The translations under genes and the position numbers were made by a program. From contig NC_083406.1 in the NCBI RefSeq assembly GCF_020745735.1, positions 72,951,164 through 73,015,163 of the forward strand: a stretch of 64,000 bases of DNA, in the 5' to 3' direction. The notes beneath the pieces are model-generated. The model was given only the letters and a program-made list of their open reading frames with translations. It did not search any database and was not told the origin of the DNA. Numbering within the stretch: the stretch's first letter is position 1; each line of letters starts with the position of its first letter. This document shows, piece by piece, positions 1 to 64,000 of this stretch. The DNA comes from Hemiscyllium ocellatum. Lineage: Eukaryota.

Positions 1-79
1 GCAACTGTAACAATAGTAGAGTATGGCACTGGGTACAAAACCACACGGAGAGTGACTGTGAGATATCAGAGAAAAGATG

Positions 80-330
80 GTGGCAAACTGGAGAAGGACA
101 ATCTTCTTCTTACATCTCTGGGTATTCCTCCAGATGGATTAGGCTGCTTTTAACCAGCTGGCAATTTGAACCAGCCTGGTAATGTCTTGTGTCATGGCCT
201 CCACTGCTGGTCCTAGAGCAGAAAGAAGGACTGTGTTGGCACCATCCCATTCAGCACTACCCACTGTACCCTGCCCAGGAAACAAAGCATTGGTTTTCCC
301 CCATTTACAATGTCTGAGGCAAATGTCAGA
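80..330 (-). mobile_element. Decayed PIF/Harbinger Myb/SANT-like ORF relic
   Basis: Frameshifted minus-strand translation ...DQQWRP*HKTLPGW / IASWLKAA*SIWRNTQRCKKKIVLL resembles the AW..IA..V...RT..QCRKK motif. Confidence 0.4.
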
Positions 331-1454
331 AACTGTGCAGGGCAGCTCTGGACTGGTGGTACTTGAGTGCGTGCATCACATCCTCTTAAAGATGGCATAG
401 GTGCAAGTGCCATTATCAAAGATGTCAATTGTAAACACGCTGCTTAAATGCTATTAACTGGGCTGGCATTGTCAGCAGTTCATAGTGTATAGAAATCTAA
501 TTACTAAACATTAACATGAGAGATAAAAAGAAGGATTAAGGGGTAGCTGGTAAACTTTAAAAGCAGAATAAAGTAGTGATTGTTGAATTTCCTAGCTTCA
601 AAGACATCTCAAATCAACAGGAGAAATACAGGCAGGAAAAGTGCTCCTAGATTACAAAAAGCCTGAAAGAGACTATACAGGTAGTTTAACAGAGGAAAAC
701 TTCTGTGACAACAGTTCTATGGAATTCATCACACATAATAAGCAAATTGCTTTGATATAAATGGCAGGTCACGTGTTTTTAAGAACAAAAGAGTCCTTTT
801 CAACCTCCTCACTACTATTTATCCTGAAACAAATTTCACTGAAAAAGCTCATTAACTGATCTTTTGCGCATTGCTATTTGTGGACAATTAATATATTCAG
901 AATGACTGTTACATTTTGTATTATAAATGCAACAACAATTTGAAATGATTTGGGATGTTCTGAAGCCATAGAAAGCTTGTTGTAAATGTATGCAATTTTG
1001 TTTTGCTTACTGAATCCTGTAATCTAATATTATATTCATTATATAATGTATTCTAAATATTTTTTCGGTCCATAGTTGACACACTTATGTTTCCCTGATC
1101 AGCCTTTGCTCATGTACATGGCAATTATACCAAATACAGTAAAATGTTTGTAAAGAGCACACCAATTATTTTGAAACTTCTCTTTTGTTTCCAATAGTTT
1201 GTAGTTGCGAGTTGAATAAAAGTGGATGGAACATCGATGGGAGGTCGTGAGCAAGAGGGGAATAATCAGCATGGAAATGCAATTTTACAGCACAACAGTG
1301 AAACTGGTTGGGATACTCATGTTACATTCCCATTGAATAACGTTAAAGCACATTGTTCAAACATAAAATCATTCTGAAAATTATTTTTAGTGTAGATTTA
1401 TTTGCATTTCCTTTTTTCTCCAGAATTACCATTTACTAACACTGTAGCTGGAAA

Positions 1455-2325
1455 TGTTACTCTGACCAGCTAGCACAAGGTGTGCATAATGGTTTCCTAT
1501 ATAATTGATATGTTGAAATGTTTTTTTCCACGAGGCTAAAAAAGAAATCAGTCTGCATTAGACTGTTTTATTGCCACTGCTCCACCTCACACCTGTGAGT
1601 TGTCTGCATATATAGAAATCAAACAGCTCTCAAATTTACATACTTCCACAAAATTTCAACCCACAGCAAACAACCGCATGGAAATTAGAAAGCTTTCGGA
1701 TTCAGTTTGACAGGGACCTGTTCAGGACCTTACAATGGTTCATAGAAAAGAGAGATTATTCAGAGAAGTTTGGAAATAAATTACCTCAGGGAATGAGTTT
1801 AGATGTGAAATTTCCAGAACAGGAATATTTGGTTAGAAACCTGCTTATTATCAAAGGATTAAGAATGTCTGAGATCTCAATTGTGTGAATATTCCAGGTA
1901 AAAGATCTTGCATCTCACAGGCCCGAAACTGTGAAGAAACAATTAAGTCAAAACCTATAGATTTGACAGAAACGGCATTTCTGTGGCTTTTGAATAACGA
2001 TAAAGCGATGGTGTTAGGGAGTAGATGAAATTTTGATTTGGTGTGTGCTTTGAAATCTATTAAACTGTTATGTTTAAATAGTTTACTTTATTTTACTTTA
2101 ATTCCTCTTATATAATAAACTTCTTTTATTCGTAAAACCAAATTTGCAGCCTCAGTGGTCGGCACAACACCGTGGGCTGAAGGGCCTGTTCTGTGCTGTA
2201 CTGTTCTATGTTCTATGTTCTATGTTCTGTGTACTTAATGTTTCTGCAGTCACATTAAATTAAATATGATCCCAGATTCTATTCTGGGATATGACTTATC
2301 CAGTGGTAATCTTTGGACTATAACA
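1455..2325 (+). mobile_element. Probable solo LTR, interrupted by a CR1 3' tail
   Basis: TGTTAC...TAACA termini and an internal AATAAA near 2115; no clean target-site duplication (TSD). Confidence 0.4.
2155..2228 (+). mobile_element. CR1 LINE extreme 3' end
   Basis: gggctgaagggcctgttctgtgctgta followed by a (TTCTATG)n tail. Confidence 0.8.
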
Positions 2326-2879
2326 ATATTCCCATCAAGTTTAGGGTAGGACTTGATTTTGTGAATCAGAAATGTTGCATATGGTGTTTGTGACTAAGGA
2401 ACAAGAGTATACCCCATTTGATCCATAGGATTGTCATAGTTAAATCAGCACTGCAAATGTTCCTTAGGATTGCCCCCGGGAAGAAAATAAATGAATAGAG
2501 CCGTGGTTTCTGTTCTGGATGGCAGGATGCCCACTGGATTGGATTGCATCAACTGTGGTGACCTCAATTAGAAGCAAGTAGAATGGTTGCTTGGTGATAT
2601 ACTGGAAAATTATTACATAAGGAATTTACTCTGGCATGACTCACTACATTCCGGAGAACAGAAATTATAAAAATGCAATGTTGAGCGACAAACCTTGTTC
2701 TCGTGGGAAGCACACAGATGCAACCATAATATTATACAATGACCACTTCAGTGAGTAAAAACAACCTTCCAGAAATTTCTTTCACTTGAGAATTGTTTGA
2801 TTGCTCATTATACATCTGCAAACTGAAATTTTCAGCCAATAACAAATTTTACTTCAAATGACAAAAATTCTGTTCCTAC

Positions 2880-3813
2880 CTATTTCTTCGCCAAGGGAGG
2901 AATTCAATATTGAACCAGCAGATGTGACTACAGCACAATTTCTGTAGGCCTGTGTGTTAGTCCTGATCTTGTTCAGTGGTATTTTAGGAAAATGCTTTTT
3001 CCATCTAGCTGTAGAAAATGGAGCTTCCTTCCCGTCGAGGGTTCTTACTTTGATTTTGTCTTTGAGTTCACAGAGAAGCTCTTCTCCAATCATCTTTTCC
3101 GTGCCACTTTTCCTTTGAAACTGGACACCATGCCTGTTTTCATTCATATAGTCTTTCATAGCTTTCCGTAAACGAGGATTCAGCATCCCAGATGAAACAT
3201 TTCCTCTCCACAAGTTGGCAAGCACTGAACTGGATTTTGAAAACTCCAAGTCCTCTAGCTCTAAGGAATCTAGATTTTCAAGAAATGAGTCGACTTCATA
3301 GTTTTGTTTTTGCTTATTTTTTGATATCCTTTTGTGAGGTTTAGATTTAGTATCTTGAATAATTGTTTCCTTGTACATATTGCCATCTTTAGCAATTTTA
3401 ACTAGTGTATTTATTAACTTGTGTTGAATGTGCTGCTCGCTGCCAATCTTCATCTTCTCCACTCTTATCTTGACTTGAAGTTCACCATTATCTTCCACTT
3501 GGCTCCATTTTAGATTTCCATCATTCAAAGAATCTAAATGCAATGAATGCACAGAATCTTCATCATTCTCAAAGAAAAGGCTATTTTCTCTTTGACTTGC
3601 TGAGACCTTTGGATTTGGGAAAGCTCCCATAAAGACTCTCTGTTTACCCTGTACGGGGAAGAGCCTTCTTGTCTCAGTGAATGTGAAAGAGCTGGCTGGA
3701 CGCTCATCTGTTTTGGAGTCTGTGAAATATGTAAACAGCAGCAAGAAGACGAGTGCCCATGCCAGTATCCCAATCAGTACTAGCTGCTTCCACTGCTTGG
3801 TCTTGGCTTTCAT
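2880..3813 (-). CDS. ST6GAL2: First coding exon of beta-galactoside alpha-2,6-sialyltransferase 2 (cytoplasmic tail, transmembrane helix, stem, start of sialylmotif L); phase-1 intron follows
   Basis: The ORF begins MKAKTKQWKQLVLIGILAWALVFLLLFTYFTDS (ST6GAL2-type type II membrane N-terminus). It contains LWRGNVSSGMLNPRLRKAMKDY and ends in sialylmotif L CAVVTSAGSILNSSLGEEI. Donor G|GTAGGA has GT at 2879-2878. Kozak context ACAATGA. Confidence 0.93.
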
Positions 3814-3910
3814 TGTCCAAGCTGCACCAAACTCCTCTTGGATTCAGCACAGCTGGAGTGTGAAAAAGCCAGCTAAAAAACAATAAAATAAAGGACAGAT
3901 TTGATTAACA
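3814..3910 (-). promoter_or_regulatory. ST6GAL2: 59-nt 5'UTR part of the ST6GAL2 coding exon (3872-3814) with its splice acceptor, polypyrimidine tract and candidate branch point
   Basis: The minus strand reads tgttaatcaa...ctgtcctttattttattgttttttAG|CTGGC, with AG at 3874-3873. This implies an upstream non-coding exon. Confidence 0.8.
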
Positions 3911-4669
3911 GATAAGCATTACAGTGAGAAATGTCAAAAAAAGAGTTAGCAAAATCAAAAGACCTTATTTTAAAGAAGGAATCTCTGGTCACACCTTTTT
4001 TTTTAAAAAGGGACACTGCCACCATTTTTCAGGACAGGAGCAAAATAACGGGGTGTCTTTGTTGTTACAATGACATCACAAAAAAGGGGCAAAAGATGTC
4101 ACAACACAATGACGCATTGGCACAAATTCCTTTATCTGAGTCAAGTGCTTGCCAAAGTCTTTACCATTGAGACTGTACATTTTAAAAAGTACGATTAACC
4201 AATTTTTTTCATATAATACCTTTGTGGGATGGGGAAACGTTATCTTTTTATGTGGAACTTTTGGCAATATGCATGTGAGCATGGATAATTAACAATGATA
4301 CATTCATTGGAATTTAGGACGTTAACATGGTATTCAAAAGGCATCTCCACACCTCAGTTCCACACTGAAGTGTCACCTTACAATTTATGCTCAAGTCTTG
4401 AGTGGGGTTTGACCCATAGCTTCCAACACAGAGACTGACACCATTGATAAAAGAAAAATCAAAAACAAAATGCCTTTAAGAAACAAGCTGAATTTAAGAT
4501 ATTTGACAACTATCAGTAAAATAAGAATTATCAAAAGCAGAAAGTTTCCTTCACAAAGAGAACACTAATAAAAGATATCATTCACTTCATAGTGATTAAT
4601 GCCTTCATACAACACTTTTGAAAATAATACAAATAAATTAAAACCAGGGTCCATTTTTTTTTATATAGT

Positions 4670-5330
4670 ACACAGAAGTTACATGGAATTTACAGCACAT
4701 GCCATTTGACCCAAATAATCCATGCTGGCACTTATGCTACTTATCCTTTTTCTATGCATCTTCATCAAATTGTCAGCATGACCTTCTTTTCTATTTTCCT
4801 CTCATAAATGCTATTTTGCTCAACCATTTGCTTTGGTAGCAAACTCCACATTCCAACTAAAACCTGGGTAAAGACATTTCTTTAAACATTCTTTGGTTGA
4901 TTTCTTGGTGACATCCTCACATTCCCTTTTGTTTTGCTCATCCCCAATAGTGGGAATGCTTCCTCTCTGTCTGTACCATCAAAACATTTTGTAACTATCA
5001 GCCTTATCTTTTCAAGAGAAAAGAGATCTGATGTGTTTACCCTCTCCTGTTTGGCATAACCTATGCTTTTGATATGATTCTTCTAGATTTTTATTGCATC
5101 CTATCTTATGATTATATATCATTTTTTTATGTAGCAATCTGAACTGCAAATAACATTCTAAGTGTGCTCTGACCAAGATTTGGTACAAGTTGAGCATAAG
5201 CTCTCTATTTTTGAATTCCACCCCTCTCAAATTAAACCCTCGTGCTCTCTTTGTGTGTGTATTTTTTAGGATACCTTGCTGACCTGCATCGCTATTTTAT
5301 GTGATTTGTGAATTTATACACCCTTTATCT
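4670..5330 (-). mobile_element. Old CR1 LINE 3' fragment
   Basis: ORF2 C-terminal relic RGVEFKNRELMLNLYQILVRAHLEC. Confidence 0.7.
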
Positions 5331-5975
5331 TATCAGGAATTCCTCAGAGTCTTCATGAACTGCTCCAACACTGCAGAACCAAATACCTGGTCATCAGAAA
5401 ATCTGGACCATAATTTCTAATCTAATCTTCCAATAAAATGTCCATCTGATGCATCTGTTTGGTAAATACTGAAGCAAATAATTCTTTAATATTTCAACTA
5501 TTTTGTCATCATTGCCAAGGATTTTATCCTTTGCATCCCAGAGTGATTCTATATCCATTTCAACATCTTTATTTTTTATTTATGTACCTATAAAGTATGC
5601 AGCACTGTTTTATGCTCCTTGACAATTTAAATGCTTCTCTCCTATTCTTAATGCATTCTCTATTGTGATACTCTCCCCTGGTGTTCATACACTTAGTCTT
5701 TTTCTTATCATGACTTCAATTATTATTAGGTTTAAAACACTACCCACACCAGGAGTTGCACAAGGAAGATAAGACTCATAGTAATGTCTATTATCCATAG
5801 CTTGCTTTTCCTCAACCAGGTTAATCAATCTGAAGCAAGAAGCTATAGATTGAGGGGTTTCAGTCAACATCAAGCGTGCTGACTTGAAGGATCACCCACC
5901 CTTACTGTCTTCCATTAGCATGTTGGTAGGATTGGCAGGTTAACAATTAACCTGCTTGGCCATGTTATGACCTGG

Positions 5976-6080
5976 GGGAAAGTGAGGACTGCAGTTGCTG
6001 GAGATCAGAGCTGAAAAATGTGTTGCTGGAAAAGCGCAGCAGGTCAGGCAGCATCCAAGGAGCAGGAGAATCGACGTTTC
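5976..6080 (-). mobile_element. Penelope-derived short element (family A), single arm ending at the hammerhead GAAAC
   Basis: Near-identical to the arms at 27908-28011 and homologous to the 3' end of the Penelope element at 13591-13721. Confidence 0.75.
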
Positions 6081-8612
6081 ATATTAATAAATTCAATTGT
6101 GAATCAAGTCTGATAAATGTGATGACTTTGAGTACTAACTCTGTTTCTTCCTCAGATGCTGTTGGATTTTCTGAGTATTGCTAGAATTGTATTTTACTTT
6201 TCTTTCAAGTTTCAAAATTGTAGTATGTTGTTTCTTTGCCAGGTTTCTTTCATACTGGTTTAGGAAGGAGTTGCGTCGACACCGGGAGAGCTCCATTAGC
6301 GTATCCCTTTTTGTACTCCTTAGGGTTAATTAATTTTAGTGTGCTGCAAAATCTCTCTTTCTAGTTGATTTACCTAATTATTTTTTTCTCCTTCTCCCTT
6401 CCACTATTCAGGGTGTGTAAACTACCCCTATTAATTTGATTGATCTTGCATTATCTTATATCGATTCTACTTCAGCTTTACTGATAGTTACGCATTTATT
6501 TTCTAATGTCATTACAATAACTTTAATAAGCACAGTTATTTCACATCCATCTTTCTATCCTTTCCAAATGTGTTATGCTCTGCAGTGTGTTATTTCCATC
6601 CTGATTTTTCTGTAGCTATGCCTCAGTAATGTCAACTATATATGAATCATCAAAATGAATGATTGCCTCCAGTCATCCATGTTTTATTACAGAATTGTGT
6701 ATTGCTTTAACAGTTTAAATTATTAATAGAAGCAATTCTTCTCACTTTATCTTAGCCATCTTTTTGTATTCCTGTTCTAAAACACTATTTATTTCTTGAC
6801 CGTCTATGCCCTCCCTTAGCTTAATATGCCATAAAAATGTCCTTCCACTTTTATTTATAATTAATTTATTTCCATTCTTGTAGCTTTGCTATAACTTACT
6901 AATTTTAAACAATTGCCATTTGCCTTTGTACCCTTACTGCTGTCATACAGGTTCCATTCTACTTCAGGTGGAGCCTATTCAGGTTCAGTCTAATGAAATC
7001 TGCTTTTAAAAAAACATCACAAGACATTTTACATTAATATCTTCAAGAATGGTTTACCTATATTTTAAGCCACAACTGGCTCTTCTGGGGATGAAGTCAT
7101 GCTAGTCTTGAAGAGGTGGAAGGTGAGTGCATTCACTAGTGGAGGAAGGTCTCAATTCTAAGTCAATATGAACGCCAATAACTCAAGAACAACGAAGAGT
7201 CCAGAAGAAGTGAGAGCAGGGAAGCCATCTGCTGGTTAGGATCCCTTGCAGTGTCAGCTCTGAGATGGGTGCAAGACATTCTGCAGAAAACTGGAAGAAA
7301 GGAAGTTACATCATTCAAAATGAACAGTATCTGGACTCCTGATTCCCGAGTTAGTCATTATTTAGTCAGAATCAGTTATTACTGCCTAAGAAGATCTCCC
7401 AAAAGGTTTCCAATTATGCAGAATATTCCAAGTTCTTGACTGAGAAACTTGACCATCCATCTTTTCTTATGGCACAGTTTAGATCCCATATATATGTAAA
7501 GGAATGCAAAACAGAGTGCAATAACTCAATGAATCAATCTGATGTTTACCGCTGACTAGGCACGACATAACTCGAACAGAATGCTAATATAATTTCTTGT
7601 GATACAACTTTCTGTCCTTCTCTTAAATTTATTACTGGAAGGCAGTTTATGCTGACTCTTATTACAAGTGCAAAGGATTTGTAAAAACTGCAATCCATTT
7701 ACGGTTAGTTGACTCCTTTCATTTGGCACAGTCTGGTACTGCTTCCCAATAGTTAACTTTTTTTTAAGAACAAGAGGAAAAGAGCAACAGTGAATTCATG
7801 CATCTGCAGAGGGTAGGATATTGAAAGCAGCCTGGGATTTCAAATCTCAATCACAATAAATACCTAAAAGGGACAGAGTGAATACAAACCCTGTTCCTCA
7901 TAAGACAACACATCTGTTTCAAGTATTAATCTAAAAAAACCTTCTTCAAGCTGCTTCCAATGCAATATGCTTCCTACTCCAGATGGGATCTCATCAATGC
8001 CCTTATAGTTGAAACATAACCGCATGACTTTTTAATTCAATCCCCTTTGCAATAAATGACTGCATTCAATGAGCTTTCCTAATTATTTCCTGTACTTGCA
8101 TACAAAACTTTTGCAATTCATGCAGTAAGAAAATTAGATTCCTCTGCATTTCAAAGCTTTGCAATCTCTCACCATTTAGACAATATGTTTCTTTTTTATC
8201 CTTCCTGCCAAAATGGACATGTTTTCATTTTCCAATGTTTTGTTTTAATAATTCAAAGGATATGGGCATCACATAGTCTTTGTGTGCAGAAGCACTGTGC
8301 TCAGCATTGCAACTGGTCAGAACACTTAACAAGTGTTCAAAGAAAAGGGGATAAATATATAATATAATTTTATGTGCTAAAAATGTTTAAATACTTCAGT
8401 AAAGTCATCCAATGTCATGCCTGGAAGTGCTGAAAACATACAATCACACATAGTTCATGCATTGGTGCTAATTTTTCAACATTCCCTATATTTGGTGAAG
8501 ATTCCTTTAGACTGGAAAATACTAAACATATCTCCTTTATTCCATAAAAATGAGGGAGACAGAAAACAGTAAACTATGGGCAGGTCAGCTTAACATTTGT
8601 CACAGGGAAGAT

Positions 8613-9726
8613 AGACTCATAAATTCATAGCATGGAAACAGACCGTTCAGTCCAACTTGTCCATACCGACCAGATATCCTAAACTAATCTACAGTGAAAA
8701 AACAGGCAATTTGGCCCAATAAGTCCACACCGACCTTCCAAAGGGTAACCCACCCAATCCCATTCTCCTACCCCATATTTACTCCTGACTAATGCACCTA
8801 ACACGATAGGCAATTTAGCATGACCAACTCACCTGGCCTATGGGAGGAAACCAAAGCACCCAGAGGAAGCTCATGCAGACAATGGGAGAATGTGCAAACT
8901 CCACACAGACAGCTGCTCGAGGTGGGAACTCAGGTCCCTGGCACTGTGAGGCAACAGTGCTAACCACTGATCCACCGTGCTGCCTCCAATCTAGTGCCAT
9001 TTGCTAGCACTTGGCCATATCCCTCTAAACCCTTCCTATTCATACCTATACAGATGCCTTTTAAATGCTATAATTGTACCAGCCTCCACCACTTCCTCTG
9101 GCAGCTCATTCCAAACACACTCCACCCTCTGTGTGAAAACATTGTCCCTTAGGACCCTTTTTATATCTTTCCCCTCTCACCCTAAACCTATACCCTCTAG
9201 TTCTGGACTCCCCCACCTTAGGGAAAGGACCTTGGCTATTTACCATATCCATACCCCTTATAATTTTATAAACCTCTATAAAGTCATCCCCTTAGCATCT
9301 GATGTTCCAGGGAAAATAGCCTCAGCCTGTTCAGCCTCTCCCTATTGCTCAAATCCTCCAACCCTGGCAACATCTTTGTAAATCTTTTCCGGACTCTTTC
9401 AAGTTTCACAGCATCCTTCTGATAGGAAGGAGACCAGAATTTCATGCAATACTCCAAAAGTGGCCTAACCAATGTCCTGTGCAGCCATAACATGACCTCC
9501 CAAATCCTATACTTAATGCTCTGACCAATAAAGGAATGTATACCAAATGCCTTCTTTATCTATCTGTGACTCTACTTTCAAGGAACTATGAACCTGCACT
9601 CCAAGGTCTCATTGTTCAGCAACATTCCCCAGGACCTTACTATTAAGTCCTGCTCTGATTTACTTTTCCAAAATGTAGCACCTCACATTTATTTAAATTA
9701 AACTCCATCTGCCACTCCTTAGCCCT
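8613..9726 (-). mobile_element. CR1 (HER1-like) LINE 3' part with a nested SINE; itself inserted in an older CR1 fragment
   Basis: ORF 9284-9493 LVRPLLEYCMKFWSP...LERVRKRFTKMLPGLE and a typical CR1 3'UTR. Confidence 0.88.
8692..8985 (-). mobile_element. tRNA-derived V-SINE (HE1-like) nested in the CR1 3'UTR
   Basis: tRNA-like head and V-core GTGTGGAGTTTGCACATTCTCCC; flanked by the AATCTA duplication (8686-8691 and 8988-8993). Confidence 0.85.
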
Positions 9727-9774
9727 CTTAGAAACTAATTGTTAAAGACATTTCTAAAAAGAGACAACAAAGTG

Positions 9775-10176
9775 AAATCCATCCATAACATTCACCGTTC
9801 CACCACCAATATTCAGTAGCAGCAATGTGTACCGTCTATCAGATGCACAAGATTCACCAAGGCTCCTTTGATTGTATGTTCCTAATCTTGACCACTACAA
9901 TCTGGAAGGAAAAGGGCAGCTGGTACATGGCAACACCACCACCTGCAAGTTACTTTCCAAGCTACTCATCACTCTAACTTGGAAATATATCATTGTTCCT
10001 TTAGTGTTACTGGGTCAAATTCTGGAACTCACTCCCTAATAGCATTGTGGGTGTACCTATATCAAATGGATGTGGATTAAGAAGGCAGCTCACCACCACT
10101 TTCTCAAGGTCAACCAGGAATGGGTGATGAATTCTGGTTCATCTGATGATGCCCATATCTCTGAATGAACACAAAA
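9775..10176 (+). mobile_element. 3' fragment of a second LINE family (CR1/L2 supergroup)
   Basis: Homologous to 24895-25432 and to the minus-strand copies at 17041 and 18700; tail gcccatatctctgaatgaac. Confidence 0.65.
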
Positions 10177-11644
10177 ATATTCCCTCAGCCTGACATAATT
10201 ACATATTGATTGTCAAAGAAATGCATTGCAGTGTGTTGCTCATGATGTCTGTTGGGATAGATGATGGGAAAATAGCACACACCCTCTTTGTCTAGTATTA
10301 GCTGATATAATGTGTCTGGCAAGATTAATGGTTGCTTCTTTCAGTGAGTGGTAATGAACGCATTAGTGAAATGGCAAGTGAAGCCATGAGTGTTTTAAAT
10401 GAGAGTGTAGCCCAGATAGTGAGTGGCTGAGATGGATAGCTGAGTAAGTGGCTGGGTGGATAATTGGATGAGATGGGTGAATGGCTTAGTCAGTGAATGT
10501 GTGGGTGGATGGTGTTAGTAACTGGGTAATCCATTAAATAGTAAGGTCCATTGCGAGATTGGTGTGGGAGCAGTTGTGGAAGGATCATAATCAGATCTAA
10601 TTGGTCAGGTCAGTCAGGTAGTTGAGGTGTATTTAGGTTGTCATGATACAACTGACAGGTCAGGTCCTGTTGTGACTGTAATGAGTTAGTCTGAGAGTTA
10701 GTAGAATCTGGTCCAAAAGCTTAAACAGAAGATATGCATAACATTGCACGGATAAGTACCTGAAAAAAATGACCATAACCTTGTCAGCTACAATAAATTC
10801 CAGCCAATATATTCTCCCCAACCACCTCTCACACCGTAGTCTTGCACTTCCAAATTCTAGTAATCTCTAGCAGCTGCTAATCTCAGAGTTATCTATTTGT
10901 TTTTCTTAAATTTCATGCAAAAAAAAATCTTTTCTGGTTTGTTTCATATTTAGGAAAAACATCAAAGTGGGAAAGCTCAGTTATCATAAATAATGTTATG
11001 TCCTTTCAAACAAATGAATTAAAATGTTCCTGTTTACAAAAACACATACCTTTTTTAAACAGAAAACATAATGCGATATTTGACTAATGAAAGGTTATGC
11101 AAAACACTGTGAACAAATGGGAGTTAAATATGACCTCCATTTAAATTTGATTTACTGAACAAAATGTTAAGTGTATTTCATTCTTCATAATCATCCTAAT
11201 TAGTATGTTTGTCAATTTGCACTATCCTATTAAGGTGTGTTTAGTATAGAGATTGTCAAGATTGGTTATTGACAGTGCTAACACACCACACTAAGTTGTA
11301 AATATGAATGCATGTAAAAAAAACTCTTCTGCTGTATTTCAAGCAACCTTTTTATTTACAATAGAAACACTAGCTGGTTCTGTCACTGCTTCCTTCCCAC
11401 AAAATACTTCGCTTAGTTTCTTCTTTAGAAAAATTGCAGACTCCAGAGTTAGAATTTAAGTTAGCAGTTTCAGTCTGGCAAGCTATTGTACAGCCACAGG
11501 ATAATTCATGCCTATGATATTTGTTTTACTTTTCTCTTGAAATATCTTGCTTTGTACTTAGATACCTCATTAAAGGAGGGATGGAGGGGTGGGGGTTGGT
11601 TGAATTCAGAGGACTGCCAAATGATACTAAAATCAACCAGAATG

Positions 11645-13721
11645 CTCTAACAATTATGGACACTCACAGACACATCCTCCTACTGCCCCCTCAACCACGA
11701 CCTCACCTCCCATCATCAAACTATCATCCCTCAGACCATTCATCACCTCACCATCTCAGAGGATCTCCCATCCACCTCGTAGTCCTGGAACGCTACATTG
11801 TCTGATCAACCTCTTATCCAAAATTCACAAACCCGACTGCCCCAGTCTCAACCTGTTCCTGCCCCACCGAACGTATCTCCTCATACCTTGACACCGTCCT
11901 GTCCCCCTTGGTCCAGGATCTCCCCACATACATTCGGGACACTACCCATGCCCTCCACCTCATCCATGACTTTCATTTCCCCAGCACCTACCATCTCATC
12001 CTCACCATGGGCATCCAGTCCCTGTACACGTCCATCTGCCGTGGTGAAGGCCTCCAAGCTCTCTGTTTCTTCCTCTCCCGCCGACTCAACCAGTACCCTT
12101 CCACCGATACACTTAATCATTTGGTGGAGCTGGTCCTCACCCTCAACAACTTCTCCTTCTAATCCTTCCACTTCCTTCAGACCAAAGCAATGCCCATGGG
12201 CCCCTACTATGCCTCCTCTTCATCGGATACATGGAACAGTCCACCTTTCACAGGTACACAGGCACCAACCTCCACCTTTTCCTCCGCTACATTGATGACT
12301 GTATCGGCGCAACCTCATGCTCCCATGAAGAGGTTGTACAGTTCATCAACTTCACGAACACTTTCCATCCTGATTTCAAGTTCACCTGGACTATCTCAGG
12401 CACCTCTCTCCCTGTCCCCATCTCTGGCAACTGACTCAATACACACATTACTTCAAACTCACCGATTCCCACAGCTACCTGTACTACACCTCCTCCCACC
12501 CAACCCCCCCCCCCATAAAAATGCTATCCCTTACTTCCAATTCCTCTGCTTCTGCTAAAACTGCTCCCAGGAGGAGCAATTCCACTCCAGAATGTTCCAG
12601 CTGGCCTCCTGTTTCAAGAACCGCAATATCCCCTCCCCATGTGGTCAACAATGCCCTCCCGTGCATCTCCTCCACTTCCTGCACCTCCACCCCTCCAACC
12701 GCACCAAGGATAGAACCCCTCTGGTCCTCATCTTCTACCCCACTAATCTCCAGATACAGCGCATCATCCTCCGCCATTTCTGCCATTTACAATCAGACTG
12801 CACCACCAGAGATATATTTGCCACCCCATCCCTTTCAGCATTCTGCATAGACCATTCACTCTGCAACTTCCTCGTTAGGTTCACACCCTTCGCCAACCCA
12901 CCCTTCACTCCTGGCACTTTCCTTTGCCACAGCAAGAGGTGTAAAATCTATACCCGCACCTCCCCCTCACCTCCATTCAAGGCCCCAAAGGATCCTTCCA
13001 CATCCGGCAGAGATTTTCCTGCACATCCAAACACCTCATCTACTGTCTTTGTTGCTCTCAATGTGGTCTCCTCTACATTGGGGAGATAGGACGCCAACTT
13101 GTGGAACGTTTCAGGGAACATTTCTGGGACACATGAACCAAACAACCCCATCACCGTGTAGCTGACCATTTCAACTTCCCCTCCCACTCTGCCAAGGTCA
13201 TGCTAGTCCTGGGCCTCCTCCACCACCAAATCCCAGCTACCCATTGCCTGGAAGAAGAATGCCTCATCTTCTGCCTTGGGACCCTCCGACCACATGGTAT
13301 CAACATCTCTGGGTGTTGTTTCCTCCAGTTTCCTCATCTCCTCTTCCCCCATCTCATCCCAGATCCAACTCTCCAACTCAGCACTGCCCTCTCGAACTGA
13401 CCTACCTGTCCATCTTCCTTCCCACCTATCCACTCCACCCTCCCCTCTGACCTGTCACCCTCTCCCCCCACCTGCATCCACCTATCACTTTCCCAGCTAC
13501 CATCTACTTACCACCCCTCCCCCAGCCCTCAACTCACCTCCTATTTATCCCTCAGCAGCACCTACCCCACCACTCCCCAAACACACACACATTCCTGATG
13601 AAGGGCTTTTGCCAGAAATGTTGACTCTCCTGCTCCTCGGATGTTGCCTGACCTGCTGTGCTTTTTCAGCACCACCCTTCTCGACTGTGATCTCTAGCAT
13701 TTGCAGTCCTCATTCTGTCCT
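11645..13721 (+). mobile_element. Penelope-like retroelement, 5'-truncated and decayed: reverse transcriptase, GIY-YIG endonuclease and 3' pseudo-LTR with hammerhead motif
   Basis: RT motifs LPTYIRDTTHAL, TMGIQSLYTSI, LVELVLTLNNFSF and FLRYIDDCIG. GIY-YIG relic (CSQCGLLYIGE..R.L..RF.EH) at about 13040-13125. Frameshifts and stops present. Confidence 0.88.
13591..13626 (+). ncRNA. Minimal type I hammerhead ribozyme motif (family A, CpG-decayed)
   Basis: attc-CTGATGA-ag-ggc-tttt-gcc-a-GAAA-t-GTT-gact. Confidence 0.65.
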
Positions 13722-14069
13722 GCTCTAACAATCATTTCATTTCATTTGTTTCCATACTATTAAGTTCAGGTTTTTAGAAAAATGCTTGTATTTTTTCTTT
13801 TGAAGGCAATCCAATTGTTTGTTTAGCTGAGTGTTCAGACACATGTTAAGAAATGATCACCATGTTTAGGAGTCTCCAAACCAAACCACCAAAGTAATTT
13901 CCACTTGTATAATGCAGACCACATAAATATATCTGGAAGCAGTGTCCACTTACATACACTAACAAAAGTTGTGCATAGGTTAGAGCTATACATGAAAGAT
14001 TTATAATGTGCAGAAGAATATCCTGCATTTGATATATCTAAAACTGCAGGCTCTTCACACAGACTATTG

Positions 14070-14831
14070 TGTGTCGATGCTGTCACTTTTAAAAAGGTTA
14101 TTTTGTCCTGGGTTTTTTTTAAGAGAGTTTTTAAAGCAGGGATGCCAAAGGGTTTTGTCCTGAATCAAGTGTCTTTTTTTAACAACAGAAGGTGAGTGGC
14201 CAGTTCTCTCAGTTCAGGGTTTTCTAGTTGTTTTTAGCTGTAGCAGTCAGAAGATGTGTGAGTACCAGAAGGATTGCAAGCTTCACTAAATGATTCCTGA
14301 CTGACTTTCTCTGAAATCTCTCTGGATGTTCTTTCCTCCTGCCTCTGACAATCTGTGCTTGAATTTGCCTTTTTGCATTTATGGAAAAAGTGAGGTCTGC
14401 AGATGCTGGAGATCAGAGCTGAAAATGTGTTGCTGGTTAAAGTGCAGCAGGTCAGGCAGCATCCAAGGAACAGGAAATTCGATGTTTCGGCTTTCCTGTT
14501 CCTTGGATGCTGCCTGACCTGCTGCGCTTTAACCAGCAACAGATTTTCAGCTTTTTGCATTTATGGGATGTTACTGTTTTGGAGTTAATGAGTTAAGTTG
14601 CTGTATTGAATCAGTTAAGTTTTCCAATAGTAGGTTAATCTAAATTCTGTTTTCCTTGTGTCATATTTCAGCTTTAGGGTTTAAATAAATTCTGTTTTGC
14701 TTAAAGCTATGTGGTTTGACCAATGCTTCACAACTGGAACACTCACTTCACATCTGCCTTTAAAATAAAGGAACAGTTAGGGTCTAGGCTACCTTAACAT
14801 ATTTTGAGGGGATCTGCCCTGATCCATAACA
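14070..14831 (+). mobile_element. Solo LTR hosting a fold-back Penelope insertion
   Basis: TGT...CCATAACA termini and AATAAA near 14685. Confidence 0.55.
14385..14550. mobile_element. Fold-back Penelope-derived element (family A)
   Basis: Inverted arms 14417-14477 and 14492-14552 (2 mismatches); 16-bp TSD CTTTTTGCATTTATGG at 14369-14384 and 14551-14566. Confidence 0.88.
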
Positions 14832-14902
14832 GCTGTAGCCATTGTGTTGCTTGTGAAGTTTGAATGACTGCAAACATTGCAGAAATGTTTTATCCTTGTT
14901 TA

Positions 14903-15785
14903 TTTACGACACTAAGGTCAGTGGAGTTGTGGATAGTGACGAAGGATGTTGTAGATTACAGAGAAACATAGATAACCTGCAGAGCTGGGCTGAGAGGTGG
15001 CAAATGGAGTTTAATGCAGACAAGTGTGAGGTGATTCACCTTGTTCGGAGTAACGGAATGCAAAGTACTAGGCTAATGGTAAGATTCTTGGTAGTTTGGA
15101 TGAGCAGAGAGATCTCAGTGTCTATGTACACAGATCCTTGAAAGTTGCCACCAGGTTGACAGGGTTGTTAAGAATGCTTACAGTGTTTTAGCTTTTATTA
15201 ATAGAGGGATCGAGTTCCGGAACCATGAGATTATGCTGCAGCTGTACAAAGCTCTGGTGCGGCCGCACTTGGAGTGCTTTGTATAGTTCTGGTCACTGCA
15301 TTATAAGAAGGATGTGGAAGCTTTGGAAAAGGTGCAGAGGAGATTTACTAGGATATTGCGTGGTATGGAGGGAAGGTCTTACGAGGAAAGGCTGAGGGAC
15401 TTGAGGCTGTTTTCGTAAGAGAGAAGAAGGTTGAGAGGTGACTTAGTAGAGACATATAAGATAATCAGAGAGTTAGATAGGGTGGATAGTGAGAGCCTTT
15501 TTCCAAGTATGGTGACAGTGAGCACGAGGGGGCATAGCTTTAAATTGAGGGGCGATAGATATAGGACAGATGTCAGAGGTAGTTTCTTTACTCAGAGAGT
15601 AGTAAGGGTATGGAATGCTTTGCCTGCAATAGTAGTAGATTCGCCAACTTTAAATACATTTAAGTATTCATTGGTCAAGCATATGGATGTACATGGAATA
15701 GTGTAGGTTAGGTGGGCTTCAGACTGGTCGGCGCAACATTGAGGGCCGAAGGGTCTATACTGCGCTGTAATGTTCTATGTTCTAT
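14903..15785 (+). mobile_element. CR1 LINE 3' part
   Basis: WAERWQMEFNADKCEVIH and MRGDLVETYKII...FFTQRVVRVWNALP; (TTCTATG) tail. Confidence 0.9.
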
Positions 15786-17040
15786 AAAACCAGGGAATCT
15801 CAGACTGTAAATTTAGAAATTCTCGGACCCCTCATAGGCTACAAAATAGCAGTCTTTTATTGTTATCAAGCCGGCTGAGAGATTAATAGACAATAAATCG
15901 AGATTATCAATCAGAGATGACCTCAAATGTGCTAATAAATGATGTCTAATTCTTAGTGAAGAGGCAGCATAATATATACCCTTAATATGCGTAATCATAT
16001 CGTTTTTCTCCAATTCCAACCGTATAATGTTTCTAGTTTTAATTAGGTTCTCAGGAGGTATTTAATACATTAATGTTGCTTCACACATAAAATAAACAAT
16101 ACTGTTAATGTGGTGTTATTTGCATCACTGAGATAATACCTAGGTTACAATCAGTATTACGTTATAGTGACTGACTGGGAAACAGACAGATACTTCATTA
16201 TGCCAAGATTCATGCATTCCAATTCCATTCTTATGGTCACTGTGACTGCAGTAGCCATTTTAAACTTATCAGACAATTTATTATTGCAAGACGGAGATTT
16301 AAAATGGCTGCTTTTAATTGTTGGTTCCCCTATACTTCAAAGAAACCTTAATGACAAACCCACATTTCTAGGTACCAATGACCAGAAAGGTAAGCCAAAT
16401 ATCAATTGTGCTTTGACATACTTAACATTTGCCGAATTTGCCACAGAGTTTGAATTCAATTTTCATCTCTGATCAATAGGCAAGTTACCTTCGAGTGAAC
16501 TCAGTTCTAAGGGGATAGCATTTCACCTATCCCTTACCAAACAAAATAGCACGTCCCAGCTATGCAACAATGGGTATCATAAACTCAAGTTACCCACATA
16601 ACATAGAAAGTACTGCTGAAAAAGTGAGAGTGTGCTACCAATTGCAATATGGACATTCTAAAGATCCCATCAAATGTTGATACTGCTCAACAACTCCACT
16701 ACATTCAACTATACCCAGTAAGTTTGCAATCACTTAACTGATCCAAAGATAATTTAGAGCAGATAAAATTGATTTCAGAAGCATCTTAAAAAAGAGAAAA
16801 GATGAAAGACAGAATTGTAGGTGGAAAATCCAGTGCTTTACACCTAGACAACACAAGGCATGGCTATATTGGTTGGAAGATGATGAGACAATTAGGAGGG
16901 ATACAAAAAGGTCAAGTCTGGTGATAGCAAATGCATGCATGAGAGTTTCCGTGGTAGATTAGCAGAGATAATCATTGAGCCAGGTGAACTATATAGATGT
17001 GGAAATACATAGCCTTAGTGATTCAACAGAGTTTTAAAAC

Positions 17041-18088
17041 TTTATTCATGGGATATGACGAAAGCTGGTCAGCATTTCTTGCCTTTGCCTCAATGTCTTT
17101 CAGAAATTGGTAATGAGTAGCTTTTTTGAACTGCTGCAGTTCCAGCATTGTTCAGGAGGGAGTTATAGGATTTTGACCAAGAAACCACAAAAAAAAGTGA
17201 TATAGTTCCAAATCAAATGGCATTTAGCACGGAACTTGGCATGTTGCTGCAGTGTCTCTTGAAGATGGTCCACACAATGGCTACTGAACATCTATGGTGG
17301 AGAGAGAGTGGGTATTTGGGAATATGATGGGAATCAAGAGGACTGTTTTATCCTAGATGGTATCAAACTTCTTCAATGGTGTTGGAACTGTTTATCCAGA
17401 CAAATGGGGAGTATTCCATCATCCTCCTGAGCTGTGCCTTGTAGATGGTGGACAGGCTTTGGGGAAATCAGGAGGTGAGTTACTCACTGCAGAATTCATA
17501 ACCTTTAGCCTGTTCTTGTAGTTACAAAATTCAGTTTCTGGTCAATGGTAACTGACAGGATGTAGATAATGGGGGCTTCAATGATGTTAATGTCAATGGT
17601 AATGCCTCCAAATTTTGTTGTGTTTGAAAATAGACTGCTTCAATATCTGAGGAATCACAAATGGTACTGTACGTTGTGCAATCATCAAAAATCCCTAGAC
17701 CTAAGGTAATGATGGAGCAAAGGTCATTGACGGAGTAGCTGAAGATATTTGGTCTTGTGAAGCTACCCTGTGGAACTTTTGCAGAGATGTCCTTGACCCA
17801 AGATGTTTGATCTCCAATTTGATCCAATGGTTGTTAAATTTTTATTACTTGTTGCTTATGTTCTTTGGCACGCATGTAGTTCTGTTCCGAGAATTCACCA
17901 GATTGACACCTCATTTTTAGATATGCCTGGTGCTTCTCCTGGCATGCCCTCCTGCACTTTCCATTGAACAAGGATTGATTGGTTTGGTGGTAATGGTTGT
18001 GTGGGGATATGCCAGGCATGAGGTTGTAAATTGTTTTGGAGTACAATTATTCTGCTGTTGATGGCCCAGACTATTTCATGGATGCCCA
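17041..18088 (-). mobile_element. Decayed LINE (second family) with RT relic
   Basis: ORF 17531-17827 DISAKVPQGS...IFSYSVNDL...IFDDCT. Confidence 0.7.
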
Positions 18089-18089
18089 A

Positions 18090-20665
18090 TTTTTTTATGC
18101 CACAAAAATTGAATGGACTTTGTTGATCCCCTGAACTACCTCTCTTAGAATTGATTTGTGTTGCTTTGGGACTTCAACTTCACTCACTTAAATAGATTTC
18201 TCTAGAGTCAAGTCTTCTTTGGACTGCAATAATTCTGACAAAGACTCATCAGCAGATCCTGCAAAATTTCTTTTGAAATGAATTCTGATTTTATATCATC
18301 ACCAATCTATAGTGATTGTTAATTAAACATTATGGATTTCTCATTGATGCTGAACTCTTTTATTGAATCTTGCTCTTTCAAGAGGTTTAAGTAATTCTCA
18401 AAGGCTTCCATTAACTCTTCAAAAATATTTGTTGCTTCTTTTACCCCTTGGTGAGCGATAACACCACTATCTATATTTCAAATTGTGTCTAGTCATGCAT
18501 TTATGTCTTCAGTTTTTAACCTATTAGCTCATTTAGATATTATTCTGTATTTCAGAATTACTTTCTCTAAGACGTCCAATTCTGTATTCCATTTGGCCCA
18601 ACACTGAAAATAAGTCCGATGCCATGTTGTCTAAATTCAAAATATATTTTGCTAAAATACTTTTTTTTTGCAGTAACAGTAGTTTTGTTGCTCTAAAATT
18701 CAGTCATAGGATATGGGCATTGCTAGATAGGTTAGCTTTTATTGCCTATTCCTAATTACACTTAAGAGGCTGTTGGTGAGGTACCTTCTTGAATTGCTGT
18801 GGTGTTAGTATATTTCTAATGCTGTTAGGGAGGGAATTCCAGGACATTGATCCCGTGACAATTAAGTGATAGTGATATTCCAGATCAAGACAATGGGTAG
18901 CTTCGAGAGAAACATGCAGGTGGTGGTTATCTCATCCTTATCCTTATAGGTGAATGTTTTGCATGACAAGAAGGTGATGTCGAAGGAGCCTCAGTGAGTT
19001 TCTGCTGTGCATCTTGTAGATAATACCCACTGCTGCTGATATGCATTAGTGATGGAGGCAATGAATGTTGAAGATAGTGGATATGGTGTTAATCAAGCAG
19101 GCTTTTTTGTCCAGGATGGTGCAGAGTGTTGTTGGAGTTGCACTCATTCAGGCAAACCGGGTGTATTCCACCACACCCCTGACTTGTACGTTGCAATTGG
19201 TGAACAAGCCTTGGGGAATCAGGAAGCATGTTGCCTTGGACCCTCTATCATAGCCACTGTGGTTAAATGGTTGGTCTGGTCAGTTCCTAGTCAATGGTAA
19301 TCCCCAGGAAGCTGATGGTAGGGGATTCAGTGATGGTAATGCCATTGAATGCCAAGGGTCGATATTTGGATTTTCTTTTGTTTGAGATGGTCATTCCATG
19401 GCACTTGTGTGACACCAATATTGCTTTTCACTTACCCGCCAAGCCTGAATGTGTCCAGATCTTGCTGCATTTGGGCACAGAATGCTGATGTTCTGCTGTG
19501 TGGTGGGTTTTTCTGTTTTGCAGCTAATTGGAAGATTTTGATATATTTTTCAGCTCCACAGTATGAATCCCACGATCACAGTTTTATTAAATGATTCCCA
19601 CTTTGATCAACAGTTTTACTGAATAACTCCCATTGCTTCTGGTTTAAATAAATTATTCCTGACTTTACTGTGGTTTTTATTATGGATGACTGCCTTTTCT
19701 GCAGTCTGACTAAAGTCTCCCAAATGTTCTGTCCCTTTTAGATGAGATTTGCTTCAGCTTTTAATCTGCACAACATTGTGGAGGCAGCAATTAAAGCGAC
19801 AATGTCCCCAAGTCAGTGACCTCAGGTTGATATTCTTTTCCCCGTCCTTTACTTCCATTACTGTCGCTATGCTGCATGGTGCCCAGTTGTTCTGGTAATG
19901 TGCTTCTTTTGAGCTCTAAATAATTTTATTGTCTTCTCACTTTTTCAGCTCGGATTGCAGCACATTTCTGAATGTGTCACCAGGGATTTTAAGCCTTATT
20001 CACAGAGCTTCTGACGACAGTTCGCTAGCTGCTCAATTTTGACTCGTGTTCACTCCCACAGACCACAGTCTTGTGCTGCAGCCTATATTTCTTTTGGCAC
20101 TACTTATTCTCCTTCTCCAAGGAGTGGCTAACTCCCCTGTGTTTCTTTACAGGTCTGAAATGCTTTTATTTTATCATTCCACGTTGAGGACTGACATGAG
20201 AGGTTTTTCTATAGGATGCTTAAATGATCGGCTCTTTCCTACTGCTGACTGTGCTGGATGAGCAGGCAATTTAAAGCTGAGTGTGAAGATTTCACATCCC
20301 TGCTCACCACATAATGTAGGAGCACCAAAATCAAATCCACAATGCTCCCTCCCATGTTGTACAGGGTGCCAGTTCACCACACTGACTGGACTGCTGCTCC
20401 TGATGAAGGTTGCTGGCACCATCCTCTTTAAGTGTTGGAAACTTCAGGGCCTACTTGGTCTTGTATAGCAATAAAACTGCCCGGTCTAACAAGAAAAGTC
20501 TCTTGTGGTTAACAAGACTTAATTTATGTATGTTAGCTATTAGTTGCTGGTCATATAGATATAATAGATGTTGTTCAGAGACTTTGGAGAGGACCAGATG
20601 CTCGGTCTCATGCCTTTGAGATCTAAGTTGTTCTGCCCACACCTCCATACGGCACTATTATAACA
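18090..20665 (-). mobile_element. Decayed Gypsy LTR retrotransposon copy A (gag relic, upstream region, possible LTR at about 20462-20665), interrupted by a LINE
   Basis: Minus-strand LERARFNK and ADESLSELLQSKEDLTLEKSI at about 18190-18385; colinear similarity with 46200-47700. Confidence 0.6.
18700..19487 (-). mobile_element. LINE 3' fragment (second family)
   Basis: Same tail and ORF2 end as the 17041 copy. Confidence 0.65.
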
Positions 20666-20696
20666 GGTAATCTGATGGTAGTCCTCCTTTTTTTAA

Positions 20697-21025
20697 ATTT
20701 ATTCGTTCACAGAATGTGGGCATCATCAGTGAAGCCAGCATTTATTGCCAATCCCTAATTGCCCCAAGGGCAGTTAAGAGACAACCACATTGTTGTGCAT
20801 TTGGAGCTACATATGGACCAGACCAGGCATGGACAACAGATTCATTCCCAAAAGAACATTACTGAACCAGATGGGGTTTTTCGAACAACGGTGCCATCAT
20901 TAGACTCTTAACTTCACATTTATGTTGAATTCAAATTCTACCATGTGCCATGGCAGAACTTGAACCCAGGTCCACAGAACACTACCTAGATCTCTGTCTA
21001 ATGATAATATCACTAGGCCATCGCC
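20697..21025 (-). mobile_element. Short repeat sharing the second LINE family's tail; related copies at about 23391-23760 (-) and 24120-24450 (+)
   Basis: The blocks gccagcatttattgcc..ccctaattgccc and cagttaagag.caaccacattg recur at 23391-23560. Confidence 0.6.
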
Positions 21026-21643
21026 CTTCCAGGACCATATACAACAATGCCCCTTCAAATGTTTTTGTTAGTTCAAATCTTGGGCAAAATCTGCAGAAAA
21101 CAGTCACATGCTGACAAAATGGATACTACATGCAATCAGTTAGATTTATCTTGAGTATAGATTCTGAATATATTAAAGAAGCTGAAACTTCAGGCCAATC
21201 TGAATTGCGTAGCATAGTAATTCACTATAATGTCCCACGCTGCCTTATTGCATTCTTGTCTATTTGTCACTGGGTAAGGTGACTTCTTAAAGTCTCACTG
21301 AATAATTTGTCCTGCAGTTTCAAGATTTGTCAGTTTTCTAAAGCTGGCTGGGAAAACATCACAGGGCCTATTTAGGAATATTATCAGTAAAATTAATAAC
21401 AGGAACATTTGTCCTGTTAGTCATCCCTGAAGGATATCAAGGTTTTTACAGAAAGGATCTGTGGAGAGCAACACACAATGACCTCCTTCAGATCAACCCT
21501 CTTCCATCAATGGTTTTCTGGCATGATACATGGTGATTGCAGAGCTTCTGATATACCAACTTTTCTGTTCAAAGTTTGTGAGAAGATTTGTAGCTCAGGT
21601 GCTCGTTGTTGTGGTTCTGTTCGCCGAGCTGGGAGTTTTTGTT

Positions 21644-21683
21644 GCAAACGTTTCGTCCCCTTTCTAAGTGACATCCTCAGTGC
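21644..21683 (-). ncRNA. Minimal hammerhead ribozyme motif (family B), core intact
   Basis: gca-CTGAGGA-t-gtcactt-aga-aaggggac-GAAA-c-GTT-tgc. Confidence 0.72.
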
Positions 21684-22533
21684 TTGGGAGCCTCCTGTGT
21701 AGCGCTTCTGTGCTGATTCCTCCAGCATTTATATTGGTTTGAATCTGCCGCTTCCAGTTGTCAGTTGCTGTCCGCTGCAGTGGTCGGTATATAGGGTCTA
21801 GTTTGATGTGTCTGTTGATAGAATTTGTGGATGAGTGCCATGTCTCTAGGAATTCCCTGGCTGTTCTTTGTTTGGCCTGCCCTATAATAGTGGTGTTGTC
21901 CCAATCGAATTCGTGTTGTTTATCATCTGAGTGTATGGCTACTAGGGTTAGCTGGTTGTGTCGTTTCATGGCTAGTTGGTGTTCATGGATGCGGGTTGTT
22001 AGCTGTCTTCCTGTTTGTCCTATGTAGTGTTTTGTGCATCCATACATCAGGAGCATTTCTGAACTGACAACCAGATGGCTGCGATCACTAGGACTCATAA
22101 CAGCACAAAAACCAACAGCCACTCTCAGACAACAACTCACCAGGACAAAGGACCCGATACCCAGCAGGAGCAAAACCAACATAGTGTACAAAATCCCATG
22201 CACAAAACACTACATAGGACAAACAGGAAGACAGCTAACAACCCGCATCCATGAACACCAACTAGCCATGAAACGACACGACCAGCTATCCCTAGTAGCC
22301 ATACACTCAGATGACAAACAACACCACTATTATAGGGCAGGCCAAACAAAGAACAGCCAGGGAATTCCTAGAGGCATGGCACTCATCCACAAATTCTATC
22401 AACAGACACATCGAACTAGACCCTATATACCGACCACTGCAGCGGACAGCAACTGACAACCGGAAGCGGCAGATTCAAACCAGTATAAATGCCGAAGGAG
22501 TCAGCACAGAAGCGCTTCACAGGAGGCTCCCAA

Positions 22534-22573
22534 GCACTGAAGATGTCACCTAGAAAGGGGACGAAACGTTTGC
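22534..22573 (+). ncRNA. Minimal hammerhead ribozyme motif (family B), core intact
   Basis: gca-CTGAAGA-t-gtcacct-agaa-aggggac-GAAA-c-GTT-tgc; stem I gca/tgc and palindromic ACGT in place of stem III. Confidence 0.75.
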
Positions 22574-23881
22574 AACAAAAACTTCCAGCTGGGCGAACAG
22601 AACCACAACAACATTTCTGTTGCAAAGTATTTTCTCTCTTTCCACAAACCACTATTTCTCTTATAAAAATCTATTGAACAGCTAATGCAGGACAAAATAA
22701 TAATAGATTGATATACCAGGCACCATTTTTGCTTTAAAAGGCACAAACAGGTACTTAGCAACACATTACCCTTTATAGATACCTTGTAGCTTGGTTTGTT
22801 TATTCCTATTGCAAGCTACTTGCAAAGTATTTATTTCATGAATAAAACTAGATTTAAAAAAATCTGGGGAATTTAACTGCAAAGGGCTTAATTGCATTTC
22901 TCCAGGATACATTTTACTGGATTTTTTATTAAAGCGAAAATGAGGTACATTTGTCATTTTTTCCTTCATTATCATTCTCAACATCATTGTTAAAAAATAT
23001 AGTGCTACCTTTCTCAGTGTGAAGGGAAGACTGTGACAGTACATTTCAAGACTTCTTTGACTTGGTGCACTTTGACACTTGGGCAAACAGAAACTGGCAT
23101 TGGAGTTCAAAACCATTGTTTCCTTCAGAGTACAGCTATGCTCAGGTGCTATCTCTGACTCTGTTTATCTTTCAAGAATTTTCTTACTATGTTTCATCTT
23201 CTACTTCCCCACCAGCAGGAAGCCTGCATTTGATGTGTTGATCTATGTTTCATTCCCCCTTCCATTTTAGTTTTTAGCACCTTCTTCCTCTGGGTCCAAT
23301 CAGGCGCTAGTTGTTCCTCACCTAAGTCTATAACTTTGATGTACTTTCTCTGTCTGCTTGCCACTAGCACTTAATCTATTTGCTGTTTCTTTTCATTCAT
23401 GGGATGTGACGTTACTGGCCAACATTTGTTGTTCATCCCTAAATGCCCTCAAAATAATTGACTTGCTTAGCCATTTCAGAGGACAGTTAAGAGTCAATTG
23501 CATTGTTATGGGTCTGGAGTCACATGAAGGTCGGAGTGAATAAAGATAGCAGACTTCCTTCCCCAAAAGAATATTAGTGAGTCAGAATGATTTTCAACAA
23601 TAATCCATAATGGTTACTATAGTAATAATTACGGAGAACAGTTTTATATTTGAGCATAATTAACTGAATTTGAATTATGCCATGTGCCACATTTAAAATA
23701 CTTTCCCCAGAGTGTGTGCTGTGGAGTATTAGTCCAGCGACATTACCACCATGTCACTTTCCCCATGTCATCCACCCGAGTTAACTTAGACCTTGTCTGC
23801 ATATGACCTTGTCTGTTGCTGTGTGACACAGTGGAAGGCTGACTACTAAAAGTCTGTATTCCTGTCTGTATTGCTGTATTT

Positions 23882-23972
23882 CTGGTGAAGGGCTTTTGCC
23901 CAAAATGTCGATTTTACTGCTCCTCAGATGCTGTCTGAACTGCTGTGCTCTTCCTGCACCACTAATCCAGAT
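23882..23972 (+). mobile_element. Penelope-derived short element (family A) starting at a decayed hammerhead
   Basis: CTGGTGA-a-gggc-tttt-gccc-AAAA-tgtcga followed by the family A body. Confidence 0.7.
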
Positions 23973-24894
23973 ACTGAAAGTCTTAACTGTCCATGTCTTT
24001 TCATTAACTCTATTGTTATTTCAAGTATCCACAATTTTAGTGGAAATTAATACATTGTAATTATGCTGCCGGTAGAACTGGTGGAATTGCCATAGCACCA
24101 ATATTAACAGATCATTGTTTTAAAGTATGAAAATCAACTATCGGCCACATGTCACTAAACCAATTTAGAGGCCTGTGGTAATGATCTAAAGAGGAGTACA
24201 AATTCCACCTCACAGCTGGCAATTCTAAATTTAATAAACAAATCAATCCTGAACAGAAACTGTAATCAGTAATGACCTGGATGTTGTTGTAAAATCCCAT
24301 CTGGTCACTAATGCTTTTGAGGAAAATAAATCCATCATCATAACTTGGTCCGGTCAATATGTGACTTAGTATCGCAACAATGTTGCTGACTCGTCTGAAA
24401 TAGCTTTATATTTCCTTAATTAATAACTAGTCATAAGTAATAAATGTTAAACCTGGATTTTCATCTAGGAGGGAGGAGTTGCGAGTTGGGCCATTTGCCA
24501 GCATCATTCTGTTTCCTGACTGCAGGACTCACTCACATTACTTTCACACCGGGTGATGCGAGTAAACTGAAGTCTGGATCACCACCTCCCAACGGAAGGC
24601 AGAATTAGCATGGAGTTGGGTGAATGCCAGGATAGGCAAGTTCAAAAGTCTGTCTCAGCTCCACAGGACATCAGCCCAGCTCTACACATGAATATTCTAG
24701 CTGTCATCCCTCATCCACCATATTTCCTGTCCTGCTCATACCCACATATCCTCTTAAACCATTCACCATGTACCAGTATGGACAGAATGCATGAACCCCA
24801 TAATGAAGTAGGGAACTCTTTGCTATGAACATGAAATGTTCAAATTAAACAGCCCTTCAAGCACTTCTTGAACTAATTTTCTGACTTCCCAAGG

Positions 24895-25432
24895 ACTGTT
24901 CACTATCTAGAAGTTACAAGTAAACAGTGTGATGGAATACTAGCCCACTTGTTCTGGATGGGTGCAGCTCCAATGACACTCATAAAGCTTGACACTATCC
25001 AGGACAAAGCAGCCTGCTTGAATGACACCACATCCACAATCATCCACTCTCTCCTTCACCAATGTAGCAGTGTGTATTATCTACACAACAGATAATAGTT
25101 GTACAATAGATAATAGATGCACAATAGAAATTCATTTAGACAGCATCTTCCAAACCCATGAAAACTACCATCCAGAAGGTCAAGGCAGAAAATACATAGG
25201 AGTGCCACCAGTTACAAGTTCCCCTCCAAATCACTCACAAACCTGACTTGGAGATATGTTGCCATACCTTCACTGTCATTGGGTCAAAATTCTGGAATTA
25301 CCTCACTAATGCATGGTGGACTGCACATGGACTCCAGTGGCTCAAAAAGGCAGCTCACAATCACTTTCTCATCAGCATGTGCAATAAATGCCAGCCCAGT
25401 CATCAACATCCACATCAAAAAATTGAATTAAA
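24895..25432 (+). mobile_element. LINE 3' fragment (second family)
   Basis: KLDTIQDKAACL relic and family tail. Confidence 0.7.
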
Positions 25433-26454
25433 AAAATACTTTAATCCCCCTAGGAGCTCATAAAACTGTCAAAATAAATAAACAGTCATTCAAACAGTAT
25501 AATCCTCTTAGAAGCTCAATCTAAACCAAGTAAAAGTCACTTTGACAGCTGTATGAAGAATCACTGTTGAGTTGAGATAATCTTTGATATTTAATGGAAC
25601 CGACAGGATGACTTTCCTAACTAGGGCATGGTGTTTTGTCTTCCAGCTGAAGATTATCCCGAGGCTTTTCTATGACAGATAAGATATGTATCTAGCTTTA
25701 CAGATAAAAATTACATCATTTATAATAGAATTGGCTACCTGTATTATTATGCAAGTTTGGCACAACTTTTGAAACAATCGTCACATAAACATGAAACAGG
25801 ATAGCCAAAACAAATATGTGTAGTACTTGTTGAGTTAATACATAAATTTCAGACCAGACAAGCAGTGTACCTTTGAAACAGTTCATGACATCATGATATA
25901 TGGCATTCTACAATAAAGGTACCTCTTGCCTTTATTCAGGTCTCACTGCAATGGAATCAGTGTGTGTTGAGACATTGAGTGATAGTCATACAGCATGGAA
26001 ACAGACCATTTGGTCCAATCTGTCCATTGCTGAACTTAAGCCTAAACTAAACTAGTCCCACCTGCCTATATTTAATGTACAGTAATACCAGTAAGCACAT
26101 ATTCCAGGCTGTGTGAAAGTCTGAGATATCATAATGTGTAAATGGTTAGTGTTGTTAACAAACCTCAAGACGTCTCTCTCAGCAAGAAGTCTGGTTCTGT
26201 GGTATATGTCCCATGATCTAACATAAAGGACAGCCTCAGGCCATAACGTCAGTGGCATGTTTGATTCAAAAAACTAGGTCAATGTCTTTTCTATTGAATT
26301 TATACTTTCAAATCAAATGATTCAATTTCTTCATTTATTGTCATTAAGATTTAAATCAAAGCAACAAGCATCACAACTCTGGCTATTGAAAAATTGCAAA
26401 CATTGCAGCCTTCTTCAACAGATATTTTTGTCAACCTTTTCACACAGAAGAGGA

Positions 26455-27740
26455 GCTGCTGAAGGTCTTAAAATGCATAAAGGTAGATAAATCCCAAGGA
26501 CCTGATCAAGCGTTTCCCAGAATGTTGTGGGAAGTTAATGAAAAGTTTGCTGGGCCTTTTGCTGAGATATTTGTATAATTGATAGCCACGGGTAAGGTGC
26601 CAGAAGTCTGGAGCTTGGCTAATGTGGTGCCATTATTTAAGAAAGGCTATGAGAAAAAACCAGGGAACTATGAACAAGTGAGCCCTATGTTAGTAATGGG
26701 TAATTTGTTATAGGAAATCCTGAGAGAGAGAATTTACATGCATTTGGAAAGGCAAGGATTAATTAGGGATAGTGAACATGGGAAATCATGTCTTAGTAAC
26801 TTGATTGGGTTTTTTGAAGAGGTGACAAAGAAGATTGATGAAGGCAGAGCAGTAGACATTGTCTATATGGACTTCAGCAAAGCATTCGACAAGGTTCTGC
26901 ATGGTAGAATGATTCGTAAAATTAGATCACATGGGATCCAGGGGGAGCTAGCCAATTGGATATAAAATTGGCTTGAAGGTAGGAGACAGAAGATGGTGGT
27001 GGACGATAGCTTTTCAGACTGGGGGTCTGTGACCAGTAGTGTGCCATAAGGATCGATGCTGAGTCCACTGCTTTTCATCATTTATACAAATGATTTGAAT
27101 GTGAACATAGGAGGTATGGTTAATAAATTGGAAACTGGCACCATTAGGTAATGTAGTGGACAGAGAATAAGATTATCTCAGAGTACAATGAGACCTTGAT
27201 CAGATGGGCTAATTGGCCGAGGATTGATAATGGAGCTTAATTTAGATAAAAGTGAGGTGATGCACTTTAGTAAGGCAAATCAGCACAGGATTTATACACT
27301 TAATTATAGGGCCTTGTGGAGTGTTGCTAAACAAAGAGACATAGTGGTGCAGCTGCATAGTTCCTTAAAAGTGGAATTGCAAGTGGACAGGTTAGTGAAG
27401 AAGGCATTTGGTTCGCTTACCGTCATTGGACAGAAATTTGAGTGCAGGAAATGCAATGTCATATTCAGAATGTACAGGCTATTGGTGAGGCTGTTTTTGG
27501 AACATTATATTCAATTCTGGTCGCCCTTCTATAAGAAAGATATTATTAAACTTGAGAGGTTGCAGAAAAGATTTACAAGGATGTTGCCAGGACTGGACAG
27601 TTTGAGCTATAGGGAGAAGCTGAATAGACTGGGACTTTTTCCCTGGAACATTGGAGAGTGAGGGGTAACCTTATAGAGATTTATAAAATTATGAGGGGCA
27701 TGGATAGAATAAGTAGACAAGGTCATTTTCTGAGGAGAGG
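26455..27740 (+). mobile_element. CR1 LINE ORF2 RT region, decayed
   Basis: GKSCLSNLIGFFEEVTKKIDEGRAVDIVYMDFSKAFDKV and LERLQKRFTRMLPGL. Confidence 0.9.
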
Positions 27741-27907
27741 GACAATAGCAGCTGTTATTCGATACCTCCCAAGACAGATTGTTATGCAGGAACCATGAAC
27801 TCACCATTTGAAAAAATATAGAAAACACAGCGCAGTACAGGCCCTTTGGCCCTCAATGGACCCCTTTTGGATGGACCCCTTAACCATTTGCTCAACATTG
27901 CACATAG

Positions 27908-28100
27908 GAGAAAGTGAGGACTGCAGATGCTGGAGATCAGAGCTGAAAATGTGTTGCTGGAAAATCGCAGCAGGCCAGGCAGCATCCAAGGAACAGGAGA
28001 ATCGACGTTTCGGGCATGAGCCCTTCTTGAAACGTCGATTCTCCTGCTCCTTGGATGCTGCCTGACCTGCTGCGCTTTTCCAGCAACACATTTTCAGCTC
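27908..28100. mobile_element. Fold-back Penelope-derived element (family A)
   Basis: Arms 27940-28011 and 28029-28100 (3 mismatches); 17-bp TSD CTCA(A/G)CATTGCACATAG at 27891-27907 and 28098-28114. Confidence 0.88.
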
Positions 28101-28139
28101 AGCATTGCACATAGACTCACATCTCTGTTAGAGATTCCC

Positions 28140-29593
28140 CTGCCTGCCTCTAAACATCCAGGAGGTTTTGTGTCTCCTTTTTAAAACTGGCCTATAGTTC
28201 TTAGAGAAAAGAACATGTCAACAGCATGGAACCTAGCATGGGCCTGGTCCCCAGAAATCTTCTGGTTGTTAGGGACAATGGCTATTGCATCTTCCATCAA
28301 ATTAGCTTAGACATGTTCACCAGATTGTGACCCTGAGCCTAACCATTTAAGCATTCCCGTTGAAGTGATCATTTCTGTGTGGTGATAGGTGAGATGAAAT
28401 AATGTGATGGTGCATCCTCTGGGTGTTCTATATCCTCATCCTCAGAGCTGGATTTTGGACTGCTGCAGAAAATAGGCTGAGGAGTCTCCTGATTATGAGA
28501 ATGGTAATGGAGAATACAAAGAGTTAGCTTGAGGCAATGCACAATCTTAGTGCAGTCTCACAAGTGCCTCCTGTATGCCCAGGGTAGGAACATCTTCACT
28601 CTTTACGCTGTGATACACAACTGAGTGCCCACCCTATTCTCCAGCATTTGCTCCTCTGCAGGGATCATGCAGAGGTCAGAGATACTGCGACCAATTATCA
28701 AGAGCTCCCTGAATGTTATGTGCTCTCTTTTTCTAGTGGTAGTCAGAAGAATTGAATATCGTCTCAATAGACAGCAAATCCCTTTAAGAACATGTAAGTC
28801 TATGACATCCAAAGTCATTTTTCTAATGAGTGTTCCATTCATGCATTCTCTGGCAATTAGTACTACTTTCACAGCATGAACTGCTCCCACATGTTCAGTC
28901 CATATATTTCATCTGGTGCTGAGGTCAGGAATCCTTATGTCTGTGTGGTATAATTACATTGCTTGATGCTATAATGAGTGTCACTTTGCGGTGACTATAC
29001 CATTCCAGTTACCTTGGAGATTCAGGAGAATGTTGGCAGCTTTGTAGCATTGGACCCAGTTTTGCTTTTTGACACCGCACTGCTCACTTCTGCTGCAATT
29101 GCTGTCCAGGCTTCCAGGGTGATGTGGGAGGATCTCCTGCTGCCATCACTGAGAAACAAGATCTCATGTTGTTCTCATGAATCCCGGAGAGTGAGCTAAA
29201 AGGAAACATTGCTAAACTGTGGGGCCACTCGTTCTCTGCACTGACTTTTGAATTGAGTGACAACCAGTTATCAGGATTAACAGATGGGATGGGGGTGGCA
29301 GTAGCTTCAGGGATTAAAGTCTGGCAGGTGGGGAGGAGGTGGAAAGAGCTACAGTTCAAATTATTCCTCTTAGCTAGGCAGGATGACGATTTGAATTGCA
29401 TGAAGTTGTTGTTTATTCAGGTGCCACTTTGACTTCATGACTTCTTGTTCACTCTGCTACACCACTGACTGGGTCCTAACTTGATTGGCTACCACATGTT
29501 TGGTTGGCTAACCGTGTGAAATCTTCAAATCTAGGTCCTGCTCTTTTCTGGCCACACTGTCAGGAGACTCACCATTGCAACAGAATTCCACCC
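28140..29593 (-). mobile_element. Decayed PIF/Harbinger element: two-part Myb/SANT-like (NAIF1-type) ORF relic
   Basis: About 29237-29025 reads RERVAPQFS...HEILFLSDGSRRSSHITLEAWTAIAAEVSS / NWVQCYKAANIL. About 28735-28635 reads KKRAHN / RE...DL...EEQMLE. Element-end-like GGGGTGGAATTCTG at 29594-29581. Confidence 0.6.
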
Positions 29594-30439
29594 CGTGACT
29601 CAACAATGGTGTTGGGTTGGGGGGAGAGAATCATTTACAATTGCATAAATTATGTGCATTGCCAGTGTGAACTGGCACTTCATGAGAGGGAAGATAATGT
29701 TTACATTGCACAAATCTGAACAAATTAAGCTATAATTACACCTAACTACAAAGATGCACAAAGTACTTCTTAGAAACTGGTGTTTTCATTTAATTAGCAC
29801 ATAAGGCCAATTTACATTATCGCTTTCAATGCACAACTACTTTGGTTTTCTCTATTAATTTCTATTTTCTGCCCTTAAATCTATCTTACACCAGGAGGGC
29901 TACATTGAATACTTGAGTATGTTTTTGAAATAACCTCAATAAGTGGGGCATGATAATTGCATTGAATATTTCAATTGAAATGCTTCCGTTTGACATTTAC
30001 CACAGAGAGAAAGTAGGAACAAATGTTGACTTAACTGTGTTATTTTCTTTCTTTAAGATGTTTCTCACAAACAAAATTATCGACAAGTGTTCTGAGGCAT
30101 TTGGCTTCATACTGTGGTGAAATGCTTCTTGGAATATTGCATGAGAGAAAAGGAAGAGGTAAATGGAATCCTTAACCTACCTGCAAAGCCATTTGGATTA
30201 GATTTGTTGTGACATTAATGGTATTGGTTGAACTGGAATGGCTAAGATAGGAGAAATTATAATGAGGAACATAAAAATTGCATTGATATTAAATAGTATA
30301 TCTCTCTGACATAAAAATACACCTGCCAGAAATAATGGCAAAGAAAAGGTCCAATCATAATGAAAGACTTTTGGACAATTCTTATTCAACAACAAATACA
30401 ACAAACTAATGGAATTGAAAATGATAAATGACTTGATAC

Positions 30440-31018
30440 ATTCTGTTGTTCTAAAGAAGTGGTTGTGGAGGTATTAGATGCATTAGATTGCAACCTTACA
30501 AAACTCCTTAAGTTCTGATTGGTTCTGATGGACTGAAACATAGAAAAGTCACACTTATTAAGGAGAGAAGAGAAAGTGAAAAGAGAAAACTATAAGCCAC
30601 TGAGCTGACATGAAATTGTAGAAGTCCATTGTAAGGCAAGTGTAACAGGTGAGTTAGAAAATCATTACATGTTTACACAGAATCAACATGTTTTTAAGAA
30701 AGGAAAATGCAGTTGGACAGATTTATTAAGGTTTTCAAGGATGTAACTAAAATTGTTGGATGAAGTACATTATAATTTTTCCACACGGTGTTCATTAAGG
30801 TGCAACACAATAGCTTGTTCACAAGGACACATAGGTTGCAGGTAACCTATTAGCATTGAACATCGTTTATACAACAGAAAATGGACCATAGGAATAAACA
30901 GGTCAATTTCAGATTGTAACCAATCAGTGCTGGGGCCTCAGCTGACTGCATGCTACATTAATAGCTCAGACAAAGTGAGTGAGTGTAATGCATACAAGTT
31001 TCTTGATAACACAAGGAA
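30440..31018 (+). mobile_element. Very old CR1 RT fragment
   Basis: Degenerate ENYKPLS and NQHVFKKGK motifs. Confidence 0.5.
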
Positions 31019-31019
31019 A

Positions 31020-32545
31020 GCTGTAGTGCCAGTCAAGCAGGCTGCTTTGTCCTGGATGGTGTCAAGGGTCTTAGGTGCTATTGGATCTGCACTCTCCAAG
31101 TAAATGGGAAGTATTCCATCATACTTCTCATTTGTACCTTGTAGATTTTGGATGGGTGCTCTCATGCTCTTGTGGCCGTAGTACTTGCAATGGCTAGTCC
31201 ATTTCAGTTTCTGGTCAAGAACAACTCTGAAGGATGTTGATGATGGGAGAGGGGTGATAGTTAGCTTTGTTCTTGGTGGAGATGGTCACTCTGTGTGGCA
31301 TGAGTGTAATTTGCCACTCGTCAGCCCAAACCTAGATATTGCCATGGTCTTGCTGGATTTGGACATGGACTGCTTCATTGACTGTCAAGTGATGACTTTT
31401 GGTGTTAACTTTTGCAGATTAATCAGCAAACATCCTCATTTCTGATCTGATAATTACAGTCCTAGGACTCTTCCCTGAGGAAATCCTGCAGAGATGGTCG
31501 GGAGTTGAGATGGTTGACCTCCAACAACCACAATCATCCTCCTATAGGCCAGGTAAGATTCTAGCCATCAGAAAGCTCTCCACTGACTCCTAGTGATTCA
31601 AGTTTTGTTAGGGTTCCTTGATGACATGCTTTGTCAAATGTGGCCTTGATATCAAGGCCAGTCACTGTCACCTCACCTCTGGAATTCAGCTCTTTTATCC
31701 ATTTAGAATCAAAATCATAATGCGGTCAGGAGCTGCATGGGCCTCACAGGATAAGTACTGAAAGTCAGTGAGCAGATTATTGAAAAGGAAATGTTGTTGG
31801 ATAGCACTGTTGATGGCATCTTCAATCATTTTAATGATGATCCAGCATAGACCCATGGATCAGTAATTGGCCAATTTTGGATTTGTCTTGTTTTTTGTGT
31901 ACAAAACACACCTAGGCAATTTTCCACATCATTGACTAGTTGGCAATATTGTAACTTACTGGAACAGCTTGGATGAGGCACAGTTAATTCTGGAGCAAAA
32001 GTTTTCAGTACAGTTGTTGGATTGCTTTCCGGGCCCATAACCTTGTCTCGATATCACTTGGAGTAAATTGAACTTGCTGATTTAACTGCTTCATCAATGG
32101 CCTTCCTTCCATCATAAAGTCTGAAGTGGGAATGTTCACTGATGATTTGGAACATTCACTGATGATTGCATAGTTGCTCATGTTTGACTTCTCAGCCACT
32201 GAAGCACTCTATGCCCACAGCAGTAAGGTCTGGACAGCATCCAAGCTTGCACTGATAAGTAGCAAGCAACATTTGTGCCACACAGTACCAGGCAATCACC
32301 ATTTCCAACAAGACAGAATTTAATCAGTGCCCCTTTATGTTCAATGGCATTACAGTTGCTGAATTCTCACTATCAACATTGACTAGAAACTGAATTGGGC
32401 CAGCCAGATAAACACAGTAGCTACAATAGGAGGTCAGAGGCAATGGATTCTATGGTAAATAACCCATCTCCTTCTGTCCAATGCCAATCATCTACAATGC
32501 ACAAGTTAGGAGTGTGCTGGAATACTCTCTACTTATCTTGTCCAG
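31020..32545. mobile_element. Two head-to-head fragments of the second LINE family (31020-32075 minus, 32085-32545 plus)
   Basis: Minus: GPESNPTTVLKTFAPEL and LDTIQDKAACL. Plus: CFINGLPSIIKSEVGMFTDD. Confidence 0.65.
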
Positions 32546-32699
32546 TGACTAAACTGTTCCATGAATAAACAAAGTCTCCCCAATTCTTAAAAATTCATCC
32601 AGGCTTTCTAATCCTTCCTTATCTTTCCTCCCTTTCATTGTGATCTTCAACAACTATACAACCATTAGAAATACTGATATTGTCATCATTCAGCATCTG

Positions 32700-32960
32700 T
32701 ATTGTTAATTATTCCATCACTGACAGCCTTGCCTTCACCTGCTAAGGCCCCAAGCTCTGAAATTCCCTTCCTAAACTTTTCACTTTGCTACCTCTCTATC
32801 CATTCTTCAGACATTCATTAAAACCTATGCTTTTGATCAAATCTTTTTGTCACTTGTCCTAATATCTATTTATGTGGCTCAGTATCAACTTTTGTTTGAC
32901 AAACTCTAATCTTGAGATGCTTTACTTTCTTAAAGGTGCTACATAAATGCAATCTGTTGT
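32700..32960 (+). mobile_element. L2-type 3' end; related Deu/SacSINE-like relics at about 870-1000 and 43050-43450
   Basis: gccttcacctgctaaggccccaagctctgaaattccct...aaaggtgctacataaatgcaa. Confidence 0.5.
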
Positions 32961-34297
32961 GAATGGGGCAACAATGAAGGGTATTGAAGCAGTCAATATT
33001 GCTCAACACCAAAGAATAGGGGCTTCAGTTTACTGTCTCATCCAGAAGATGGCTCGTATGTACTGCAGTATTCTTTCGGAATTATACTATACTGCACTGA
33101 ATTTGAAACATAGCCTCTGGTTTGCATTTCTGTCTTACAGGCAGGTATTGGATGTTGGGAAATTTCCCAGCAGCTTCAGAGACAAGGACCCAAATCGTGT
33201 ACTTTTCAATTCAAGGAGGTGAGGGTTGGTAGGCTAAGGCTTGGTGCCCATGAGTGCAGCTTAGAGGTGACCATATAAACAAATGTGTGCCAAGATTGCA
33301 TGATCAGTTCTCTGGAATTTCATTCTAATTGTGCAGAAAAATATTAGGTCCTCTAAGACTTAATCTCATGCTTTCTCATCCTTCACCCTGTAACCCATCT
33401 ATGCCAACAGTGCCAACTCATGTCAATCTCTAGCCATTTCCACTCCCAATGGCCTCTTGTACTCTCCATGCCAACTCATGCCTGTCTATTCATCTCCATG
33501 GGCTTTTATAGCTACATGACAACTTAGTGCCAAATCATGATTCCTTACACCATCCTATGGCCTTCCATGGCAACTCTAGCATTCATCATGGGCATACTTC
33601 AGGAACCATTCTAAGATTAAGTATATTAAATTTTGATTTATCTATTACTTCAATTTTTAAAAATAGTACTCTATTTCATTAAAGTTCATTCAATACATTT
33701 AAATATCTCAAGAACTGAAGCCTTAAGTAAAACAAGCATTTTGTATTCACAACTGCACATCAAAGCCATCTGATCCTTTAATAATCTCTTGGAGCTGTTA
33801 ATCAAATTGGAAACCAAAGCCTGTGACAATGAGAAATTGTGGAGGCAATCAAAAGTGAATAATACTCTTGTGATAATTATTCAGGTGCATGAACAAACAT
33901 ACATAGAAACTGTAGGCAGAGCTACTTTTCAACTCGCAGGGACAATAGGGAGAAAGACTTTTTTTGAAACATTTAAAGGGCAAGGGACTTAAATAACTTT
34001 ATATTTGGCGTTTCTAAATGCCTAATACCCTCCTCAAGAACATGTACTTCTCCACCATTAAATTGTGAAACATATTCTGCTGGTTTAGGCCAATTATGAA
34101 GTGAAAATTGTGTATGCTTGTTAGCAACACAGATTGTAGGAGTAGGAGTAGGCCATCTGCCCTGTTGAGCCTGCTCTGTCATTCAATATGTTCATGGTTG
34201 ATCATTCAACTCGGAACCCTATTCCCACTTTCACTCTATTTCCTTTGATCCCTTTAGATGTCTGAACTAAATCTACATCTTTCTTGAAGGTCTTCAA

Positions 34298-37200
34298 TAG
34301 AGTCATAGAGATGTACAGGACGGAAACAGACCCTTCGGTCCAACACATCCATGCCGACCAGATATCCTAGCACCAGGCCCATATCCCTCTAAATCCTTCC
34401 TATTCATATACCATCCAAATGCCTTTCAAATGATGCAATTGCACTAGCCTCCACAACTTCCTCTGCCAGCTCATTCCATACACTACCACACTCTGTGTGA
34501 AAGAGTTGCCCCTTAGGTCTCTTTTAAATTTTTCCCCTCTCACCCTAAACCTAAATCTTTTCTGAACACTTTCAAATTTCACAACATCTTTCTGATAGGA
34601 AGGAGACCAGAATTGCACACAATATTCCAACAGTGGCCTAACCAATGAAGTGTTCAGCCGCAATATGACCTCCCAACTCCTGTACTCAGTACTCTGACCA
34701 ATAAAGCATACCAAATGCCTTCTTCACTAACCTATCCACTTGCAACTTGGGGCGGCACGGTGGCTCAGTGGTTAGCACTGCTGCCTCACAGTGTCAGAAG
34801 CCCAGGTTTGATTCCCATCTCGGGTGACTGTTTGCATGGAGTTTGCACATTCTCCCTATGTCTGTGTGGGTTTCCTCCAGGTGCTCAGGTTTCCTCCCAC
34901 AATCCAAAGATATGCTGATCAGGTGAATTGGCTATGTTAACTTGCCCCAGTTTTAGGTGCATTAGTCTGGGTGGGTTACTTTCTGGAGGGTTGGTGTGGA
35001 CTTGTTGGGCCAAAGGGCCTGTTTCCATACTGGAAGGAATCTAATCTAATCCATTTTCAAGGAGCTATGAACCTGCACTCCAAGGTCTCTTTGTTCAGCA
35101 ACACTCCCTAGGATCTTACCATTAAGTGTATAAGTCCTGCTAAGATTAGCTTTCCCAAAATGCAGCACCTCGCATTTATCTGAATTAAACTCCATCTGCC
35201 ACTTCTCAGCCCATTGGCTCATCTGATCAAGATCCTGTTGTAATCTGAGGTAACCTTCTTCGCTGTCCACTACACCTCCAATTTTAATGTCATCTGCAAA
35301 CTTACTAACTGTACCTCTTATGCTGACATCCAAATTATTTATATAAATGACGAAAAGTAGCGGACCCAGCACCAATCCTTGTGGCACCCCACTGGTCACT
35401 GGCCTCCAGTCTGAAAAACAACCCTCCACCACCACCCTCTGTCTTCTACCTTTGAGCCAGTTCTGTATACAAATGGCTACTTCTCCATGTATTCCGTGAG
35501 ATCTATACTTGCTAACCAGTCTCCCATGGCAAATCTTGTCAAACACCTTACTGAAGTCCATATAGATCATGTCCACCACTCTGCCCTCATCAATCTTCTT
35601 TGTTATATCTTCAAAAAACTCAATCAAGTTTGTGAGACATGATTTCCCACATACAAAGCCATGTTGACAATCCCTAATCAGTCCTTGCTTTTCCAAATAC
35701 ATGCACATCTTGTCTCTTAGGATTCCCTCCAACAACCTGCCCACCAACATCAGGCTCACTGGGCTATAGATCCCTGGCTTGTCCTTACCACCCTTCTTAA
35801 ACCATGGCACCACGTTAGCCAACTTCTAGTCTTCTGACACCTCACCTGTGACTGTTGATGATACAAATATCTCAGCAAGAGGCTCAGCAATCATTTCCCT
35901 CGCTTCCCACAGAGTTCTGGGGTACACCTGATCAGGTCCTGGGGATCTATCTACTTTTATGTGTTTCAAGACATCCAGCACTTACTCCTCTGTAATGTGG
36001 ACACTTTTCAAGATGTCACCATCTATTTCCACACATTCTATATCTTCCGTTTTGTTTTCCACAGTAAATACTGATGCAAAGTACTTATTTAGCATCTCCC
36101 CTATCTCCTGCAGCTCCACACAAAGGCCGTCTTGCTGATTTTTGAGTGGTCCTATTCTCTCTCTAGTTACCCTTTTATCCTTAATGTATTTGTAAAAACC
36201 CTTTGGATTCTGCTTACCTCTATTTGCCAAAGCTATCTCATGTTCCCTTTTTGCCCTCCTGATCTCCCTCTAAAGTATACTCCTACTGCCTTTATACTCT
36301 TTGAAGGATTTATGCGATCTATCTTGTCTATACCTGACATATGCTTCCTTTTTCTTAATCGACCCCTCAATATCTTTAGTCATCCAGCCTTCCCTACACC
36401 TACCAGCCTTTCCTTTCACCCTAACAGGAATATACTGTCCCTGGACTCTCGTTATCTCATTTCTGAAGGCATCCCATTTTCCAACTGTCCCTTTGCCTGA
36501 AAACATCTGCTCCCAATCAGCTTTTGGAAGTTCTCGCTTAATACCATCTAAATGAGCCTTTCTCCAATTTAGAACTTCAACTTTTAAATCTGATCTATCT
36601 TTTTCCATCACTATTTTAAAACTAATAGAATTATGGTCACTGATCCCAAAGTGCTGTCCCACTGACACCTCAGTCACCTGCCCTGCCTTATTTCCCAAGA
36701 GTAGACCAAGTAGATCTCTAGTAGGTACATCCACATACTGAATCAGAACATTTTCTTGGACACACTTTACTAATTCCTCTCCATCTAAACCCTTAACACT
36801 ATGGCAGTCCCAGCCTGTGCTTGGAAAGTTAAAATCCCCAAACATAACCACCCTATTATTCTTAGAGATAACTGAGATCTCCTAACAAATTTATTTCTCA
36901 ATTTCCCTCTGAGTATTAGGGGGTCTATAATACAATCCCAATAAAGTGATCATCCCTTTTTATTTCTCAGTTCCACCCAAATAACTCCCCTGGATATATT
37001 TCCAGGAATATCCTCTCTCAGTACAGCTGTAATGCTATCCCATATCAAAAACACCACTCCCCATCCTTTCTTGCCTCCCTTTCCTGTAGCATTTGTATAC
37101 TGGAACATTAAGCTACCAGTCCTGTGCATCCCTGAGCCATGTTTCTATAATTGCTATGATATCCCAGTCCCATGTCCCTAACCATGCCCTGAGTTCATCT

Positions 37201-38690
37201 GTCTTTCCTGTTAGGCCTCTTGCGTTAAATTAGATGCTGTTTAATTTATCAGTCTTAGCTTGTTCTCTGCTTTGTCCCTGCCTGCCCTGACTCTTTGACT
37301 CGCTTCTTGTCTCAGACTGATCTCTTTCCTCACTATCTCCCTGCGTCCCACACCCCCATCTTAATAGTTTAAATCCTCCCGAGCAGCTCTAGCAAATCTC
37401 CCTGCCAGTTCCCTTTCAATTAAGGTGCAATCCATCCTTCTTGTTCAGGTCACTTCTACCCCAGAAGAGATTCCAATAATCAAAAATGTGAATCCTTCTC
37501 CCATACACCAGCTCCTCAGCCATGCATTCATCTGCTCTGTCTTCCTATTCCTACCCTCACTAGCTTACAGCACTGGAGTAATCCAGATATTATTACTCTC
37601 AAGGATCTCCTTTCTAAATTACTGCCTAATTCTCCCTCCAGAATCTCATCCTTTTCCCTTCTTCTGTCATTGGTTCCAATGTGTACAATCACCTCCTGTT
37701 GGTCCCTCTCCCCTTTGAGAACATTCTGTACATTCTCTGAGACATCCTTGATCCTGGCACCAGGGAAGCAAACTCAACACTGATATTTTGCTCCTGGTCA
37801 CAGAAACATTTGTCTGTGCCTCGGACTAGAGAGTCCCCTCACACAATTGATCTCTTGGAACCCGACGTAACCCTCATTGCATTAGAGCCAGTCTTGATAC
37901 CAGAAACTTGTTCCAATCCCCAGAGAATTCATCACATTTTCCAAAACAGCATACTTGTTTGAAATGGAGATAACCACAGAGGACTCCTTCACTCCTTACC
38001 TACCTCACTTACCTTTCCTGTAGTTAACCCATTTATGTGACTGTGTCTGCAACTTTTCTCCCTTCGTATAATTGCCATCCCTCACATCCCCTAAATTCCT
38101 CATTGCCTCTAACTATCTCTCCAGCTGATCCATTCAATCTGATAGGATTTGCAACCAATGGCATTTATTGCAGATATACTCCTCAGTGACATGTAAGCTC
38201 TCCCTGAACTCACATCTGACAAAAAGAGCATATCACTCTTCTAAAGGCCATTTTTGCTTCTTTCAATGTACAGACCCAGAAAATAGCACTGTCTTATTCC
38301 TCTGCAAAACACGGCTCCAGGCTAACTTCATACTTATGGCTTATATATTTAAGTTTAATCAAGAGACATATCTCAATAAAAGATTTAATCAAAACAGAAC
38401 CCACTCTATTCACTACTATAGATTTACTGTGAGGCTACACTTAAAAATCTTCACCTACCTGTCTCTGTGCTGTGTCCTCTTCCAAACAGGTTCCTCCAAG
38501 ATTAGTTGTGAATTTCACTGTTTGTTAATTTTCCCAGATGCACTCTAAAGTCCAACAATACACAAATTCAAACAGCAAAGGCATTAACTGCGCAGGTTCA
38601 CTGCTGTATCATTTAGCAGTGTGGGTTTCTTTTTCTCTCTCTCTCGCCATGTGCTGCCTTTGTCTATTCCTCTCTCTTTTAAAAGTGCCA
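34298..38690 (-). mobile_element. Near full-length CR1 LINE: 5'UTR, ORF1 (zinc finger/leucine zipper plus SGNH esterase), ORF2 (APE endonuclease plus RT), 3'UTR; inactivated
   Basis: ORF1: ICSFCQM...YICNKCHWLQIL (about 38240-38140), GDSLVRGTD and CFPGARIKDVSE...VIVHIGTND. Endonuclease: GDFNFP...SDHNSISF. RT at 35046-35822 with SGVPQGLVLGP and KFADD. Internal deletion near 34552. Confidence 0.92.
34749..35050 (+). mobile_element. V-SINE (HE1-like) nested in CR1 ORF2
   Basis: A box TGGCTCAGTGG, B box GGTTTGATTCC, V-core and (AATCT)n tail. Confidence 0.88.
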
Positions 38691-38983
38691 CTTAGATTCA
38701 CTACAGTATGGCAACAGGCCCTTTGGCCCAACCAGTCCACACCAACCCTCTGAAGAGTAACCCACCCACACCCATTTCCCTCTGACTAATGCACCTAACA
38801 CTATGGACAACTGAGCAAGGCCAATTTGCCTAACCTGCACATCTTTGGACTGAGGGAGGAAACCCACGCAGACAAGGGAAGAATGTGCAAACTCCACACA
38901 GACAGTCACCTAAGGCTGGAAACGAACCTGGGGCTCTGGTGCTGTGAGGCAGCAGTGCTAACCACTGAGCCACTGTGCCACCC
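38691..38983 (-). mobile_element. V-SINE (HE1-like) abutting the CR1 5' end
   Basis: tRNA-like head, V-core and LINE-derived tail. Confidence 0.88.
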
Positions 38984-39139
38984 AAAGTTCAAAACAATGC
39001 ATCTGCATATAAAACAGTAATTGCGGCTCCTAGGATTCGAGGAAATCACCTCCAAAACCCAGATGTTTCAAATAAGGAACAGCCTGTTACAGCCAGAATT
39101 TTTTCCTGTCTTCCATCTTGGATACCCAGAATCTTTGTT

Positions 39140-39625
39140 TTGGCCTCAGGTTTCCTGTGACTGAGAATTCCACAAGTTCACCAGTCTCTAGGTGAAGAAA
39201 TTTCTTCTCATCTCAGTCGTAAAAGACCTACTCTTTATTCTTAGACAGTAACCCCTTGTTCTGCATTCCCCAGCCATTGAGAGCATTTTTTCTGCATTTG
39301 CCCTCCCTAATACTGTTAGAATTTTATTGGTTTCTATGAAGTGCCCCTCTTTCTTCTAAACTCCATTATAAAGAAAGTCCTAACCTGTCCTGTCTCTTTT
39401 TGTAAGTCAATCCTGCCATCCCAGGAATGGAAACTTGTATCTGCATTCTCACCATAGCCAGAATATCCTTCCTTTGACAAGAGACCACAAACGCACACAA
39501 TACTCCAGGTATGGTCTCACCAAGGCCCTGTGAAATTGCAGCAAGACTTCCTTGCTCCTGTACTTGAATTCTCTCAATATCAACATACCATTTGCCTTCT
39601 TCACAACCTGCATAACCTATATGCA
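39140..39625 (-). mobile_element. Old CR1 3' fragment
   Basis: ORF2 C-terminal relic (IPGMAGLTY..RLGL). Confidence 0.7.
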
Positions 39626-40356
39626 TGTCCTATGCACTCAATTTAAATGACTCAACTGAGTTCACTTTTCCCAATGTGTACTCCATGCCCTATTACCTTT
39701 GCCCGATTTATGGCATTCAGTGCTGCAGTAAGTGAGGGTGGGACCCTAACAATTCAGTCCTATATACTCAAGACTGAAATTGGTTACATTCTCAACCTGA
39801 ATCTTTCTGACTGAAGGGCATTTGTCCTACAGCCAAGTGGAGGATTGTTTCGCACTGATGGTCCCACGTCAAGCAACCTGTTAACACTCATTACTCAAGC
39901 TCAGAGTAGAGCAATGGCATGGTATTGAGTTACCACCTGACTGCTTTTGAACTTGGATAATTTATACTTTGGACAAAAACTACTAAGCTGTAAATCAAAC
40001 TGGAAACAGATTTTGAAAGGGAATAGTTGTGTTTTCCACTTTATTCAGTTTATCATGTGGTGATATCAATAATTCTTATGAGCTTTCACCAATTATAAAG
40101 AAAACATCCAAACTCAAGCTGTGTTCAAATCTTCATTCTGTCATTATCCTACCCCTTAGTTTTGTCCTGGACAACTATTCATGAAGTACTGGAGGATTGG
40201 AAACCTATGAGCGGTTATAGAAGGTAATGGCTCAGGAAGGGTTAATATTGGAGACTATATTTAATCCAATCCTTCTAATGATGTCACACAATCCTGGGTG
40301 GAGAATCGAAAAGAGCAACCCTAGATCTCAATGGGATCAGCCATCTCATCTCTGGG

Positions 40357-40490
40357 CTTCTGAAGAAGAGTGCAATTGGACTCAAAACATTAACTCTGTC
40401 TGACCACAGATGCTGCCAGACTTGCTGAGTTTCTGCATTGCATTCTCTTTTTATTTCAGATACCTAGTATCCATTTTATTTTGCTTTTAT
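40357..40490 (+). mobile_element. Old Penelope-derived short repeat (family D) with decayed hammerhead; related copies at about 54460-54560 and 6120-6230
   Basis: CTGAAGA-a-gagt...actc-AAAA-catt followed by aactctg...cagatgctgccagacttgctgagtt. Confidence 0.5.
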
Positions 40491-40649
40491 TTTAGTGTCA
40501 TCTCTGTAATTATGCTGAATTAACCAATGCAATTTGTTCTGATTGTTGTCATGCAATAAAGTACACCTTGTTGTTGAGAGAAGTGCTTTTCCTTATTATG
40601 ACTCACAGGTGGTTAATCCTCTACTACTTTTAACTAAGTAGGTCTTTAA

Positions 40650-41257
40650 AGTCATAGAGATATACAGGATGGAAATAGACCCTTCTGTCAACACGTCCAT
40701 GCCGACCAGATATCCCAACCCAATCTAGCTTCACCTGCTAGAATCTGGCCCATATCCCTCCAAACCCTTCCTATTCATATACCCATCCAGATGTCTTTTA
40801 AATGTTGTAATTGTATGAGCTTCCACCACATCCTCTGGCAGCTCATTCCATACACGTACCACCCTCTACATGAAAAAGTTGCCCCTTAGTTCTCTTTTGA
40901 ATCTTTCCCCTCTCATCCTAAATCTATGCCCTCTAGTTCTGGACTCCCCCACCCCAGGGAAAAAAACCTTGTCTAGTTGCCCTATCCATGCCCCTCATGA
41001 TGTTATAGACCTCTATAAGGTCACCTCTCAGCCTTTGACGCTCCAGGGAAAACAGCCCTAACCTATTCAACCTCTCCCTATAGCTCAAATCCTCCAACCC
41101 TGGCAACATCCTTGTAAATCTTTTCTGAGCCCTTTCAAGTTTCACAACATCTTTTCAATAGAAAGGAGATGAGAATTGCATGCAATATTCTAGCAGTGGC
41201 CTAACCAAGTCCTGTACAACCACAGCATGACCTCCCAACTCCTATACTCAATACTTT
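40650..41257 (-). mobile_element. CR1 LINE 3' part
   Basis: LERAQKRFTRMLPGLEDLSYRERLNRLGLFSLERQRLRGDLIEVY. Confidence 0.9.
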
Positions 41258-42041
41258 AGACACAGTATAGAAAAGAGAATTGATAGCAGCCTTTTACCCA
41301 ACCAAAAGGTGTCAGTGGTTAGTTCCACAAATATATGACATGAATAATATCACACAGCATTCAGGAGAGAAGAAAGGGAAAAAGGCTCCCTTATATTGAA
41401 TGTAATTTTGAATAGTCTTCTAAATTACTCAAGAGCTAACATTTGGCATTTTAATTAAAGGATGCAACATGTTTCAAAGATTTTCTTTTCAATGAACTAT
41501 CCTTGGGATGATATCGTACCTGGAGAGTAGGCATCAGTATAACTCCATGTCCCAAAAATGTGGCAGACAGCAAGGTGCATAAATTATTTTCCTTCTGAAC
41601 AGAAAGCTGGAACTGATTGCTTACAGAATATTAGCCATAAGGGGAAGCGCTATAACTCACAGTAGGTCAGTATGGTAAACGTCCTGCTGCACAGAGCGCT
41701 GCTGAGAGTACAACCGATTCAATGTAAAAGAATTCAGCATTCAGAAAATATTGTAAAAGCTAGATCTAAAGTGCATTGTTCAACTGTACAAAACCAACCA
41801 GCCATTTGCTGGTAAAAATCAATGATCTGTTTAGTGTGTTATAGACTGAAATATCTTTAAAGTAGATATCCCATATTTACTGAGCTTTAGTTCTGCATCT
41901 GTTATTATTCAAAAAAAACCTGTAGCCAAAGAATGCACCAGTTTCAATCCTTGAAAGGGATTTGAACGTCCTGGTCAACATGCAGTTATAAACAGAGCAC
42001 AACACAGATTTTTCGCTCAGATACAATGGAGAGACTATTGA

Positions 42042-42290
42042 ACTTACCTGCAAGTAACAAACACCACAGTCTTAATGTTTCAAAGATTGAACTGGACTTG
42101 ATATTTTCCAGCACGCGTAAGCCACACAAGCAGGGAAAGTATGCCCTTTGGAATACTACCAGCACTATTCACTGCCTTGCTTGTCATTTCTTTGTTCTCT
42201 TTACACTTGCCTTAGCAGCAACCATGCTGTTAGTGGGTGGGGATTTGCCTGCATTCAACTTCCTGTTATCAGCTTTAAATAATAGCTCAC
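42042..42290 (-). promoter_or_regulatory. Candidate non-coding first exon/promoter of ST6GAL2
   Basis: Perfect donor CAG|GTAAGT (exon end 42048), TATTTAAA at 42281-42274 and an ETS-like CAGGAAGT at 42265-42258. These sit in a repeat-free stretch with retained CpGs, on the same strand as ST6GAL2. Confidence 0.35.
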
Positions 42291-44499
42291 TCACACCCTT
42301 CTTTCATAAAACAGATGCCAGGGAAGTACAAAATGCGTATACCATAAAAATACCAGCCTTCTCACGGACGTATGGTAAATGTCTCCAGGCTGTCTGCACA
42401 AGCAAGCATTTCAAAATGACGAACAAGCACTGATTGACATTTCAGTGTTTTATTCTCTCCCACTATTTTACAGCTTCAGTCTGTTAATGAGCTGGAGTCG
42501 TATCCTTCAAGGGAAGCTAAGCACAGCAGACAATTGTTTCTTTAGTATTTAATTCTCATAGGTGGATAAAATTGCAGCAGAATGTCACCAATTTTTAGGC
42601 CTTTTTCATATGCAGTATACTGAAGCTGAAGCTGTTCTAAAGGTGTCCTTGAATAAGGTTGGAGACGGTGTTATATCTATAGTAAACACAATGATAGTTT
42701 AATGAGAAAATAAAGGAACTGCAGGTGCTGGAAATTTGAACTAACACCAGAAAATGTTGAAAACATCTGGTAAAACAAAATAAATAGGTTAACATTTCAG
42801 ATGTGAACAACATCAAATTGTTATTTTAACCATTTATTTTCAAACAGTGCTGTGAATGTAATTTGATACCTTCAATTATATACTTTAAGTTTACTGCTGG
42901 TACAGTTATATTTCTGTCACATTCTTAAACTTTATAATACTATTCAGTCCTATCCTACTGTATTCGCATCACCCCATTTCTACTTCATTGTCTCTGGCCT
43001 CTTATTTGTCACCGCCATTTACCCTGTTGTTGTGCCCACTTTAACTAACTAACATCATAAATGATTCACTCATTATCAGTATTCATGAAACCGTGCTTCA
43101 TGAAAATTCACTGTCACATCACTTCATTGGTTGTAAAGTGTTTTGGGATCTCCTGAGCTTGGAAAGGTGCCACGTAAATGCAAGTCTTTCCTTTCTTCTA
43201 AATAATCTTCCCTCAAGCAATACTGTTACTCCTGGTCTTGCAAGACCCTTCTTAGGAACTACCGTTTTGAATAAACATGTGATTCCCACTTTCAACACTC
43301 AATCGAAAAAAATTGCATCTCCAGTGAATTCGCTCAGTACTGTACTGGAATATAGCTTAGATTTATGTACTCAAGTCACTCGAGTGGGTCTTGATCTGAA
43401 ATACATTAGATTCAGATGTGAGAGCGCTACCACACCTGACACCACATATCAAGTTAAAGGTTTGGTCCTATATTGCAGGACATTACAAAAGGTATTAAAA
43501 GGTACAAAATAAGATGCGGTAAATCAAGAAACAGTAACTGAGAAATGCCACAGTTGCGTTTTAAAAGACTGTAGATTGTAGTAAAACAGTATATAAAGTG
43601 ATACTACCCTGGCGCAGATAGAGCCAATATAATTCACACACAAGGACAGCTAGCTGCTGTACAGACAACTTGTACTTCCCTTCTTGCACTCAGTTTATTT
43701 ATTAAACCAAACAAGTGACTTACATCCTGTAAGATATAAGTGCAAATTTAGCATCTGTATGTTTTTGTCATGTCTATTAACATCTGAATTATACTTCGGC
43801 AATGATTTTTAATTGCAGACAATGTGAAGATGTTTTCCAGGACATGATATTGCATAAAACAAAATTAACAGAAAACCAACAATTGTCACTGAGATCACTA
43901 TATTATCACTATTTTACTCTTATTTTTCTTCAGAGTGCATTGCCTGAATGTGATGGAGGCAGGTTCAATTGATATACTCAAAAGGGAATTAGATAGTTAT
44001 TTGAAAAGGAACAGTTGGCAGATTATGGAGCAAAGGCAAGACAATGGCACTAAGTTTAATGTTCCTTTGAGAGAGTAGCACAGACACAATGGGCTGAATA
44101 GTTTCCTTCTGTACTGTGCTGACTTTTTGATTTTGCAAAGCTTTTAAACAGAGAACTGGGAGTTTAATTCAACTGGAGAGTTGAAACAAAGATAAATTGT
44201 CTTCTCAATGGTATATAAATAGGTTTTGTCTCATTTACATGTTTGTATATTTATTCACAATGTCAGGTTCACATTTGCATGTGCTGGGAGAATCTAAAGA
44301 AATGTTAACCATTAAACAGGAAGAGCAGAATAGGAGGAGACAAATTATTTCAGCATGTGAAACCACATCTAGTCTAACTGGAAGAATCCTTTGTATGTAT
44401 CAAGATACAGTTTATTGCACATTAGCAACATGTAAAAGGTTACAATAATGAGATAGATTTTATTACAGAGAGTTTCAGGACAGCCAGAGGTTTGGGTTC

Positions 44500-47400
44500 A
44501 TTCCTCCAAGATTCTAACCTATTCTGCCAACAAGATTGAGTGACATTATAATGGATATTAATCATTTTAGACCCATTTCCAATTGCCCCCACTAATTTGT
44601 TTTCCATTATTAATATTATATTTCTGTGTATTTCATTATATTTACCATTAACCATCCACCCTCTCAACTCTGACTTTGAATCATCAGGTCATCTGGAAGT
44701 TTAATTACTCTTCTGTAAGGCATTCTTTTCAGACTTGGAAGGCTGATAGTTTGCTGCATGAAAGACTGATGTCTTTGTAAGTCTTTCTCGTAGTCTGAGG
44801 ACTATAAATTCCTTTAAACTGTATACCTATAATCTTTTTCTTCCTTCACAGAGAACATTTTGCTGCTGAAACAAGCAATTTCTTCGTTGCAGGGTCTTGA
44901 ATCATTGAGTGTTGGTTGTCCCTTCTGAACAATGGCTTCCATAGAGTTGTATGCACTGGATTTTCAATCTGTATCAGTGGATTTTTATTTACAATCCACC
45001 TGGACATTTGTACTGAGCATTTCACCTTTAACATCAGCTTGTTGATTGTTTGGACATTCTTCTTTGTCCAGGTTTTTATATCGTTAGTGGGACCAACATG
45101 TTCATTTCCTCGGCTCTGCTGTTTGTCAACTACTTTTGCCTCACCATGATCTCTGTAACAGTTGCTGAGAATTATTCCTAGGAAGATGAAGAAGTTGAAT
45201 ATTCTATGTGAACTTGCCTCTTCCAAGTATTTCAGCAGCTAATATTAGATTTGAATTTGTCGTAGTCATGTATTCACCAAGCTGTGTTACACCAAGTTAT
45301 ATCAGTTATAGTTTCGCCAATTTGCTCAATTGGATATGCTGTTGACTGGCTGTCTCAATACTTGTTTTTCCTTGCAAACCTTGCTGATTACTGTAGACTG
45401 AGCACTGTTCAGTTGATAGCAGTGGAAAATGTTTGTGCCAATACAGTACAGTCACAGGTTCCTATCTGATTCACAACATGAAACATATTTCTTATGCCAG
45501 AATAACTATTCTCAATGGATTCTGTGTTTTTTTCAAGTTCTGTCATGAGTCTAGCAAGCTGTATGAAATCTTCTACTGCCCGTCCCCTGATTAATTGTTC
45601 CTGAAACAGCTGCTCCTTGGTTTTAGCTCCTTTTGCCATTTAAAGAAGATTGAGGTCAAGGCATGCTTGCCTACGAAGAATAAGAATTGTTGATTATCAG
45701 GATGGATAGGTTTTCTCTTATTTTGTATCCTCTAATTGGTGAGTTGCTTGTATCATACCTTTAATCTTAAATGTTATACCTTTGAGATGCATTGCAAGCT
45801 GATGTTTCTTGTATCATGATTCATTATTTGATAAGATAGTGACTATCGATATAAGTATCAGCTTGCCAAAATTTCCACCCGGGATGCTTCAGATTTTTCT
45901 TCTCTAGTTGAGTTCTCTATCTTGTTAAACCCTTTGGGTGGATAGCGAGTTGATTTCTTGCTTTTCTAAAATTGTATGCCACATCTGTACATTTTCTGAA
46001 AGTGTGACAAATAAGGCATTCACTTTTAGTAGCTGGGCACTGTCTATGCCTGTCAGGTTTCTTTCCTCCATAGCACTATCAAGATGTTGTCATGTGTGGT
46101 CTTACTTATTATACTAGTTTCTTGTGTCTGCCATTTGCAGTTTTGTATTTTAGGAACTGAATAGTCTCTGATCTCCTGTGCAGAAAGTTGAAGCTCACCT
46201 CTTAATATTAATCTGTATTGCTTCTGGACTTCTGTCTCATTCATAAGTTGAATGGCTTTCACAAGGGTCAGATATTGTTTAGAGTGTAATAAATCTGACA
46301 AATACTCAACAGCAATTCTTACAACAATTCTGTCTCTTATGAATTCTAATTTGAAGACATCACAGTGACAGAAATTGAATCACTAATCTTTAGAAATCAA
46401 TAATCAAATCACTTTTGGGTTCTCCTGAATGCTGAACTGTTTTATTAAATCTTGTTCTTTCAAGAATATTATTAATTTTGAGGTTAAGGTAATTATTAAA
46501 AGCTTTCAGGTCTTCCTTAGTTTTTTTCATTGCTTCTCTCATTCTCTGATAAGCTATTATGTCATCAGACAGATCCCAATTGTCTAAGGATGTGTATTTA
46601 CTTGCACAGATTCTGACTTCACATCTAATTTGATAAGTATTCTGTATCTTAAATAATTGTTTTCTCTAAGATGTCCAGTTTAGTGTTAAATTTTCACCAA
46701 TTTTGAAATTAAGTCTTCTGAACAAAATTATTTCTGATGCTATGTCTTCCAAATAGTATGGCACATTTTGCTTGCAAAAGGTACCTTTATTGATTCTGCT
46801 AAATGGCAAAGCAAGCTTTAGGGACCAAATGGCCTACTCCTGCTCCTATTTCTATTGGCATTATAATTCCCATTAACAGTAGTTCTCCTGCCCTGTGCTG
46901 GAGCACTGGAGTGCTTTCTAACTAAAATGGAGGGGTCACACCTTTTCACAGCTAAACTGGATGATTGCCACCTTTTACAGTGAATATGGAAGATTCTTGC
47001 TCTTCATGGATAAAATGGAGAATTCTCAACCTTTTTCTGTAGTTTCGCTCTAAGATCCTGCTTTTGGTGGCTTTAAAATGTAATTCATGCTTCAATCAGT
47101 TTGATTGATTCATTCTTGATCCTGGCAGCTTAAATAAATGATTCCTACCTTTATCGTGGCTCATCTGAAAGATCGCCTGCCTTTTTTTTTGCAGCCTGAA
47201 TACAGTGTCTCAAGCTTTCTATCCCTTGTTTGACAAGGTTCACTTAAGATTTTAATTTGTCTGACATTATCACTTTAAAACTACAGACTCTGTGATGCTC
47301 TTTGCCTGTGGTCTCAGATTACACTTTCTTTTACAGTCCTTTACTTCCATTTCTGGATTCATTCCCCATAGTGCCCACCTGCAATGATTGTGATGCTCAG

Positions 47401-47930
47401 TCTAAGTTGTAAGTCATATAACGTCTCACTTCTCCAGCCTGAATCACTGCACCATCTTCAAGTTTCCCCAGTCCATCAGGATCTTAATCTTTATTCACAG
47501 AGCATCATTGCTGTGCTCTGACCGGACTACCCCAACAGGCTCTCCCACTCATGAGTCCAGGCTTTGTCTGCTTTGGAATTACTACTTGATTTCTCCAGGG
47601 AGTTAGTAACTCTCCTGTTGAAGTGGACCTCTGGAGATTTTACACTGGAGTTTTTTTTCCTTGCTGAGTATATCATGAGGATTTCTTCTGTAAGATTCAT
47701 AAATCTTCAGGTCTTCCTCACTGCCGTCTGTGCTTTATGAGCAGGAGACTTTAATTCACAGTTTATCATGGCTTGTATTAACAGTAAAGTCGAATCTGCA
47801 CTACTGTCGACCATACTGTCTGGGTGTAACAGCTCACAGAGATATCTTCTGAGATGCTGCTCATGGTGAAGATAGTTTGCTTTATACTTTTTTAGTGTAG
47901 GAAACAAGAGGGCATGCTTGATTTAGTGTA
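44500..47930 (-). mobile_element. Decayed Gypsy LTR retrotransposon copy B (gag with zinc knuckle, protease, integrase relics; no RT recognised)
   Basis: RTRFNK..., FIRDRIVV...LSDLLHSKQYLTLVKAIQ, QCPATKSECLIC (about 46050-46005), QACLDLNLL (about 45670), and an integrase-like relic at about 45140-45330. Confidence 0.65.
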
Positions 47931-48292
47931 GTAGAGGAAAACCACTTCTGGTCTAATTGTACTTGTCTTGTAGTTATGATATAATATCTGCAGTCAGTCA
48001 CCCACATTACCATCAGGGAGTGTTTGTTTGTTTTCTGACCCAATATCACTGAAGACGTGCTGATATATTTCTAAATCAGGATGGTCAGTGGATTGGATGA
48101 AACTTGTAAGTGCTCATATTTATCTGCTGTCTTTGTCCTTCTCATTTGTCATGGTCATGGGTTTGGAAGGTGCTATATAAGGGGATTTGGAGAATTTCTA
48201 CAATACATCTTGTTGATAGTACAGACTGCTGCTACTGATGGCCAGTGGTGGAGGATGTGGATGTGGTGCCAATTAAGCAGAGTGCTTGCAGG

Positions 48293-49197
48293 TTCATAGC
48301 TCCTTGAAAGTGGAGTACCAGGTAGTGAGGATAAAGAAGAAGGCGTTTGCTATGCTTTCCTTTATTGGTCAGAGTTTTGAGTATAGGAGTTGGGAGGACT
48401 GTTGTGGCTGTACAGGACATTGGTTAGACCACTGTTGAAATATTGCGTGCAATTCTTGTCTCCTTCCTATAGGAAAGATGTTGTGAAATTTGAAAGAGTT
48501 GTGGTTCTGTTCACCGAGCTGGGAATTTGTGTTGCAGACGTTTTGTCCCCTGTCTAGGTGACATCCTCAGTGCTTGGGAGCCTCCTGTGAAGCGCTTCTG
48601 TGATCTTTCCTCCGGCATTTGTAGTGGTTTGAATCTGCTGCTTCCAGTTGTCAGTTCCAGCTGTCTGTTGCAGTGGCCGGTATATTGGGTTTATAAAGAG
48701 TTCAGAAAAGATTTACAAGGGTTGGGGGGTTGGAGGGTTGGAGGATTTGAGCTATAGGGAGAGGTTGAATAGACTAGGGCTGTTTTCCCTGGAGCGTCGG
48801 AGGCTGAGGGGTGACCATATAGAGGTTTATAACATCATGAGGGGCACGGATAGGGCAAATAGACAAGGTCTTTTCCCTGGGGTGGGGGAATCCAGAACTA
48901 GAGGACATAGGTTTAGGGTGAGAGGGGAAAGATATAAAAGAGAACTAAGGGGCAACTCTTTAACGTAGAGTGTGGTACGTGTATGGAATGAGCTGCTAGA
49001 GGAAGTGGTGGAGGCTGCTACAATTGCAACATTTAAGAGGCATCTGGATGGGTATATGATAGGAAGGGTTTGGAGAGATATGGGCCAGGTGCTGCCAGGT
49101 GGGACTAGATTTGGTTGGGATACCTGGTCGGCATGGACGAGTCGGTCCGAAGGGTCTGTTTCCGTGCTGTCCATCTCTATGACTCAATGACTCTATA
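48293..49197 (+). mobile_element. CR1 LINE 3' part with a nested Penelope fragment
   Basis: LEDLSYRERLNRLGLFSLERRRLRGD and VRVWNEL; (ATGACTCT)-type tail. Confidence 0.9.
48501..48694 (-). mobile_element. Penelope family B 3' fragment with hammerhead (GAAA changed to AAAA)
   Basis: Homologous to 21605-21800; 8-bp TSD AAAGAGTT at 48493-48500 and 48695-48702; gca-CTGAGGA...ggggac-AAAA-c-GTC-tgc. Confidence 0.85.
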
Positions 49198-50535
49198 CTG
49201 TTAGCAACCAGCTATGATGACTTTGAGGAGGATCAGATCCTACACTGTTCTACGCACAAGTCCATTACATCATAGTGGGAGGTGTTTATGGTACTCATCA
49301 TTATTAACTCTTTCAGACCCAGATACAAGAGAATGCGATGCTGCATGTTCCTTCATGACACCATCTCTGTGGCCATCCAGCATAACAGTTCGTCACATAT
49401 TACACCTGTATTATAAGTCCTGCTGCTACAATCTGACTTGAGAATTGGTGACTTTGTACTGACTTTCAAGTTAGACAAATCGACACTTTCATCCATAAAT
49501 TTGAGCTTCAGCACATTGATTTGTATTCACAGCTCAACCTGGTGGGTTCTGCCAGGTTGATTTTTCTCTTCCTTCTACACAAAGCACATCCATATTAGCA
49601 TTGCTACTGTTAGAGCTGGGGGAGGGGGCATTGAGGGTAAAATATCAATAAGATAATTGGCAGAAAGGCTCATGGAAACCAAACTGGCAATGGAGAGAAA
49701 GAAGAAGACAAATTTATCTCAGAAAATCGATGTAGAATTGGCCTTAAAGCTGTAATTGTTTCTTTTTCAACGCTCCTATCTGCAGCTGGCTGTTGGACAC
49801 CCCTGGATAGCTGTTAAATACAAGCAAGTTTCGGAAATCGAACAACACTGTGTAATGGCTAGTCACGCACCTGGAATAGATTTTCATCACATTATAAAGT
49901 TTATTCCCATTTCTAACTGGGCCTCTGTTCAGCCACTGGAAGTGGATGTGATGTGCAAAAGAGGAGCAACATCGGCAGATCTCAGCACATTGTTTCCAGC
50001 ATGTTACCTCTTAGGAAGAGAAGCATGTACTGTGTAATTTACATAAAAATTGATTCCATGTTCAAATGCACTTTTAGTGTATCATATTGAAGCATCTTTT
50101 GCCTGATGGTTACTTGTGATATAGTGATCCCATGTCATTTTAAATGGAGGATATTTTCTTTTTCAACTTGTATAACTATCTTAAGTGCATTTCCTTGCCT
50201 TTTGCTGCTCTACCTTTGGAGCGGAAATTATTTCAGTCTATATGTAGCAAGTGATTTGACTTTCCAAAGTTCTGATTCTGACCTTAGCTTGTAAAAATCT
50301 CAGATCTAGCAACATAATAAGCATTCTATCTTAAATGTTTACTAACCTCCAGCCACAAACTCACAGTGCTGGATTACAAAACCTAAAATCCTACAGAGTC
50401 TTTGCATCATATGTGATCAAACCATCTATGATCGCCATTGGGAATGTGGCTGTTTTAACATTTCTTGCTTCAGGTTGTTCAACTTGCAGGATATTGAAAC
50501 CACCCATTATTAAAGCAAGGAGATATAGATGAATA

Positions 50536-50900
50536 GAGTCAACATTAGAGTGGAGCGGGAAAAGCACAGCAGGTCAGGCAGCATCCGAGGAGCAGGAAAA
50601 TCGACATTTTGGGCAAAAGCCCTTCATTGGGATTCCTGCTCCTCGGATGCTGCCTGACCTGCTGTGCTTTTCCAGCACCACACTAATCTTGACTCTGATC
50701 TCCAGTATCTGCAGTACCCACTTCTGTCTAGTTGATTTTAACTTTACTGCGAGTTTCCTGATGAAAGGCTTTTGTCCAAAACGTCAATTTTTCTGCTCTT
50801 CAGATACTGCCTGACCTGCTGTGCTTTTCCAGCACCATTCTAATCTTGACTCTGATCTCCAACATCTGCAGTACCCACTTCTGCCTAAATAAAGTTGAAT
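50536..50900. mobile_element. Penelope-derived family A element: one inverted arm plus two tandem 157-nt units
   Basis: Minus arm at about 50536-50630. Plus units with CTGCAGTACCCACTTCTG at 50709 and 50866. Hammerhead CTGATGA...AAAA-c-GTC at 50758-50785. Degenerate TSD ATATAGATG(G)AA(T/C)AGAGT. Confidence 0.82.
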
Positions 50901-52161
50901 GAATATAGATGGAACAGAGTGATGGCCAAATTATTCCAAGTTATTAGCCACCATCAGGTGCTTTGAGATTGAACTGTAATTTTATTGGAACAACTACTTT
51001 GCATTGCTAGACAAACTCAATACAAAGGTGAGCAGGTGGATAGGCCTATTTGAATTGAGTTTACCCAATCCAGTTAAAACAATCGCTTTGGGGCCAGTTA
51101 AAAACAGCTGATCTTGGTTCCTGAGCAGTTGGCTATGTCTAGCTGAAAACAGTTTGCATTGGTTGCTGGGTACCAGATGGAAGCAGTTCTTCCCAATTAC
51201 CAGGCAGGTAGCTTTAACCAACCTACTCAGAAGTGTCAAGACACATGTCTGGAGCAAATGAGACTTTGGCCTGGGCCTCCTGGCTCAAAGGTAGGCACAC
51301 TACCTCTAAAACAGCTTCTGTAAACAGGATGGTTTTGATTTCTTGACCTCTTGGTAGGGGTCCAGCATTCTCCTGCTGCGCCATTTGTTGGACCCCAGTT
51401 ACCAGTTCGATATTTTCTCAATGACTTGTTCAGAGATGTTATGACACATCTCCGGATCAGGCAGAACTTGAACCAAGGCTTCCTGATTCTGGGACACTAG
51501 CATTGCTCCACAGAGCCCTTCAATTACTAAATACCATGTATATGATAGGATACTATCCTTGGATAGAAATCTGCAAGTGATTTGTATTTATTTATATTCT
51601 GGATTTGAATCCATGTTCCCAGATTAATAGCTAGGGCCTCTAGTTTACTAGTCCAGTGACATTATCATTATAACACCACCTCCACCCTACTCCAAATACC
51701 AGGTATTTGAATTTTCACAGTCAAAAAAAAGCTGATATTAGTTGCTTGCCAGTCTGTCGGCAGTAGTTATCACTGGCTGAAGAAACAGTTATCACCTATT
51801 ATTTATTGTTGTTCCCAGTTGACCCCAATTTATATAAATAGAATTTAGTGAACATACCTCATACGAATTAAGCCCTTGAGCATGATAGTGTCCACAGTTG
51901 TGAAAAGCTAGTGAAAAGATACACTATCTGTAGCTCTAAATTCAAACTTTTATGTAGAAAACACATTTAAAGAAACATTGCATAATTCAAATAAATAAAC
52001 ACTTCCTTCCAAATAGGTCCAAGAAAATTAATGTTTCTTGTTAATGTCATGTATCTTCGTGGAGATATAATTTTACGTCATCTACTGTCACAGTTTTCAC
52101 AAAAAGCCAGGGATGTGGAGGGCACAGACAAAATCTACTGGTTGGTAGAGAGAAGAAAGGA

Positions 52162-52267
52162 GGAGAAAGTGAGGACTGCAGATGCTGGAGATCAGAGTCA
52201 AAAAGTGTGGTACTGGAAAAGCACAGTCAGTCAGGCAGCATCCAAGGAGCAGGAGAGTTGACGTTTC
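52162..52267 (-). mobile_element. Penelope-derived family A single arm ending near the hammerhead GAAAC
   Basis: Homologous to 5976-6080. Confidence 0.75.
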
Positions 52268-52739
52268 AAGCGTATGTTTTTCATCTCTCCCTCCCTCTTA
52301 CCCTCCCTCCCTCTTACCCTCTCTCCCTCTCAGCCAGACTGCACATGGCTTCATCTTACTGTCTCAATGGCCAATCAGCTTTCAGCTTCATGGAACAGCA
52401 GTCAATTAGTATACAGTAGGGGAAGGATCTCCAATTTTGAACTTGGGGCATGGTTAGGAACAGGCACCAAAATAACAGTCAATCAACCAGGTTCTCCTGA
52501 GATACTCAAAAGGGTATATTTTTGGATGGAAATAACATGCAAGGACACAGGAAAAAGCAGAAGATTGGCAGAAAGGGTGAGCTGAATGGCTTCCTTCTAT
52601 GCCTTAACACTTCTGCGATTCTGATTGGTAACCACTTTCTGGTGTGGTTACCACTGAGGTTGAGACAGCCTTGGCCATCAGGGCCACATTTGTTCCACCA
52701 CAGAAAGTAAAATCAAACCAACTTTTTAAACTTGGCCTG

Positions 52740-54060
52740 AACCACCATGTCTAGGCCACTTTCCAGCCCAGGGTATCTCTTCCCTTCCCCCCAAGTCTCC
52801 ATGTCTTTGCCTGACTCAGCAATCTCCTCCTCCCACCCTCCCCGACTCCCTCAGTCCTACCTGTGCTCCCTCAGCTCCTGGTTTACCCCTGTTCTCCCTC
52901 TGCTCTTGGCCTGCTGCTTTGGTTCTCTGCCCATTCCTATGGCTCCTAGCCCACTCTCCAGGCTTTCCCTCAGCTTACACAACTCTTGGCCCATTCTCCC
53001 ACTTCCGCCTAAACCTTCCCACATTCCTTTGGCTCTCAGCCCATACCCTTAGTTCTCCTTGCACCTAGATTTTCACCCACAGTTCCTCCCCCAATCTCCC
53101 CGTTCTTAACCTGCTCACCCAGCCCTTTCGTCCCTTCCACTTACCCAGCTCTGCTGCCGTCACTCTCTGTCCTCTCCCTCCCTCCACCCAGCATTTTCCT
53201 CACTTTCCCAGCATTCTCTCCACTTCCCTTCTGTTCCTCCATCTCTACCTCACTTTCTCAGCTCTTCGCTCACTATGTTAGATATTCAAACGTCTTCGCA
53301 CTGCCTCAGAGAACATTCCTGTCAGCTGTCTCTACCCATCACCATCCCACCAACTCCCCCCAACCCCTATATCTGTCATCCTGCCAGTAGCTCCATTTCA
53401 GTGTTGCTAGGCCTCAGACCCTGCTGTCCTTCCCCCTGCCACCTGTCCATCCTGTTGGGGAGGAAAGGTGAGTGAGGGCAGAGGTGTGAGTGAGGGTGAC
53501 TGAGGGTGAATGCATAGGAGACGGTAAATAAGAAAGGGAAGGTAAGTGAGAGTACAAGGGCAAATGAATGAAGGTGGATGAGTGAGTAAAGAATTGAGAG
53601 TGAGTGAGAAAGTGGGTGTCAGTGAGTGATTTCATGAGAAGTAAAAATGAATGAGAACGTGAAGATGAGTAGGGTGAGGGTGAATGAGTGAGACTGAGTG
53701 AGTAAGTGAGGGTGGGTGAGTGAGTGAATGAAGGTGGGTAAGTGAATGAGGGTGAGAGTGAGTGAGGCTGTAAGTGAAAGTGGGTGTGGGTGAGAGTGAA
53801 TGAAGGTGAGAGGTGGTGATGGTGAGAGTGGGTAAGGTTGAAAGTGGGTGAGGGTGAGGGCTAGAGTGAGTGAGGGCGAGAGTGGATAATGGTGAGAGTA
53901 GGTTAGGGTGGGTGCCCAGGAGCATCCAAAAAATGTCATCCTCAGGCTCATCTTTGTGCTCTCTCTTGTCCATGGCCAACACTTAGCTCTGTGATCTCCT
54001 GACCCTCCCCCTAATTTTCCTCCTTATCTTCCTCAACATTGATCTTATCCTGATACTCTC
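52740..54060. repeat. Low-complexity block: C/T-rich (52740-53450), G-rich GTGA-like (53460-53915), then C/T-rich
   Basis: Visible compositional switch; degenerate GTGAGTGA/GGGTGA units. Confidence 0.7.
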
Positions 54061-54109
54061 TAATCTCTATCTCTCAGTAACACAGATCGTGTGAATTCAA
54101 GGAGGAGTG

Positions 54110-54341
54110 TATCTAAACCTGTCGCCTATTTTCTAAGCATCTGTGTCCCTCTGCTCCCTGCCCATTCTGTCTAGATACATCGTAAATGACACTATCGTGC
54201 CTACCTCTACCACCTCCACTGGCAATGTGTTCCAGGCACCCACCACCCTCTATGTAAAGAATTTTCCACACATATCTCCCTTAAACTTTCCCCTCTCACT
54301 TTGAATTCGTGACCCCTAGTAATTGAGTTCCCCACTCTGAG
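54110..54341 (-). repeat. 232-bp near-identical duplicate of the CR1 segment at 55237-55468
   Basis: 5 substitutions and no indels by manual alignment. Confidence 0.85.
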
Positions 54342-55157
54342 GTTGCTGGCCAACTGCGTTCCCACTCTGGTTGCCTTTTTTTTAAGGAGCCTGTGTCGAA
54401 GTGGAAATAGGGAGACAGAATTGATAGGAAAGGCTACAGGAAATAACCAAGATTAATCGGTTTGGAAGAAGGGGCACAGAACTAGAAAATGTTAACTCTG
54501 TTCTCTGTCCATAGATGCTGCCAGACCTGCTGAGTTTCTCCAGGAGTTTCAGTTTCTGTATGTTGACAGGACAGGCATTGTTAATATTGATGTTGAATTT
54601 GCTCCACCCGTTCTGCTAATGTAACACAATTTTTGAGTAGAAAATTAGTCAAACAGACACAAGGTCTGATTAGAGATAGTTTTCTCTGACAACTGTTGGT
54701 TCTAATTATTCCAAACTGATTAATATTAATTTAACCTATGGTTTCAAGTGCCATCTGCCCAGAAGGTGTGTGATAAAATAGCTGTACAGGTTGATTGAAA
54801 AAAAACAGAAAGGGGGATTGGTCTTGGTGAGCTACTCCAACATAAAGCCAAAAGTAGTTCCTACCCAGAGCCCAATACGACAGGCATCTTGCACCAAGTG
54901 GCATGACTATTGGTGGTCCAGGCAACCTGTTGACTCAGCCACATAGCTCCCGATTATTTCCTGGGTCTTTGTATGGGCCAGCAGGTGGAAATTCTCCATG
55001 GATTACTAGTGATGTTGCCTGTTCCACCTTGCTTTCTGCAAAAGGAAGAAGTGGAACGACCAAAACGCTTGCACCTCAAATATATTTTCATTTTAGTAGT
55101 GATTATTTTTCCAGTCTATGTAACATTGCATGCTAAAAACGAGTCACATTCTCTCTA

Positions 55158-56368
55158 CATAGAACAAAGAACAAAGAAAATCACAGCACAGGAACAGGCC
55201 CTTCAGCCCTCCAAGCCTGCGCTGATCCAGATCCTCTATCTAAACCTGTCGCCTATTTTCTAAGCATCTGTGTCCCTCTGCTCCCTGCCCATTCTGTCTA
55301 GACACATCTTAAATGACACTATCATGCCTACCTCTACCACCTCCACTGGCAATGTGTTCCAGGCACCCACCACCCTCTATGTAAAGAACTTTCCACACAT
55401 ATCTCCCCTAAACTTTCCCCTCTCACTTTGAATTCGTGACCCCTAGTAATTGAGTTCCCCACTCTGAGAAAAAGCTTCTTGCTATGCACCCTGTCTATAT
55501 CTCTCATGATTTTGTAGACCTCAATCAGAACCCCCTCAATATCTGTCTTTCTAAGAAAATAATCATAACCTACTCAACCTCTCTCCATAGCTAGCACCTT
55601 CCATGCCAGGCAACATCCTAGTGAACCTCCTCTGCAACCTCTCCAAAGCATCCACATCCTTTTGATAATGTGGTGACCAGGACTGCATGCAGTATTCCAA
55701 ATGTGGTCAAACCAAAGTCCTATATAACTATAACATGACCTGCCTACTCTTGTACTCAATACCCCATCCGATGAAGGAAAGTGTGCTGTATGCCTTTGTG
55801 ACCAGTCTATTGACCTGCATTGCCACCTTCAGGGTACAATGAACCTGAACACTCAGATCTCTTTATATCAATTTTCCCCAGGGCTTTTTCATTTACCATA
55901 TGGTTTGCTCTTGAATTGGATCTTCAAAAATGCATCCCTCCACATTTGCTAGGATTGAACTTCGTCTGCCATTTCTCTGCCCAACTCTCAAATCTATCAA
56001 TATTCTGCTGCATTCTCTGACAGTCCCCTTCACTAACTGCTACCCCATCAATATGAGTGTCATCTGCAAACTTGCTAATCAGACCACCTGTAACTTCCTC
56101 CAGATCATTTATGTATAATACAAACAGCAATGGTCCCAACACTGATCCCTGTGGATCACCACTGGTCATAGTTCTCCATTTTAAGAAACTCCCTTCCACT
56201 ACTACTGTCCGTCTCCTGTTGCCCAACCAGTTCTCTATCCACCTAGCTAATACACCCTGGACTCCATGCAATTTCAATTTCTCCATCGGCCTACCATGGC
56301 GAACCTTTTCAAATGCCTTGGTGAAGTCCATGTGTATGACATCTTCAGCCCTTTCCTCATCAATTAAC
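55158..56368 (-). mobile_element. CR1 LINE RT and 3' end
   Basis: DFTKAFEKV, SGDPQGSVLGP and KFADD; (TTCTTTG/TTCTATG) tail. Confidence 0.9.
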
Positions 56369-56799
56369 TTTAGACGTAAGATTGGCAAGTGCCCAGTGCT
56401 GACAAAATTCACAGACTCAGATTAACAGCTCTCCTCTTTTTCCTTCCTCTGATACACCCTGAAACACTGTGACTTACATTTATTCTCATTACAATGCCCA
56501 AATGTCACGTTTACATTGAATAGATGTCTCCAATCATAGCATCAGAATCCCAAGTGTGAACCTTTTAATGAACGAAGTCAATCTGGTTCCTTCTTATGGA
56601 AAATAAACTCAGCAGCAGAATGCTCATTGCATTATCCATAGTGAACATTATATCATGCAGCACTGCACCTGCACATTTGGATGCCATGCAATGTCTTTCT
56701 TACAAATAGGTGAATGGGTGCAAATGTTACAATCAGCACTCCTGTACTGTCTACTTCCACACTCATAGGTTGGCATAGTGGCACGGATGGTGGCAAAGT

Positions 56800-56967
56800 G
56801 GCTCAGAGGGTGATGCAGTGGCACAGTGGTTAGCACTGCTGCCTCACAATATCAGGGATCAGGGTTTGATTCCAGCATCTGGTGACTGTCTGTGTGGAGT
56901 TTACACATTCTCCCTGTGTCTGCATGGGTTTTTGCCAGGTGCTCCAGTTTCCTCCCAAAATCCAAAG
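56800..56967 (+). mobile_element. V-SINE 5' half, truncated by an LTR fragment
   Basis: tRNA head and V-core. Confidence 0.8.
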
Positions 56968-57090
56968 TGTAGTGATTATAACAAAGTCAGCTAGGTGGAA
57001 CTCATAAAAATATGAGTTCCCTGACTGGGGCTGTTAACCTGGCCCAATCAGGGAACAGTGGCTGACAGATTAAAAGAGGTGTGTCAGGTA
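56968..57090 (+). mobile_element. LTR 5' fragment (Gypsy-type)
   Basis: Starts TGTAGTG exactly where SINE homology stops; CCAAT box and TATA-like ATTAAAA. Confidence 0.5.
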
Positions 57091-57399
57091 ATTTAGATAG
57101 AAAGAATCTCTACTGAGGGAATATGAGAAGCTCAGGGCTCAAAATAAAAGCAGACCGAAAAGGATCTTTGGATTGAAGCAAATTGGCACAGGATCAACAA
57201 GGTTAAAGAGATAAATGGCCATTGTTGATCACCATAAAAACTGAAATTTTATTTCAATTGAAATGCAGTTTAAAGTTTTCTGCCATCTCATCTGTAGTCA
57301 GAGAAATCATCTGATCTATCTCCGAGTAGCAAGAATAGTAGTCTACAGTGACAAGATGATCAGTTCCTACAAGGGCGAAGAGGTCTGCACCCAGGATAC

Positions 57400-57622
57400 A
57401 TGGGTATGGAATGAACTGCAGGAGGAAATGGTGGAGGCTGGTACAATTACAACATTAAAAAGGCATCTGGATGGGTATATGAATAGGAAGGGTTGAGAGG
57501 GATATCGGCCAAATGCTGGCAAATGGAACTAAACTAACTTAGGATATCTGGTCGGCATGGGCAGGTTGGACTGAAGGGTCCGTTTCCATGTTGAATGACT
57601 CTATGGCACTACCTATGACTCT
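57400..57622 (+). mobile_element. CR1 3' end
   Basis: VWNELQEEMVEAGTITTLKRHLDGYM plus 3'UTR. Confidence 0.85.
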
Positions 57623-57966
57623 AAACATTCAGCATTTTATAGACAATCTAGTAAAATAAGTGGCTAAACATCCATTTGCCAACAAGTTACAGAATTTTAT
57701 TCCCACAGTTTCTAAAAGTCCATCACTCCTTAAATCAGATTGCTGAAGTTTCACTAATTAGATCAGCTTAGAATAAATGGCCACCACAGATGAGTTAGAC
57801 TGATGGGTCTGTTTCTGTGCTGTATAACTCAATGACTCCATGACTGTTGGGAATGTCATTAGCCATTAATAGTTAGCTAGCAGGTACAATATGTACTGGC
57901 TGATTTGGTCCTTGATTTTATTGCCTTCCTCTGACTCGAATCAATTTTTGCATGGATGTTTTTTTT

Positions 57967-58269
57967 TAGATTAGATTATTTACAGTGTGGAAACAGGCCC
58001 TTCGGCCCAACAAGTCCACACCGACCCGCCGAAGCGCAACCCACCCATACCCCTACATTTACCCCTTACCTAACAGTACGGGCAATTTAGCATGGCCAAT
58101 TCACCTGACCCGCACATCTTTGGACTGTGGGAGGAAACCGGAGCACCCGGAGGAAACCCACGCAGACACGGGGAGAACGTGCAAACTCCACACAGTCGCC
58201 TGAGGCGGGAATTGAACCCGGGTCTCTGGTGCTGTGAAGCAGTAGTGCTAACCACTGTGCCACCGTGCC
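57967..58269 (-). mobile_element. Young V-SINE (HE1-like)
   Basis: A box TGGCACAGTGG, B box GGTTCAATTCC, many retained CpGs and an (AATCT)n tail. Confidence 0.9.
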
Positions 58270-60044
58270 GTGTTATGGTTAGCATCTTTCCTCAAAGTGC
58301 CTTTGAGATAATAACTCAATTTCCTTTGTAAACATGCCATCTTGTACTGTCATTTTACCCCTTTATGCCCAATACACTCATATGAAGAGGCTTTTTCATG
58401 CTTTCAGTGTCACCTGGCATTGCTACTTTTTACAACTTTTGGAGATTTACCTGTTGGATAATTTAATTGATTGGACAAAAGTGCCTGTCTATTGGATGTA
58501 ATGTCTCTGCTGACTCGATGACTTCTCGGGGATTTTGAGCTGCTGCTTCTTGTTAGATCTAAAATTATTAATACTCTGTCATAGTATACTCTGCATCCTT
58601 CAAGGGGAGTACTGCTCCCAACCACATGCAGCAATGTACATCTGTTTCCTTGGCTCGTATGTCATGTCTAGATATCTCCATAAACAGAGTAACATTCTTT
58701 GTAGACTTTGCAAAAGAGAATAACTGCTCGAGGAGAATGCTTTGAATTGACATGTAGTCTGACTTGTTTGTTGCTTTGTCTCTTCCAAGTAGGCATTCAT
58801 AAGAAGTTTCATCATCAAAAATAACAGCTGTGCACTCTTCCTGGCTCTGAACATCGTGTTGTTCTATTTGTGTTACCACTCTGGATGCTCCAAGTCCTGG
58901 CTTGCTGGTGTGACATTGCAGAGTGACATCATCATTTATATCACTGTATTTCCGCACTGATGTCATTTGTTGGTTGATTTTTGTGAATGTAGTTTCTTGC
59001 CCTGGGCCCCAATAGGATGCAACAATTCTGGAAGGCAGCTTCCCACCACGTACTCATGGATGGGGAACACATGTCAGCCCAGCCAATGATGCCCACATCC
59101 TGCAAGGAATAAAAATGACAAAGAAGTGCAGGTTGTTTGGATACAATGAGGACTTTGTTATCAACAGCTGAATGGACTTGTTATTTGATATGATCCACCA
59201 GCCTGGCATCACACTGGCACTGAGATTCATTTACTTATTTGTGTAATTTGCAGAATGACTTTTTAGCTTAGCAACAACATCCTGTCACTGGCAAACACAG
59301 CTCATGATGCTACTGCAGTGTAGCAGCATGAAACAGTTAGCATTACCTGCTGCTCAAATGTTTGCAATAAGTTACCCTTCGAGGGTATTTTGAGGTAAAT
59401 TTAGCTATGGTGCGTTAGGGCATTTGTGTGTTTGTGTATTTATATATATATATAAAATAAATAAAAATCCCAGAAAGGTGTCTTTGGTGGAAATATGTGA
59501 AAATGAAACTTAATAATAAGACCCTGTTTATTAATATATTAACAGAGATAAAGAAAATGTACATGTTCTGCGTCTGTTTCAACTCAACCTTATAGAACCA
59601 CTGATGGTAAAAGGGCAGGCAAGAGGGGACTGACGGTTGGTGGGGAGAGTTTGTTCCCAGGAAACAAAGGTATTTTGGCTGGAAATTTACAACCCACCAT
59701 GGGCATGTTGGCATTGACCATCATGATGTTGATATGCTATTTCTAAAGTGCTCTGTATGCCAAGTTAAAGCTACAGTTATTTAGTGCATTTTGTGACCTA
59801 AGGCCATTCCAAAGGGTTTGCAATAAATGGTACATTTTTGAATTTCAATCACCATTGAAATGTGACAGCATCTTTTCACATGTTCATTTTTTCACAATCA
59901 ACTATTCACCTTTCTGGGATTTCTGTACAATTTTGAGTTCCTCTGCTCTGCTCCTGCAAATATTGAACCTGAATGTTTCATGTCACCATTTTTACAGCTC
60001 TCTATACTAACATTCATTGTTATGATAGTCTAAGGAATTTCTGA

Positions 60045-60244
60045 GTAAAAAGTGAGGTCTGCAGATGCTGGAGATCAGAACTGAAAATGTGTTGCTGGTT
60101 AAAGTGCAGCAGGTCAGGCAGCATCCAAGGAACAGGAAATTCGATGTTTTGGGCATAAGGAAGGGCTTATGCCCGAAACATCGAATTTTCTGTTCCTTGG
60201 ATGCTGCCTGACCTGCTGCGCTTTAACCAGCAACACATTTTCAG
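60045..60244. mobile_element. Fold-back Penelope-derived element (family A)
   Basis: Arms 60081-60159 and 60166-60244 (3 mismatches, 6-nt loop); 15-bp TSD CTAAGGAATTTCTGA at 60030-60044 and 60245-60259. Confidence 0.9.
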
Positions 60245-61469
60245 CTAAGGAATTTCTGACACAATATTTGTCCTATTGGATTAAATAAAGGATAGAATAA
60301 TAATGGATGAGATGAATTCAGTCTTTTGTTGTCACCTAACCACCAATATTTATTGCCTGAGACCAGGCATGAAAACTAGGCACTTTGGCAAGGTAATAAC
60401 TTTCACCATGTGTGAAGCCTTTCCTAGTAAATCAGCACCTTTTTGAAATAGGGAAGGAAACTGGAAGAAATGTTCGGATTAGGATTGCACTTCAGGGGTC
60501 TATTTTGTTGTTGTACAGAATTGACTTCACATTGAGTTCAGATAAACCACGACTTTCCTATTCCCTGAGACAAAGTAAGCAATTTACTTACAGTTTATCA
60601 AAAATGTTTTTTTCTGAATGTACTGACTCCCACAATTGTGCAGCATTGCTGAATGATTTTATCAGATAGATTCATGAATGGAATGTTGCCCAATTCAAAT
60701 AACTAATCATATTCGGTTCACTGTAAGATCAAATATGCAGTATTGAAAGCAGTGAGCATAGCAACAATAATATTGCTTGAAGAACTCCTATGCTCCAAAT
60801 TATTTGTTAATATATACTGTCTATTTAAAGGGTATTATGGACCTCAAAAGACAGCTAGAAAATTCAATTTTTATAAACCACTGATTTATATTCCTATTTT
60901 GGAGTAATTTGTTTTCTCTTGCTTAAGATTCACTAAAGGACATGGTTCTTTGTAAGTCTGGCTTCTATTTAATTCAGTTTATACAATTACCAGAAAAGCC
61001 ATGTAATTAAAGGAGTTTCTGTGCAATTGTAAACCTTTTAAATGCTTAATAGGCACTGATGCCTGGGGCTGTGCTTACAGCTGTTTCTTGTGACATGCTT
61101 TGTGTGGCTAAGGCTGAAGAGAATTTGATCCTAGTGTTAAATTGCCTTTAATGGAGTTCTGGTACAGCCAGAACTCAGCATAAAGTTTACTAACAGCTTT
61201 ACTTGATTGAGCAGCTTTAACTAATCCAACAACTTTTCTCTGGGATTAAAACAGTTCCACATTGGAAACACGAATGCTCCAATAAATACAAAAAAACCTA
61301 ATGAATCAGGACAGCTCGAGGGATTTTACTATGATTAGTTTAAAATTAACCTGAGTAACTTGCTATAAAACTGTATTTAAATATACACAATTGATAAGGT
61401 ATACTAACAACATTCAATGATAAGACTTTCCCATTCAAAATTATATTCTCATTTGCAAAACAAAACCTA

Positions 61470-61802
61470 CAGAATCTTTAGAACCCATTCGGTGCACCGA
61501 TCCTCTTAAAGAGATCCCATTCAGAGCCAGCCCCCCTATCCTGTCCCTGTAACCCTGCAATTACCACAGCTAATTCACCTAGCCTGCATATCCCTGGTCA
61601 CTATAGACAACTTTGCATGGCCAATCCACATAACCTGCACATCTTTGGACTGTGGGGGGGAAACCAGAACACCTGACGGAAACCTATACAGACACAAGGA
61701 GAATGTGCAAAATCCACACAGACAGTCAGCCGAGGCTGGAATCAAACCGGGTCTCTGGCACTGTGAAGTAGCAGTGCTAACCACTGAGACACCATGCCAC
61801 CC
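61470..61802 (-). mobile_element. V-SINE (HE1-like)
   Basis: tRNA head and V-core. Confidence 0.82.
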
Positions 61803-62920
61803 AGAATCGCATTCATTCTGTTCTTTGCTTAAAGACAAGTCCAACTCACAACACCACAAACTCCAACATAGAAAAAGCAAGAAGATAATATGCAAGAAGA
61901 TAACCAGCCTATAATGGGATCAAACTGACCTGCCGCTAATGTGAACCACATTGTCTGTTGTTCTATACAAAGAAAGTTTGTACTTAACAGCTTTACTTTT
62001 TACCATTTTGAAATATTCGTCAAAACAAGAAATTTGGTAATTTAGTTAAATCCTAAATGCAGCACTGTGGATGATGCAACACACCTTACATTTGTTTTCA
62101 CATTCAATTTTAGATGCTTTAGTTGATAAAAATTCTCCACACTTGAGGTGTTGCTGATTCACACACAACAGCTCAGCAGAAGTGTGAATTAATTTAGAGC
62201 AATGTCTATTTTGATTAGAATCTTTCAGGTCCGAGTATTCCTGCAGACTAGGAATGTCCTCACCTTGAAGGTCAGACTGTGTTGAATTTGTTAATTAGAG
62301 TAGAACTACATTTGGAACGTTGCAGTTGATTTAATTTGCACTGAAAAATCAGCCAGACATCCCATTGTGATCATGAGTCAGTATGGAGAAACGTTGGACA
62401 AAGATATTATCACAAACAAATATAGAAAATGCTGCAATTCAGCACGACAGTTGGTATTGTGGAGAAAACAGACATTGATGCTTTATTTGCAGGTCTTTTT
62501 TTTTCATTCAGTTTTCCAGCCTGTGCAGTATTTTGTTTTTTTACAAGGATAGATTAGGTCTCAATGACTGATAGAAGCTTAACACAACATAAACGGAAAC
62601 TTTCAGCAGATGGGTAAAGGAATAAAACTGAGGGGCTAAATACACAGTTGAATAATAAAATAAGATTCAATAGTAGGGAAATAGCCCACTGGTGCCTCAT
62701 TGCAAAGGCAGTGAGTAACTGAATTATTCACAGCTGGAAGTGAGCTGAGATAAAAGAAAGAATGACTACAATGGGCCCTAATGATCATAGTTGAAAGGAG
62801 GGGCAGTCTGCTCAGGCTTCTGCTGCTGTACAGTACATACATGTGGCTTTGAGTGAGAAGAGGAAAAGAGTTTGCTTAATTGTAGACCTCTACATGATTC
62901 AATACCTTTCCAAATCCCAC

Positions 62921-63193
62921 GTTAAAAATCACACAACACCAGGTTGTAGTCCAACAGGTTAGTTGGAAGCACTAACTTTCTGAGCACTGCTCTTTCATCA
63001 GGTGGTTGTGGAGAATAAGATTGTAAGACACAGAATTTACAGCAAAAAACTTCTGTGTCTTACAATCTTATTCTCAACAACTACCTGATAAAGGAGCAGC
63101 ACTCTGAAAGCTAGTGCTTCCAAATAAACCTATTGGATTATAACCTGGTGTTATGTGATTATTAACTGGTCCAACACTGGTATCTCCAAATTA
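62921..63193. mobile_element. Fold-back Penelope-derived element (family C)
   Basis: Arms 62921-63035 and 63051-63166; 12-bp TSD TTTCCAAATCCC at 62907-62918 and 63194-63205; a hammerhead motif in each arm. Confidence 0.82.
62970..63004 (-). ncRNA. Minimal hammerhead ribozyme motif (family C); mutated twin at 63082-63116 (+)
   Basis: cac-CTGATGA-aa-gagc-agt-gctc-a-GAAA-g-TTA-gtg; the twin reads tac-CTGATAA...GAAA-g-CTA-gtg. Confidence 0.62.
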
Positions 63194-63377
63194 TTTCCAA
63201 ATCCCTACTGTCTTAAATCTTACACATCAGTGTTGTCCATAGGCTCCTGAACAGTTGCTTCACTGTAGGACAAATTATGAATTGGGACAAAATGGAGGTA
63301 CGTAAGCAGAACACTGCAATTATCATGGGTGATTTTAATCTGCCTGGTGGCTGGACAAATCAAATGGACAAGAATAG

Positions 63378-64000
63378 CAGTGAGTGGTGGGGCAGTGGAA
63401 AGAGAAAATGCTACCCTAAAAAATAAATTGACAAAATGTTGTGAGGAATTACGGGTGACATGGACAAAGGCACTTCCAATTGTGCTAATGTACATAAGAT
63501 CTAGAGGAGAGGAAGAGCTAATCTTAGCCCGTTTGGGATTTTGTTTGGTAGACTGTCCAACACAGGAATTAGCCCAAGACCTAAGGTAAGACAGATAACA
63601 GGCCACTGTGAGGATGAGATGTTGTGTTACTGTATAAAACTCTCCATTTTTTATTCTAATACAGAATCAAATGAAAACAGCACTACCCCAACCAACTGAA
63701 GGAAAGCTGCATGATCTAGAACCTGGAGACTGGATAGTGGTGAAAGACTGGATAGGAGGAAAAACTGGAAGGCAAAAAGGTGGCTGGGACCATTTCAAGT
63801 GCTCCTTATAACACAGACAGCTGTTAAGATCACCGATTTTTAGTTATCTGGCTCTGTATTTTTTTGAAAATCTGGCTTTTTTTTTGGTTGTTGTCCTTAT
63901 TGTCATAAAATGACAAAAAGGGGGAAAATGTAATGGAAAATTAAGAAATTTAATATTTATAAGAAATTTTACATTTACTGTGAAATTTGAAAGAGAATGC
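63378..64000 (+). mobile_element. Endogenous retrovirus fragment (class I-like): integrase C-terminus, polypurine tract and start of the 3' LTR
   Basis: SGGAVERENATLKNKLTKCCEELRVTWTKALPIVLMYIRSR, LHDLEPGDWIVVKDW and RWLGPFQVLL; polypurine tract AAAAAGGGGGAAAA at 63915-63928, then TGTAATGG at 63929. Confidence 0.75.

Follow-up and report, generated by a model that had tools for sequence, protein, structure and literature searches.

The 64-kb window of shark-like genome analysed here (the window being the whole stretch of DNA) contains six head-to-head insertions that probably arose by ordinary integration through Penelope-like element (PLE) machinery acting on a coding element, P, and on short non-coding units. 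They illustrate, cleanly and in nature, a mechanism that is already known and not a new one. The PLE insertion signature, an inverted truncated copy within one target site duplication (TSD) together with a one-sided tail, is present in all six.

The insertions were recovered by an inverted-repeat search, with TSDs read directly and by script. All six lie where a preliminary description of this DNA had placed them, head-to-head with 3' ends outward inside a 12-20 bp TSD, and there are no other close inverted repeats with arms of at least 40 nt in the 64 kb. An inverted pair at 56818-58263 was rejected as a fold-back; it consists of two separate copies of a tRNA-type SINE. The layout of the insertions, in window coordinates, is as follows.

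14369..14566, no strand: insertion A1; TSD 14369-14384 and 14551-14566, 16/16 matching
14385-14490, minus: A1 long arm, with a 34-nt tail at 14385-14418
About 14491-14550, plus: A1 short-ended arm
21557..22628, no strand: insertion P, a palindrome of 1 kb made from a coding Penelope-like element with 5' truncation
21557-21575 and 22609-22628: P TSD, 19/20 nt, with one mismatch and one indel
21576-22039, minus: P tail-bearing arm, tail at 21576-21604
22040-22608, plus: P short-ended arm, reaching 158 nt further 5' (22040-22197)
21650-21680, minus, and 22537-22567, plus: P hammerhead cores
27890..28114, no strand: insertion A2; TSD 27890-27907 and 28097-28114, 17/18 matching
27908-28026, minus: A2 long arm, tail at 27908-27942
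About 28027-28097, plus: A2 short-ended arm
50523..50920, no strand: insertion B; decayed TSD 50523-50539 and 50903-50920
50540-50628, minus: B inverted short-ended arm
50629-50902, plus: B direct tandem of about 1.7 units (157-nt repeat)
Near 50757: second hammerhead motif of B
60030..60259, no strand: insertion A3; TSD 60030-60044 and 60245-60259, 15/15 matching
60045-60159, minus: A3 long arm, tail at 60045-60080
60160-60244, plus: A3 short-ended arm, bearing a 6-nt central extension
62907..63205, no strand: insertion C; TSD 62907-62918 and 63194-63205, 12/12 matching
About 62921-63044, minus: C short-ended arm
About 63045-63193, plus: C long arm, tail at 63167-63193

Each insertion is flanked by a single duplication of 12-20 bp (n = 6), and its two arms overlap each other over 60-435 nt with 82-96% complementarity, not identity. 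The outer reach of the arms is unequal by 27-37 nt, which puts a measurement on the earlier observation that one arm is shorter at its 3' end. Exactly one arm carries a tail in every case (34 nt in A1, 35 in A2, 36 in A3, 29-37 in P, 27 in C and at least 38 in B), and the P family end extends to 21568 in other genomic copies. The tail of Penelope elements is a 30-40 bp extension, often found at one end only (Arkhipova 2013; Craig 2021), and the difference between long and short arms is this known tail.

The three families of different sequence named in the preliminary description hold as three lineages only, A/B, C and P, because family A is about 80% identical to family B, and the two are related. 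The A/B unit is about 157 nt long; B holds about 1.7 units and the other insertions less than one. Apart from P, the insertions (five of the six) consist of very short non-coding units with arms of 60-150 nt, and it is proposed that the A/B and C units retain only a minimal hammerhead, the region where reverse transcription starts and the tail. In three related species word depths reach the millions, which points to high copy numbers, although depth is not itself a copy number. The window also holds solo copies.

5979..6080, minus: solo family A copy; tail present, 5' end at the hammerhead GAAAC, no clear TSD
13592..13721, plus: solo family B-like copy; whole hammerhead region with helix II mutated, tail present
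23879..23967, plus: solo family B-like copy, ending at the inner (short) site of the short arms
48498..48690, minus: solo family P stub, ending at the inner (short) site, with an apparent 8-nt TSD
52161..52266, minus: solo family A/B copy; tail present, 5' end at the hammerhead GAAAC

The short end is a fixed internal start site, as evidenced by five independent A/B short ends (A1, A2, A3, the inverted B arm and the solo copy at 23879) that share one alignment column. The ends of the P short arm and of the P solo copy at 48498 likewise lie no more than 3 nt apart, and the P inner start falls in an AC-rich loop with a stem of 5 bp at its base. The idea that microhomology chooses the short-arm end, as in L1 twin priming, does not survive the shared column of A/B ends. 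The microhomology itself is real: the overlaps of the short-arm end with the TSD in five of the six insertions (CT, CTC, CT, CAAC and AGAGT; 2, 3, 2, 4 and 5 nt) were reproduced by script. Counting all eight inner-site junctions, a primer-template match of 2-5 nt occurs at six; the solo P stub (48498..48690) overlaps its apparent TSD by 3 nt, and microhomology is absent from the inner end of the solo copy at 23879..23967.

These features are consistent with the following path of integration. A GIY-YIG endonuclease/reverse transcriptase, probably as a dimer, would nick both target strands 12-20 bp apart, and each freed 3' end would prime on element RNA, using either of two fixed internal sites that lie about 30 nt from each other, with priming at the inner site often aided by a few bases of primer-template pairing. 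The use of two fixed start sites at this spacing would leave a 27-37 nt tail on one arm and none on the other, so that one arm is tailed and its partner tail-less. Both cDNAs would end early, often around hammerhead helix II, before host repair links their ends head-to-head and fills the staggered cut to give one TSD. We infer the reasons for the cDNA stop positions and the manner in which the centres are joined; use of a shark PLE protein in trans by the shark mini-elements is suggested by their shared architecture.

Priming of reverse transcription by both target strands, as first proposed from the sequence, is most likely. Support comes from the arms, which in three of the six insertions are not mutual copies, and from an anole Penelope protein that cuts and extends both target strands in vitro (Frangieh et al. 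2024, PMC11167929). In the same in vitro study, two neighbouring sites inside the RNA serve as starts of reverse transcription, and the tail corresponds to the sequence that separates them. The shark insertions resemble this system, PAc (Poseidon of Anolis carolinensis), in the priming of both target strands, in two start sites whose spacing equals the tail, in a start placed inside an AC-rich stem-loop downstream of the hammerhead and in a product that needs no intact hammerhead. Element P shares the start of the ORF at hammerhead stem II: its ATG lies at the beginning of that stem, with the predicted cut about 26-28 nt downstream. The distance from inner site to ATG differs, however, being about 66-70 nt in P and 111-118 nt in PAc.

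There are two further differences. Start-site choice in PAc is alike on both strands and made without homology to the target (PMC11167929), whereas here all six fold-backs pair a tailed with a tail-less arm and six of the eight inner-site junctions share 2-5 nt with the target. Neither the strict pairing of one long with one short arm nor the microhomology is predicted by PMC11167929. One tentative possibility, to which only modest weight is given, is that the two start sites are used in a coupled way within one dimeric particle, the inner site on one strand, aided by 2-5 nt of telomerase-like pairing, and the outer site on the other; the two cDNAs might then come from different units of a multimeric RNA. 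If true, coupling would explain the single tail of every fold-back, and the shark mini-elements would then serve as a natural read-out of a step unresolved in vitro.

The centres of the palindromes bear on how the second arm was made. Spacers of 4, 17 and 6 nt lie at the centres of A1, A2 and A3, respectively. In A3, P and B, it is the short-ended arm that reaches further at the centre (by 6, 158 and about 30 nt, respectively), and the tail is on the other arm. Since each arm of these three insertions holds sequence absent from its partner, neither was copied from the other and each needs an outside template. Two template units, which the preliminary description took to be necessary, may not be required: a multi-unit template is evident for insertion B only, with its tandem of about 1.7 units, and one RNA may have been copied sequentially. 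For A3, P and B, this arrangement excludes simple self-priming, or snap-back, in which one cDNA folds at a palindrome in its 3' end and serves as its own template for the second arm. This model was put forward for head-to-head Penelope repeats on the basis of palindromes at inverted junctions (Arkhipova et al. 2013), and the present centres do cluster at hammerhead helix II, itself a small palindrome. A1 and A2 are compatible with it, as their long arm has both the tail and the central extension. Nevertheless, the symmetric helix-II hairpin that it predicts is found at none of the centres, and the solo copies at 23879 and 48498 end at the inner site, which indicates a true start site and not a stalled copy-back. 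Self-priming is thus considered unlikely as the general source of these insertions.

A different origin would be retrotransposition, in full, of a source that was already palindromic, such as a hairpin SINE or a MITE-like unit. The short end would then mark where the source RNA has its fixed 5' end, and later deletions would have changed the centres. The three family A short arms do end at the same base, and the A1 centre could derive by deletion from an A3-like centre. Moreover, at one CpG site the long arms of A1 and A3 have A and their short arms G, an arm-specific base that could hint at a structured master copy, the site being the only informative one; parallel CpG decay is a plausible cause of the shared base. 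The variation among copies tells against such a master. No two copies here agree in their centres and inner end points, and in contigs that derive from other genomic copies the fold-back junction falls at many different positions. One architecture recurs in three lineages (A/B, C and P), one case being a coding fragment of 1 kb, and the same short end appears in non-palindromic solo copies, whereas a read-through hairpin transcript would have no precise 5' end at that position. A palindromic master is accordingly judged quite improbable.

Single-copy empty sites in relatives were found for two of the six insertions. For A3 (60045), a contig of run X9 from organism C joins window position 60029 to 60245; for P (21576), a contig of run X5 from organism B joins 21556 to 22609. 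Both sites have a single target copy, matching one TSD with the whole palindrome removed. Left-flank contigs of organisms B and C run about 24 nt into insertion C, which is probably present in these organisms as well.

The same sites argue against a spurious origin, whether by assembly chimeras or by two independent back-to-back insertions per palindrome. No contig contains a whole palindrome, and short-read contigs break inside every insertion, so that none is spanned. An assembly artefact is nonetheless unlikely because the arms have diverged (82-96%) and because both outer junction sequences occur in contigs from separate organism A samples (S1 and S6). Two separate hits would be expected to leave nested duplications, and coincidence fits poorly with six recurrences in 64 kb when an equally abundant tRNA-type SINE in the window, used as a control, forms zero fold-backs. 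With the targets of relatives lacking exactly one TSD and the entire palindrome, artefact or coincidence as a whole is highly improbable.

The description of the insertions as hammerhead-bearing stands in part. A minimal type I hammerhead of the PLE type comprises the core CUGANGA, helix II and GAAA, followed by a palindromic helix III of 2 bp and the cleavage site. Core matches occur in both P arms, with a 7-bp helix II that contains one mismatch, and constitute a predicted motif. Family A arms start inside the ribozyme and keep only helix II and GAAAC, the 5' half of the core being absent, and B and C copies have a mutated core or helix II; in the consensus of C drawn from reads, helix II is perfect again (62960). 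No Rfam hammerhead model matched the whole window at the gathering threshold or two sub-regions at E<=10; these models require a helix III that is absent from PLE-type motifs, and the motifs were judged by hand. A strict core-plus-helix-II scan found no intact motif. A looser CTGANGA...GAAAC pattern matched the two P arms only, a count not above chance alone, as 22 of 100 shuffles reached two or more. Single-arm RNA folds were not better than shuffles. A candidate stem between body and tail in family A/B, GGAUGCUG with CAGCAUCU, shows wobble-compatible changes only and zero compensatory pairs, and is a guess. The idea of a ribozyme-linked route to these hairpins is not upheld, given that most inserted hammerheads are truncated and that hammerhead cleavage is dispensable in vitro (PMC11167929).

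Insertion P is the only one with coding content. ORFs on both arms contain IVYKIPC...YIGQTGR...EH, and the 5' truncation of each arm falls inside the putative endonuclease region or just upstream of it. Pfam GIY-YIG gave no match to these ORFs even at E<=10. In the ESM Atlas the top-ranking clusters consist of eukaryotic GIY-YIG fragments (language-model score 0.90, a lead only), and with YIGQTGR recognized by eye they make a GIY-YIG endonuclease a candidate assignment. The reverse transcriptase domain of PLEs is telomerase-like; the window contains no reverse transcriptase gene or sequence.

Canonical endonuclease-containing PLEs (Penelope/Poseidon; Arkhipova 2006, Arkhipova et al. 2013, Craig et al. 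2021) share the following with these insertions: strong 5' truncation, a second, inverted copy that is itself 5'-truncated and meets the main one head-to-head, a TSD of variable length, a tail at one end only, a minimal hammerhead upstream of the start region, partial tandems (as in insertion B) and AT-rich flanks. The flanks of other genomic copies are AT-rich here as well, and an AT-rich preference is reported for PLE endonucleases (PMC11167929). A difference is that five of the six insertions derive from short non-coding units, in contrast to a 3-kb element with pseudo-LTRs.

Dispersed minimal hammerhead repeats and metazoan non-LTR retrozymes (Cervera & de la Pena 2014; de la Pena et al. 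2020) and Sm-alpha-type hammerhead SINEs are also similar, as non-coding units of 150-300 nt with a type I hammerhead and a near-zero helix III (palindromic ACGU or AGCU), in tandem (compare B) or dispersed, with paired motifs that lie 100-700 bp from each other on opposite strands. Such pairing of minimal hammerheads has been described before. In retrozymes the tandem repeats, with one hammerhead each, give rise to circular RNA. Most copies in the window differ in being cut off within the ribozyme, and are predicted to be incapable of self-cleavage; the emphasis here falls on the scars of insertion and less on the ribozyme. L1 twin priming resembles the present insertions in priming by the second strand, an inversion within one TSD and short microhomology at the second site. 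However, L1 segments adjoin without overlap and the internal site varies, whereas here the second site keeps a constant distance of about 30 nt to the first and L1-type twin priming is ruled out by the 60-435 nt overlap of the arms. A fold-back DNA transposon or MITE, which would show a constant TSD length and the same terminal inverted repeats and loop in every copy, was similarly ruled out by unequal ends (27-37 nt), differing centres and TSDs of 12-20 nt.

The element kind and its insertion scars are already described, and classification is unchanged. The suggestion of novelty holds to the extent that no description of such insertions in sharks was found in the literature; the inverted 5'-truncated copy, the one-sided tail and the paired hammerheads were known.

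PLE integration is only partly understood, and these small, apparently very abundant insertions record complete integration events, for some of which empty sites are preserved in sister species as natural records of integration. They agree with the 2024 in vitro finding of both-strand extension from two internal start sites, and argue against simple self-priming in at least half of cases. They also add two testable details beyond the in vitro work: each insertion has exactly one tail, and the inner site shows short microhomology. Finally, such insertions seed the genome with many hairpins of 60-450 bp, which are possible sources of dsRNA and of instability.

An inverted-repeat search of the whole window recovers all six close head-to-head pairs that the preliminary description had listed as fold-back insertions, and no other inverted repeats with arms of at least 40 nt lying at most 700 nt apart. 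In all six, the element 3' ends face outward and the pair lies within one target duplication (TSD) of 12-20 bp, as had been claimed. TSDs were determined by direct sequence reading and a script.

Insertions and control copies in the window (tail: extra length of the long arm)
14385, fold-back A1: TSD 16 nt; tail 34-36 nt
21576, fold-back P: TSD 19/20 nt; tail 29 nt, or 37 nt to the family end in other copies
27908, fold-back A2: TSD 17/18 nt; tail 34-36 nt
50536, fold-back B: TSD 17/18 nt, decayed; tail at least 38 nt
60045, fold-back A3: TSD 15 nt; tail 34-36 nt
62921, fold-back C: TSD 12 nt; tail 27 nt
5979, 13592, 23879 and 52161: solo (single, non-fold-back) A/B copies
54501: A/B fragment
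48498: solo P copy
56818-56967 (+), 58118-58263 (-) and 61577-61790 (-): the three tRNA-derived SINE copies

Families A and B are ~80% identical, and C and P are unrelated in sequence. Complementarity between arms is 82-96%, so each pair has aged as two separate arms and is no strand-switch artefact. Fold-backs make up about half of the A/B, C and P loci in the window. As a control, the abundant tRNA-derived SINE forms no tight fold-backs in the window; its word depth is very high in each of the three organisms compared (A, the same organism; B and C, two relatives). Two SINE copies are an inverted pair 1.15 kb apart, rejected as a fold-back and read as separate insertions.

Each of the six fold-backs joins one tailed and one tail-less arm, an outcome with a probability of at most 0.016 if strands choose independently. 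The long/short asymmetry reported earlier is real in 6/6, but it is already published as the tail of Penelope-like elements (PLEs), a described feature (Craig et al. 2021; Arkhipova et al. 2013); the literature records a one-sided tail without explaining it. In an alignment of all A/B copies, one column marks the end of five of them: the tail-less arms of the three A fold-backs, B's inverted arm and the 23879 solo copy. In family P, the short arm and the solo copy at 48498 end at most 3 nt apart. Because solo copies also end there, the inner site is a genuine start site for reverse transcription.

The short overlaps between short arm and TSD described earlier exist, at 2-5 nt in five insertions. 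Target bases beside the short arm match the next bases of the family for 2 nt in A1, 3 in A2, 2 in A3, 5 in B and 4 in P, with 3 nt in the P solo copy and none in C or the solo copy at 23879. A match of at least 2 nt thus occurs in 6/8 inner-site junctions (p ~1.5e-6, assuming a fixed site); with a start window of 7 positions the support is weaker, at p = 0.08 for this threshold and p = 0.007 for 3 nt or more. Which bases match varies by family, so a general endonuclease preference is not the cause. At the outer site, family A has filler bases and no matches, and P has a 6-nt similarity, CAAAGT, of ambiguous origin. Site choice by microhomology as in L1 does not hold, since the inner site is fixed; microhomology may help primer alignment. 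In vitro, no target homology was seen at start sites (Frangieh et al. 2024).

That both target strands are primed, the core inference of the preliminary description, already has experimental support for an anole PLE, and the six insertions fit this mechanism. The purified protein, a predicted dimer, cuts and extends both target strands from two adjacent internal RNA start sites in an AC-rich stem-loop, the tail being the sequence between them; multi-copy RNA is the likely template and hammerhead cleavage is dispensable (Frangieh et al. 2024). Two template units, as the preliminary description postulates, may be required; a template of several units is directly visible in B only. An older self-priming model, in which the second arm is copied from the first, is compatible with A1 and A2, which fit either model. 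In A3, P and B, however, the tail-less arm bears a central extension (6 nt, 158 nt and ~30 nt) while the tail is on the other arm; each arm holds unshared sequence, which rules out that one was copied from the other.

Copying from an already palindromic master with identical loops, the possibility raised against the original reading, is disfavored: the centers of A1, A2 and A3 differ, and contigs of other genomic copies have fold-back junctions at many positions. At one CpG (14440/14523 and 60107/60219 region, GCTGC[A/G]CTTTAACC), A is found in the long arm and G in the short arm of both A1 and A3. CpG decay in parallel, a structured source or the use of two template units could account for this; the other four differences are each private to one arm.

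Over two stretches of the window, the comparison used contigs from public runs of organisms A, B and C. The empty sites sought in relatives were found as single-copy targets for A3 and P. In organism C, 60029 is directly followed by 60245 on a 3.3-kb contig (run X9), so that exactly one TSD copy and the 200-nt palindrome of A3 are missing; in organism B, a 1.4-kb contig (run X5) runs from 21556 straight into 22609 and lacks one TSD copy and the 1,033-nt palindrome of P. The latter indicates that CAAC was part of the P target. Contigs of organisms B and C extend ~24 nt into insertion C from its left flank; this insertion is probably present in both and hence older. In two samples of organism A, short contigs reach 17-43 nt into insertions from both sides, and none spans a palindrome. 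Word depth, which is not a copy number, runs into the millions, as would fit a very high abundance of families A, C and P in each of the three organisms. Many contigs from all four runs join the family A 3' end region (60224-60248) to 62921 with unknown letters between, and many likewise join the SINE end (61788-61803) to the family C start at 62921; family C may often insert beside other repeats, or this may be an effect of short-piece placement.

P derives from a coding element and is truncated at its 5' end. A GIY-YIG-like motif, IVYKIPC...YIGQTGR...EH, is encoded in each arm; Pfam does not recognize this region, and a language-model search leads to eukaryotic GIY-YIG clusters, a lead only. 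The right arm has a 20-nt deletion (22311-22330 versus 21880-21920 of the left arm) that removes the EFDWDN codons and shifts the frame. Downstream of the motif are CUGA(A/G)GA, a 7-bp helix II with one mismatch, and GAAACGU. An ATG marks the start of helix II, and cleavage is predicted ~26-28 nt further downstream, the layout reported for the anole element PAc (Frangieh et al. 2024, PMC11167929). In P, a 5-bp stem closes an AC-rich loop, and the inner end lies at the 3' edge of this loop.

The other three families, A, B and C, are non-coding. In B, a 157-nt unit that opens with a hammerhead-like motif is present in ~1.7 tandem copies. The term hammerhead-bearing is only partly apt, since most motifs are incomplete: B and C copies have a mutated core or helix II, and in family A each arm starts within the ribozyme and retains helix II and GAAAC alone. 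Reads of other C copies yield a consensus with a perfect 5-bp helix II restored. Rfam gives no hammerhead match at any threshold tried, as expected for motifs lacking helix III. Paired minimal hammerheads on opposite strands, 100-700 bp apart, have been described (Cervera and de la Pena 2014). In the A/B alignment, 5' stops cluster around helix II and GAAAC, and may reflect pausing at the helix II hairpin. Two solo copies (5979-6080 and 52161-52266) and the A2 short arm (28027) start at GAAAC, ~8 nt upstream of predicted cleavage, and the B direct arm starts exactly where cleavage is predicted (GATT, ~50629), pointing to a 5'-end hot spot around helix II.

The architecture is, in all defining features, a PLE insertion scar. 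It differs from L1 twin priming in its overlapping arms and fixed second site, and from MITE-like fold-backs in its unequal ends, variable centers and variable TSD lengths. PLEs are reported in all vertebrate lineages surveyed, including the elephant shark genome, and a literature search found no paper describing such mini-elements in sharks; the insertions are genuine and clearly documented, but the kind of element is already known. The B hairpin (50565-50666) matches the Rfam mir-1791 precursor on both strands (E ~1e-7; 43 bits, well below the gathering score of 75) and, more weakly, other models of miRNA hairpins; this is most likely a generic match to a long hairpin. Fold-backs like B could be sources of hairpin RNA.
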